Notes under the pieces: generated by a model
The model's input: only the letters and a program-made list of their open reading frames with translations
The model's database searches: none
What the model was told of the DNA's origin: nothing
Assembly (NCBI RefSeq): GCF_026571515.1
Contig: NW_026854825.1
Coordinates: forward strand, 62,001-126,000
Reading direction: 5' to 3'
From: Ruditapes philippinarum
Lineage: Eukaryota
Length of the DNA: 64,000 nt
Shown here: in pieces, positions 1 to 64,000 of the stretch
Numbering within the stretch: the first letter of the stretch is position 1
Layout of the letters: each line of letters begins with the position of its first letter
Program-made: the position numbers and the translations under genes

Positions 1-917
1 AAAACAGAACAAATATTTCAAAAGACAAAGATATTCAATACAGTAAGTACGAGTATATTTAAAGAAAAGTTTTCAAATCGCCTCCTTGATCTGCGTAGAC
101 CAATTCTTCGTGAGGTGTCTATACCTCATATCTTTCCTATTTGATTTCGAGAATTTGTTTATCTATTGACCTCCACTGCATAGCAACGTGTACACATGTA
201 CAATGAAAACAGAGAAAAACAACAGGTATTACTTATATTTATTTCTACAGAAAATGAGGGGAAAAAAAACATTCCAAAAGTACAGACTGAGCAAGTTTAG
301 CATTCCTCTATTATAGTATTAAGTATCTTCACTAAATGTGTTTTATCAATGTGTTGAGATGAAATATGTTATCCCCATTCATAAATATCTGCCTATATAT
401 CTGCCTTTCTTAACTTCACTATCATTTCAACTTCTTTTATTCTTCTTTGTGAGTATACTCCGTTTAAAGGTTAAAACAGTGTTTAAGTTCGATTGAAAAA
501 TATCAGAGGAAAACGATTTTGTACATTATATATATAAACCGACATTATGCCCAGACGAGTGTTGAGATGAAATTCAAAATACCTTTACATTTTGTTATAT
601 TTGTTTTCAATGTCGTCATGAACGTCACCTGAATAAAAAACAACCACTATGAACTACACAAAAATCTAAAAACTTTCTTTCGAATTTATCGGTATTAATG
701 TTTAATTTATAAAAAGAGTGGGACATTCTTTTTATATTAAAGGCTGTTTAAATATTTCATACTAAACATTTGTCATTATCAATTATTGTTCAGTCGCCAT
801 TATAATAGTCAATATTCTCAAATACATAACTAATCTATCTCAGTTTGACAGTGAAAGAATGAGCATGATGTCACTTAAGTGTTATGATATTATAAATGTT
901 GGTATTGATTGAGATTA

Positions 918-1200
918 TCATATATGAAATGTATACATGTATAAACATGGATTGAAAAGAAATGGTAATGATTAAGGTCAAAAGCAACATTACAATAATA
1001 TATTTTTATAAAATGAGATCCTCATCTCGTACATGAAATGTATGTATAATAATGCAACGAAAAAATGTAATGATAAAGGTTCCAAACTTGTATACTTTTT
1101 ATCAAAATGAAATCCTCATATATGAAATGTATGTATAAAATGCAACGACAAAATGTAATGATAAAGGTCAAAAGCAACATTACAAAAATGTGCATGTTAA
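918..1200. repeat. Degenerate local tandem repeat (~3 units of ~90-110 bp) downstream of copy 1
   Basis: Recurring ATGAAATGTAT..TATAA..ATG..GTAATGAT(A/T)AAGGT(CAAAAGCAACATTACAA) blocks near 923, 1033 and 1122. Confidence 0.65.
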
Positions 1201-2080
1201 TAAAATGTAAGAGTAGTTATTTTCATTGCTTAATACTGATAAAATGTTAAAACATTATACATAATATTATATAATATTTTTTCAAGCATTTTATCAGACA
1301 AGGAATCAACCGTTTTGTGATGATAAATGATAAATATTAACGAAACATATTGTTAAAACAATATAACATATATAGCATCCTTTGGCGATAGTAGTGATGC
1401 TTTTTGTCGATTATGTTCACTATTTAAGTTTAATCTAAATACTGTGCATGTGCAAATCACAATACTGCAAATTGTTATATAATATTGTAGTAGTAATAAA
1501 TAGCGTACGTTAAAACAGCGACATTTTTCTAAATGACACACTTCAAACAGCTTTTGCAAATAGTATTGCAGTATGTATAAGAAACTCATCCTATCTGTTA
1601 CAGTAGGTTTTATTGTGAAAAAAAAATCTACTGAAAACTGAAGATTTTGATTCATTTCGATGTCAGATATACAGCATATTCACGAAAAACAAATTATTTT
1701 ATGCTTTACAACTAAATAAAGTATCACAGCTTACTTTAGGAACATGACACCAGACTGATCACGGCTGTGCGAAAGTTTCGAGAAAAAGATAATTTGAAAG
1801 ACATCAGTGATTACAGTTTCAATGAAGTAATAAAGTTTGAATGAAAAAATTATCCGTGAGAAAAAATAAAACAGTTAATTTTTACATACAATCAATTTAG
1901 TCATTATTATTGAAAGGTACACAAAAGCAGCTACGCTCACGCTTGATTTCATTTCGCAGAATAAAACCCAAGGTTTTTCTGATAAGCATACAATTAAAAC
2001 AGTTTATCTACATGATTTCAGAAATGTAACCATAATGTCTGTGTTAATACGATCTTAGTGCGACCACAACAGTATATATT

Positions 2081-5000
2081 TCAGAAATCTAACTTGTGGA
2101 TTTGCTTCAGCATCTGAAAGCCGACGTTCAATTTGAAAGACAAACATTTCAAACTTTCATCACCCTCAATCTTTAAGTCCCCAGCAAACAACATTGACAG
2201 CGCTTTATGCCTAATATCAGTATGAGTCGATTCAATTAAGCAAATAATTGACCCACTATCTCCCCTCTTCGAAAATACCTCATCAGAAGTGCCTCTGTTT
2301 GTGACAGTTGTCCGACTGCTTTCAAGATTTCGGACATAAACTATGGTATTTCTAGGCACAACATTTCCGTGCGCGGTTTCATCAGTGTTAAGACCGCAAC
2401 ATTGCATATCTTCTAGCGCTTTTATATTTGCACCATTCAAATGTATACGGTTATCTTCACGTGCATAAATTGTTACAGTTGGTGTGCATTGATCATTACT
2501 CTCAGCTGTTATGATTGCTGATTCTTGAAAACTAATATCGTCTGGTGTGTTTTCACCATGGTTATATGGCAATCTGACCGTTTTGGCTATTTCTGGCATT
2601 TTTTCGTCAAAGGCATCTCTGTCATTTGACATAATTTGGTCTTCACGATCTGGTAAGGATGATTGGGTTTGAGGCGATGATTGATCATTTATACAAGTAA
2701 TAGGGTCAAACGTTTCCTGAAAGTCAGCTGGAAGGTCAGGTTGAATGTCTATCATAATCAAATAATCTTCAGTTTCCACTTCAAATATACTGTAGTCAAC
2801 TGAAACGATAAATCCTTTAGTGAAACCACTTGCTGCTCCATACTTAAAAGCAGGGATTCCAACAATCATTTTCGGGTACTCGTCAGAAACAGTGGCCATA
2901 GTTATACACTCATTACATTCCTTCAACGTTTGTTTGCATAGCTCTTGTGACTTCGGAATCACTTCCAAAGCAGCAATATCTACATGTTTAAGTTCACTAT
3001 TTTGACGATTTATTACTTTTGGAGAGGAACTGAATGGACATGGGCCATCTTTATCTATGAACGTTTTTTCACCAACGACGTGGGCACATGTTAGACCATG
3101 GACTTTTCCATCCTTTGATATTATAAATCCACCAAGTGTCCCGAATTTCCCTTTATCTCGTTGAAATAGACGATCCCCTGGTTCAAAGGAAAGACCCATT
3201 TCCTTATGTTTCTTTTCAATGTACCTCATTACAAACTGCTCCTTAAAATCATGTTTGTGCATCTGTAAAGATATGTCTGACCTCAATTGTTTTAATTTGT
3301 TTGATAGTTTTTCTTGTGGTAAATCTGCCAGTGATGTGAGATGAATATCGTCAGTTTCAGCGACAATTGCATTGTTTTCATCTTGTTTGACATCATCACT
3401 TTTGCTTACCAAAACTGCATCTTTATCCACATGAATCTCTAGCTGGCCATAAACGGTACCTAGGCCATAAACCCCTTTTAGACTGAAAACAAAATTAATA
3501 AAAGTGCATATTCTGTTTGTCGAATAGTACAGGCAAATGTTTTCTTTCAGACTTATTTTTTATTTGAAAGATTCGGTATGTTGTTACCTCACTTAAGTGA
3601 AATTTTATATATGTATAATATTATGCTTCTAAAACAATTTTCAAACATCGAAGAATATGTAAATTATGTACTGCAAATATTTGTCAATATTATATGTAAT
3701 CATAAAAATATATGCATTCGTTTCTTATTGAAAGATTTGACTTAGACTTTATGGAAAATAAATTTCTAATTACCTCCCTTTATTAACATGAAATGTAAAT
3801 TTCGGTAATATCTATACAAATAATGCTTTTTGGAACTTACAATATTGATAGATTTTCATTTGAGCACATTCTTATGATATAAAACCATAAAAATGTGTTA
3901 CAGGATCTTTAAGGATTTAAATGAAGCTATCAATTATATGCTACGGAAAACATAGGAATGATGATATGATTGACACATGTTTAAACATCTGGTAATGGAG
4001 AAATCACTCAATGAGCAATGAACTTAAATGCCTATTATGCATCAGAAATTCTTTTATTTCTCAAAAGATTCTCATCTTTTGTCCTGTATAGTTTTCAAAC
4101 AGTTACTCATTATCAAATTATCTGAACCATCCTTTGCTTCTGTCTGTTACCTCTTGTTAATTAGTATATTTATAATGATTTAGCGTTTTGCATAGAAGTC
4201 AAAGTACTTCTTTGCTAACATTTTATTTCTTATGTGGCAAATAATTTCACAATCAGCACTACTTCCTTCAAGCGATTAACATATAGCATGTTCTTAATCC
4301 TTTATTTAAACATTATGAAACTCATGTTCGCCCTTTCTAAAGAAGGAAAGATTAATTCATTTCTGAGGCATAATGTGCCTGTTAAGCTAATAAGTAAAAA
4401 GTGAAGTCTCAATTCGATTTATTCTGTTCATCAGAGATAATGAAAAGTGAAGCATCTGTCACGCCCCCCATAGTACCGGTTCAAGTGTTACTCAATCTTC
4501 AACATAATAAAAAGAATCGATGATGCCAAAGAACCAGAAAAAAATATCAAGATTTTAGTTAAGTAAAACTTTATTTATTCCAGAATGCACTAGAAATTAA
4601 TATAGAATGAATGCTTCTCAATGATGGTCCGGGCAACGTCAAAAGTTATATTAAATTGTATGCCTCAGAGATGCGCCTTATAACAAAGATTTTGTGTACT
4701 TATGACTACATTTGTATGCATAGTATATAGTATACAAATGTTCTTAATTAATCTTAAATCTTATAATTTAAGTTTTCTAAGAGTGTTATACTTACTTTAA
4801 TAAATCTTGCCTAAGTTCTTTAGGTATTGATTGCTGTTGCTCAGCAAATGACACTAAATTTGCAACATTTAGTTGTTTCAAATATCCATGAGCTTCAAAC
4901 GCCATTTTTCGAATGATAGTTGATAGCTTTTGCATTGATTGGAGCTTTTTCTCAACATTTGCTGTGACAGGCTCTACGTCTGATTTAAAAGCATAATAAA

Positions 5001-6736
5001 GAAAATCAAACTTTTTTGTCTTTTTTGAGTATACGGTACCATCGAGTAATGCTTCATACACATACTCAACCAATGATCTAATATGATGTTGCGTGTTTTT
5101 TGAGATTGCGTTTGATAGTGCTTCTTCTAATTGCACTTCATACAGTAGACCGTTACAAATCCATACTTGCAGACCATATTTCCTTGCAAAAAGGTTGACA
5201 ACAGAACAGCGAGCCACATGACACAAAGACTTCAGAAGACGATCATATATCTCGGTGCACGCCTTTTCCTTTTCATCTGTATTTATTGTAACTTCAACAT
5301 AAGCTCTTGCATTTCGCAAGAAGTCTTTTAGAGAACAAACAACCGATTCTGTCTCAAACACATGAATAGGTTCCAAACAAACGTCAACGTTTATTGGTTC
5401 AAATCGTTTCAGATGGTAATATATATTAATGAATCCACTAGCAAGATATTTTTCCAGTGTATCAGAAATAGTTGTTTTCAGGTCGCAGGCAATTGGGTTA
5501 ATAAAAATACTATCTTGCTCATTGAAATACTTTTCCAAATCACCATAAAGTGCAGCAAAAACAGAATCTTGAAATCTAGTGATATCTTCATTTGTTAAAA
5601 CTCTGGTCGTAGCACAGCAGATGTACACAAAGATCTTACGCTCTGCCTTTTTGGCATCAAAGGTTAAAGCTTTGAATTTGGATCTTATTTCCTAGAATTA
5701 AACAGAAAAAACAAATCACTTGACTTTACTTTGTTGTGAAAATAATATACTTTGTACATATGCATGATTGTATGAAAATAAGGAACCTTTTACCAAGTTT
5801 AACTACTAAGAAGAATTTTACAATTTTTAATAAAATAATCGTATTCGACAAAATTAAATTGTATCGCTAGATATACCTGAAAGTATCTCTCAGTTAAATG
5901 TTCTAGGTCTATATGAAGTATGACAATTCCAAGTCTATGTACAGGGGAATCTGGTAACTTCGAAACAGGATTGAATACGAGATCATCTTTATCTATGTCC
6001 CTCTTCCCGATCACTGATAGTTTAAGCCCACCTTCGAATTCATGTTTTGTTTGTTCAATTTCTCTCATCAACTTGTCATCATGGAAACATTTTGGTAGGG
6101 CACCTGGATGATACAGAAATACTAGGACTGATATAAACATAATAGGAGAGGGAAGTACCTCGAAAAGTATTAATAAAAACAAACAAACAAACAAACAATA
6201 AATAAATACAATGAAAAAATAGATACATAAATAAGTTGAAAAGTGTGACTTGGTTGGATTAAATATCTTCTTTTTTATTTCTTGGGGTGGGGGTGTATAC
6301 GCCAGAGGTCATATGGAGACTTTACTGGTTGAGGAAGACCTTACATTCTTAAATGAGGGATTTATCTTTATAAATTCATGTACATATGACATATAGGATA
6401 ATATGCTTAAAGTATGATGATCTTTCAACTTGAATGTTGTTATACAAATCATAACATAAAATGTTCAATTATGCATGATTTTAGGAAAAACCATCGTCGG
6501 ATACCCACGGTTGATTTACATGTAACATGACATAACATGTAATCAGTATTAATGGTTAGGCCGTGGATAAAAACTTAAATACGTGTATAATATTGGCCCA
6601 AATTATTCTTACCTGTCACTCTGGTGAATCTTGGTACGAGATCTTTATACCGCCGATGAAAGTGGTATACACGAGGGTACACATCGAAATTACCGAACAC
6701 GTGAACGTACTCCTGTATAGGTATTAAGACACTCAT
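2081..6736 (-). CDS. Array copy 1: pseudo-P-loop/helical domain + NAL1-like trypsin-fold serine protease, 882 aa; complement(join(2081..3482,4796..5691,5877..6103,6613..6736))
   Basis: All introns GT-AG; exon lengths 124+227+896+1402=2649 nt keep one frame (phases 1,0,2). Starts MSVLIPIQEY..YPRVYHFHRRYKD. Last exon begins LKGVYGLGTVYGQLEIHV and carries GTLGG, LTCAHVV (His), VDIAAL (Asp), FKYGAASGFTKG, FSKRGDSGS (Ser). An acceptor at 6761 and a donor near 6985 suggest an upstream non-coding exon. Confidence 0.88.
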
Positions 6737-7659
6737 CTTATGAAACACATTCTTTATCAAACTGAAACATCAAACGAAACATCACGTTTATCGAAATGTT
6801 TGCTTTGATCTAAAAATAAAACAGTAGTGCAGACTTAAAGGTTATACTTCTATTTCAACAATCTTATGTACTGTTTAATCTTGTATCATTTTGAATATTT
6901 AATTAAATGACATTATCTCCTAATTATCATTAATCAGTTAATTTAGTTTTCTATCTAAAAACAATAAAAAATGCAATATCTTACCTCTTTAGAAATCATA
7001 GTTTGGAAATCCCAATATCTATATATAGATCATTCATTTTTTACTGTAAGCGAAAGTCTGGATATTACACCAAAGTACGTTGTGTACACCGGTTTTACTG
7101 TCAATATTTGAGAGACCGGTGTGTATACAATGCACCAAAGTAAACCAATCTGTTAGTTAAATGATTTGTTTAGTTATAGTTTATTTTGTGTCTTTGATTT
7201 AAACATTTTCTTCAATTTAAAATTTAAACTTTTAATGGACATCTTTAGGTAAAATAAACATGTAGTATAATTGCTACATTATAAACCATACAATGTACAT
7301 TTACTATAAATGCTGTTAGGGCCAGGTTATTTAATCGTTCTTACAAAAGAATGATATATAGCCCGTATATTCAGCTGTAAGCGTGCTTAAAGTTTGAACA
7401 TGACAAACAATTCTATTTGATTTATGTATTTATTATAAGTCAGTCTGTTCATAAGAGATAAGAGGAAGTGAAGTATCTCTCACGCCCCTAGCACATATGC
7501 TTCAATTATTGAAAATAAAACATGTTTAAGACGTCATCTTTTGTTGTATCTGTACATTTATGTGCCTATTGTTTGATGAAATAATTTGTAAATGCTGAAT
7601 AAAAAGCGTTTGAAAGAAATATACAAAAAGAGATAACTTACCGGAGAGAAATGTATTTT

Positions 7660-8554
7660 TCATATAATTATATTCACAGGGCATCTCTCGAGTTTGGCTA
7701 TGTTTTCGTATGCTCGTATTTTGGGCTGTATCTTACGATGTTGAATTCCCCCTCTGTTTGTTTTGTTACAACCTCGTGATATTCTAAATATCGGCGATTT
7801 TGACTGTGTTTTGTCCATTTTCACCAACTCTAAGTCAACGATGTTCCTGGCCTGTTCTTCATGCAAAATGCAAGCCGAGCGTGTAAAGTAACGTATCTAG
7901 AAGCATTTGTGGCGTTTCTGTTTCCAGAATGCGTTTATTCCACAGTTCATTCTCATGTTCTTCACTTATAATAGCAGTGTTTCTCCGTTGCATACCAAGC
8001 CCTTGTTTGGATAGCTGCTTCATTTTTGCATCAAAAATACGCCTAAGTCCATCAAAAGCGGCATCATCTAGAAAGTTGATAAATCTACCTTGCTATCGAA
8101 GATGGTGTTGTATGAAGTACCCCAGTGTCTCGTTCAGCACTTCGCTACTCATATTTATGAGATTGTTGTTTGGCACAAAAGAGTCTGTGTTTTTATTTCT
8201 GTTCTTCTGCCATAAGTCAAACATGTTAACTGCCCATTTTGATTTCTTTTCTGTCTTACTAGACAATCCACTTTTGACAAGGTTGTCTAAATCACTTTGT
8301 TTCAGTGGCACTGGAAACCTTGCTGGCTCATTTTGTTCGATGAGCTGAGTTGCTTTCAAAAGTTCTTCGTCCGAAATGTCTGAAAATAGGTCGCTTTTCA
8401 AATCAAACGACGGCTGGAGCTCTGTTCTTTGCTTATTGTCAGCCGATTCTACCATGTCTAATACTTCACTTAAAATAAAATCGGATTCTATAGGGCTCAA
8501 ACATCCGTTTTCTTTAGACTGTGTTATTAAAATACTATCATCTGAAACAGACAT
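7660..8554 (-). mobile_element. Fossil Crypton-type tyrosine-recombinase element (DUF3504/ZMYM-KCTD1-QRICH1-related), with frameshifts and stops
   Basis: ORF 8093..8554 has RF..LDNLV..KTEKKSKWAVNMFDLWQKNRN..LNETLGYFI. Another frame continues FDAKMKQLSKQGLG..IISEEHENELW..PQMLLDTLLYTLGLHFA*RTGQEHR*LR, then KTNRGG..RCPV. These match motifs I recognise from Crypton recombinases. Confidence 0.8.
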
Positions 8555-8816
8555 TATGGCTGCTTATAATTTCTAATCGTTTTTTTTTCTTTCTTTCTTT
8601 TTTAAATTCAGAACAACTTAATGATGGCAACTTTGTGTTACTTATGAATATTGTCACAACATGTGAGAGAATAAACAAATTTCGTCGCTTTGCGCCTCGA
8701 TCTGTTCATTCTCTCACATAATGGACAGTTTTTGGAGTTTCTCCATAACATAAAAATGTATGAATCAATAATTCTGACAAAAAAAAAAAAAAAAAAAAAA
8801 GACGAACAACCCCTCC

Positions 8817-8961
8817 NNNNNNNNNNNNNNNNNNNNNNNNNNNNNNNNNNNNNNNNNNNNNNNNNNNNNNNNNNNNNNNNNNNNNNNNNNNNNNNNNNNN
8901 NNNNNNNNNNNNNNNNNNNNNNNNNNNNNNNNNNNNNNNNNNNNNNNNNNNNNNNNNNNNN
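8817..8961. other. Assembly gap (145 N)
   Basis: Run of N characters. Confidence 1.
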
Positions 8962-9169
8962 ATTTGTGAAAAATGCTATGCTATCGCATTAATATAACAC
9001 TAAATAGTAATGTAGGAACAGATTTTTTGTTTCTTTACAATAAATTATTGAAGATTGCCATAATGCATAGTTCACTGACCAATTTAATTCTTATTATCAG
9101 ATAAGTGGTAAATAAAACATCAGAGTTGGAATCTATATTTATACAGTTGAGTCTAGTGAATTTAGTGGT

Positions 9170-11585
9170 GAAGGTCATATTTAACATGGCCAAAATTCCA
9201 TAACTGTACATTAAAGGACAACACAGTTAGACACTTTGTCAAAATCTAGGCCAGCTGATATCAAAGTTCATTTTACATCTTAATCTGTGCACATGGTTCA
9301 AATTTCATAGCTGCACATAAAAGGACAAGAAAGTAGGTCACATCATCAAAATCTAGGTAACCTGATATCAAATGTTTTATTTTGAAACTAAAACTGTGCA
9401 CATAGTCCTAATTTTATGGCTGCACATCAAACTACAAGAAAGTAGGTCACTTGGGCAAGGCAAAATTTTGACCCAAGGGTTTAATTTAAAAAAATCTTTA
9501 TACAGGTCCACCAAACAACATTTCATGACCTGTGGTTGATATTATAAAGCACACATCAAAGCTCTAAGCCTTAAACCTTCAGACAAGAAGATTTTTTAAC
9601 ATTTTATTATATGTACATGGTGAAAATCAATGACCCCAGGGCTATAATTTAAACAATCTTGGTAAAGGTTCACTACACAAAGTCTCATGCCAAATATCTA
9701 ACCGCAAGCCTTTGTCAATTCAACCAGTTTTTACTATATACATATAAGAAAAACTATCGCCTCTGGGGCAGGGCAAATTAAACACTAGGGGCAAAAATTA
9801 AACCACTTTGGTAGAGGACCCATAGATGATATTATAAAATATCAACGCACTTGTACCTTTCAGACAAGAAGATTTTTTAATGTTTTACTATATGTACAAA
9901 GTGACTGAAAATCAATGACCCCGGAGACGGGCCAATTTTGAACACAGACCTATAATTTGAACAATCTTAGTAGAGATTCACTACACAATGTTTCATGAAA
10001 AATATCTAACCTCTAGCCGCTGTCAATTTCGAGAAGATGATTTTTAATTTCTATATCCCCGAAAGAATTTCGGGCATATTATGTTAAACCCCCTGGCGTC
10101 CGTCCGTCCGTTAGCAATTTGGTTTCCAGAGCATCACTTAAGTTCATTTTAGCCCACAATATTCAAACTTCATAGGATGATTGTCCATATTGGGTAGAAG
10201 ACCCCTATTGATTTTGGGGTCACAAGGTCAAAGGTCAAGGTCACTATTACCTTAAAACTGAAAACAGTTTCTGGAGCATAACTTAAGTTCCATTCGGCCT
10301 ATAATATTTAAACTTCATAGGATGATTGTCCATATTGGGTAGAAGACCTCTGTTGATTTTGGGATCACAAGGTCAAAGGTCAAGATCACTATTACCTTAA
10401 AACTGAAAACACTTTCCGCTCAATTACTTAAGTGTTAATCAACCTATAGCTGTAAAATTTTATAGGATGAACAGCCAAGTCCAATGCATGACCCCTATAG
10501 ATTTTAGGGTCATAAGGTCAAAGGTCAGGGTCACAATGATCTTTACAATGAAAATAGTGGTTTCTGGAGCATAACTTAAGTTCCATTTGGCCCACAGTGT
10601 TCAAACTTCATAGGATGATTGTCAATATTGGGTAGAAGACCCCTATTGATTTTGGGGTCACAAGGTCAAAGGTCAATATCAAATGACCTTAATATTGTTA
10701 ACAGTTTTACAACTGTCAAACTTCATAGGATGATCACTTATATTGAGTACATTAATTATGTGCCCTAAAAATTTTCTTATATTATGTTATACCCCTGGCG
10801 TCTTTCGTCCATCCGTTGTTGCTTTTTTACTTATCAAGATAACAACTTCATGGTGGTGCTTTGGAAACAGCAACTGTATATATATATATATATGAAGGCG
10901 GTAATACTTTATTTAATTCCCATGTCTTACAAATGCTTCATCCTTACGAAAAAAAACACAACAACAGTACACTTTCGGGCATATAATGCTCCGCCTAGAG
11001 GTGCTCCTGTTGACTATATACATATAAGGGAAGCCTATGACCCCCGGGGGCGGGGCTAATTTTGATGCTAGAGACAAAATTTGAACAACATCGGTAGAGT
11101 ACCTATAGATGATATCATATACCAACTATCAAAGCTCTAAGCCGTGTACATTCAGACAAGAAGGTATTTTATGGTTTTACTATATGTAAATATTGTGAAA
11201 ATCCATGACCCCCGGGGCGGGGCGAGTTTTGACCCAAAGGCTATCATTGAACAATCTTGGTAGAGGTCTACCAGACAAGGTCTGAATGCAAAATATCTAT
11301 GTTACAGGCCTTGTGGGTCTTTAAAAGAAGATCTTTAATATTTAAACTTATTATTTCTTTTGGTTGCCATGGCAACCAGATTTCTGCATGGATTAAATTC
11401 TTTGAACAACTCTGGAAGCCCTTTACCCAAGTATCAATCCTGCAAAGTTTGGTTGAAATTGGACAAGTGGTTTTACACAAGAATTTTTTTTACGTTCACT
11501 ATATTATCTATATCACACACACACGCACGCACGCAGACGAATCGCTATATACCCCGAATCGCAGATGCTGCGGTGGCATAAAACA
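9170..11585 (+). mobile_element. Non-autonomous Helentron/HINE-like element with ~165 bp satellite-like central units, interrupted by a nested element
   Basis: Repeated GGGGCGGGGC..AATTTTGACCC..ATTTGAACAATCTTGGTAGAGG..CAGACAAGAAGATTTTT units at ~9460-10050 and ~11030-11340. Ends in an (ACGC)n microsatellite, short hairpin and ATAAA. Boundaries approximate. Confidence 0.65.
10052..10810 (-). mobile_element. Nested HINE-like element with ~146 bp tandem units (CACAAGGTCAAAGGTCAAGGTCAC)
   Basis: End with CCCGAAA..TTTCGGG hairpin followed by (CGTC)n; TCATAGGATGA..GACCCCTATTGATTTTGGGGTCACAAGGTCAAAGGTCAA units near 10167, 10312, 10460 and 10605. Confidence 0.7.
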
Positions 11586-12693
11586 ACAACAAAAAACAAT
11601 AACAAAAAAAAAATAACCATAGGCTTAAGTTTAACGTTTTGATTAAGAAATGGCCAGTCTTTAAAAACAAATGCCGAAAAGCCTTGAGAATAAATTAATT
11701 ATTTACTGCATCCCTTCCGTCTTTTACATTTTTTTTGAGGATTCTCATTTAATGGTGCATTCTTTATGAAAAAAAAGGTGCGTAGTTTTAAAAAAGCATT
11801 TAACTGAATATCATCTTTTTACATTGGTATTCTAGAATGGGAACATTGTTCTCTTGTCCGCTGTCGTTTTAAACCGTCTTGTATCGTATAAACGTATAAC
11901 TGCAAGAACCACACATGACTCTCAGAAAAGTTGACAGCATATGAGTGTTTGGTAATTATGATGCTCATTTATTGGAGTCATCGCCCCTGATTAAGACGGA
12001 CATGTTTATTGTTACCAATTTAGATGATGAAGACGCCAACAACCGTTCATAACGAAAAAAAAATCATAACTACAGTATCCGTGTGTATGAAAATCCCGAT
12101 GACCATTGTCAATTACAGATTCAAACTTGCATTATCATAATAAACATTTACATAAGTCTCAATATTAAAAAATCTTATCATCACATCTTAATGAGAAAGA
12201 ATATAACAGACTGCTTAAAATATTCAGATTATATTTATTTGTATCAAATATATGTTTTCATATCCATTTCTATAATAAAGAAGAGATAATAACATGTGAT
12301 ATTTGTGTATATTAAAATTTTATGCACTCCATATCGTTTGTTTTGTATGTGGCGTGTGTATTATTTTGTGAATAAGGTACTATGTTTCAACTTTTATCAA
12401 AAGTACCTTTATTTTGCGTGCTTGCTTTTAAAAAAGGAAGCCAGTATTAAGTTACTAAGAAGGTTCACCTTTTAAACAGATATAGTGATTAAGACAACAT
12501 AAAAAAATTGCACGGAAAGTTTTACTTTTAGTATCAAACAAAAAACGTTACTTGAATGTGAATCAGTTGAACAGAAAGGAAATTGTTGATAACGAAACAG
12601 TTTAATAACATCAGTGGAGTCCCATTAAATTAAAGATAAACAGTGCTTGACTTGCATTTATAATGGTTACTGTGCTACAAAGCAAAACAAAAA

Positions 12694-12731
<38 letters not shown>

Positions 12732-12773
12732 AACGAACCCCCCCCCCCCCCCACACAAAAAAAACCCAAAAAG

Positions 12774-13161
12774 AAATGAGAATGTATCGACAGGATACGA
12801 CTTTATACAAACTAAATGTATGCATGGAAGAACTCGTCTCTAAAGCCATTCAATCATGATATTGGACATGTCATGCAATCTATTACATGCGGAAATTATT
12901 GGTTAAAAGTACATCAGTAGTAGCATTAACTTAATGAGATAAAAATAATGATATGAAATTTAGTGAAATGAGAATGTATCGACAGGATACGACTTTATAC
13001 AAACTAAATGTATGCATGGAAGAACTCCTCTCTAAAGTCATTCAATAATGATATTGTAAATGTCATACAATCTATCAATTTCATGCGGAAATTATTGGTT
13101 AAAAGTACATCAGCAGTAGCATTAATTTAATGAGATAAAAATAATGATATGAAATTTTAGT
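12774..13161. repeat. Direct tandem duplication of ~190 bp in the 3' flank of copy 2
   Basis: GAAATGAGAATGTATCGACAGGATACGACTTTATAC... occurs at 12774 and 12965 with few differences. Confidence 0.9.
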
Positions 13162-13322
13162 GCTGAGTAAAGTATTTACCATATGAAAACATTAATGTCA
13201 TGCTTATATGGTTTGAACAAATAAAAGAATCCGGTTAGTTGATATCCAAAACGATACTATGGCATAAGAGTTCACATAAAAGGCAGCAGCGTTTCTGTAA
13301 AAGATAATTTTATATTTTACAA

Positions 13323-16300
13323 TCAATCTGATGGGAAATGAAGTTGTAAATTTCCTGCAGCATTCAGACTATCAATACCTTCACGCAACAAAAACGACGT
13401 GCAATAGTTGTAATCTGTAAACCCAAATTCACCTTCAGCAAGCATGGATACTGCTGTAACATGTTGGGCACCTACATCAGACATACAGATTATTGACCCA
13501 CTATCTCCTTCGCAAGCATAACTGTTGTCTTCACAACCCGGCATTGTTTCTATAAGCAACAGCTGATGTGTTACATCCCTATTCGCTCTGCTGTAGTCTG
13601 AAGAACACACTAGTCCGTCTGTGAACTGCGAACCAGCCCCGTGTTTGTACACCCTTCGATCACTTTCAATAAGTTCTTGAGCGAAACCCATATACAGCTC
13701 TGTCCTCATATAGTTTCCGTCTTCGTCTTTTAAATTTGTTCTGCAACGCATTTTATCTTTTTCATGTATCACTTTTACCGCAGCAATATCAATTAATGTG
13801 CCACGTTCTGGGGGGATTTTTGTCTCTGGTTGGCTAACTGCAAAAACACGCCTATTTCCATCGAATACATTATGAATCGCATCATGTTCTGCATGGACAA
13901 CATGTGCACATGTAAGTACATATATTTCACCGTCTTCATTTCGGACAAGCCCACCAAGAGTGCCCCGAAATCTAAAATCATCTGTAGGACATTCGCATCC
14001 AATACTTGTACCCGTGTCTAAACAGAATGGTTGGGGCTTCTTCAGAACGATATCTACTCTGTATGGTTTGAGGAATTTGAACTTCTGGATTATTTCACAA
14101 ATCTGCTCCTTTATTTCTTTCATCTTCTGGATACTAAGGTTCTCTAAATGAATTTCGACTCTGCCATAAATTGTTCCGATTCCATACACACCGTCAACTC
14201 TGCAATAATCAAATAGTCAAATATTGATTGGATGTTGTGATTTAGTATGGTTTATTATAATGAGCAATAAAATGTTACAAATCAGTTTTGGCAAAATGTC
14301 TTGGCTTCAACGAATAAACATAAGGACTTATTTAGCACGATTGTGTTTACATTTTCCAAATAAATATTTTTACTTTAAAACAGCATTCGTGTGTGAAATA
14401 AGAACATACCCAAAAATTGCTTCCTTTAGTTCTCGGGGAATTTCCGTCTGACTGGGTATCAAATCATAACCGTGTTTCATTTTTGAGCTTTTTATGTAGC
14501 CATCGATCTCAAACAACATTTTCCTCATAGTGACTGCAAGACGTCTTGTAGAATTCAGATGATCTTCGAAAGTTTGGAACTCACCCTTGATATCATCTCG
14601 TACAACGTATGCAATGAAAGCAAAATTTTTGCCAGGAAAATAATAATGCTTGTGTCCGGCCTTTGTAGCATTCAGCATATCCTTGCACGGGGTTTCCATC
14701 TTTGATAAGTGATATCGTGCGTTTCTTGAAACACTTTCTTTCATTTTGTCGTCAAACTCGAACTGATGGGCAAGTTTGTTGCACTCATCTTGTGATAAGC
14801 AATATTTGCCAGCCAGCGGTGCCATAACAGCACATCTGATGACTTCCATAAATCTTGTAAGCGTAATTTCAATGAATGACATCTGATCATTATTAGACTC
14901 AAGCATATCGACAAACCCTAAACCGTTCTTCAAAAAACCTTGCATTGCGGTTATAAGCTGATCTGATTCAATTATGTCGAATTCACTTGCATCGAAATAT
15001 CTATCACCAATGATGTCAAGTAGATGTATCATCAATCCATTGAAGCCTTCCATTAATTCTCTCTCTATGATATCAGATATTCTTCTACTTATCTCCGAAC
15101 TATCTTTCACGTCAACTATCATGATGTTTTCATCATCTGTGCTAATGTCGGGTGTTTCTTTTTGTGCTAACAACTTGATTTTTTCACAAAAAGATCTTTT
15201 ACGTTTGCTTTCGATACCTTTTGTAGCACCATTTGTTTCGCAGACAACAAGCGGTCCAAGAACAGATGACCGGAAGCTCTTAGCTTGTGATTCCAAATAT
15301 TTGAAAGTGTCTTGTACTTTCTGCAATTGAAGAAGATCAGATACATTATAAACCACCTTCACCATGCAATACCTTTACATTGATAAATTATCAATTTATA
15401 AGCATTAAAGTTGAAAATAGAGAAGGTTTTGAAAATATAAGGAAATTTTGGATTTCAAGGTTTTTTTTCAATTACTAACATTTTAACGCGTTTCACAATG
15501 AATCATTTAAGTGTTTAAACGTTAGACATCCAACATTTTGTTACAAGAGGTTCACTTTGCTTATTCATTGGAGCATGAAATGCTTGACTATAACATATTA
15601 AAGCAGAATGCCTGCAGTTTTAAGCTTCAGTTTCTTGAACATTTTTGAAACTGTTTTTACAAATGAAATATTGTGAAGAGAACAAATAAAGTCAATTCAC
15701 ATTGGAAGCGGCACTTGCAATACATAAATTATACATCAATAAAAAGAAAGTCAAAATATGCAATATAACCTTTATTGCGTTAGTCACGCAGTAGAAATGA
15801 TATTATGGTGATATATAAGTCTACTGCATGATCAGCTCTTACATGCTTATAACATGTAACTTATAATTTGAATTTTGAATCTTTTAACGTTTCTTAAAAT
15901 ATTTTTTCTCAAGTTTGATTTTTTTTAAATTTGTTTGTTCATCTGTAGGCACGCATCTTTTAAAAACAACACCATTGATAAAGCGTCCTATTAATTAATT
16001 AATTAATTAATTAACGAGGACTTAAGTAAAATGCTCTACACAGAAACAACTATCACATTAAATATCAATCAATCACCTGCAAACTTCCATCTGTAAAGTC
16101 TTTGATCTTTTCATAACAAATAACAACCGTAAACTGATTCTTCTGCTGTAGGTCTGAGCTTAACTTTATCGGAGAAACAGTGGAACCTCGTGCACGATCA
16201 CCTTTTAATGATTGAGTGGAAATGACCAATTTTTCGGCATTTACATTCTCACGCCCTATGACAACCAGTCGAAGATCATTTTCTATCTTGCATGATCTAT

Positions 16301-17127
16301 CCGTTATGTTCTCGTTCAATTTTGGTGAATATGGCCATTTACCTGAAAACAATATCCTTCATGTCACAAAGATTTTGTTGTTATCTGTTAAGTTTTATTG
16401 CATAGTTAACAATTAACTTAAGAATGACTTTTTCAAACAGGTCTTTTTTAAAATGTCAACAATTATAAAGTGTGTTTACCAAATGCAATATGAGACAGTC
16501 ATATACATGTATTATTCTAAAAAGCATATATAACTTATTGAAAATAAAAAGCCTTTCGCAAAAATAACAATTCATTACAAAAGTTATGCAGACACTCTCT
16601 GTCTGGCAATAGGCGAAGATAGCTAAGTTTACACTTAGAGTATCAAGACAATGATACTGTAGGCAAAACCGTATCATACACTTTGACTGTAAAATGTGAG
16701 GTTTCATGTAAACTTTTTTAAAAGTTTTAACTGAAATATAAATGTGTTTGCTTCAAATTCTACCGAATTTTATCTTGTCACACAATATGCTCCAAACACA
16801 TTATAACATTAATATCCTAAACAAAAAACTAATATTTTTGAGCATCTAAAGTAAGATTTTTATTCTTAAACTGAAGTACATATTTGGTAGCAAAAGGAAC
16901 AATAAAATATGAAGACTATTTCCATTTGTACGTATAAAAGTCTGACCGTGAATAAACAGAAGCCTAAAATGAAAAGAATCAATTTTTTAGTAACAAATTT
17001 AAAAGAAACAATTCATACTTGTTACTTTCTGTAATCTTGCGTGGACGTCCTTGAATCGCTTTTGGTAGTGATGTGCCCGAGGATATGCCTTCCACGAGCT
17101 CAGCTCGTGCGAATATGCGCCTATCAT
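13323..17127 (-). CDS. Array copy 2: pseudo-P-loop/helical domain + NAL1-like serine protease, 720 aa; complement(join(13323..14199,14410..15320,16077..16342,17019..17127))
   Basis: GT-AG introns; 109+266+911+877=2163 nt, phases 1,0,2. Exon 1 reads MIGAYSHELSSWKAYPRAHHYQKRFKD (too short for the ORF track). Protease motifs GTLGG, LTCAHVV, IDIAAV, YKHGAGSQFTDG, YACEGDSGS. Confidence 0.9.
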
Positions 17128-20100
17128 CCTAAAATCCAAACATTAAAATAATTTATATCAACCTTAATTATAATTATAATAACTTACAATGTCAGATAAA
17201 GGATCCGATCAATTTATTAAAAATTTTCAAAGAGATAAGCCAGTCTCTTCACATGTAGTACCATCATAAACCTCTATCTTACGACATCGACGACTGACGA
17301 CGACGACAACCCCTATGACATCATCACCATCAACGATAACAACAGCAACAACAGAAACCATTACTCTATCAACACCCCTACCCACTTCACTGCAACGACT
17401 GCAAGTTGGAAATCTCTTTGCGATACCAAGATATTTTCATACTGTCTCAATAAGGACATTTGTATAACGAAAAGACATAGACATAGGTTAAGACACAGGA
17501 ATAAGATATTTAAATATTCATTTGTTCGTCTAAAGCTTTATTAATTGAGAAAATATCTATGATGGTAAATTGTTGAAATCGAAAGTACATTTTTTTCAAA
17601 CATTTCGTATTTTTTAAAATTAGGATTATTACCGTGTCCATTACCTCCATGCTATTCTATATAATCGACGTGCAAAAAGCAGGTATCAATGATCATCAAC
17701 AATTTAGAATATTTTAACATAATGCAAACGAAAAAAAATCGGTCCACTTTGGCCTCCGTAACTATTTACATTTAGTATGTAGTTTCGTTTCTTTAATTCA
17801 CATTTTTCTATTGTCATTAACCTATCAATTACATTTAATAATGTTTGCAAACAGATACTTAATTGTTGTGAAATGTGTATTAATTAGAAAATCTAATATG
17901 ATAATAAGCACTTACCTTTCACTCGTTAGGTGGGAAACCAGATACTATTTTTAGAATTGTCTTGCTAAAAATAGTGACGCGCCGTATTATCCGTAGTACG
18001 CAGTAGATAGACGTTTTGTCGGCAGATTTTTATTGATTCGATATTCAATAAGTGTTTGTGCTAAAGATAAAGGTTATAAAATCACGGCGGGTAGTCGATC
18101 ACAACGGGTAGTCGGTGTGTCCTGGAAAAGGAAAACTCCACTAAAATCGCACAAAAACACTAAACATCGTATTAAAATATAGCCAATAACAATATGAATG
18201 ACTTGCAATTGGTCATTTCAAAATCCTAAAGAACAGCTTTTACACTACAACGGGTTGTGACGGTAGCACGATATCATCCCTTTTCAAGATAACTTTTTTT
18301 ACCTTTTACTCATTTCAATATTGATTTATTTGAATAATCAAATAATTTTACACGTGAAAGTTAAGAATTACAACATCGGTTCTTTTATGGTAGCTGTTAT
18401 GGTGCATGTAAACTTTTTCGTAGGGTGATGCGAAAAATAGAATGTCGAATATACACATATAGAACCCATGAGAACTACCCGCCACAAATACGAAATCGCA
18501 AGGAAAAAATGCGGAATTTAACACATTGCTTTTCTTACACTGGCATCGTGGAAGACACAAGACCAGTAGAAACTATGTCCTGGATTTGGTGCTCTCGATA
18601 TTCTTCTTTTATCCCATCAAAGAAAGTCACACTTGATCATGATATTCTTTAAATAAGTATCCGGAATTCTCTCACCGTTGTTAGTTTGACATTTGAAATG
18701 TACATGATTTAAATGCAGCACAATGTTGATATTTTGTACATCGTCCGTCTGTTCGTGTATCATTCATTGTTTATCTGATTATAGGAACCTCAGGAAGATT
18801 AATTAATGGCACAGAATTGAATATGTAGAAGAACCATTTGTCTAATGTGTCAAATTATTCTATTACCAAGATATAAAGTTTGTAAACTTATGTACACGCT
18901 ATATTTATTGAAAAATAGAAAAGCACACATTTATCTCAATTCTTATTTTTTTAAAGGGACAACTTTGTTTCTTTTTGTAACATTATCAATTCCCTGAGCA
19001 CATATTTAAAACAGACGTTCTATAACAAAAGATAATACTTTATTTCTTTGTCGTGGCAATTACATGGGTGTGAGTATTGGCACAGTTGATATAAAATCAT
19101 CAACTTCTAATTATGATGTTTTTTTACAAGTATGACACCTAAACAATTTATGTTATCTCTTACACTGATACAGTTTAGTTCTCCAGAACCCGAGCATAAA
19201 ATGTTTACAAGGTTTACTAAAGTCTCGGTTTATTGCAAAAGACATGCATAATCTAAATATTAAAGGAAGAAAATGTTGCAATTTGATGCGAGACAATATA
19301 CCTTGGTGTGTTACTGGAATTCAAAATATCTTTGCCTAAATAGAATGATACACAGACTAACGGCTGCAGATATTGCTTATTGCCAACAAGGACGGTGAAA
19401 CTTTCTTATCAATAGTTCATTACTATTGATTTAAATCAAACTTTCATTGATTAGTGAACATTGTCTATCAAGTTGATAAGAAGAATTGAACTCTTACTTA
19501 TTTAACAGTTGATTAATTCGGTGTCAATTGCTTTGCAGAAATGAATTAAAAATAAGATTGTTCATGCTTCAATAAATGTTTATCTATAGAGCTGATTTCT
19601 AGAACATTATAATTTATATAAAAAGCAATTTGGTAACCATGGAAGTCATCCGGACAGCATAGCTTTAAGGATAAAGCTAGTTTTATGTGTTATTTCTTCT
19701 TTGAATTCAAACGGACAAAAAAAGAGAAAAACAGAATCTCTGAAAAAAGCCCAACACAGCAAAATGAAAATTTTGGCAGATTCAGTTTGATTGAGCCTAC
19801 TTTTGGACGGTACTGGAATGTGCGAATAACCGTCCACGCCCCCCTAGCACCGGCTTAAGCAGAATTCAACGTTTAAACTAGAAAATGGTGAAATTTAAGT
19901 CGTGAAATAATAAACAAGGCACGCATATAGTTTTAACTTTATGTGAATGAGATAAACATAACAAACATAAGGTTATGTTAAATATGATGTGTATATCTTC
20001 GTTGTCTTTGAAATATTAAACTTTTCATATAGTTAATTTACCTGCTACTTTTTGTGAACATGTTGTATATTAATCTTTTATAAAAATTCAAAAGAAATAA

Positions 20101-20199
20101 TGACCATCGTCACAAATCGTTAATTGTGATATTCATAACTATTTCACAAGATACATGTATTGTGCTTAACAGTACCATGGACATAGTTTATCATATTTG

Positions 20200-22990
20200 C
20201 ATAATCAAAGGGCTGCAAGCTCTGTGGTATTTTCTGATCTTTGCAATCTAAATCGTACTGTATATCTGTATTTGTTTTCCTGTATAAGTTTATTTTTGGC
20301 GTCCTCGGCGCGGCGCCTCTTTTGGAGTGAGAAAGGGCGACAGCAAACTTCTCTAGCCTTTTAGTCGGACATAATAAAAGCCGTTCATTCAGACCAGTAT
20401 GAGGGTGCTTGATTACCTGCGGTCTGGAGACCACAGGGTATTGGTACGCATTTAACTTTTAAGGCATGGAGGAGCACGTGACCTGTTTTAGGTACATGGA
20501 GGAGCATGTGATCTGTAAATCGTACATGATTGGTTAATTGACCTTTTCGGAAACCTGGATAAATACCGTTTGCTGGTACGTTACGGATAATCCTCTAGGG
20601 AATAAGACACCTAATTAAGAACAAAAAACTATTACGTGATATTTTCTATAATTATGTTACCGTTTAAGGTGGAAAAACTTGAATGATGTGTTTGAAAAAT
20701 TATCAATGTTTCTTTAATATGTATCTCAAAAATGTTACAAACAATAAATTGTTTATACTGAAAATCTACAAAATTAAAATATTCGTAGTGGCATCTGCCA
20801 TAAATATAATACTTGTGTGTTTACTTTATTTTTTTTTTTTTGCTCGGAATTATCATAAAATGGTAGGCCTATTTAATTATTTTCTTAAAAAAGAATGTTT
20901 TATGTTCGATCTTCTCCGGTCATCAACGGTCACCAGTTTTCCAAAGACCTTCTTCTATATTAATCGATTACTGTCAAATATATTCCTGATACAAACGTTT
21001 ATTTATCCTCGCCCCCCCCCCCTGAAAAATAGTTAATTGAAATATATTTTTATCATTAAAAACGTTGCCCCGCAGGAAACCATTTTACTTGTTATTAATT
21101 AAAAATGCAATGTCGCGATATATACAATGAATAGCGAACTGGAGAATTTCGCAATGCAAACATTTTCAAATGAAATAACCTTTTTCCGTCAATAAATTGC
21201 GCTCTTCGGGTATTTTTATTTATCATTTTGTAGTACACAGTGGGTTATTATGGTTCATGTATCCGAAAGCTGAATAGAATGATGAGTTGGTGACCTATAT
21301 ATTCCAAAAATCTATTTATAGAGGGATGTTATTCCTATCGGTAATTCCCGGTCTCTCCTGGTCTATTTTTGACCGGAATTTTACTAGTGACCGGCGAATA
21401 GTACCACACGTTTATTGTCCGGTCTCTCCCGGTTTTCGAGTAGATGTTTGATATCGTTACAGAACAGAACAAATATTTACAGTTATATAAGTTTTTTTTT
21501 CAAAATGAATGTTTGTCACTTAGTTTGGGTTTACAATAATTAATAAACACAGATCAACTCTCAAATTTATTGATTATTATTATACATAAACATACAATTC
21601 GAAAAAAAAAACCAACAACAACAATAACATGTTTTATAAAACATGATAAAACACTGATTACGTTTGTATCAGATAAAAAACAATAAATATGTACAATAAT
21701 TGAGAGAAAAAAGGTACATTTTTATGGTATTAATATGACACTATCAACTTTGAAACATTTTATTTAATTTGTTATTCGTGTTTAGTAAAGATACCGAGGA
21801 ATTATTCAAAGTTACAAATTAGATTTTATGAATTATTCAATTGATTGATAATTTAAAAAATGATAAAGAAAAATACAAATGTACATGTAAATGTTTTAAG
21901 AATAAACAATATTATATATTAAAAGTTTAACCATAATTTACTGACTTTTTCCAGTTAAGTTTTTACTTAATATAATCGTCGGTCAATATGACAATTGAAT
22001 TTTTAAAAATAGTAGTAAACGTAAAAACTCAGTATTTAAATAGCACATAAAACACACAAAAAAGAAAGAAAACAATTTTCATAAAATCTGTATTTTTTTT
22101 ATTACAATTATTGTATAATAAACAATTATGCTCAACATGATCAACATGGTAATGTAACCAGTGTCATATTGTTTAGTAAAGTGTGAACAGATACCTTTAG
22201 GGGGTCTTCGCTAATAGCGATAACATAATAAGGGACAGGTGTGGTGTTGATCATGCATTACACATATGGATTATAAATGATTGTATACATGTATATCCGT
22301 TGCTAAAAAAATCATTTATGTTCATTTTTTATGATAGCCACACTTTATCCTTGCATATCGTGCCTATTTCCAACAAAGACACTAAAAAAAGAATTAAAAA
22401 AAAGTGTTGACTCGACTGGGATTTGAACTCCAGACCTCTCACACGTGAAACGAGCGCGTTACCCCTGCACCACGGAGAAGTTATGACAACAGTGGCTGAT
22501 TAAAATCAAGTGATTCGTAACTTATAATTTCCATTGCATTTCGGGTTAGGGTAATTTCGAGGTATTTTGTTCAGGGTAAACCTGTTGTTTAAAATTGAAG
22601 TAAATAATTTAGCAAAAATCTTCTCGCCCAAACAGTCCAACATGTAGAAACTATATATTCAACAACTCGACAGTCAGATTTATTTGTGTAGTATTCGGTC
22701 ATCGATATCGCTAAAAATAGCATTTTCATTGATAAAAATCATATTCACCCGCGTAATTTGTGAGTGTGCATTTATTGACAATTTTATAAGCCAACGCTAC
22801 TTTTAAAGTTTGAATGTGTAGTAATTTGTTGGACACTTGTAACAAAAAAATGTTCTTTTTTTTAAATTGCTGGTTTTTAAGCAGTTTTGAGTGAGAACTA
22901 CATTGCGTTGTTAGGACTGTTGGGAAATATTGTGTTAGACCGTGGATGTTAGCTATGTATTTATCTGATCTTGCGATCAGAAAATACAAA
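20200..22990 (+). mobile_element. Dispersed repeat family A, copy 1, split: head 20200-20290 and body ~22300-22990 with ~2 kb unrelated sequence between; contains a tRNA-like segment at 22413-22475 (-)
   Basis: Head AATCAAAGGGCTGCAAGCTCTGTG..TTTTCTGATCTTTGCAATCTA and body ..GATTTGAAC..CGAGCGCGTTACCCCTGCACCACGGAGA..CGCCCAAACAGTCC..ACTCGACAGTCAGAT match 42336-43250 and 52330-53250. Confidence 0.7.
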
Positions 22991-23398
22991 AAAGGTTATG
23001 TACTATTTAAAAAGTGTGCATATTGACCAAGATTGAGGCTTGCTTAAGTTGTTAAATATACATACACGTTATTTACCCACTTTTTTCGGCTCCTTTAACT
23101 ATTTCGGCTTTACGGAATGGACCAATAGATAGTTACATAAAATATTCAGTAGTAAATATTTGATAATCATAGAATATTTTTCAAGGTTTTTTGACGACAA
23201 ATAAAAATGACACGGAAACGTCCAAATTTATGTTTAATAATCAAATTAGTCTATTTAATTCCTAACTACGATGATATTCTAAATGTTGTCATTTCTTATA
23301 CGTGATGATTATGAAAATGTTATTATCACACACGTTATGTAGATTTCCTGAATACAAAACTGTATTTTGTATCTAGAAGAAACAATTTTATTGTTCCA

Positions 23399-26300
23399 TC
23401 AGTTAATCCCTGTCGGCATCGAAAGTTCTACTCCATTTGAATGTTGTTTGAAAACTTGAAAAGCAGTGCTCAAAAGGAACGATAGACACAGCGATGAATC
23501 CAATCCTTCTACATTGAATCGTCCAGCACTCGTCATAGTTACAGCCTCAATGATTTTATCGTCCCCCTCGAATGTAGAAATACAGTTGATTGACCCACTG
23601 TCTCCCTCCTTCGCATAAAATTCACCGTCACAAGACTTAGTGTCAATAAGCACTATGTAGCTTTTGGAATCTTGCCCATCAAACATGCTATAGTCAGAAG
23701 AGCAAACGATACCTTCGGTAAAGCCTGTCATTGCACCATACTTGTAAACGTATTTTCCGACAAGATCACTTGGACAAGCTGTAGATAGTTTTGATGTTCT
23801 TAAAATACCATCATCATCTTTTAGTAGTTGCATACACCTCTGGCGTACATCATCACATACTGATATTGCAGCGAAGTCAATCCATGAGAGCTTTGTGCTA
23901 CCAAAACGTACAGTCATCTCCGGTGAGCTCTTTCCAAACATATGCTGTTGGAAAGAATCATCTTTAATATAGACGTCATGCTCACCTGCTGAACCCTGAA
24001 CAACATGTGCGCATGTCAATCCAAACAACTGGTTATCATCATTACTTGCAAACCCTCCCAATGTCCCTTTTCGGAAATTACCTGTGTCTGGTGAAATACT
24101 TTCAAGTGTATTCCCGGTTTCACACTGCCACATAACTAAATCTACAGGCTCTTTTAATACTTCTCTCAACCGATATGGTCGGTGAATGTTCATATTTCTG
24201 AAAACCTCTGTAATACCATTCTTTACATCGTTAAGACGTGTCTCTGTTGTTTTCTTTAAATGGATTTCAAACTCACCATATACGGTTCCAACTCCAAACA
24301 CCCCATCAAGTCTGGAAAAGGATTAAGGAACCAGCTTGTTAAGTAAATGATATTCAGCAAATGATAATATTCAATACAAAAACACACCCAAACTGTGAGA
24401 AAATCATACGCTGGACTGTTTTACTTTTCCAAATTATTTACATATCGTTTAAAAGATATTTAAAATACAAAAAATTTAGAAACCAATATTGCTTTACATA
24501 TTAATGTTACTAAGAGTGTTGAATAAGAATTCAATGCCTCGAGTCAAGGCAACATTACAAAAAGATATCTAAAAAGGAAATAAGTTCTATCTAAAGTAAA
24601 GAACTAGAAGGAGAATTAAGTATGATACTAACGTTAACAGTTTTTTTCTTAATTCTGCCGGAATGGGTGTTGTTTCAGTATGTTTTCGTGAGATATCGCC
24701 TTCTCGGACAATTGATTGTTTGATATAACCTCTTATCTCAAACAACATCTTTTTCATAATAGTTACGCCATGCTGGACAGAAACCAGTTCTTTTTCAAAA
24801 AGTGCTGTTTGTTCCTTGATATCATCCTTTAATGGGTGTGCGATGAACAGAAACTTTCTGATAGGAAAAATGTACTGTTTATGTTTAATTTCTGCTTTTG
24901 AGCAAAACTCCTCAATTTTTTTGAGATGGTACCGGGTATTTCTTGAAATACTGCTTTTCAATTTCTGTTCCAGGTTCAATTCATGGGCTAGCAAGTGGCA
25001 TGCATCTTGAGGCAAGCTATATTTGAGAGATACAATGGCAACGATAGAGCAACGTATCACCTTGACCAGAGAGTCTAAGACGATTTCAATAAAGTCATCG
25101 TCCTTGTGCATGTCCCTATCATCGATGATCCCCCAAACATTCCTTAGAAACCCCCGTACAGCACAGACGAATTGTTCATTCTCTAATGTGTCAATATATT
25201 TCAAATTTGGACCTGATCTCTCTGTCGCAACCTGGCTCAAATGGTCTTCAATTTTCATGAATTTGGTTACAAGTTTTGATTCTATTAAAAGAGATATTTT
25301 GCTGCCGAGCAATCCGACATTTGGCCCTAAGATAATTCTGTCTGAAGATACTTCAATACCGTACAGTTTTCTAATTTCAAAGATCATTTCATTGCAAAAT
25401 AGTCTCACTTCTTCATCAGATTTGGGTGCGTTTGTTTTACAAACAAGGAAAAGGTTTTCTACTAAATCAAGTTTTGCTCTATTTGAAGACGCCATGAAGT
25501 GACCGAGAGTATCAACAACATCCTGAAATAATATATTTCTGTAAACATATTGTGCTAGAGTATGTTATTTTTTGAAAACAAAATTTCAATAACACTGAAG
25601 GAGAAATCGTTCGTAAGTTTAAGTTTATATATCTTGATACCGAGTTGCTTCTTCTCTTATACCTAGTCATTGATATTTTCCACAGAAACAACTTTATTGC
25701 CATATTACTTAACCTAATACATACAGAAAGTAAACATGTTGTCTAAAAGTGTAGCAGTTAATCACTTTGCGTATTGAAAATTGCTATCCACTATTCATCT
25801 ATTTCATCTTTGGATGACACTAGATTACTTGCCCATAATAGTCCTTTGAAAAGTTCTAATATACCGACAAGATAATGTATTCAACAATTTAAAGAGAAAG
25901 TTACCTGAAGCCTCTGTGTACCATCGTCTTTTGTATAACACACTGCTACCGTCATTGCAGCATGTCCTCTTTCTGACAACTGAGAATTGATCGACTGCCG
26001 TCTAAATGGTTCATCTGTTACTATGATATCATTTTTATTTAAATCGTCCTGTCCAATGACAAGTATTTGCAGGGCTGTCTCAAGGTTTGCACACAATTCT
26101 CCGAGCTCATTCTCCAGTTTTAAACTTCTAAACAGATCTGGATATGGTGATTTATCTGGAAATAGTACATTGACAATGTTTTAGAAAAAGTGAATGCTTG
26201 AATATTTACTTTCTAGTGAGCATTTAAATAGAAAATATTTTCGCATAAAATGTAACAATCAACACTCATTAAAGAATATTCTTTGTACGTAAATAAATAA

Positions 26301-26513
26301 AAAGTACATATTAGACACATGCAGACATGATTTACAGACGCAACATCATATAACGTTACCTGTCAATAATTGAAGAAATAAAATCTTTGACATACTTGTA
26401 AGGTTTTTGAATCTTTTGCACACGTCCCTGAAACGTTTCTGGAAATACTGAACACGTGGATAACATTCCCAAGTGTTCACAACATGAGAATACTCCGAGA
26501 TCTGTTGGGCCAT
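23399..26513 (-). CDS. Array copy 3: pseudo-P-loop/helical domain + NAL1-like serine protease, 723 aa; complement(join(23399..24311,24633..25522,25905..26155,26396..26513))
   Basis: GT-AG introns; 118+251+890+913=2172 nt, phases 1,0,2. Exon 1 MAQQISEYSHVVNTWECYPRVQYFQKRFRD. Protease motifs GTLGG, LTCAHVV, IDFAAI, YKYGAMTGFTEG, YAKEGDSGS. Confidence 0.9.
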
Positions 26514-28953
26514 CTGTGACAAACAGTAACGAAATGCATTATGATAATGCATAATGTTAAAATTTAACAGAAATGTTAAATGTCAGCTAAATATTATTAT
26601 ATTCTGGTGTAAAATATTTGAGTTGTTTTTATTGCTTGTAATTAAATAAAAAGATAATTTGAGAATGTCAACACTTGTCAGAGAGAAACCAGTCATAACA
26701 TGAGAAGGCCTTGGAAGAAAAAGATAATTATTACTTTTATTAGTTTAGAGGCAAAGCCAAAATCAGAATCTCATCAATTTCATTTATATTTGTTGCGAAA
26801 TATTTTCGTTAAATATATTGACTTTGGTGTAGATTATCATTTTCATAACAATATGGGCCATATACATTATAATAGATGTATATCTGTAATGATTATAATA
26901 TCAAATATGCTGGTTATATAATAATCATAATAAACATGTACTGCAATATATATTAATAATGTAACTTACAGTTAAAATTGATTCTTTTCGTTGAAATTGT
27001 ACACATGATTATTTGATCTTTTAATTTAGATGAATGCTTTATGGCCTCGCGCCAACGTGGTATCCCTCGGTAAAGAAACGAGGCCATTTTGAAATTAAAT
27101 AAATTTTGAATAAATTTACTCGAAATTAATGATCAGATGATCAACAGACTATCAAAAGAAAAAAAAACTAGCTCTGAAATGATACATTCAACCTGCAAAT
27201 ATCACTGTCGAAAAACATTTTTTGTGAAAGATGGTACCACCTTGAGAGAGTGAGTTACTTTAGTCTAAAGAGAGATTACTCCGAACAGAAAATTTTAAAC
27301 GTAAAGATTACCTGTTGTTATATTTATCTCGAAAGTCATAGTTAATCAAATCTATAAATGAACCAAAAGATTAAAAAGAATAGTCTTTCATATAATCATC
27401 TCAGGTTCAGAATTAATGACTTCAATTCTATGTTAACAATTATAATTGTTGTAGTTTAGATAAAATTATTATATGGTTATAAATGTGTATAAGGTACATA
27501 CCTTTCATAAATCTTTGCAAAGTTGATAACCCATTTACAAACGATATTGATAGCTGTGCCTTGATAAACAATATCCATATGCCGTACTAAAATATCGGAT
27601 TTTTTTTTATTTATTTGACGCTTCAATTTAAGACCATATTTATTTTCAGAGTCGGTTAACCGTTTTGTTAAAGCGACAATATGCACATCTAAGTGTAAAT
27701 GGTCAGTAAACCGGTTCGTATTAAAATAATATGATTGTTTTTCCATAATTATGTTCAATTATCCTTGAGACCAAAAGAAATTTCTATAAATACTGTTCAG
27801 AATGTACCGGTAACGCTCAATTCTAAAACAAATCTAGTAGGGTAGTTCTTTTATAATGCAGATATATAGCCTTTAAAATGTTTTCATTTTCAATTATTGG
27901 TCGATCACCATCATAATAGCCAAAGTTTAAAATTTGTACTACAAATTTAACACAACTTGACGGTGAAAAACTGAGCATTATGTTATTTTTAAAGTTTATT
28001 TCTTAGAGACGGCACACTACAACGACATTCACTTCAATAGCATACTCATAATTAATATGTGAGCATTTCTAAACAGGTTATAATATCTAAACAAATTAAA
28101 GTTATGCCCCAATGCTGACTGTTTGCCCTTGTTTACCCTTCTGCTTATATCAATATCTGAAAGAATGGTAAAAAATATTTATTTTTAACTTAAAATACTT
28201 CTTTATTTGTGAAGTATTATTTTAGGTTGTACTTTTATTTCTTTCCATAAAAACATTCAATTTGAGTACTTTTCTGTAAAGATTAATTCATTTAAATACT
28301 TATATCATGATCAAGGCAAGTGTAGGTAAGCCTAAATTCATTTTTTACATTATTATTTTTGTATCACATTGTCCAGAGTATAGAATGTTGATTGTAATGT
28401 CCATCGACAAAGTTTGCTAAAACCTACGATTATAATCCTGTCAAACAGGCAGAAAATACTAAAAATCACAACGCTTGTCACCCTGACGTACCAAGCAACA
28501 GAAGGCAGTACAAGATTTCGAATTGGCAAAGGTCAAATTTACAAATATATAAGAGACAGTTTTGAAATTGGTGTGGATATTTAAGCTTCTAAATATTCAA
28601 AGTTGCTATATTTCAAATTTCAGTGGCTAGTATTGTGTTTAAGTTATTAAGTAAAATTGATTTGATTGCTGTTTGACCCATTTATTTCAAGAGAGAGAAT
28701 ATATGATTCATGGAGCTAGCTCAGGAATCAGCTTTTCAATGAAGACAAAATAGTGAAAAAAGGGGTGCATATCTCCTCGTTTTGATTTTATTTTCATATT
28801 GGGCATTGTTTAAGAAGGAAAAAATACAATGTAGCATGTGATTGTAGTTATTGACGTTGATGCATTTGTCATATAATTCGCTATTTTTGTCATTAATTTT
28901 CGCGACAAAAACAATGGAAAACATAGGTTTATGTGCCAGAGACATGTATTGTC

Positions 28954-29617
28954 CAACAATGTTGACCTGGCACTTCATTAATTTCCGTAAAGGTCAGGTA
29001 ATAAAAAGTGGTATCTAACGAATATATCGATATCTTTGTTAACTTCACACGTCAATGAGTTGTGGTGTATTGGTATAGATGCCTGACTATTGATCTGAAG
29101 TTCTCTGGTTCGATACCTTACCAACTCTACGTTGTGAGGACATGCATTTTCTTTATTACATTTTCAAATTTACTTGCAAGAATTAATTTCAAATCGTTTT
29201 ACTTCATCTGGTTTTTAGAATACATTTTAAGTAGTGGTTTTTCATACATTTTTTTTTCGTTACATTATCTTTAATTAATAAAAAGGACAGCACGGTCATA
29301 ATACAAATTAAAATACTACACAGATAGAATACACAACCACAAATCAAAACGTTTTACACGAGTTAAGAGAGAAATGGCAATTTTAAATCAGAAAAGAAAA
29401 AATATAAAAGTGGCTGAACCAGGATGATTCAAACCTACGAGTGTACGTTTATATATTCTTGAAGTGAAAGCCCTTAACGACTGTGCTCAGAGGGATTTGT
29501 AATTTAGACCATTTAACAACTGGTTATATATACATTCATATCGATTTACAAATAGTAACGTTTACGGAATTTACCAACTATGGGGTCAAATGCAAGAGTA
29601 CCAGGTCAATGTTGTTG
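28954..29617. mobile_element. MITE-like element with imperfect terminal inverted repeats and two oppositely oriented tRNA-like segments
   Basis: Left CAACAATGTTGACCTGG..ATTTCCGTAAA versus right TTTACGGAAT..CCAGGTCAATGTTGTTG. Internal TGGTGTATTGG...GGTTCGATACC (+, ~29064-29118) and a weaker reverse A/B-box pair at ~29425-29490. Confidence 0.55.
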
Positions 29618-31326
29618 AAAATATTATTAATTGTTCGCTGTGATATATTTAATATGTTTATGTTAATTAAGAAATGCGTTTATTTTAGATGTGTGCTTAC
29701 AGACTTGTTAGGTTTCGATTGTGACGCATTCAATTGTTTGCCGAGGAGCCTTGAAAACTGTGTATTGCCCCCGCATATAACAAAAGAAATTGGTTGATAT
29801 TACCGGATTTTTTCATCGTATCGTCCTTGCTAACTACGACAACTTACAGGCATTTCATTACACTCGAATCGCTTGTTCAAGAGTTATTTTGGAAAGAAGC
29901 CAAAAAAGTTGTATTACCACATAATAAATTTTGTTTTGGTTGATCTGAACTATTTAAGAAAGGGTCACAATTCAATTCACTGTTATGAATGTATCTGTTC
30001 CTCTGCCAATTGTATAGCAAAATTGATTTCTTTTATGATTATGCATGATATCGATTACGGGTAAATGATACGGTTCAGTAATGATTGACAATGAAATACA
30101 AATTTATTATGAAAATACAAATGTAGTACATTATGCTCATTGATTGTCAATAGTATCACTGGTAATATAATATCTTACAATCGATTTAAATGGCAGATAA
30201 TTCTAAAATGTTAACAAAAATTATTATTTTAAACAAATAAGAAAAAACTAAGTATAGAAAACCAAACTTAACATTACAAAGGAATAATAATATATTGCCT
30301 TAAAGTTAAAATCGTATATGTCTCGTGTTACATAAACATAATTATAGATTTTACTGCATTTTATATACATATGACTTTATACCTAAAACTGTTACTACTA
30401 TCACCCTTAAGCACTTTCAATCAAATGAATTCTAGAAAAAAATCACATATTTTTTGTGAAGAGTAGTTGAACCAGTGCCGCAGTCACAGTTGAATTTACA
30501 GCGAGGAGGAACAATTCAAGGGGGTCCGTGGGCATGTATTCCCCACGCGTTTTTTTTTTCTAGAATGTCTCTGGTTTTGATCATTTCTCAAAATAATGTT
30601 CTGTAGAAAAATATTTCATTTGGGCGTTTTTTTTATGCATAAAACGACTGGGCGTCGTCTTTGTCATTTATCTAAAATTATCGGCGCCCATTTTGGTCAT
30701 GTATCATACATAACACAATTGAGTATTCAGCGGCATATTTTCATGCTGTTTGTCCTTACCTTTTGGTCCTCCCAAATTTCTGCGATAGTAAAGCATCCAT
30801 CGGGTGACTACCAAAGCATCTGTCTTTAAAACTATCAACACTTTTTTTAAGCCATCCCTCCCGATCTTGGTCACGACAATCAATCTTTTCATTTTCAGTA
30901 TTTGGGATATTTTCAACGCGACCTGCCGTTTGCCTTCACTGGGACGTGTACGACTCAAGAGGTTGTCGGTTAAGTTCAGAAGTTGTTTATAGAAAAAGTG
31001 GCGCTTTGCTTCAATAATCAAATGATTACAATGCAATGCAAACCTGCTTTTGAGAGTACAACACAGCAACATATTCATGTTGCTAGTTAAGTTTAATTTA
31101 TTACTCACTACTTACAACAGTATTAGGTAAAATTTCTAAATACAATCACACACATACAAATGGATTAATAAAATAAATACGACAGAAACAGTCTTTCATA
31201 CTAACAATTTCCCCGCCATTCGAATAATAATACCCAAGTACCTCAATATCATAGTATTAAGAATGTTCTGATATAAGAGCATTACATATAATACGTCAAT
31301 TGGCAGTAACTAGTGACTTTTGGAAA

Positions 31327-34300
31327 TCAATTTGTTTTAACGTTTGAACGTTTTATCTGTCTGACTCTAAACAAATAATTTAAGTTGTATTCTTTCATCA
31401 TTGATTGCAGACGTTTTATCAGAGATGATGTATCCGGAACCGATTCTTGTAAATGAACTTCAATTACATCATATATTGTTCCTATACCATAAACGCCCTC
31501 AATTCTGCAACAAAAACCAAAGAACATATATTAAATAGCTAAAGCGTATGAGGAACAAGGTAACAATTGAATTTATTTACAGAATAATAAATTTCAAATA
31601 ATATTTCTAAGTTATATTTCGGTATATTGATAATAAACGAACCTACATTTTTAACATGTAAGTCTTTTAATTGATATTGAAATACTTTGAAAAATAAAAT
31701 TTGCCAAGATGCGATTTAAAAATATAAACTATTAAACTTTTTAACCATTGTTGCAAGACAAATATAATTACAATTTTTTAGGACATAACACTTATTTTGC
31801 TTACTTTAGAACACTACGTCGCAAACTGTCAGGAATCCTTATACTTGGTTGTTTCGGTGAAAAATCAAAATGTTCCACGCTAGTTTGTTTCAAATATCCA
31901 TCTATTTCATATTCCATTTTACACATTACAGTTTGAATTCTTTTCATGGAGTTTATTTCCATCTCTGTTGTGGACGATACACTCTCGAAATCCCTTTGTA
32001 AAGACGTCACTATAATTTTCAAACGATTTGATGAGCCAAAGTATCTACTCAAATATTTTAAGTGATGATCATTTACAACTTTATTACATATGCGCTCCAG
32101 GTAACCTATAATAAAGCGTGTTCTATCTGACATTGATTCAACTAGTTTGCTTTCAAATTTATCAACCTTGCAAATTCTTGTACAAAACCAGGTTGGTAAA
32201 GCGTGCTTAAATGCAAAGAAACTTATGAGAGAACATCTGACGTGACGAGCCAAATAATGAGTCAGTGAAGAAGGATTCTCATCACTTTGCTCAATTTGGA
32301 AGTCTAGCAATAAAACAGGATTTTGAAGAATACAAGAAAGAACATTATTCAAAGTCACGAAAGATGCATCCGATATGCTTAAAGTTTGCCTGGTTTGCTT
32401 ATCTTTTTTTACAAAGAACCCAAGAAATATTCGAATTCTGACAAAAGCTTCAATAATCCATTGTTCGTATATATCAGAAACCCGTTGTTTAATGTTCATT
32501 TCTTTTGATGAAATGATGACATTTTCTGATGCTAGTTCGTAGCCAAGCAGCGACTTCATTTTCCGTATAATATTTTCGCGACATTTTGTTATTTCTTTAT
32601 CAGTGGTCTCGAGGTTTACTTTACATGCCAGAATTAGCAAATTCAATGGAAAAGATTCGTAAAATCTAGTAGATTTGAAATGTTTTACTGTCTGTTCTAA
32701 CTCCTGCAAGAAATAGATTAACTGATAAGTTTAACATTGAATGTGAAAGAGAAAGAAACATTTTTATCATAAGACAAATTTATGGATCAAGAAATGATTG
32801 TAAATTTAAAAAATCATTGAAAACGTTTTCAGTGATTAAATATGATAAATACTGATGTTTATTTAATTAAATCAATAAAAAGTAAAGGATATAAAGAATA
32901 TGTTGCAAACAATATTAAACGTTTAAAAAAATCTTTATGTTTTTTTTCCAAATAAATAATTTTAAGCCCTTTTGTACTTTTCATGTTGTCTTTAACCTTT
33001 TCCCTTATATAAGCGTGTTTCGACGGCTTTTTGCCCACCCCCCCCCCCTTTTTGAGGCCTCAAACAGTGAAAAAATGCCCTATTTAGGCCCCAAACACTG
33101 TTTTTCGTTTGAGAAATGTTGTTAAAAAAAGTGACCACTTTTTCGGCGCCGTCCCCCATCCAAATGTTACATCAGGGGGTTGCCAGAAGGGGGATGTGCC
33201 CCCTTCTGTTTGGGGGGTTTGAAGGGGGGGGGCGGAGTCCCCCTCATCGCCAAGAAAATTTTGGACATGTGACAGGCTAAAAATGGCCTCAGGTCGATCT
33301 TAGGGTAACTAGTAACCGACGCTGAAAAGCCTTTTACTCTATCTTAATTCATTGAGAAGTTGCAGCACTTTGAAATCAGTTTTGATGGAAAAAAAACAAT
33401 GCAAAATAGTGATTTTTGGCAATTTTGAGACGTCCCCCCGTTGCCATGGTAACAGGAAATTTACGATTGAGCATGCTGTTACAGAGGCTATGGTCTAGTC
33501 AACATTTGTGCCAAGTTTCATCAGTATTGAAGCATTTTTCATAGTTTCATAGCAGTTTGAACTTGTTACAGGAGGCTTTTCAATGAAAACGGCCATTTTT
33601 CGCAATATGCTCATGGGGTAAAAGGTTAATTAAAAAAGTAAAAAATGTCAAAAAACAACAATTTTTCACCAAAATTAGGTGTTAGGGCACGTGTTAACAT
33701 GGAAAAACTAGTTTTATGGTAATTCCAAGGTTTTTCATCATTTTTTTGTTAATTAAAAAAATAAAAAATGTCAAAAAATAACAATTTTTCACCAAAATTA
33801 GGTGTTAGGGCATGTGTTAACATGGAATAACTAATTTTATGGTAATTCAAAGGTTTTTCATCATTTTTTGTTAACCTTTTCCCTTATATAAGCGTGTTTC
33901 GACGGCTTTTTGCTCCCCCCCCCCCTTTTTTGAGGCCTCAAACAGTGAAAAAATGCCCTATTTAGGCCCAAACACTGTTTTTCGTTTGGTTTGAGAAATG
34001 TTGTTAAAAAAAGTGACCACTTTTTCGGCGCCGTCCCCCATCCAAATGTTACATCAGGGGGTTGCCAGAAGGGGGATGTGCCCCCTTCTGTTTGGGGGGT
34101 TTGAAGGGGGGGCGGAGTCCCCCTCATCGCCAAGAAAATTTTGGACATGTGACAGGCTAAAAATGGCCTCAGGTCGATCTTAGGGTAACTAGTAACCGAC
34201 GCTGAAAAACCTTTTACTCTATCTCAATTCATTGAGAAGTTGCAGCACTTTGAAATCAGTTTTGATGGAAAAAACAATGCAAAATAGTGATTTTGAGCAA

Positions 34301-37300
34301 TTTTGAGACGTCCCCCCGTTGCCATTGTAACAGGAAATTTACGATTGAGCATGCTGTTACAGAGGCTATGGTCTAGTCAACATTTGTGCCAAGTTTCATC
34401 AGCATTGAAGCATTTTTCATAGTTTCATAGCAGTTTGAACTTGTTACAGGAGGCTTTTCAATGAAAAAGGCCATTTTTCGCAATATGCTCATGGGGTAAA
34501 AGGTTAATAAGACTCTAAGCTTTATTTTCAAACAACAAGGACGGCAGACGTAAAACATACACGTTGAAAAATCTTATAGAAAAATGAAATACCTCATAGT
34601 GGTCACCCTCTGCTGACACCAACTCAAAGTAACATACAACAATGCTCGGAGAAGGAGGGCCAGTTTCATCAGTTTTCTTTACTGTTAAAGGTGTTTTCGT
34701 ATTTATCGATATAAACAGTTCATCTTCAAATACATCGCGCTTTCCAATTACGATTATGTTAAAATAATTCTTTTTCTGCAGCACATCGTTCACATGTTTT
34801 GGTACTGACAGAAGATCATCATCATGCACATCATCGGGAAGCTTTCCTGTAGGAAGAAATAGATATTTTGATCCGAAAATCCAACACACAATTACAAAAA
34901 GCACCAAAAAACCCCAAGCAATTATCATAGTATTGCAAGCAATCCATAAGTCCCCTACCGGTTAGAACCCCAGCAACATTCTGATGGGCCATTGGCCATT
35001 CAATTTTACCAGTGAATGAATGACATGAATGAACTTAAATCTTTTGAGTTCTACGTTTCCCTGCCTAGGAAGGAAATTATGTTGATACAAACTTGTCATA
35101 TTATTACGATGTTACAATTTTAAAGTAAATCCTATAAGGAATGAAGAAGTTGGAGTAAAAAATACCAATTTCTCGAAAATAATCTAAGTTCAAGGGGGAC
35201 ATAATTCTGGAAATAGTCTTGCCAGAGTATTTAACCTTCTCAAAACTGTTGAATGATAAAAGGAAAGTTATTTAACATATATATGAAGTTTGAGGTAGAT
35301 ACATTAGCAAATAAAGAAGTTATTTAAAACAGACAACATATTTTTCATAAAAAATCTAAGTTCAAGGGAGGTAATACTGATAATTTTTGTGCTAGAGTTG
35401 TAAACCTTGTCACATATGATGTGGTTGATGACCAGAAACTTATATTTAAAGTTTGAAGTAAACACCTTAAGAAATAAAGAACTTATAGTGAAAAAACTGA
35501 AAAATTTCAATCAGAAATCTTGAAATTCAGGCTATTTGCTGCCATAGCAACCAGAATTTTCAACATAGGAAGAAAAGAAAAAGATGTGCATAATCTCCAG
35601 ACTGCCATCTACCCATATTTCAAGTTTCATAAAAAATATTTTAGTATACATTGAGTTATCACTGGATCCAGTTAATGTGTAAAATTTGCCATATTTTCAG
35701 ACTATTTGTTGCCATAGCAACCAGAATTTTTAACATAGGAAGAAAAAAAGATGTGCATAATCTCCAGACTGCCATCTACCCATATTTCATGTTTCATGAA
35801 AATATTTTTAGTATACTTTGAGTTATCACTGGATCCAGTTTATGTGTTAAATTTGCAATATTTTCAGACTATTTGTTGCCATAGCAACCAGAATTTTCAA
35901 CATAGGAAGAAAAGAAAAAGATGTACATAATCTCCAGACTGCCATCTACCCATATTTCAAGTTTCATAAAAATATTTTTAGTACTTTTGCGTTTTATTGG
36001 ATCCAGTTTATGTGTTAAATTTGTCATATTTTCAGACTATTTGTTGCCATAGCAACCAGAATTTTCAACATAGGAACAAAAGAAAAAGACGTGCATAATC
36101 TCCATACTGCCATCTATTCATATATCATTTAGAGGTAATTAATTAACTTATATCACTGGAAAAATAGCACTGCATATTAAAAAGGTACAATTTATAAACT
36201 GCATATGAATTTCTCGACTTGAAAATTGCTTACTCACCCGATACAAGTTTTGGTTATAAAAATCTAGAACAAAATACGCGGATACATTTTGACGAGTACA
36301 ATACCCTAGCTAGTGCAGACTCCCCTCAGAATTGTATGCTATGATTTATAATCTTACAAACTTTTTGCAAAAGATAAAATAAAGGAATCCTTGTCATAAT
36401 TTAAATTCAAGTTTTTAAAATTCATACAAATTTTACACTAATAATTTGTCATAATCTGATAATAAATTTATTTTTTTCCGCTTATCCCCGGAAATCTATG
36501 TCATGTTCATAAATATTCAAAGGTTATCACAGAAACTCTAGCTATATCTAGGGTACATAAATTGTGAGCTACCAGTTGATATATACCTCGTAAAACTTAA
36601 GTAGCCTTAAATTATACATTCATTGATTTACGTAGACTTAAGAAATATGGTTTATGATCGAGACTGGCATACTGTAAACACTAAGCACTGTGTGTATAGA
36701 TGTATTTTTAAATTTTATAGATGTCGTGCAATCCTTGACGTTCATTATGATTGACCATTCTATTGAAGAACTTCATTGCATTATTTTTGGTGAATATACG
36801 ATGTGATGCAAGTCACTTCATTTTCATATTCGCTATTTGGCGCTTGGATTCGATGTGGTCACAATTTATCAATTTTAAATGACACGATTTTCTTGTATCC
36901 GATTATCTGTTCAGATACAATTATAATTATATGTTTATGCCAGGCAATAAGTTCTTATATGATGTGTGGCGCTTAGATGAGAGTTTGTTTCAAATGACCC
37001 GATATGTTACGATCCGATAATCCGTTCAGATACCATCATATGCTTTTCAGTAGGATTATCCAGGTCGTGTTCACAATTCCTCACGAGCAAACACGATCAT
37101 CGAGTTCACGTGACCCGATTTGAAATGGTCGTATTAAACAGGCAACACTATGATATGTTTATCACGAGATGATGAGTAATGTTGCTAAAGCAACTATCTC
37201 TCTCACAATCAGGATTGAGAACAAGATTTGTGCAACGAGTATTTATATAACCCGACTGACCATTTAAGGTAATTGGACTTTGTAACAGTTTTAGATGTGA

Positions 37301-37918
37301 CATAAACATAGCGTGCGATTCGTTCAAAATTGACACGCTTTGTTATGATACAATCCGATACGATGATCACAACTAAAAATAACGGTCTTGATCGTAAGAT
37401 GATGAGTTTAAACCATTAAAAATCTTTGAAACACACAATAAAGCCAGACAATAATAATGCTAGACAAAATAAAAAAGAAAAAAAAAGATAAAGATTTGAT
37501 AAGATGTCTAAGACAAGTCCGCTACTAGAAGGTTTTAATCGTTGTGCAAATATATAGTGATAGTCAGTTACAATGTTGCCTTACACGCTACACTCCTTTC
37601 CTTTGTATTAGCAGCGTCTTTTTGATATATACCCTCGATTAAGTTTGGTGCCAAAAAAATCCAAAATAAAACCATATCATTGACCCGGCAGTGCGAGTAA
37701 AAACAAAAAAAAACACAAAAAAAAAACAAAAAAAAAAAACAACAACACTGAAACAATTATAAGCATTATTTGTACAACTGTATAATATATAAATACTTAC
37801 CTAAAACGTTACTAAATCTTCTGAAGAAATCTATGAATCTACCGCGGAAGTAATACACACGTGGATATACGTCAAACGTTTCAACGTAATGCGAATACAA
37901 ACTGATTTTAGAACTCAT
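31327..37918 (-). CDS. Array copy 4: protease-less paralog (N-terminal, helical and pro-domain only), 482 aa; complement(join(31327..31504,31805..32703,34593..34846,37801..37918))
   Basis: GT-AG introns; 118+254+899+178=1449 nt, phases 1,0,2. Exon 1 MSSKISLYSHYVETFDVYPRVYYFRGRFID. Last exon IEGVYGIGTIYDVIEVHL...FRVRQIKRSNVKTN* stops before the protease; I see no TCAH or GDSG downstream. It could be a pseudogene, but the upstream frame and splice sites are intact. Confidence 0.8.
32996..33625. mobile_element. piggyBac-like MITE copy A (630 bp, flanked by TTAA), in intron 2 of copy 4
   Basis: TTAA|CCTTTTCCC...GGGGTAAAAGG|TTAA; near-identical to 33875..34503. Confidence 0.8.
33626..33870. repeat. 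Two ~122 bp tandem units between the MITE copies, each starting with TTAA
   Basis: TTAATTAAAAAA..AAAAAATGTCAAAAAA..ACAATTTTTCACCAAAATTAGGTGTTAGGGCA..GGTTTTTCATCATTTTTTG occurs twice. Confidence 0.85.
33875..34503. mobile_element. piggyBac-like MITE copy B (629 bp, flanked by TTAA)
   Basis: TTAA|CCTTTTCCC...GGGGTAAAAGG|TTAA; same orientation as copy A. Confidence 0.8.
35530..36125. repeat. ~168 bp satellite-like tandem array (3.5 units) in intron 1 of copy 4, probably the centre of a HINE element starting near 34929
   Basis: CTATTTGTTGCCATAGCAACCAGAATTTT..CATAGGAAGAAAAG..ATCTCCAGACTGCCATCTACCC near 35532, 35702, 35869 and 36037. Confidence 0.85.
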
Positions 37919-39581
37919 CTGGAAAAGAAACAATTATGAACTAGTTAGTAGCATTTACACCATAACAATAAAACGTTAAAATTTATACATGTCATATTCT
38001 ATCAATGAGGTAATCGCATTGTTAACACCTTTTTTTTGAAATTGTTAATTGTTTAATACAATTGTATATATTTTATCAGTTAAATGAATTATGTCATGAG
38101 AAAAATATTCTACTCTTTAAACTTATCTGACAGTTGTCTCTTTATATTTCCACAAAAATATTATCCTGTGAAATTTAAAGTCGAGTATTAAATTTGACAT
38201 CTGCTGTGATGTAGTCTAAAATATTACTGAACTTGTTTTTGTTTTTAATTCTATTTTTTTGTACTAGTCTTTTTTAATTCGTAATTTCAAAAGTATCTTA
38301 CTGTGATTTATTGTGACTTCTTATCACTAGACTTAAAGTCGTAATTAGATTTTTTTTTCTATGAGATTTTTAATGTTATACTCATGACAATAATTATTTG
38401 ATATTCTTTATTTTACCCCGGTCTCAGAACCGTGGAAACGCAAATATTAGCTGGGGAAATGAGCCGCGTTTTTGATCTCTGTCTGTCCAAGCACTTACTC
38501 GCAATGCGGTGGCATATAGCGGGTATTTCCCATATCCAGGAGCTACAGGGCGGAACCGTGGATGTTAAAGTATATTTAATCCTCTGGGAAAAAGGGTATT
38601 TAAGGTTACAATTGACTGGACTATATTTTATGACTTTCATAAAACTTTAAATCAGTGTTTGACATAATATTTTAATTATTTCTCCTCTCCCTATTTTCTT
38701 TATTTCATTCAGCCCCAGTTTCAGAATAACTTCTCTATTAGTTTAAACATTAAAGGACAATATCTGAACTAAAACACTAACAGCCAAGACTAATCACACG
38801 TTTATAATTTAATTGCATTTTAACATAATAGATGCTATTAGTAACATTCACAACTATCTTTTTTTTTCACAGCACCACTGCTAAAGTCATGGTTCTGTTG
38901 AATTTGTATAACTGCATTTTAGACGCAAATATAGAATCCTGTGGATGGGTGGAGTTGGGGGGGGGGGGATTCAGATATTTGGCTATAAAAATATGCGACG
39001 AAAATATTTTAGATGGAAATAAATTTTATGTTTAAACGGTAAGTGTTACAATATTACCTCTTAAATAGCTTAAAATATACCCTGAATAGCATCATTCGTG
39101 TATAAATGTAAAGTAAAAGTTTCAAGGAGATGATAGCATTTAATAAAACTGCATGTTGTGAATTCTGATATTTTCCGGGTAAATATACTTCTAAACGTGT
39201 ATCTTAGGATAAACCTATCATTCTGAATTTCATTATGTACCATTATATACCATAATATATGCAGGGTCGATATTTCTCTATGGGAGGTCACCCACTCTCT
39301 ATTAAGGAAAAAAGCTTAGTTTTTTCTATTTTACTATTTTATTTTCATTTTAAACTTAAGCACACACTGTCAAAATTTTATGTATCTGTCCCTTCCAAGA
39401 GCTCCTGCAATTAACCTGGAAAGTTGCCATATTTGGAGCCTTTATAGTATGGGTCTAGTTGAACCCAGTACCACCCCCAAAACCCACAGTCATCCAGCCC
39501 ACCAAAAGGGGGTTGGGTGGATAACAGAGCTTAATAATTGAAAAATACATGTCAAGGACATCACAGCAAATTTAAGAACAA

Positions 39582-41465
39582 ACTAGAACTATCACTGAAG
39601 GTGATTTATACCCGCCAGTAACTTTGACATTTTGAAAAATTAGTACTCTGAAGAAAAATTTCAACTCAACCTAATACCTATAGTAACAGTGATTTTTTTC
39701 ACTGTATTTTACAGCGGAATAAAGGCTGTTTCCCCTAGCCTAAAATAGGTATATTTTCGCTTAAAAATGCATAAATTTTCCCCTAAAATGCCTCGTGCTC
39801 TTCCATAGTAAACTGAATCAGCTAGAACCTATAAATAGCCTGTCCTATGTATCATGCATGTAAAATTGAATTGAAATTATTTTTTTTCCATAAAATGTGT
39901 TAGTAAATTCCATTTTCAGTTGTTGAAAATTGATTTCAGGTTTCCCTCTTTTCTGATTTATTGCACTATATTTTCCCCTTTAGAAAACCACAGGTTGTTT
40001 TGAAAATTGAAAAAAAAATCACTGAGTAAATGAAGTATCAACTGTGTACAAAGAATTGTTTCAATTAATTGTAATCCTAACCAAGATCTTTATATAAACT
40101 TGCTATACACAAAGTTTGATTACAATATCTTATTCCTAACTCTAGTTTTGTCCGGAAACCATTTTTTTTATATTTTGTAACTGTGACCTTGACCCATGGT
40201 TGTCCAAATGCAATACCAATCGGGGTGTTCACATGAGCTTGCTATACACCAAGTTTGATTACAATATCTCATTCCTAACGCTAGGAAACCATTTTTCTAT
40301 TTTTAGTAATGGTGACCTTCAGCTTGATCCCAGGGGTCAAACTGCAATACCAATCGAATCGGGGTCTCCACATAAGCTTTCTATGCACCAAGTTTGATTA
40401 CAATATCTCATTCTTAACTCTAGAACATTGTCCGGAAACTATTTTTTCTATATTTAGAAACGGTGACCTTGACCCCAGGGGGTCCAAATGCAATACCAAC
40501 TGGGGTCTTCACATTAGCTTGCTATACACAAAATTTTCTTTAAAAATCTCATTCCTTACTTGAGTTATCGGCCGGAAATCATTTTCTATTTTTAGTAACG
40601 GTGACCTTGACCCCAGGGGGTCCAAATGCAATACAAACCTGGGTCTTCACATAAGCTTGCTATACACTAAGTTTGATTACAATATCTAATCCCTAACTCT
40701 AGTTATTGTCAGGAAACCATTTTCTATTTTTAGTAACGATGACCTTGACCTTGACTCCAGTGGGTCAAAAGTGTAATTCCAACCGGGATTTCAACATAAG
40801 CCTGCTATTTACCAAGTTTGATTACAATATCATTCCTAACTCTAGTTATTGTCCGGAAACCATTTTCCTATTTTTAGTAACGGTGACCTTGACCCCGGGT
40901 GTTGATATTAGCTTGCTATACACCAAATTTAATTACAATATCTCATTCTTAACTCTAGTTATTGTCCGGAAACCATTTTTTCTATTTTTAGTAACGGTGA
41001 CCATGACCTCGGGGGGGGGGGGGTCCAAATGCAATACTTTTTTTTTTTGGTTTTACGTCACATCGACGCAATATGGGTCATATCGCGACGTTCCAGCTTT
41101 ACTTGTGGAGAAGACCTCAGGTGCCCTTCCGTGCATTATTTCAGGCACGAACGGGCACCTTCAGGAGTAGAACCACTGACGTTCCGTAAGCTAGCCGGAT
41201 AGCTTCCTCACATGAGAGAATTCAAAGTCCCTGTCGGGATTCGAACCCACAGCGGTGAGGGGCAAGTGGTTTGAAGTCGATGACCTTAACCACTCGGCCA
41301 CGGACGCCAGCCAGGGTTTCCACATGAGGTTGCTATTTACAATACCTCATTCCAAACTCTAGTCCGGAAACCATGAAATGGACCGACCGACGGCCGACCG
41401 ACCGACCGACAAGCTGACTCCTATAATTATACCCCCCCCTAAACTTCGTTTGTTGGGATATATAA
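39582..41465 (+). mobile_element. HINE/Helentron-like element with ~135 bp central tandem units (40090-41040) and a (GACC)n + hairpin end
   Basis: Units GCTTGCTATACACCAAGTTTGATTACAATATCTCATTCCTAACTCTAG..CCGGAAACCATTTT..GGTGACCTTGACCCC; terminal GACCGACCGAC..TATACCCCCCCTAAACTTCGTTTGTTGGGATATA. Confidence 0.75.
41038..41307 (-). mobile_element. tRNA-derived SINE nested in the HINE element
   Basis: Minus strand reads TCCGTGGCCGAGTGGTTAAGG (A box)...GGGTTCGAATCCCG (B box), then a ~180 bp body and a poly-A tail (poly-T at 41038-41048 on +). Confidence 0.85.
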
Positions 41466-42335
41466 CTATAATTTGTTACGTTTGGTGATTAATTAATTGT
41501 CTCGTTCAAATAGCATTTATAAGCAAGAACTGCATATAGAATTTTATTTAGACACATAAACAAATATATCAGCCAAATTTTTAATTCTAAATCGCGAAAT
41601 GAATATATTGCATGCAAAATATTAAATGTCTAAAAATAGGCTCAATTCACACATTGACACTCGATCTTTTTTGTCAAGTTCACCAGTGACTCTAACTTAC
41701 ATTATTTTGAAATTTTAGTATAATTAAATATGATTTGGTAATCGAAAATGAACGAACCTGGTTAAAATAATATGTTCCATCACCGAAATAAAGCTTTTTA
41801 TATATGGGGAAATTTTCATTAGATTTAAAATTAGTAACAAGTGGGAAACTCCATTTCTTTTTATAGCACAAATAAAAATAGATATGTTTATAAATATAAA
41901 CAAATAATTGGAATTTGGAATTCCAAAGTTATAAATAACTCTATATGTTGCGATAAAATCGATCGGTTTTGACTCATATCAGTGGAAGATTTTTAAGCTA
42001 ACACAAAGGCACAAACAAACATTGTTAATTTGTGAATATAATTACGGGCACGGGAAGTTATATATAATTAGTCCGACAGTCAAATGCGGTAATGACCTCG
42101 CATTGTACTGACGATATTTGAGACCGGTGCGTGTATACAATGATGACCTTGTGCTGAAGGACGTTTATACCTGTTTTGATCAAAGTTCAGAAATTTCAAT
42201 GACTGTTATACATTATGACATAGCATTAATTCATTACACGTTTAGATATACTAAGGAGTTCATAAAAACAGAACTATCCAATTGTTATCATATGAACCGT
42301 AAATTTTCAAACAGTAGTTCTAAATACACATAAAT

Positions 42336-43250
42336 AAAATCAAAGGGCTGCAAGCTCTGTGATATTTTCTGATCTTTGCAATCTAGATCTTATTGTATAT
42401 CTGTATGTATTTTCCTGTAAAAGTTATTGTTATATACTATAATTCATCTAACTGGGCTATATACTATAATTCATCTAACTGGGCACCGAGATGCAGCGAC
42501 TGCGTTTAGATTTTTTACTATGTATAACAGTTTAAGTATGATACATACGGAATTTTGCATGGCTAGAGTTGCATCAAAAAAATCATTTACGTTCATTTTC
42601 TATGACAGCCACACTTTATATTTGCATATCGTGGCTACTTCTTTAAAAAAGACACTTAAAAAATAGGATTCTTGACAGGAATTTGAACCCAGGACGTCTC
42701 ACACCCTAAACGAGCGCGTTACCCCTGCACCACGGAGAGGTTTTACGAAGAAGCCAAAATAAGATCATATACGTAACTCTTAATTTAGAATCTCCATTTC
42801 GGGTTTGTACTCCTTATTAATTTTGAGCTATTTTGTTCATGATAAACCTGTTTTTTAACACTGATGTAAATAGTTAAGCGAAAATCTTCTCGCCAAAACA
42901 GTCCGACATGTATATATTCCACTACTCGACAGTCAGATGTATTTGTGTTATGTACAACTACGCTCTGCAGTACTCGGTCATCGACATAGCTAAAATAGCA
43001 TTCATTGATGAAAATGATATTCATCCGCGTAATTTGTGATTCTGCGTTTATTGACATTTCTATAAGCCAACGCTACGTTTAAACTTTGAATGCATTGTAA
43101 TTTGTTGGTTAATTGTAACAAAATAAAAATATTTCTTTCTTTTACATCCCTAGTTTTAAGCTGTTTTGAGAACTACTTGTTGTTAGGTTTGACGTGAAAA
43201 TTCTGCGTGATAGCATTGAATTTCCTGATCTACGATCAGAAAATACATAA
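42336..43250 (+). mobile_element. Dispersed repeat family A, copy 2 (most contiguous, ~900 bp)
   Basis: Same head and body as 20200/22300 and 52330; reverse tRNA-like segment at ~42675-42735. Confidence 0.75.
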
Positions 43251-44829
43251 AAAACTCTGCTTCTTCATAAATGGTATAATTTTAGCACGGTTAAGCCACT
43301 ATTTTCTAGAGGGGCGACAGTCGGTAGACGGTGACAACCGATCAGGCAGACGTCCGTCCGTAATGCCGGCACATGTGACGATGGTTGTCCAATTTATTCG
43401 TGCACTGGTGGAATATGTTACATGTAGGTTGCCTAAGAACAATAAACACTACAAAATAAAACATTCCTGTATTGACAGTAAAACAAAATATGGCATAAAA
43501 AGCATATGCCACTCTACAAGCAACACAAATTAATACAATCACAATAATGAACTAACCCAATATTTTGTCGTGCGCCGGTATTACATTACTAAGGTAACTA
43601 TATAACGATTCGTTTTCACGACACACCGTTTACATTGCTTTTTCTTTTGTTTTCTTATTTGAGATAGATTTCCCCTTCAAGTGATAAATAATTCATGTTT
43701 TTTATCAATAACTCTCACGACAATAACGCATTGGACGAATTTTTTGGACAATTCTCGTATTTATATACATATATAATATTTCATTAAAGTGTGGATCTTT
43801 AAAAGAAATGGTAGTTTGATAGAAATTTCATCCTAACCTGGCAAACGTCATCGATTCAGTATTCTTTGTGTACTCAAAACTGCCCTCTTTCAAACAGAAA
43901 GCTGAACCTGGACAACTTCGCAAAACATGTTGTACACTGGGTATTAACATGCATTTCTTAATATACTTTTGTAATGTTCTAAGTATGTGACATGTTTATC
44001 ATTGATGTTTATATAATTTATTAAGACGATATTTTAAAGTATAATTATAATTAAACATTTTATATTTTATACAAAATTATTTAAGTTCAATTGTGTTCGA
44101 AGCTACAAGCTTATTGAAACACTCTTTAAGTGTTGCAAGAGTGTCTGTTTCGTTTCGAAAGATAATTGCACACGTTCGTATAATAGTTCCTCATGCATTG
44201 AGTTGACCATACATGTATATCCTTTTGGTTTCACCGTGGTTTAAATCAGAAGACGCTGTACATTGATATAAATGACCACGTTTTTCTAATATACAACTTA
44301 CTATAATAGTGTTATTGTGTTCATTCTAACATTATATTCTTTTTCTGCTTGTCATGTACGTACTATTTATTTCTCGAACCTATTTAACGTACTGATTATT
44401 TAAATTGCTTCATAATTGTATGTGAATTTATACATTTTTATGTCTGATAAATTTATAGAAAAATTTTGACTCTAAAATTACTCAAATCAGTTGTTTTTTT
44501 CCTTAAATTATATGATGTTCTTAAACTGCAGAGTCTCGTATTTTATTTATGTTTGTTACCTCGTGTCATGTTGATACGAATAAGTGGATTTTAGTTGTCT
44601 TCAATTTTCAGTATTGCTGATTTAAAAAGTCGTTACAAAACATTTAAAATATGAATTTTTGCCCGAACTTTATTTCGATATGAGAATGGAGTTTCTTTTG
44701 ATTTATAGATAAACAGTGATTCTAAACATTTCCACAATTCGAAGACCTATAAAAATTGTAATGTAGAATGAAATTAAAAATCCTTCCATGCATGAGAAAG
44801 TTACAAATCAGAAAGAAATGTATGTTAAT

Positions 44830-45340
44830 TAAACTGAAATTGTGAAAATGTGAACCTTAAAACTGTAAGTGTGGCCTTGACCTTTGACATAGAGACATGG
44901 GTCTTAGACATGACATATCACCAAGACGTGGTGGACATTTGCCACGTTATTGTCAAACCAAGTTTTGTAAAAAAATCAATTCATGACAGAGATACGGTCT
45001 GGACAGGATTGTTGTGTAAGTGATGTACCTTCAACATCTAATTAATTGTGACCTTGACCGTTTATGTAGTTTCGCGGGTCTTGGACGCGATACGTCGTCT
45101 TGATGTGGTAGACATTTATGCCAAATTATTTTAATTAACTCTATTTGTGAGAATGTGAACCTTCAACCTGTAAGTTTGACCTTGACCTTTGAGGCAGGCA
45201 CATGGTTCTTTGACGCTACACATCGTCTTCATGTAGTAGACATTTGTGTATTTTAAAATCCCTCAATACTCGACAAATTTTCAGTCCAGATAGACAAACG
45301 GACGACGCGATTTTCATAAGTCGCGCCCCGAGGGCATAAA
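44830..45340 (+). repeat. Degenerate HINE-like remnant with ~150-160 bp units
   Basis: Three GTGACCTTGACCTTTGA..CATGGGTCTT..ACATCGTCTT.ATGTGGTAGACATTT units. Confidence 0.55.
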
Positions 45341-47843
45341 CGATTATATATGTTTATATCGGACAATACAAAAACTTTAATCAGGGTGTATCCATGAATA
45401 AAATACATGTACATAAAATGTCCGTATGAAAACCAGTTTGAAAGATTACATTCAACGAGGAAATCGGTACAAGTGCTTGTCAAGTTAAGAGTTATAGATA
45501 AGAGATCATAAAGTTATGCGACAAGACAATAAATCGCGCGATAATTTGACTACACTTCTAAGTTAACTTTCTCGTAACACACGTGTTCGTGTATTCCAAA
45601 TTTATTTATCTACAAAAATTTCTATCCAACGGACAAACCAATTAATTACCTTTTCTTGGCCTTGGCCCCATAGCCTCCCGACTTTTAATCAGGGAGATAA
45701 AAAACCCTTTCAAAATATTGATATTTTAGAATCAATTGTCAAATGTATGATTAAGAAATAAAAATTAAAAATAAGCATAAGCTTTTTTTTATATAAATTT
45801 TATCGGTTTAATTCATATTCAACACATATTTCTATCGAAAGCGTCGTCAGACACCGTTTACATTAAAATTAGTTCATGGTATTAATTATAGATATTTCAA
45901 TTTAGAGACAGTCTCCCACTTTGAGTACAAACTATTCTCTGCAACTGACACGTCTTAACATGCACATATCATTGTTGAATACATTCCGAGGAAAAAAAAC
46001 AATCCTTTTTTTAAACTTTTTTACAAATGAAAAATAACACGCAACGCAACCATGCATTCCTTCATTTATTCATCTTTAACATATTTCATACAAACAAAGT
46101 TATGTATAAAGCAAAGAAAGAAAACATGCTAATTTCTGTTATGAATGACACCAACAAAGATAATATACTTATGGCACCCTTTAAGCTTTCACAGTTGGTT
46201 GGAGACCTAAATGCGTTTAACTCATATTTCATGCTCGAAATAATCACCTTCCCTCTGCGTGGAATGGACATGACATATCCCTAGTAGGATTCAAGCCTCC
46301 AGCGCTGAATGAAGTACTAAGCGATCTGTTTTTCTCGACCAAGAAACTTCCCCACCCCATCTGCCGTTTTCTTTGCAAACATAATTAAGTATCTAGATTT
46401 CAAATACAAAATCATTTCTTATCAAGAATCATGAATATGTGCAAACCAATGTGTATTGACCTTGATCCACAAACACTAATTTTGCATATAAAATAGAATT
46501 TCAAACGAATATAAAGCTCTTAACGGATGACATATGAAAATACATATAAAGCATGACGCAATCGCTCTTCTCATTCCCGGAAATAATACTATAATACTTC
46601 ATTTATTGTGTGTCAATATGGATATCAAGACATGAAAAAGAAACATTCTTGAAAACATCATCTGCAGACATATGCATAGAACAATATATCATAAGTAAAA
46701 ATTATGAATTAATAGTTAAAGTTCATTAAGCAAAATGAACATGTATAAGTGAAAAAGGTTGTATTCATTTATTTCAATAATTTTCCCTTGAAAAATACGA
46801 TATCTAATTGGTTATGTTTTCTTTCTCTCGCAATTTTATTCACATACTCATACTTCTTCAAATTACAGAATAAGAAAAAATAAAAATATAAATGTACGCT
46901 TAAGTTAATGATAATACATGTTATATTAAGGCAAACATTACAAAGACTTATCATTTGCAACAGTTATAACAATTCATCAATATTACTTGTCGTAAACTTT
47001 AGAAAAGGTAAGAATCTATAATATGCTATAATTGTCAAATTATATAAAACTGATTTAAAATCAGTAAAGAATGACAATCTCAAATCATTAAAATGTGATT
47101 AAATGATCACGAAGTAAGATAATCTACAATTTATCAGTGATAAAATGATTACGAAATAATTCTATCATGTAAAAATATAAACATTCATAAAGCATCGTCC
47201 TATAAGTGAAACAAACTTTAACACAAGTCATTTTAAAATTGGTATCATGTACATGTAAAACATTTTTATTCTCATGCAGCTGTGTAACAGAAAATATTCT
47301 AATCAAACATTGGGAAACAAAATCATACAAAAAGTCTCCATGATGATACTTTAAAATATAAATATTAGACCATGAGAATGACACATAGGACAGAGATAAA
47401 AATATCAAAAGTAAACACTGGTTAAATACTATTAACATTTTGTAAGTAAAATGAACTCGGTAGAATAAAAACAATAGAAACATTTATTTACATCTATTTA
47501 TAATAGTCGTGTCAGGTACGCTTTTATTCAACAGTTTTACTAACATCGAATCACATAAGTATTATTTTTCTGATTTGGTAATAAGTAACACCGACGATCA
47601 ATCAAACAAACAAACAAACAAACAAACAATTCACTTTATAAAATCAATTCAATGAATACAATTAATTAAACATGAAAGAAATGAAGACAGCAAAACAATT
47701 AACATGGAATTCCAACGATATACTTCTTTCACATCGATGCTCATATTTACACGTGCATGAATTTCTTCCAAAAATGTCAATGTATCATTATTCGTAATAT
47801 GTGTCATAAATTGCAATCATTTACTCATTATTGAATTGTTTTA

Positions 47844-50800
47844 TCAGTACATTTGCCGTCCGCTGTATTCAGACGGAACATGTAACTGTATCCCAGATGG
47901 TGTATTTCTAAGTACTTCTAAACCTGTTCCCAAATGGAATGAAAATGAATGTTCTTCTTCTTGGTCTTGAAGTCTTAATTCTCCGGCACTCAGCATAGAC
48001 ACAACCTGAATTGTCCTTTTTTCTAAATACGGCATGCAATTTACAGAGCCGCTATCTCCTCGCATTGCGTATTCAACAGTACTGATATCTGGTAAAGGGT
48101 CAATCAATATTATATATGCATTTGGCATATACCCAATACGGTAGTTTGCAGAGCAAATGATGCCTTTAGTTAAGTCTGTAGCAGCACCGTATTTAAATAC
48201 GTATTTTGACTCTAGGTCAGCAATACTTTCAGTTGAAAGAACGGCATTCTTTAACATACCGTCGTCATCCTTAAGGTATTTGGTACACATTGGGACAACT
48301 GAATCAAAAACCTTGACAGCAGCTAAGTCAACAAGACGAGTTGGGAGACTGCCAGTCAGAACTGTTCGGTCAGGAGAGCTTGTACCTAACAACGTTCTAT
48401 TCCCAGTACCATCAGGTATGTACACTTCGTGATCCTTTCCATCAGAAACATTTACGACATGTCCACATGTCAGAGCAAATAATTCGTTATTGGTGCCGTC
48501 TGCAAACATTCCTAGGGTACCTGACTGATATCTATTGGGATCACTTGGTGTCTGTGTTTCTAACGCTATTCCATGCTCTACTTGACCTCCTGCTAGCGGT
48601 GTTGCTTTCTTTATAACTCGTCGGATGCGAATTGGATGTCTTATTCTATAATCAATTATAAGAGCCTTTACCAATTGTTCAGCCGTCTCGTTTTCGACAT
48701 GGATTTCCCACTCACCAAATATTCGTCCCATACCATACACACCTTCAATTCTAAAACATATATTTCACAACATATAAAATTACTAGGTATCATATCTAAG
48801 TCAATACACTAGAATTTCAAATCGACAAAAATGTTTTTTTTTTCTTTTTTCTACGATGTCTAGTTCAGGGATTATATACAGGTTTTTAGAGTAATCTTAT
48901 TCTTAACAATTGAAGATATAATAAACTAGTTCAATTGGCTGAAGTAAAACTAATTCTAAAACAATTGCGATAGTTCTTGTTATACATTAGAATAACAATA
49001 AAAGTAGAAGATAATCAAAGAACTAGTATACATAATATGCATATATTAATTGAGAAAACCATTAAGGATGCGATACAAATATTCGGATTTATTTCAAAGT
49101 ACTTACGCAAATAACTCTTTCCTCAGTTCCTCGGACCTTTCTGTTTTGCATTCTGGGATACTCAAGTCTTCTTGTATGAATGGGGACAATTTAATATTCC
49201 CTTTAATTTCAAAGATCATCTTCTTCATAACAATAACATTTTTTTGCAAAGCTGCAAGATGTTTCTCGAAGTTTAGGACTGCACTTTTGATGTCGTCGCG
49301 TAGCGGGTAAGCAACGAACAAAAAGTCTCTACTTGGAAAACTGTACCATTTGTTACCTTGCTTTATAGCTTCCTCTAAATCGCAAGAATGCTTTTCCACT
49401 TTACTGAGATGGTAACGTGTGTTTCTTGAAATATTTTCTTTCATTTTTTCGTCCAGCATCAATTCAAACGCAACCTGATTACAGACGTCTTGTGTAAGAT
49501 CAAACTTCATTGACAGAGGTTCCAGGATAGCACATCTAATAACGCGTACTATATTTTTTAAAAGAACATCTTCAAACTTCAAAGACTTGCTTCTGCTGTC
49601 CGCTAATATGTCAACAAAGCCCATCCCGTTTTTCAAAAATCCCTGTAGTGCGTTTATTAATTTATCTGACTCTACAACATCTACTTTCTCCATCAAAAAA
49701 TTGCTCACACCTTTAATAAAACCCTCTAAATGTGCTTTCATGGTGCACAATCCGTCAATAACCTTTGCTTCAAGTATACCTGAAATTTTAGTGCTTATTG
49801 TCTGTTTCTCTTTAGAAAATAGTATCTGACCGAGTTGAAGTTCTAACTGAAATTTTTCTTTGACATCATTTTGTACCCTTTGTTGAAATGAATCCAATTT
49901 CGATTGATCGCAAGTGGTCTTCGGCTGACAAAGGATGAGTATTGAGTCTGGAGATACCGTCATTTTCTTCAGATGTTTAGACGTGAACTCCTTTACTATG
50001 TCTAGAACTTTCTGAAATATTGAGGAAATTCAATTTTGATGCATAAAAGTTTTAATACGTTAGATATTGCCTTTGCGTTCCGTTTTCCCTCTTTCATAAT
50101 TGCGTCAGCATTTTCAAAAGGAAAGGAATTTATTTAAATTCAGAAACGAATTTTGGTTATTTATTATAAAAATTACAAATGGCCGAATGAGTTATTTAAT
50201 GAAGTACTATTTGACACTTTATGCATGGTTACAACTTTCTGTAATTGACGTTTGTTCCAAAAATAAACAACACAATTATAATACGTTCGATGCATTATTC
50301 TCACACTTTCATTTAATCCTAAAGAAAAATAACACTAGCAGAAAAAAATGTTTTATGACGAGTTATTATAGCGTTGGTTCTTTATAGCGGGGGTCACGCT
50401 TGACTTTATCTTATTTCTAAAGTTAAGCACGCCAGGCGAAGTAAGGAGTACTCCTTCATTTTTTTGTTAACAATTAAAATTAATAATTCATAAGTTTAAA
50501 GTAACAAGAATAAATCGCCATGTCAGTTTTGACATAAGCGTCTTTTCTCCAAGAATGCAAAACATTCATTAACTACAACTTGCATTTGTTATTTAATGAT
50601 TCTCGGAAAGATATAAACTCTTTGATGTATTTCTTTTTAATAATTATCAACTTTTTAGACATTGGATTGAAAGAATGCAGTGTGCTGCAGTGGTACCCTA
50701 TCAGATAATGTTTGCTTTTACGTACAAAGTGTGATTACAGGGCGGAGCGAGAAGCCATTTGGCGTCTGGTAAGCTGGTCCAATATACGAATTGGCAAGTA

Positions 50801-53800
50801 AACAAAGTATCTTTAAAAAGATACTCGAAAGAGGTAAAACTGCTTTTATTTGCACAGGTTATTTCGGAGATTTGTTATAGCATTTAATGATTGCATCTAG
50901 GAAACACTGCAAGATATGTTTCTAAAAGATAAGTGTACCTTACACTGACGTATTCATGTACACATTAATATATGCTTTTATTTCATGCTTTCCAGTGTTT
51001 TATTATAATATATCAGATGATTATATTCTGATAAACCACTAGTGAAATTTATAAAATATAATTTTCACTGTAGCCGGACTATATCAGAATGCGGATGAAA
51101 AAAAAATCATAACTAAATGGATTAACAGGCAGAAATAGACGCCGTCATGCGTTAATTTTGCTTCTTTAGGAAAAGAAAGTCGATGTCACCTTACATCATG
51201 TTAAAAACGTAACAAAATTAGAGAAATTTAACAGAACTATATTTCAAAATTGATGATGTGACGTCATGATGTGATGACGTCACATAGGAGAATGCGCGAC
51301 GTTACGCGGCAAAATCAGTAAAAAAAATACTTAAAATCACTTAAAAAGCATGAAATAAAAAGAAAATTCATTTGTTTTACATGTAAGATTGAAATATATT
51401 TCATTCGTGAACACCAGCTATTATATTTTCACTCGTGGCTACGCCACTCGTGAAAATATTGCATCTGGTGTTCACTCAGTGAAATTATATTTCAATCTTA
51501 CATGCAAAACAAACAAATATCCTCTCTATAATATGAAATTAGGTGCTACATATGACACGGAAAGCATATGATTTAATAACCAGAGTAAGAATTGTATATA
51601 TATAAACTTGTATATATATAAACCAGATCTTTCTTTGACTTCGTAGATAATGAATAAATGCAGGTATTTTGTAGATTTAATAGATATGAATGAATTGATG
51701 CTGTTCATAATATCATCAAACTTTTCCGATTGTTTCCGAATATCATGTCAGCCATTGTTTTTATTAGTCTCTAATCAGAATTGTTGTTTCTTACATTGTT
51801 AAAACGTGGTTATTAAGCAAAATGGATATTAAAAAACTACTTTTATATTAATCATCGTAACTTAAGTTCTTATGATTATAATTCATTTACTGATTTTCTA
51901 CATCTATCGGAAGTGTAGTTTTGTACAGAAGACTGCCGCGTCTTCTGGCAACAGTCTGAAGCATCATTAAATGTTGCAAAATGTTTTAATGGGAGAAAGC
52001 CATCACATTTCACAGATTTAAAATATCCGAAAAAATTAAACTAGAAAGTTATTTCAGAAACTCCTGTAGATAAATTGATTTAGACATGTATACGTTTCAG
52101 AAAAATCCTTTATATTATTTTACATTGTACTTATTTTAGAATGGCCAATAGGAGTCATTATTTTTCAGTTTGTAATTTTAAAATGACCAATGAAAATCCT
52201 GCTTATATTCAGTTCTTCCCTGTAAATTTTACCGGAAGTCAAACCCTTCTCTGACAGACTTCGTGCTCAACATACCGAACAAGTAAAGAGCGGTACGATA
52301 GATTGAAAATAAGATGTCATTATGGTAAAAATCAAAGAGCTTCGAGCTCTGTGGTGTTTTCTGATCTTTGCAATCTAAATTGTACTTTACATCTGTATGT
52401 ATTTTCCTGTATAAGTTTATATTGAAATACTATAATTCAGCTTGCAACCGAGTTGCAGCGACTGCGTTTAGATTTTTCTGCTAAAATAGTTTGAGTTCGA
52501 TACATTTATGTTCATTTTTTATGACAGCCACACATTATCAATAATTAAGAAAGAATGTTAAAATCGCTAAAAGGACCCACATAAAAAATTAGTTGCCACG
52601 ACTGAGATTTGAACTCCAGACTTCTCAAATTGTAAAATCGCGTGTAACCCCCGGGGCACAGTGATGTTAAATGAAATCAGTCAGAATAAACACATACTAT
52701 TCAAAATTTAGAATTTCAATTCATGGTTTGTATTTCCTATTAATTTCTAGGTATACCTGTTGTTTAACACTGATGCTAATGATTTAGCGGAAATCTTTTC
52801 GCCCAAACAGTCCGACATATATATATATAATTATTTCACTACTCGACAATCAGATTTAATTGTGTAATACGCGCAGAAGTCTTCGGTAATGGACAACGCT
52901 AAAATGGCATTTTATTTACGTGGATTAAAAAAAATCGTCGACTGCCCTAAATTCGTCCCTGTTCTAGAGTCAACCTCCTTGCTTTATTTTTCAGAAAGTC
53001 TAAATAACAAATGTTCATTTAGGGGCGTTTAATTCCGATCACAATAATCCGAAGCTTTACGGAAATAGCCGAGCAATGCTCATTGATTGCAATGATATTC
53101 ATCCGCGTAATGTTTTGTGTGCATTTATTGACAATTCTATAAGCCAAATCAACTTTTAAACTTTGAAGCGTTGTAATTTGTTAGATACTTGTAACAAAAT
53201 AAAAATATTTCTTCCATTTACGTCGCTAGTTTAAAGCTGTTTTGAGAACTACTTATTGTTAGGTTTGTTTGTCTCCATCTTAATGTGTTGGAATTAGATT
53301 TGGCACGTAAAATTATGAGTATTTAGATTACACTAAGTGTTATCTTGAGTTGAAATGATAAAACCATCTCCAAGGTCGGTTAAACTTTGTCATGTGTAAC
53401 ACTTGAACTAATTTTGGGTTTAATCTAAATCAAATATGACTAAAGTTCAGATCTACTTATATCTTCCATGAAGATCTGATGACCACCGTATATGTGTTTC
53501 GCCTTCTTTATTATTCGGATTTCCCGAAAAAGCTATTTTTATGCCCCGGTCGGGTCACATATTCACGGATAATGCCACGGAAGAGCTACGGTCTAATCGT
53601 TCACGGATTACTACGGAAATGTGAAATTCCGTAGTCCGCTACGGTTCCAGTACGGACACACAACGGTATGAGTACGGATTTACCATAATCTCCCCGGAGA
53701 TATACGAATTGTTACGGACCGACACGGTTTGATACGGAGCGACACGAATCAGGACGGACGTACTACGGTTACACTACGGTCTGCTACGGTATAAGCACGG

Positions 53801-56324
53801 GTTAGTACGAATAAGTACGGTCTGATACGGAGAAGAACGAATTGATACGGAGAAGAACGAATTACCACGGATCTATACGGACCTAATACATCCGTCTACA
53901 ACCTCTTGCATGCTCATTTTCAAAATGCCTCACAAGAAAACAACACCTAGAAAACGAATTGCACAGTTCAATGATTTTGGCGGAGAGGATTCGGCCTAAT
54001 CGCGTCCGACCCCCTGAGACACATCTGGTCCGATTAAAGTGAATTTCGTGAAGGACGCTGGGTCCTTAAAAAGTTAGGAAATGAGAACCTCATACTAAAC
54101 ATGAAGGGGTCTTCATAAAAACCCATCTCTAGTCCACCATCACGTCTGTCTTCTCTTACCTGATTAGATATGGACTAGTAATAATTAATGAAAAATGTTG
54201 ATCAATACTGCTCCTCTTTTAATTTTAATAATTATCGTGAATGTTTATGTTTTAAAAATATGTAAAAAGCTTGTTAATTAATCTTATTATCACTCAAGGG
54301 CCAGCGTCCGAGGCTTATGCGACACCTCGTTTTATGTACATATTTATCCAATTTCACGATCCAATGCTTGTAAAATATCTAACATTACAATGTTATTCTA
54401 TTACTTATGAATTCTAGTACGATATAATTAATATATTTTGACCTCTATGCATGTCATCAAGCAGCCCGACCACTGCCTCCGCATTCTGAGCCATTTCAAT
54501 ATAAAGTTGCAGCCAGTTAATGGCAATTATTATTTATTGAATGTTCTCGCAAAAATGTCTGTTTTTAACAAGAAGGTAGTATTTATACCCTTGAAAAAGT
54601 ACATGATACTTAATTCATCCGTACTAAACAGTAGTGGTCCGTTCAATTCCGTACTGTTTCGTGTTGCAACGCAATAAACCGTAAAAGACCGTGCTAATCC
54701 CTGCCTCTCCGTGGTACAACGTATTACGATCGTGGCTTTCCGTGACAATGCCGTATTTATCCGTATTAAAACCGTAGCTTATACGTAGGTAACCGTACAA
54801 ATACGTAGTTCTCCGTACCAAACCGTGGAAATCCTTGACAAGTTAGTGGACTACGAATCAGTACGGACTAGTACGGTTTTCGTACGGACCAGTACGTATC
54901 AGTACGGTTTAATACGGACTAGCAGGGATACGCTACGGTTGATTTTTCCGTAGCAAATTTTTGTGCATGTTCAAAAATTGTCAAGGATTGCTACGGATAT
55001 TCAAGGACTACTACGAATGATTACGGTTACAATACGGAGAGCTACTGACCAGTACGGGTAGCTACGGACGATGCCGGAATTAATCCGTGGCTCTTCCGTG
55101 GGCGTATTCCGTGAATATGTGACCGGGGTATTAGCCATGCAATCAAACCGGGTTTTACAGACAGGCATTAGAAGAAGTATCAAATACCGTTATATTTGGA
55201 AGTTAAACAAATTGTTAATTTTTGTCAGAAAGAAAATGTTTGAAGTAATTTTTAACAAATCAACTTGAAATAATAGAGTTATTTTTTCACAGGCAAGATT
55301 GTTTTGCCAGTTTACCTGTCGGCTATATGGACAACGTCATGTTTATTCTCGAAATTGTGAAAATTACCAACTTATTATTGGTTTTCCAAGTATAAAAATT
55401 AGAAACCGCATCACTTTCAAAATAATGAAAGCTAATCAATGATTGGTTGTTTGAAATACCACGAGAAGGTGACCTATGGGTGGATGTCAGATCCTAATGC
55501 ATAGCGTTATTTAGGAGCAAATTTTAATCAGATTGATCTAATTCAACTTTAATGCAATCCATCTCAGTTTAAGCCTAGTCTATGACTTTGGTTCTATAAA
55601 TAGGCATATAGTTATATGCAATTAGCCCTTAGTGTTAAAATACAATAGTTATATACCTTCAATCCCTTTTCATCAATATCCTTTATACTAATGTGCAGCA
55701 AAACTACGGTAAATCCATGCCCTTTGACTGCTGCCTTTCCGATCTTTTTCCCCCAGAAAGATTTCTTTACGCTCTCTGACGGACGCGGTTCCTCTGAGGC
55801 TATAACCAAATCGTCTTTGTCAATATTGTTTTTCCCGATGACATATACGCCCAGTGGCTTTTCAAGCATGTCTTTCAAATGATGCGTCCTATCAACTACC
55901 TCGCTTTTCGGCTTGAATACGATAGGATATGCACCGTTATCTATAAGAAAAAATCTGCGTTAGTTATTTAATTACATTGTAGATAGGAAAAGCAAAACGA
56001 ATATATTTAATAAGGGATAAGAATCTGAAGTTTAGAAAAATGTAGCGTTATGAACTGAAAAGATGATAATAATCTTCATCATCTAAATACGCTCTTCATC
56101 ATTGTTAAATAAAGCAAATATTCGTCTTTAAGTTAACAAATTAAAAAGTCTAAAAGATTTTGGACGAAATGTCAATAACACGAGCTCACAAAATTTAAGG
56201 TAAGTTAAAACTTACCGATAACATTTGTAAATCGTTTGTGTACATCTTTGAATCGTCTTTCGAAAAAGTAAACCCTTGGATAAACCCACGTGTCAAAAAC
56301 ATTTTCGAATTTTGAAATAGCCAT
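47844..56324 (-). CDS. Array copy 5: pseudo-P-loop/helical domain + NAL1-like serine protease, 734 aa; complement(join(47844..48750,49107..50011,55657..55940,56216..56324))
   Basis: GT-AG introns; 109+284+905+907=2205 nt, phases 1,0,2. Exon 1 MAISKFENVFDTWVYPRVYFFERRFKD. Protease motifs GTLGM, LTCGHVV, VDLAAV, FKYGAATDLTKG, YAMRGDSGS. Intron 2 is expanded to 5.6 kb by repeats. Confidence 0.9.
50970..51525. mobile_element. Non-autonomous element ending in a ~145 bp imperfect palindrome (51371-51515)
   Basis: TTTGTTTTACATGTAAGATTGAAATA..GTGAACACCAG..ATTTTCACTCGTGGCTACGCCACTCGTGAAAAT..CTGGTGTTCAC..TATTTCAATCTTACATGCAAAACAAA; additional inverted pair TTTTATTTCATGCTTT / AAAGCATGAAATAAAA. Confidence 0.65.
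52330..53250 (+). mobile_element. Dispersed repeat family A, copy 3 (intron 2 of array copy 5)
   Basis: Matches 42336-43250, with a ~170 bp internal insertion near 52915-53080. Confidence 0.7.
53543..55130. mobile_element. ~1.6 kb non-autonomous DNA transposon with TIRs and dense TACGG/CCGTA subterminal motifs (PIF/Harbinger-like, tentative)
   Basis: Left CCCCGGTC(GGGT)CACATATTCACGGA..CCACGGAAGAGCTACGG; right CCGTGGCTCTTCCGTGG..TCCGTGAATATGTGACCGGGG. No transposase ORF seen. Confidence 0.8.
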
Positions 56325-57457
56325 TGTTCTGAAAAAAGAGCAGGGAAATTTAAGAACTTAAAACAATTGTAAAACTATATTTCACGTTTGCACAAACAGT
56401 GTAGAGTGTTGTATTTCAATAAGGAAATAATATCTGGATTCTGAGTGCATTGTGGTGTAATATATTGTATGAAAATGCACGGTTTGGAGTTCAGATGGGT
56501 AGTTATATAATCACAAGGAGGTCATACCATGCGTGCAAATCCTCAAAATTGTGATACCGCTTACATTTTATCAACCGGTATTTTGAACAAAAACGAGTCA
56601 TGTAAAGCAATCAGAATAGATTTGAGTGCAAAGAACATGTCCTTACTTCTAGTTTTAATATTACAAATGCCTTGACACAAGTCTTTCCTTTCTCGTCAGT
56701 ATTTCACGTTGAATGCGATTTTGATTCTGGATACTGCGTACACCCGGCGTTGAAATGTTACAGAAATTGAGAAATTAAACTGAAACCATAAAGCATTCAA
56801 ATTGAAGTTAAAATTCAATAGTTTCACAGTGTTAGACTATAGGCAATGCTAATTAGCGATTAAACTATCGATAAAATCAACAGTTTCGCATAACACAGTT
56901 TTGTAAATATCACAAATACAGGAAAGAACTTGAAACATGCGCACATAAACATAGTTTATAATATACCTATAAATGAAATATTGAGAAATATTGATGAAAT
57001 AAATGCGTATTTTCATTTTCCATATTTTAACTGTAAAACTATTTTTCTCTACAGTGAAGCATATTTTCCGTATTTTCACTGGTGTTTTGTCGGACTACTT
57101 TCTTCTAAATTCAGCCAATACACACAATACAATTTAAGGGAAAGTCTTTCAAATTGTGTTGTACAAAAATGTATAGTAGACACACTATTCATGTATTTTT
57201 AGATGCAGGATTTCTTTTCATATTGTGGTATGAAAGTTATCATTTTTCACTCGTGGCTACCATTAATGAAATATTTACTTTCATACAACTCGATGAAAAA
57301 AGATCCTATATTTATAGATATTTTTTAACTTTGTATCATCTCTATATATACTGACATCCAAATCGAGACATTCGAAAAATATGCCATGTATGGCAAAAGA
57401 AACAAATCGAGAGAAAAAAAAAACAAACAAAAAAAACAACAACAACAACAAAAAGCA

Positions 57458-59589
57458 CCCAGCAAACACCTGACGTTGTTTCAACGTTGGATCTAAGTTG
57501 GATTTATGTCGCGACGTCAAAATCCTTAATACAACGTTGAAACAACGTTGTATTTACGACGTCGTATCAACGTGTTGGAATTACGTCGATAGGACGTCGG
57601 ATTTCAATGAAATCTAACATAGTAGTCTTGATTGAGTAACTTCCCTTTGTTCTGATTTATAAACCCGATAGGTGGCTCTTATTTCAGTTCAAGATAATCA
57701 TTCGAATTTTGTTATTCATTTTTTTTTCTTCACATCCATTGTATTTTTAAAATATTTTTTTGTCATACTAGACAATAGAAAGGAACAATGTTAGTATTTC
57801 AAATTAATTGAAAACATAATGGAAACTTGATGAATTTCAAAACGAGGCTACAACAACAACTTGTTTTTTTTTAAATTCAAACAAAGACAAAGGACATTAT
57901 AGACATCATAGAAGACAACTGGCATAATAAAAAGTAAGTGCTATATTTTAAGGTAGATTATTATTAAACTTACTGCATGCTAGTCCAACTAATTAGACTT
58001 GTCAAAGAGACACCGAGATAATTTTGGACGGGCGCTGTCTTTTTCCAAGTAAGAAAAAAAAAGTCTGTAAAATGGCTGATGACAATTAGCTAATAACAAT
58101 GTATATATTTGTATACATGAAAAACAGTCGACAGAAAAAAACATTTGGACATAAAAGAATGATGAGGACATCAAATTTAGGTAATATATGGATTTTGATT
58201 TTGTTATTTACTATAATTTCTGTTTTGTCCAAATTAACTGTTAATCAAAAGTAAAATAATTACGTGAAATGTCTTATGATTGAATTTGCACCTTTACATG
58301 TTACTGTTTTGCAAATTACATATATTTGAAGTTATAGTTTTTGAGTGTTCTACATCATCAATCGACATGTTTCTTATTTATGATATGCTAGGGTAATCTA
58401 TGGGTAATAATATTGAAATTTAATATTATTGATATAAGACCATTTTAGTTGCTATGTACACCTATTTATTTCTTTTTTGCAGTTTCAAGGGGAAAAGACA
58501 AGTTGAACCTCAAAAAAAGTTTTTACATGATTATTTGACACAGTGTCTTCGTAGATGAAAATAATCAGGATCCAGTGGTGAACGTTTAGTATATCAGAAA
58601 TATTCACATGGAGGGGTATATCTCCAAATTTAATATTTTTAAGTTAGTTTTGGAAGAAAAAAGATAAAAAAAATCACCTACTTTCTTTAAAAGTGAATAT
58701 TATTGTTTTGTGTGTTACATTTAATTTTGACAGAAAGGAATATTTTCCCTCACTTATCCGATTTTGTTACCGATGAAATCAACTGCAAATGAAAGGTTTA
58801 TTTTCCATGAATTCCATTTTCTATGAGTTTTTAAAAGAAAACCTTTTTAAGCATGTTGTAAACTTTAATTGACATATGTTGTAATAGATAATAGTAGTTA
58901 ATGTATACTGTAGACCTTTAAATGAAAATGATTTGTTGACTGTTATTTGTTATAATTTTGGATTACACAATGTGTATTATTGTATTGACTGAAAGAGGTC
59001 TGATAAATGTTGAACAATTTTGAAAAGACATGTAGCTCTTACTTTTTTTTTAAATTTTAATAGTTTATATACATTTTATAAATATCAAACACTATTTTAT
59101 TATCACTATAAATGATTAAAAGTAAGTCCTTTTTTGATGTTATGCATATATGTTGGAAATATATATTTACTGTATAGTAAGTTTTACATGAATAGTTTGT
59201 TTAATTGTTTTTATGATTACTTTCTTGAATAATAAAATCACTTCTCGAGTATAGAAAGTTTTGTATTTTCTCCTATTTGGGAATTATTTAAAGAAAACGG
59301 GTCAGATTCATGTTGGGAATTGGTTGGAATTACGTTGGAAACTAGTTGGTATTACGTCAGTAACTGGTTGGAATCATGTTGGAAACTGGTTGGATTCACG
59401 TTGGGAATAGGTTGGAAAGTAGTTGTATATACGTTACATATCGGTTGGATTTATGTCATTTTATGACGTTGGATTGACGACGGATTCTGACGTCTAAAAA
59501 ACTTTCATATACAACTAAATTCCAACGTCTATCCAACGTCGGACTCTAACGTCTGAGCAACGTTGAAACAACGTCATGTGTTTGCTGGG
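57458..59589. mobile_element. EnSpm/CACTA-type non-autonomous transposon (CCCAG termini, 2-bp CA target duplication)
   Basis: TIR CCCAGCAAACAC(C/A)TGACGTTGTTTCAACGTTG at both ends with 1 mismatch; CA on both sides; many ACGTT/GTTGGA subterminal repeats; inserted in a (CAA)n tract. Confidence 0.85.
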
Positions 59590-61048
59590 CAACAACAAAA
59601 CAACCTTTTATGTAAACTTAAAAATCAATGGAATATGTACACGTACATTTTTTTTTACGGATGCCGAAAATAAGTTCGGTCACATACTTGAGAATTGCGA
59701 GTGCGTCGTTGTGTTAAAACCAATCTCGTTAAGAATCTTATCATAACTTACGCTAGCGAAGAGTAACGGAGCGAAAACGATCGCTGATCTGATGTTAAAA
59801 ATTCACGTTTCCGGCTTTCTTTGTCGATGACAGTACCGCTCCTAACTAATTTAGTAAAAGACGAACTTTATTTTATATTTGGGATCCCAACGTTACGTCT
59901 GATTATCGATCGCGAGATCAATTCAATGTAAATCTGACTAAAGATTAATCTTACATTTACAATTAAATTAACGTGACACAATTATTGTAAAGAAAATATA
60001 CAAAAATAAATGAAAGTAATCTTTAAATTCGTGCAAATGATGAGATGAAAAAACAAACTAAACTTACCAGGGCTATCTTCTATACATACATGTCCTGGTT
60101 TAAACACACCCCGCAGTCTAAATTTAGAAACGTCTGGGGGAAACCAAGTCTATATTTAACTAAATCTAGCTCTACACTTACTGATTATTTTTCAAAATAA
60201 TATTTGTTTGGTCATTTTCAAATAACATAAAACAACTAAAGCGCAGACGACAAACTGTGATATCAAGCTTTTAATTAAAATAACTATTAACCCATTTTAA
60301 ATATTCAAAATCCTTTGGGTTTCCAAAATGTCAAGGGATAAAACACATTTTATTGTATATATGTAGTGTGGCTATGTTTAACTCCCTTTATGTACTATCT
60401 GGCCATTCGTTAGACTACACGTCTTTTTACCTACCCTTCGTTTTACTTAACGACTAATAGAGAATTTCACATACTTATATAATATGATAGAAACTAAAGG
60501 TATGGCTTTTTAGCAAATTTTTAGGTTAAAATTATGAGCTTTCGCTTCTCTCACTTCAGTTCATTGTAAATATATCGTCATTTTGATGCTATAGATATTA
60601 TATCAATTCCAGCCTTCCTTTATAATCATTATCAATAAATTGATTTATTTTTGTGCCTCTTACAATCCGGACATTTCAACTGGTCAAATTTAAATTCAGA
60701 AACATAAATACACAGAGATCAGTCTAAAATATTATCAAATGTATAAAAAAAATCGTAACATAAGTATATATAATTAATCAAGGATAGATGCATGGTTATT
60801 CAAAACTGACTTGTTTTTTATCTTCATTTCACAGTTTTGTGTATATATATAATTATCCGATCAATTTATATTTTCCATTCACCCATGAATATACATGTTT
60901 TGATGAATTTAAATTGAACGCGACTGATTGACTGAATCATAGTTCGGATATAATTTGGATATTATTTGCCGGACAATTAGTTGGAACCGTCCTGAATCAT
61001 CAACATTCGACAAGGAAAATACATTTTTCAAAAGTTACATAGATAACA

Positions 61049-61507
61049 TGGTGGCTGATTTCTGCCATGTCGTTACTTCGTTCTGTCGTGGTTGAAGGGG
61101 CGACAACACGTAAGAACGTTATAACGACAAAAATATAAATTCTCGTTTTGTCGAACGTACTGTTTTTTGTGTTTTTTTATCGTTTTGTTGTTCTTCAAAC
61201 GCAACATCACGACAAAACGAAAATATGAAAGTGCCGGTACGAAATTTTAATGCGACAACACGGAGATAAAAATATGGTATTGACGCCCGATATTCGGCGT
61301 GTTGGCGCCCTATATTTGGCGTTATCTCGTTCTGACACCTTTGCATAACACGAGAGAACGAAGAAATGTTAACATTAATTTTCTTCTTTCTTTCGTGGTG
61401 TCGCATCTGTTGAATGCAAATGCGACAGAACGCTATTCGTTATTTCGTGTTGTCGCCACTTCAAAAGCGACAGAACGAAGTAACGACATGGAAGAAATCA
61501 ACCACCA
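61049..61507. mobile_element. ~460 bp MITE with 40-bp TIRs
   Basis: TGGTGGCTGATTTCTGCCATGTCGTTACTTCGTTCTGTCG versus the reverse complement of 61468-61507 (2 mismatches); internal CGACA/TGTCG motifs. Confidence 0.85.
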
Positions 61508-62897
61508 GATGTAAATTATTTCTTAAATCTTGAATATTTGTTGTTGATTTTTAATCGTGATTCCTTTTTCTTAAGTTTGATTTTCCGGAACTATTTTTAC
61601 TCATCTGGAGGCATGCAATTTTAAAACAAACTAGGAAATAAAGATACGACTTTTTTTATTTGAATTTCATATACAATATTTTACCCTTTTTCATATACAA
61701 CGTATGTCATTCAGTGATTTACAGATATTTTCAAGTTCATAACAATTTTCATCATTACAATAATGCTATATTTGTCCATACTACATACCATACTTCAGAT
61801 AACCCAGTATTTTCTTCATACCGAATCAATTTTTTTATGCCGAATAAAGATCTCTTCCTTTTGACAAAACTGTTGAACAGTTCTAATTTTGTCAAAAGAT
61901 AACCATAAGTTGTTGAGATATTCCTTAACCAACTCAAGACACGTATGTATTTTTATGACATTTATATAATTATGTTATTATTTGTTGAAAGAAAATAGTG
62001 TTGTAAAGTTTGTGAAATTGTCCCAATAATTAAATCCTGGATAATTTCATATTTAAATATTCCTGATACGAAGGGTATCGGGTTTTTGCTTAAAGAAGTT
62101 AAAAAATATAACTGTTACCATATACATCAATATGTATTTAACCATAATTGTGCATGAACGTAATAAGTCTTAAATAATATAAAAAAGAAAACTTTAATAA
62201 AAAAGTGACACACGAAAATAATTCTAACAAGAGCACCATATCCTGTGTACACGCTCGTCTGCAAAGGGCAATGACTTTCAATTACCAAATTTGACATGTT
62301 AAAATGGGCCATGAGTCCATATGAATTTTAGAATTATTCTCCTTGTCTGACAATCACAAATGTCATGACCAGCAAGAGTTCCAATTTTTATGTTGATAAC
62401 TTTTAACATGTTTGAATAATGGGCTACATTTAAGGTTTTGGAGGACAACGACAACTACGATGGAGCGATTCTGATAGCTGGACTTTTTTTCTTTTAAACA
62501 GACGAGCTAAAATAAAAATGATATTAGAAATAATTGACAGTATATGGTACTCAGTGTGAAATAAAACAGAATTGGTAAACAAGATTGGCTTTTCAAGTCT
62601 AATAAATTACTCAAATAAAAAAAAAGAAAGGTACCATTGTAATTTATTTCCAAGAGCACATGCTTTCCTAAATAAATAAGCTAAATTGAAATGATTCAAG
62701 TTATATGATATTCCAGTTTTGTCCGTACAATTTAAGAAATCTAGCTTAATCATATGTAAAAATCATGCTGGAAAAAATGTTAATTTTTATTTTAACATGT
62801 ATTGTTCATGTAATAAATATAAATCAATCATGAGTAAGCTTGCCAGCTTAGTACAATAATCATCGAAATTACAATCAAGAACTCAGGACTAGAACCA

Positions 62898-64000
62898 TCA
62901 ACACAGAACAAAATTCTTTCCACAGTGTTCCCTTAGTGTGTCCAGAACTTCTTTCATATTAATTGATATACATTTTTTGCTTTCAGAACCAGATTCCGAC
63001 GGGTCCTTGAGTATTAAATCGCCGGCGGTAACCATGGAAACCAGTTCGATTTCGTTTGTCTGAAGATTTCTCCTGCATACGACTGCCCCACTATCGCCGT
63101 GTGTTGCAAATACTTGAGAATTATAACTAGGTTTACTAGACAGAGGTTGACTTAAAATTTCATTTGTATTTCTTGCATCACCCAACTCACTGTCATGAAT
63201 ATCTTGACCGTTTTGTTGCTCCGGTCTAGGTAAAAATACAAAACTTCTTGAACTTTTCTCTAATGACATAACATCGTCTATTGAACTTGCTGCCGCTTGT
63301 CCGACACATGTTAAATCTGATATATCAAAGACATTGCTTGTGTCAGATCCGGAAATGTCCAGTGTATTAATTATATCTTGGGAAATCTGAATATCGTCTT
63401 CGGGTTTAGGAGGCGAAGGCAATTCAACTAAACCGAGTAATATATCTTCTTGGGTAACTGGTGCGGAAGATTCAATTAAACTAGGTAACATGTCTTCTTG
63501 GGTAACAGGCGAGGAAGATTCAATTAAACCGGGTAAATTGTATTCTTGGGTAAGAGGCGGGGACGATCCAATCGATTCTTGTGTAAGAGTCCGCGATTGA
63601 TCATTTTTCATTGCAGTAAATAAACCTTTTGAAACGATTGGCAATGGCTCGACAAGAACTACATGATTAGGTAAGGTAAAACTGAAATAACTGTTTGAAG
63701 CTATAATTCCTCGACTACAACCAGTTGATGCACCATATTTAAACACGTAACTACCAACAAGGTCCCTAGACTGCTCAGTAGCTATTCTGCCAATTTTGTT
63801 GTTACCAAATTCATCTTGGAAATAAAAGCTGCACATGTTTAGATTGTCTTGAGAAACCTTTATTGCAGCAATGTCTGCAAATGGTATATTACTCTCATTA
63901 ACGTTTAATGTCATTGCAGAACTGCTGTAACCAAACAAATGATTTTGAGTTCGAATGTACACTTCGTGCCACTTTTTATCATGAGGATGAACAACATGTG
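62898..64000 (-). CDS. Array copy 6 (5'-partial): terminal exon encoding NAL1-like serine protease with a large internal insertion
   Basis: Frame is open to the window edge, where it reads (A)HVVHPHD (catalytic His), then ADIAAI, FKYGASTGCSRG, FATHGDSGA, LVSMVTAG. Clearly paralogous to the last exons of copies 1-3 and 5. Confidence 0.88.
   Translation of the reverse strand, partial: HVVHPHDKKWHEVYIRTQNHLFGYSSSAMTLNVNESNIPFADIAAIKVSQDNLNMCSFYFQDEFGNNKIGRIATEQSRDLVGSYVFKYGASTGCSRGIIASNSYFSFTLPNHVVLVEPLPIVSKGLFTAMKNDQSRTLTQESIGSSPPLTQEYNLPGLIESSSPVTQEDMLPSLIESSAPVTQEDILLGLVELPSPPKPEDDIQISQDIINTLDISGSDTSNVFDISDLTCVGQAAASSIDDVMSLEKSSRSFVFLPRPEQQNGQDIHDSELGDARNTNEILSQPLSSKPSYNSQVFATHGDSGAVVCRRNLQTNEIELVSMVTAGDLILKDPSESGSESKKCISINMKEVLDTLREHCGKNFVLC
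63400..63590 (-). repeat. In-frame 48-bp (16-aa) coding tandem repeat inside the protease domain of copy 6
   Basis: SSPPLTQEYNLPGLIE / SSSPVTQEDMLPSLIE / SSAPVTQEDILLGLVE / LPSPPKPEDD; GGGTAA recurs at 63452, 63500 and 63548. Confidence 0.9.

What the first reader, a model, noticed from the sequence alone, without database searches (positions are those of the whole stretch)
2081..64000. Tandem array of at least six diverged genes encoding an unusual cytosolic scaffold-zymogen protease: candidate undescribed invertebrate signalling/immune system
Seen: six same-strand paralogs spaced ~8-16 kb apart. Copies 1-5 share a 4-exon structure and intron phases (1,0,2) despite strongly diverged sequence. 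Five copies keep a His-Asp-Ser triad. None of the five complete proteins has an evident signal peptide or IVGG activation N-terminus, so they are not conventional secreted animal S1A trypsins. Established: the GTLG..TCxHV..DxA..KxGxxTxxTxG..GDSG..S/GMLxxG pattern is that of plant NAL1, fungal Ssy5-like and bacterial trypsin-like proteases. Intracellular trypsin-like proteases fused to sensor/oligomerisation domains are known effectors in bacterial defence (e.g. gasdermin-associated proteases). Inference: a ~420-aa regulatory region controls a zymogen protease, and the expansion, divergence and truncated member resemble caspase/NLR-type immune clusters.
Basis: partly seen in the sequence, partly recalled or inferred. 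Interest (0 to 1): 0.92.

Follow-up and report, generated by a model that had tools for sequence, protein, structure and literature searches.

The report
Clam array of NAL1-like intracellular proteases
A bivalve genome carries an old tandem array of seven expressed genes for uncharacterised cytosolic proteins whose C-terminal serine protease most resembles the plant protease NAL1, one array member being a conserved protease-less version; the family is undescribed, and an immune role is possible but not shown.

Summary
The minus strand carries six paralogs. A seventh lies about 12 kb before the window. Each has four exons with intron phases 1,0,2, giving in-frame models of 882, 720, 723, 482 and 734 aa. 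Transcript contigs from three studies join all four exons of copy 3 at the predicted GT..AG sites. The assembly gap at 8817-8961 is intergenic.

Full-length "uncharacterized" homologs occur across bivalves and in Lingula. Each window copy has a closer ortholog in other clams, so the array is old, not a recent burst. Copy 4 is not a wreck. Protease-less proteins ending at the same point exist in Mercenaria and elsewhere in this genome.

A modelled homotrimer passes its controls (0.53 against 0.01). The immune link rests only on rare Death, nSTAND3 and TNFR fusions in relatives. Other unchecked first-reader notes in this scan describe similar proteases elsewhere in this genome.

Verdict: a real, undescribed animal family and a new variant of a known protease kind. 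Zymogen and immune claims are untested.

The parts
2081..6736 (-). Copy 1, complete gene, 882-aa model. The protease carries an insert of about 148 aa before the GDSG motif.
   Evidence: Exons are 6736-6613, 6103-5877, 5691-4796 and 3482-2081 (stop included). Intron phases are 1,0,2. The His codon is at 3080-3082. The Mercenaria proxy P0006 aligns on both sides of 2294-2737, which is the insert.
8817..8961 (.). Assembly gap (N run), intergenic between copy 1 and copy 2.
   Evidence: locates the N run. The nearest family exons are at 6736 and 13323. The gap was not read across.
13323..17127 (-). Copy 2, complete gene, 720-aa model.
   Evidence: Exons are 17127-17019, 16342-16077, 15320-14410 and 14199-13323, with phases 1,0,2. 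The triad is present, with His at 13902-13904.
23399..26513 (-). Copy 3, complete gene, 723-aa model. All three introns are confirmed by transcript contigs.
   Evidence: Exons are 26513-26396, 26155-25905, 25522-24633 and 24311-23399. Spliced joints are seen in runs X1, X2 and X5. The gene is colinear with Mercenaria XP_053401067.1 (P0006) at 46-65% identity. His is at 24005-24007.
31327..37918 (-). Copy 4, intact protease-less paralog, 482-aa model. Exon 4 encodes only the small beta-beta-alpha-beta domain and then a stop.
   Evidence: Exons are 37918-37801, 34846-34593, 32703-31805 and 31504-31327. No protease remnant lies downstream. Mercenaria P0191 (490 aa) and P0192 (485 aa) end at the same point. 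So does a paralog on contig C13348 of this genome.
47844..56324 (-). Copy 5, complete gene, 734-aa model, with a 5.6-kb intron 2.
   Evidence: Exons are 56324-56216, 55940-55657, 50011-49107 and 48750-47844. The triad is present in the TCGHV variant, with His at 48459-48461.
62898..64000 (-). Copy 6, 3' part of the protease exon. The exon runs on to window coordinate 64442 and the gene to about 72370, both outside the window.
   Evidence: The open frame of 514 aa spans contig 124901-126442. The His codon is at 63996-63998, with DIAA and GDSG motifs present. An insert before GDSG includes a 48-nt tandem repeat at 63422-63572. The upstream exons were found in L001.

Best explanation
The window holds six of the seven members of an ancient tandem array. 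The genes belong to an undescribed family found in bivalves and in the brachiopod Lingula.

The proteins are cytosolic and multidomain, about 720-880 aa long. From N to C terminus they comprise:
- an alpha/beta domain of about 230 aa with no conserved nucleotide-binding motif;
- a helical bundle of about 190 aa;
- a beta-beta-alpha-beta domain of about 50 aa;
- a PA-clan serine protease with an intact His-Asp-Ser triad, closest to plant NAL1 and to alpha-lytic-type proteases.

Most likely mechanism (inferred): the protease is gated by oligomer assembly, as NAL1 is. The small domain of one subunit docks in trans on the protease domain of the next subunit. The 420-aa N-terminal module controls assembly or substrate access. 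The conserved protease-less paralogs (copy 4 type) keep the N-terminal module and the docking domain. They would co-assemble as modulators, capping or poisoning the oligomer. The output would be limited intracellular proteolysis of signalling substrates. An immune or cell-death role is the leading guess, but only a guess.

Shown: gene structures, splicing of copy 3, domain order, triad, protease kinship, phyletic spread, age of the array, and conservation of the protease-less form.

Inferred: oligomer gating, the modulator role, and the biological process.
For: - Exon maps and frames.
- Spliced transcript contigs from three studies.
- AlphaFold model of the full-length proxy P0006, with pLDDT 84 and pTM 0.60, giving the four-part layout.
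- Catalytic His, Asp and Ser are invariant in 30 full-length homologs.
- Family size: 989 representative proteins at E<=1e-3 and 66 at E<=1e-30.
- Named members are all 'uncharacterized'. They come from Mercenaria, Mya, Dreissena, Mactra, Potamilus, Sinanodonta, Saccostrea, Crassostrea, Pinctada, Mytilus and Lingula.
- Each window copy groups with another species' protein.
- The protease-less form is conserved. A predicted Dreissena isoform also lacks the protease.
- The homotrimer model of the exon-4 product scores 0.53 against a best control of 0.01. The runs share at least 46% of contacts and the partner pLDDT is at least 76. That mark was reached by 21 of 30 solved homomers and 0 of 23 solved single chains. 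The interface joins the small domain to the neighbour's catalytic cleft.
- NAL1 trimers are likewise held by the interface between its pre-protease domain and its protease domain. NAL1 activity needs hexamer assembly: PMC12012508, read.
Against: - The trimer pass may reflect the model's memory of NAL1. It was calibrated on pairs, not trimers.
- No residue-level test shows that the small domain equals the ATP-binding domain of NAL1.
- The N-terminal module has no assigned fold, so its regulatory role is an assumption.
- No substrate, localisation, tissue or induction data exist.
- Only copy 3 has direct transcript evidence. Raw RNA reads of run X24 cover it only thinly.
- Immune-type fusions are rare. 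Among 37 long relatives lacking the N-terminal module, one has Death, one nSTAND3 and one TNFR_c6.
Confidence: 0.5

Rival explanations
1. Ssy5-like zymogen. The protein cuts itself between the roughly 420-aa N-terminal region and the catalytic domain. The N-terminal part stays bound as an inhibitor. A signal then removes it, for example by phosphorylation and proteasomal degradation. The freed protease cleaves latent signalling proteins.
For: - The overall layout is the same as in Ssy5: a large N-terminal region followed by a catalytic domain of about 300 aa.
- Some relatives pass Pfam's own threshold for Peptidase_S64: P0074 39.3 bits, P0131 27.5 bits and P0113 24.7 bits, against a cut-off of 23.6.
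- Copy 5 scores 20.8 bits.
- In the trimer model the small domain covers the neighbour's active-site cleft, as an inhibitory pro-piece would.
- Ssy5 biology is taken from PMC3145550 and PMC6761765.
Against: - S64 matches cover only model positions about 539-660, which is the second barrel of the catalytic domain. Nothing matches the Ssy5 prodomain.
- NAL1 is the closer relative by both sequence and structure, and it needs no cleavage.
- The conserved motif at the exon 3/4 junction is modelled as a structured beta-hairpin, not a linker.
- No cleavage data exist.
Confidence: 0.22
2. A non-immune regulatory protease family. Like NAL1 in plants, the proteins would trim or degrade transcriptional or developmental regulators. 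The array would reflect old subfunctionalisation, for example by tissue or stage, and not host-pathogen conflict.
For: - Every paralog has a conserved ortholog in other clams, and the paralogs are only 25-40% identical to each other. This is the pattern of long-maintained, distinct functions.
- NAL1 itself acts on FZP and TOPLESS-type regulators (PMC12012508).
- No immune domain is present in any window copy.
Against: - The same protease domain is fused to Death, nSTAND3 and TNFR domains in relatives.
- The family is confined to sessile marine or freshwater lophotrochozoans known for immune gene expansions.
- A disordered insert of 48-581 aa recurs beside the catalytic Ser in 19 of 169 family members, which points to diversification.
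- Sibling runs of the same studies hold almost none of copy 3's words, which may indicate strongly conditional expression.
Confidence: 0.25
3. Not a functional cellular gene family. The copies would be relics of a mobile element or virus, horizontally acquired bacterial proteases in decay, or assembly duplicates.
For: - The protease and small domain sit in one intron-less exon.
- The nearest non-plant structural relatives are bacterial.
- Repeats and unannotated ORFs fill the spacers.
Against: - Open frames are intact in all copies.
- Intron positions and phases are conserved.
- Transcripts are spliced.
- Orthologs with the same four-part layout exist in at least ten bivalve genera and in Lingula.
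- The triad is invariant.
- The copies are far too diverged to be assembly duplicates.
Confidence: 0.03

Closest known systems
Plant NARROW LEAF 1 (NAL1) serine protease (PDB 7Y77, 8PN2, 8HAU; Pfam Nal1_C PF25819)
   Same: - Both are intracellular, lack a signal peptide, and have the His-Asp-Ser order.
- Both have a small structured domain directly before the protease.
- The modelled homotrimer is held by contacts between the small domain and the protease, as described for NAL1 trimers (PMC12012508).
   Different: - Sequence identity is only about 18%.
- Window copies stay below Pfam's Nal1_C threshold, scoring 11-17 bits against 26.1.
- The N-terminal domain of NAL1 has 88 aa; here about 420 aa of unrelated, unassigned sequence precede the small domain.
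- ATP binding by the small domain was not tested.
- This is an animal lineage with a tandem array and protease-less paralogs.
Fungal Ssy5 signalling protease (MEROPS S64; Pfam PF08192)
   Same: - Both are cytosolic chymotrypsin-fold endoproteases with a large N-terminal non-catalytic region of similar size.
- There are partial S64 matches, above threshold in some relatives.
- The likely mode of use is the same: a signalling protease rather than a digestive one.
   Different: - Only the second barrel of the catalytic domain matches.
- There is no prodomain similarity.
- Autoprocessing and an SPS-type sensor partner are unknown here.
Bacterial alpha-lytic / streptogrisin-type proteases (S1E; e.g. 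Lysobacter L5 5MRT, NAPase 2OUA)
   Different: Those enzymes are secreted and disulfide-bonded, with a cleaved folding pro-region. The proteins here have no signal peptide and carry large N-terminal domains.
Protease effectors of STAND/Death-type conflict systems (bacterial trypsin-like effectors of Avs2, iSTAND and gasdermin systems; caspases in animals)
   Same: - Relatives of this protease are fused to nSTAND3 NTPase (P0133), a Death domain (P0072) and a TNFR repeat (P0126).
- The concept of an assembly-activated protease is shared (PMC8195603; bioRxiv 10.64898/2026.08.25.746987, as listed).
   Different: None of the window copies carries such a domain. No homology of the N-terminal module to STAND, Death or CARD domains was found.
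Vertebrate FAM111A/B
   Same: Both are intracellular trypsin-fold proteases with a long N-terminal region.

Membership tests
PA-clan (chymotrypsin-fold) serine protease | Double beta-barrel fold with the catalytic residues in the order His, Asp, Ser. | tested here: met
   [not shown]
NAL1 family | Protease domain closest to NAL1 by sequence and structure. | tested here: met
   [not shown]
NAL1 family | Pfam Nal1_C (PF25819) above its gathering score. | tested here: not met
   Window copies score 11.4-16.7 bits against a cut-off of 26.1. The best relative scores 25.3 bits.
NAL1 family | ATP-binding domain before the protease, and NAL1's own N-terminal domain. | tested here: inconclusive
   A beta-beta-alpha-beta domain of about 50 aa sits at the equivalent place. 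It contacts the neighbour's protease in the trimer model. No residue-level alignment or nucleotide test was possible. The 420-aa N-terminal part is unrelated to the N-terminal domain of NAL1.
NAL1 family | Trimer/hexamer cage required for activity. | tested here: inconclusive
   The homotrimer model scores 0.53 against a best control of 0.01. This supports assembly but may be memory of NAL1. Hexamer formation and activity are not testable here.
Peptidase S64 (Ssy5) | Match to the S64 model across both the prodomain and the catalytic domain. | tested here: not met
   Only model positions about 539-660 of 692 match. Window copies score 12.7-20.8 bits against a cut-off of 23.6. There is no prodomain match in full-length relatives.
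Peptidase S64 (Ssy5) | Autolytic cleavage between the prodomain and the catalytic domain. | not testable with these tools
   This needs protein expression.
S1A secreted trypsin/chymotrypsin | Signal peptide and an activation cleavage that creates an Ile/Val-Val-Gly-Gly N-terminus. | tested here: not met
   Exon 1 products have no hydrophobic segment and no such motif before the protease domain. S1A enzymes rank below NAL1, alpha-lytic and HtrA types.
FAM111 | Closest protease relative is FAM111. | tested here: not met
   [not shown]
P-loop GTPase (AIG1/GIMAP, dynamin/mitofusin) for the N-terminal module | G1 motif GxxxxGK[ST] and profile similarity to a G domain. | tested here: not met
   No conserved Gly-Lys-Ser/Thr motif exists. 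Only a partly kept 'V-I-G' strand is seen. hhalign of the N-terminal profile against ten GIMAP G domains of this genome gives probability 0.2%.
P-loop GTPase (AIG1/GIMAP, dynamin/mitofusin) for the N-terminal module | G-domain plus helical-bundle fold. | tested here: inconclusive
   [not shown]

The most novel reading that the evidence does not exclude
The family is a previously unrecognised protease arm of lophotrochozoan innate immunity or cell death, an analogue of caspase/NLR-type systems.
- The N-terminal module, possibly a dead dynamin-like GTPase, would sense a trigger and drive assembly.
- Assembly would switch on a NAL1-like protease that cleaves downstream effectors.
- Conserved protease-less paralogs would act as built-in decoys or brakes.
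- The variable disordered insert next to the catalytic Ser (copies 1 and 6, and 19 of 169 relatives) would act as a regulatory or bait loop.
Probability: 0.2. Interest if true: 0.85.

Novelty: new variant of a known kind. Interest (0 to 1): 0.6.

Why it matters
NAL1-type intracellular serine proteases are known from plants, and S64 proteases from fungi. An animal counterpart has not been described in the literature I could search. All database members are called 'uncharacterized'.

This counterpart has a new 420-aa N-terminal module. It sits in an ancient tandem array and has conserved protease-less paralogs. It also shows occasional Death, STAND and TNFR fusions.

If the family is an assembly-gated signalling protease, it adds a non-caspase protease module to animal intracellular signalling. 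It would also give bivalve immunology and aquaculture disease research a concrete, testable gene set. Crassostrea gigas has a member, LOC117687101.

It also offers an evolutionary comparison for how NAL1 cages are regulated.

Tried and rejected
- Single-sequence PDB search with the copy 5 protease found no hit. The profile searches were needed.
- The language-model atlas run on exon 3 alone gave only noise-level rows.
- hhalign of the N-terminal profile against GIMAPs of this genome gave probability 0.2%.
- Looking for immune domains in open frames upstream of five distant paralog loci of this genome found no Pfam match.
- Pfam on ten spacer ORFs of the window found nothing.
- Literature searches for the family, for NAL1 homologs in animals and for LOC identifiers found nothing relevant.
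Mercenaria synteny therefore rests only on a shared chromosome record and neighbouring LOC numbers.
- The careful tree search did not finish. The quick IQ-TREE tree of 48 chosen rows was used.
- Joined spliced proteins were not built or searched. Exons were searched one by one by reference, and the Mercenaria protein P0006 served as the full-length proxy.
- Rejected readings: secreted digestive trypsin, FAM111 member, mobile-element relic, and a recent lineage-specific burst.
Full report
**What is in the sequence**

The window is G000:C3312:62001-126000 of a 1.41-Gb assembly. It has about 32% G+C. Open frames on the minus strand fall into four homologous classes that recur in the same order:
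- a short first exon with the start codon and a conserved Tyr-Pro-Arg motif;
- a second exon of about 85 aa;
- a third exon of about 300 aa;
- a terminal exon of about 300 aa carrying a serine protease.

GT/AG sites with phases 1, 0 and 2 are present in all five complete copies. They give stop-free coding sequences of 882, 720, 723, 482 and 734 aa. A sixth protease exon starts at 62898 and runs off the window.

Fetching the flanks shows the rest of copy 6. It also shows one more copy about 12 kb before the window. Nothing further lies within 30 kb on either side. The array therefore has seven genes over about 85 kb.

The N run at 8817-8961 lies between genes, 2.1 kb and 4.4 kb from the nearest family exons. 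It was left as it is.

**Expression and splicing**

Contigs of three runs from three different studies join copy 3 at 24311|24633, 25521/2|25904/5 and 26155|26396. All three joints are GT..AG on the minus strand. One 2009-nt contig links exons 2, 3 and 4.

The runs are only guessed to be RNA. Intron-less contigs identical to this locus are, however, hard to explain otherwise. Raw reads of a declared RNA run cover the gene thinly.

Sibling runs of two of the studies hold almost none of the gene's words. This hints at conditional expression or presence/absence variation. Only copy 3 was tested.

**The protease**

Pfam gives only sub-threshold hits to Trypsin_2, Nal1_C and Peptidase_S64.

A profile of the terminal exon finds rice NAL1 as the only significant solved relative, at E 6e-5. 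A profile of 30 full-length homologs reaches E 1e-9.

I did not build joined proteins from the window. Exons were searched one by one by reference. The Mercenaria protein XP_053401067.1 (P0006, 730 aa) served as full-length proxy. It is colinear with copy 3 at 46-65% identity.

Its AlphaFold model has pLDDT 84 and pTM 0.60. The protease domain spans residues 487-730. Structural matches are:

|---|---|
| NAL1 (rmsd 2.9, 216 residues) | 21.4 |
| Lysobacter L5 and alpha-lytic-type enzymes | 20.3-17.7 |
| DegS/HtrA | about 16 |
| S1A enzymes | about 13-16 |
| FAM111A | 13.9 |

His, Asp and Ser are invariant in 30 homologs. They are present in six of the seven array members. The His codon of copy 6 is at window 63996-63998.

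There is no signal peptide and no trypsinogen-type activation site.

**The rest of the protein**

The model shows three parts before the protease:
- an alpha/beta domain (about residues 1-230);
- an all-helical domain (243-426);
- a small beta-beta-alpha-beta domain (431-477) at the start of the terminal exon.

No Pfam family matches the first 420 aa.

Language-model neighbours of residues 1-235 are all GTPase families. Their scores of 0.85-0.87 are lead level only.

There is no conserved P-loop. A profile comparison with GIMAP G domains of this genome is negative.

**Family, spread and age**

An exhaustive profile search finds 989 representative proteins at E<=1e-3 and 66 at E<=1e-30.

All 30 or so that carry names are 'uncharacterized' or 'hypothetical'. 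They come from Mercenaria, Mya, Dreissena, Mactra, Potamilus, Sinanodonta, Saccostrea, Crassostrea, Pinctada and Mytilus, and from the brachiopod Lingula.

Thirty-eight of the 156 proteins checked match the exon-3 profile of the window copies, 29 the exon-1 profile and 20 the exon-2 profile. Mercenaria has a set of at least ten such genes on one chromosome record, with neighbouring LOC numbers.

Window paralogs are 25-40% identical to each other. Copy 3 is 58% identical to Mercenaria P0006 in the protease. In a quick tree, each window copy pairs with another species' protein with support of 98-100. The array is therefore old and its members are conserved. Its divergence is not the signature of a recent burst.

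**The truncated member**

Copy 4 has intact exons 1-3. Its exon 4 encodes only the small domain and then stops. No protease remnant lies downstream.

Two Mercenaria proteins of 485 and 490 aa lie on the same chromosome record as the Mercenaria array. Both end within a few residues of the same point.

Another paralog on contig C13348 of this genome does the same. A second copy there lacks any exon-4 match.

A predicted Dreissena isoform also stops after the small domain. The protease-less form is thus a conserved class, not a pseudogene.

**Insert**

Copies 1 and 6 carry about 150 extra residues just before the GDSG motif. In copy 6 the insert is partly made of a 48-nt tandem repeat.

The same site holds inserts of 48-581 aa, rich in Ser, Glu, Asp and Asn, in 19 of 169 family proteins. 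The insert-bearing copy 1 belongs to a supported clade.

**Mechanism**

NAL1 is active only as a hexamer of two trimers. Its trimers are held by contacts between the domain before the protease and the protease domain (PMC12012508).

Three copies of the copy-3 exon-4 product were modelled together. The model reached a score of 0.53 against 0.01 for the best of three controls. The runs agree in at least 46% of contacts, and the partner pLDDT is at least 76. That mark was reached by 21 of 30 solved homomers and 0 of 23 solved single chains.

In this model, the small domain of one copy sits on the catalytic cleft of the next copy, near His106 and Ser242. The model supports binding but does not show it. 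It may also recall NAL1.

My best reading is an assembly-gated intracellular protease. The N-terminal module would act as regulator, and the protease-less paralogs as co-assembling modulators. The Ssy5-type zymogen model (PMC3145550, PMC6761765) remains a fair rival.

**Immune link**

The only direct hints are fusions of the same protease to other domains in relatives:
- a Death domain (Mercenaria P0072);
- an nSTAND3 NTPase (Mercenaria P0133);
- a TNFR repeat (P0126).

Other first-reader notes on this genome describe similar fusions. They are unchecked, and my own look at five distant paralog loci found no known domains. I rate an immune or cell-death role at roughly one in three.

**Limits**

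- The read tools allowed one locus only.
- No coordinates of the models could be inspected.
Its nearest named relatives are heterodont clams.

**Verdict**

The family is an undescribed animal variant of NAL1/S64-type intracellular proteases, with a new N-terminal module and conserved protease-less partners. The zymogen and immune claims are hypotheses. Interest is 0.6.

Noticed in passing
window 22700-22990: This short stretch just 3' of copy 3 has very high depth in all runs, up to about 970 in contig word depth and about 200 in raw reads. Many reads run on into unlike sequence. It is probably an abundant, transcribed repeat.
   Followed up: no
runs X21-X23: Sibling runs of the same studies as X2 and X9 hold next to none of copy 3's words, at shares of 0.00-0.04. 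The other runs hold 0.54-0.60. This may reflect conditional expression or presence/absence variation of this gene.
   Followed up: no
G000:C13348:244001-254000 (L023) and 228001-238000 (L022): Two more members of the N-terminal module family lie on another contig. L023 ends right after the small domain, so it is protease-less. L022 shows exons 1-3 but no exon-4 match.
   Followed up: partly
window 35526-36127, 40087-40896, 10122-10707: These are tandem repeats of 167 nt x3.6 (inside intron 1 of copy 4), 138 nt x5.8 and 145 nt x4.0 in the spacers. The ORF at 40706-41170 (+) lies within the 138-nt array and is probably not a gene.
   Followed up: no
window 33087-34223: A duplicated segment lies inside intron 2 of copy 4. 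Its open frames are 74-85% identical to each other. There is no Pfam match.
   Followed up: partly
window 8096-8563 (-): This is a 156-aa open frame with an ATG, next to the assembly gap. It has no Pfam match and its nature is unknown.
   Followed up: partly
window 26514 and 26552: One contig of run X1 leaves the genome at 26514, just upstream of the copy 3 start codon, with 22 unlike letters. This may be an alternative 5' exon. An in-frame ATG also lies upstream at 26552.
   Followed up: no
P0161 (Dreissena polymorpha XP_052222955.1): This predicted isoform X6 of a full-length family gene keeps the N-terminal module and the small domain but lacks the protease. Splicing thus mimics what copy 4 encodes in its gene.
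   Followed up: partly

Follow-up and report, generated by a model that had tools for sequence, protein, structure and literature searches.

The window analysed here, a 64,000-nucleotide stretch of DNA, is an AT-rich, intron-bearing part of the 1.4-Gb genome of Ruditapes philippinarum. Searches by tblastn with the exons of copy 1, together with the open frames, revealed a tandem array on its minus strand in which five paralogs are complete and a sixth is represented by its last exon (Table 1). The array genes encode ~730-880 aa each, and at least ten paralogs of this family are found in the genome. When the copies in the window were aligned, identity between paralogs was 22-30% in exon 3 and 25-32% in exon 2.

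Copy 1 has four coding exons, whose splice sites were read from the sequence. The joints 6103|6613, 5877|5691 and 4796|3482 follow the GT..AG rule on the minus strand, and all three were present in assembled transcript contigs from three public runs belonging to three studies. Coverage by transcript contigs tracked the exons and fell in introns 1 and 2. Thus, the gene model of copy 1 is supported by transcripts and the gene is expressed; splicing occurs as the earlier note on this DNA had assumed. The span 5560-6103, for which that note had proposed a minimised, catalytically dead dynamin-like GTPase fold, extends across exon 2 of copy 1 (5877-6103) and intron 2 into exon 3, of which it includes the first 132 nt. 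Window exons were searched one by one, and public homologues were used for full-length analyses and folding.

Table 1. Coordinates of exons and repeats in the window (nucleotide positions) and of structural elements in the predicted P0003 model (residues).
Feature	Position	Strand	Content	Evidence or remark
Copy 1 exon 1 (coding part)	6613..6736	-	Met, N-terminal strand, start of the conserved 'YPRV.YF..R..DL..RF' helix	translation; joint 6103|6613 in RNA contigs
Copy 1 exon 2	5877..6103	-	helix, strand LKLSVIG (putative beta1 equivalent), degenerate P-loop position KRDIDKDD, variable linker, strand IVILHI (putative beta3 equivalent)	elements mapped by homology to the P0003 and P0049 models and their G-domain superpositions
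Copy 1 exon 3	4796..5691	-	alpha2, strand IFVYICCA (putative beta4 equivalent), alpha3, short beta5, 'IS..LE' helix, ~230-aa all-helical region	joints 5877|5691 and 4796|3482
Copy 1 exon 4	2084..3482	-	NAL1-like ABD-like module (GVYGLGTVYGQLEIH...), serine protease with TCAHVV, DIAA and GDSGS, long acidic insertion	
Copy 2 exon 2	16071..16340	-	LRLVVIGRENVNAEKLV ... FTVVICY	
Copy 2 exon 3	14412..15320	-		borders approximate
Copy 3 exon 2	25905..26165	-	LQILVIGQDDLNKNDII ... MTVAVCY	
Copy 3 exon 3	24632..25522	-		borders approximate
Copy 4 exon 2	34590..34865	-	FNIIVIGKRDVFEDELF ... SIVVCY	
Copy 4 exon 3	31804..32703	-		copy without protease
Copy 5 exon 2	55660..55944	-	LGVYVIGKNNIDKDDLV ... 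FTVVLLHI	
Copy 5 exon 3	49106..50011	-		borders approximate
Satellite-like repeats and ~880-nt duplication	40067-41014; 10122-10704; 35526-36127; 33103-34508			
P0003 model	6-12		strand	
P0003 model	19-40		long helix, YPR helix	
P0003 model	51-65		helix	
P0003 model	68-74		strand, hhVIG	
P0003 model	88-95		short helix, followed by disordered linker	
P0003 model	110-117		strand	
P0003 model	123-140		helix	
P0003 model	151-156		strand	'G4-like' strand of the earlier note
P0003 model	163-181		helix	
P0003 model	190-193		short strand	
P0003 model	197-223		helix leading into the all-helical region; helices to ~426, including one of 49 residues	
P0003 model	431-480		beta-beta-alpha-beta unit	
P0003 model	490-730		two-barrel protease	

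Further elements lie between and inside the copies. Broken open frames at 7660-8554 (minus strand), between copies 1 and 2, represent a DUF3504-type protein whose sequence is divided among several frames (PF12012, E 5e-7 on 7862-8023); since DUF3504 is linked to Crypton-type elements, this is probably a fragment of a decayed mobile element or of a domesticated gene. At 3610-3931, inside intron 3 of copy 1, RNA contigs and raw RNA reads, rich in variants and loose ends, reached at least 100-fold the exon depth: the intron contains a transcribed element that is repeated many times over. Segments of the repeat families D8, D11, D12, D15, D18 and D20, located at 20203-22862, 42338-43191 and 52330-53267, recur beside or inside the copies with spacings of ~20.3 and ~9.9 kb. 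The tRNA-like 3' part of segment 22385-22482 and its copies suggests a tRNA-derived SINE; an ARAGORN scan of the window detected no intact tRNA. In addition, satellite-like tandem repeats (periods ~139, 145 and 167 nt) and a ~880-nt tandem duplication with 98-99% identity occur in long introns of the array and in its spacers, and at about 8800-8950 a poly-A tract is followed by a run of N, which marks either a gap in the assembly or masked sequence.

A profile of exon 3 compared with 1.84 billion cluster representatives gave 79 matches only. Every match with a recorded source organism came from a heteroconch bivalve and was named an 'uncharacterized' or 'hypothetical' protein; the genera are Mercenaria, Ruditapes, Mya, Mactra, Dreissena and the freshwater mussels Sinanodonta and Potamilus. 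Exon 3 of copy 1 is 44% identical to the Mercenaria protein P0015 and exon 3 of copy 4 is 40% identical to Mercenaria P0011. As these identities between the two genera exceed those between paralogs in the window, the array predates the Mercenaria/Ruditapes split and its members evolve fast. Mean pairwise identity in the family was 22% for the N-terminal region, 24% for the helical region and 31% for the protease. Copy 4 (31330-37906, minus strand) breaks off soon after the ABD-like unit has begun, without a protease; P0011 (490 aa) is likewise protease-less. Other protease-less members of ~470-520 aa are present in the database (P0012, P0023, P0026, P0028 and P0030), and together with the match between copy 4 and P0011 they indicate that the truncated form appears to be conserved rather than the product of a recent accident.

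NAL1, whose protease module has to our knowledge been studied only as a plant yield gene, was the sole match of the PDB profile searches, and the match fell on the protease part. The unit formed by an ABD-like beta-beta-alpha-beta element and a chymotrypsin-fold domain resembles NAL1 more than other proteases, although sequence identity between the clam proteins and rice NAL1 is ~16% only and the host lineages differ, the clam family being found in bivalves and NAL1 in plants. The His, Asp and Ser motifs TCAHVV, D(I/L/F)AA and GDSG(S/A) were found when exon 4 of copies 1, 2, 3, 5 and 6 was translated. Long acidic or Ser-Pro-rich insertions precede GDSG in the protease domains of copy 1 (2280-2745, minus strand) and of the partial copy 6 (62901-63998, minus strand), and P0015, the 917-aa Mercenaria orthologue of copy 1, also carries an insertion in this domain. 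When the protease part of P0003 was used to search for NAL1-like proteases fused to real GTPases, the search returned eight close family members only.

Among other proteases, yeast Ssy5 (peptidase S64), an endoprotease that acts in signalling, carries a large prodomain that inhibits it. Like the clam proteins, this intracellular protease has a large non-catalytic N-terminal region ahead of a chymotrypsin-fold domain, but the N-terminal regions are dissimilar. Peptidase_S64 matches in the clam family were weak (best E 1.7e-4, under the Pfam threshold) and comprised part of the catalytic domain only. The rice NAL1 N-terminal domain of 88 aa swaps a strand and stacks trimers into a hexameric cage (PMC12012508; PDB 7Y77, 8PMM, 8HAU). 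The clam proteins retain the ABD-like unit and the protease, whereas the small N-terminal domain of NAL1 has its counterpart in a region of ~410 aa composed of a pseudo-G domain and helices.

Pfam and PDB profile searches with this N-terminal region were negative throughout. Pfam scans of single exons produced no match for exons 1-3, and scans of full-length homologues and of the 33 alignment members yielded protease families only, with neither Dynamin_N nor another GTPase family detected in ten full-length members or, at E<=1, in the 33 members of the alignment. PDB sequence-profile searches, run with the full family and with protease-less members, found no GTPase either. For the helical region, an ESM Atlas search gave no usable match. 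When residues 1-200 were used in an ESM Atlas feature search, 8 of the 10 matches listed were MMR_HSR1/AIG1 clusters (0.85-0.87), which we take as a lead only.

The N-terminal sub-alignment of the family was also compared by hhalign with 12 single-exon AIG1/GIMAP domains of the same genome (score 16.8, P ~0.08). The alignment was collinear, placing VIG on the P-loop strand, D..G on DTPG and FIVCET...EE on the GIMAP box. Since 11 of 60 block-shuffled controls reached the same score, this similarity was rejected as evidence for kinship and is not counted here. The genome itself holds at least 50 matches to AIG1/GIMAP-type GTPases, many of them in tandem clusters (contigs C3526, C8208, C13630, C785, C6140 and others); in the clustered domains the G domain lies in one exon and has an intact GKxGxGKS P-loop.

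The earlier note had recognised a degenerate Walker A element in a hydrophobic strand followed by Gly. All strings that it quoted for this element were found in the translations, namely LKLSVIGKRDIDKDDLV (copy 1, exon 2), LRLVVIGRENVNAEKLV, LQILVIGQDDLNKNDII, FNIIVIGKRDVFEDELF and LGVYVIGKNNIDKDDLV, and so were the later strands IVILHI, TVVICY and TVAVCY as well as LFLVCKTN, LVVCETN and LILACKVN. The hhVIG strand is conserved in all five window paralogs: V-I-G forms three of only four invariant columns in the five-copy exon-2 alignment, and at the low overall identity of this exon such invariance marks a real feature and is not due to chance. Beyond the window, the Gly after the strand was kept in 26 of 33 aligned homologues, and the family pattern reads h-h-V-h-G-x-x-x-[LI]-x-x-[ED]-[DN]-h-h-V.

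The motifs of an active GTPase were not recovered at the corresponding places. At the would-be P-loop, copies 1-5 have GKRDIDKD, GRENVNAE, GQDDLNKN, GKRDVFED and GKNNIDKD, respectively, and a G1/Walker A motif GxxxxGK[S/T] after beta1 occurred in 0/33 aligned homologues and, at the homologous place, in 0/91 collected proteins. The position of the proposed Walker Lys is occupied by L7/S4/V4/T3/R3 in the 33 homologues, and that of the Walker Ser/Thr mostly by Glu (16/32). The Lys present in three window copies had been taken for a surviving Walker residue; as its position varies in the wider family, it does not represent a surviving catalytic residue. A consistent G3 motif DxxG at the end of beta3 was not found in the aligned members. 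A D..G pair lies between beta3 and alpha2 (D in 15/29 members, G in 13/28), 5-6 residues past the hydrophobic strand and at the start of alpha2, and is at most a possible, weakly indicated relic of a displaced G3. For G4, only scattered, non-aligned [NT]KxD strings were seen among the members. The strand LFLVCKTN had been assigned to G4. By the order of elements it is the third of four strands counted from hhVIG and more likely corresponds to beta4, and nothing similar to NKxD follows the next strand (RIILG...), where G4 would be expected.

Conservation in the N-terminal region is concentrated elsewhere. The exon-1 YPR helix, with W.VYPRV.YF..R..DL..RF as its fullest pattern, had the highest mean top-residue frequency of the N-terminal elements (0.59; pseudo-P-loop, 0.35), and the helix that follows the last strand opens with an almost invariant 'IS..LE' motif (S in 31/34, E in 34/34).

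Two members of the family were modelled with AlphaFold2: P0003 from Mercenaria, a close relative of copy 3 (730 aa, 34-sequence alignment, pLDDT 85.3, pTM 0.82), and P0049, a 299-aa N-terminal fragment (33-sequence alignment, pLDDT 86.3). The order of elements was identical in both models, and in both a compact alpha/beta domain begins at the hhVIG strand. Foldseek, applied to the N-terminal model, found no match in the PDB at E<=1e-3; its best rows (E ~0.01) were TIM-barrel fragments, followed lower down by SMG9, GIMAP7, GIMAP2, MglA and flavodoxin-like proteins. VIA-align, which is independent of Foldseek, was run against 48,161 PDB representatives and produced rows of two kinds, short helical bundles fitted on the two long helices only and alpha/beta matches. 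The alpha/beta matches were GTPase G domains in 20 of 20 cases, at Z values below 8 that are common for unrelated models too, and included RagD, Asgard Rag-like GTPases, RagC, Gtr, G-alpha subunits, an HflX-like protein and Hbs1. The best superpositions covered model residues ~66-210 with an rmsd of 3.1-4.3 A over 119-135 residues. TIR, CheY, flavodoxin, Rossmann, AAA+ and kinase-type P-loop domains were absent from the VIA-align alpha/beta matches, and a TIR or flavodoxin-like fold was accordingly rejected. With the full 730-aa model, the VIA-align list was filled by proteases and contributed nothing new on the N-terminus.

The uniformity of these matches, their start at hhVIG, the coverage of the whole domain and the agreement of the two models make a G-domain-like topology the best reading of the fold. 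On balance, the N-terminal domain is somewhat more likely than not a true, degenerate G domain. The dead P-loop GTPase fold proposed before is partly supported, by predicted structure and not by sequence, and hhVIG as beta1 is consistent with it; the claims made for individual motifs do not stand. Judged by the order of elements, the domain would be minimised relative to a G domain: alpha1 is predicted to be cut to a few residues (4-8 in the models), a disordered linker appears in place of the switch I/beta2 region, the C-terminal end would be short of one beta-alpha unit and the N-terminal end would have gained a strand.

The small and medium TRAFAC GTPases (Roc of LRRK1/2, Rag/Gtr, G-alpha, EF-Tu, Toc34 and GIMAP/AIG1) are the best structural matches of the clam domain, which differs from them in having no Walker A, no consistent DxxG or NKxD and no profile similarity. 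A lineage-specific three-layer alpha/beta domain that converged on a G-domain-like arrangement, without descent from a GTPase, is a possible but rather unlikely explanation of this resemblance. Convergence fits poorly with the fact that all 20 alpha/beta matches were G domains and none belonged to flavodoxin, CheY, TIR, Rossmann or other P-loop classes, with superpositions that span G domains from the first strand to the last helix, and with the language-model feature search, which points independently to G-domain clusters.

The affiliation to BDLP- and mitofusin-like proteins suggested in the earlier note could not be established. According to this explanation, which we regard as very unlikely, the domain is a degenerate module of the dynamin superfamily (BDLP/LeoA/mitofusin-like), and the flanking helices form a neck and stalk for oligomerisation or membrane binding. 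Dynamin-like proteins and the clam family do share the placement of a G-like domain between an N-terminal helix and C-terminal helices, and LeoA, BDLP-type bacterial dynamins, mitofusin-2 and EHD4 were among the top-scoring rows once helices were included. They rank high because the fit then extends to the helices on either side of the G-like domain. These alignments had an rmsd of 7-12 A and were tied with Rag, Roc, G-alpha and EF-Tu rows. The G domain of the dynamin superfamily is large (~300 aa), and the G-like domain of the clam proteins, with ~145 aa, is half of that size. Moreover, neither Dynamin_N nor any other profile matched in favour of a dynamin, dynamin signature motifs and a membrane-binding element are lacking, no hydrophobic paddle or transmembrane segment is evident, and the helical part has no detectable relatives. 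It is most improbable that the domain binds a nucleotide or another phosphate ligand non-canonically and acts as a ligand-controlled switch of the protease: the ABD of NAL1 does bind ATP via loops without Walker motifs (PMC12012508), and the Gly directly after beta1 and, in about half of the members, the D..G pair are kept, but the loop after beta1 has no conserved Lys, Arg, Ser or Thr, its best kept residues being acidic or hydrophobic (E 16/32, D/N 17/32, L/I 26/32), the pseudo-P-loop is among the less conserved segments and alpha1 is rudimentary in both models.

The reading towards which we lean, if only slightly, is that of a nucleotide-free pseudoGTPase scaffold which, together with the helical region, regulates or targets an intracellular protease of the NAL1 type. 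The proteins would then be composed of three parts. Residues ~1-195 would provide the N-terminal strand and the 'YPR' helix, followed by a five-stranded alpha/beta domain of small-GTPase topology; residues ~196-426 would form an all-helical region; and residues ~412-730 would constitute the NAL1-type module, in which the ABD-like unit precedes a serine protease of chymotrypsin fold whose His/Asp/Ser triad is intact. Class i pseudoGTPases have a GTPase fold without nucleotide binding or hydrolysis. The loss of the P-loop and the lack of a consistent G3 or G4 suggest that the clam domain is probably of this type and binds no nucleotide. Known class i representatives, CENP-M, the N-terminal domain of AAGAB and the pG1/pG2 domains of p190RhoGAP, act via protein binding and not by catalysis (PMC4080450, PMC12490416, PMC5593906). 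Compared with these proteins, the clam domain has no detectable sequence relation, is smaller, has a rudimentary alpha1 and carries an extra N-terminal strand and helix. Furthermore, fusion to a protease is found in the clam family and in none of the three.

The N-termini of the array proteins, read by eye, are unlike signal peptides, so the proteins are probably cytosolic, and a secreted protease was discarded as a candidate on the same basis. Within the cell, the pseudo-G domain and the helical region might stand in for the small oligomerisation domain at the N-terminus of NAL1. Such a nucleotide-independent protein-protein scaffold, acting by binding as known pseudoGTPases do, could govern how the protease assembles, is activated or selects its substrates.

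A diversifying role in recognition or regulation is suggested by the expansion of the family in tandem, by the rapid divergence of its N-terminal region and by a protease-less member maintained between genera; a role in immunity or another conflict is speculation. A more far-reaching proposal, which we consider distinctly unlikely, is an animal signalling or defence module not recognised before, in which the nucleotide-free GTPase fold and its helical stalk would form a rapidly evolving sensor and gate a NAL1-type cage protease, with the protease-less copy 4 and P0011 as regulators or decoys. If true, bivalves would possess their own version of protease-based immune switches, with components that are otherwise known from plants (NAL1) and from GTPase families of immunity.

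PseudoGTPases and NAL1 proteases are each already known. Literature searches on NAL1, pseudoGTPases and bivalve GTPase expansions, aimed at these subjects rather than at the family itself, returned no description of the family; as far as these searches show, neither the joining of a pseudoGTPase to NAL1, nor an animal NAL1 module, nor the bivalve-only family has been described before. If the fold assignment holds, fusion to a protease would be a new context for pseudoGTPases, and animals would possess the NAL1 module joined to a regulatory N-terminus quite unlike the plant one. The family itself is expressed, tandemly expanded, fast-evolving and unannotated, and it is confined to a bivalve clade that includes farmed clams.
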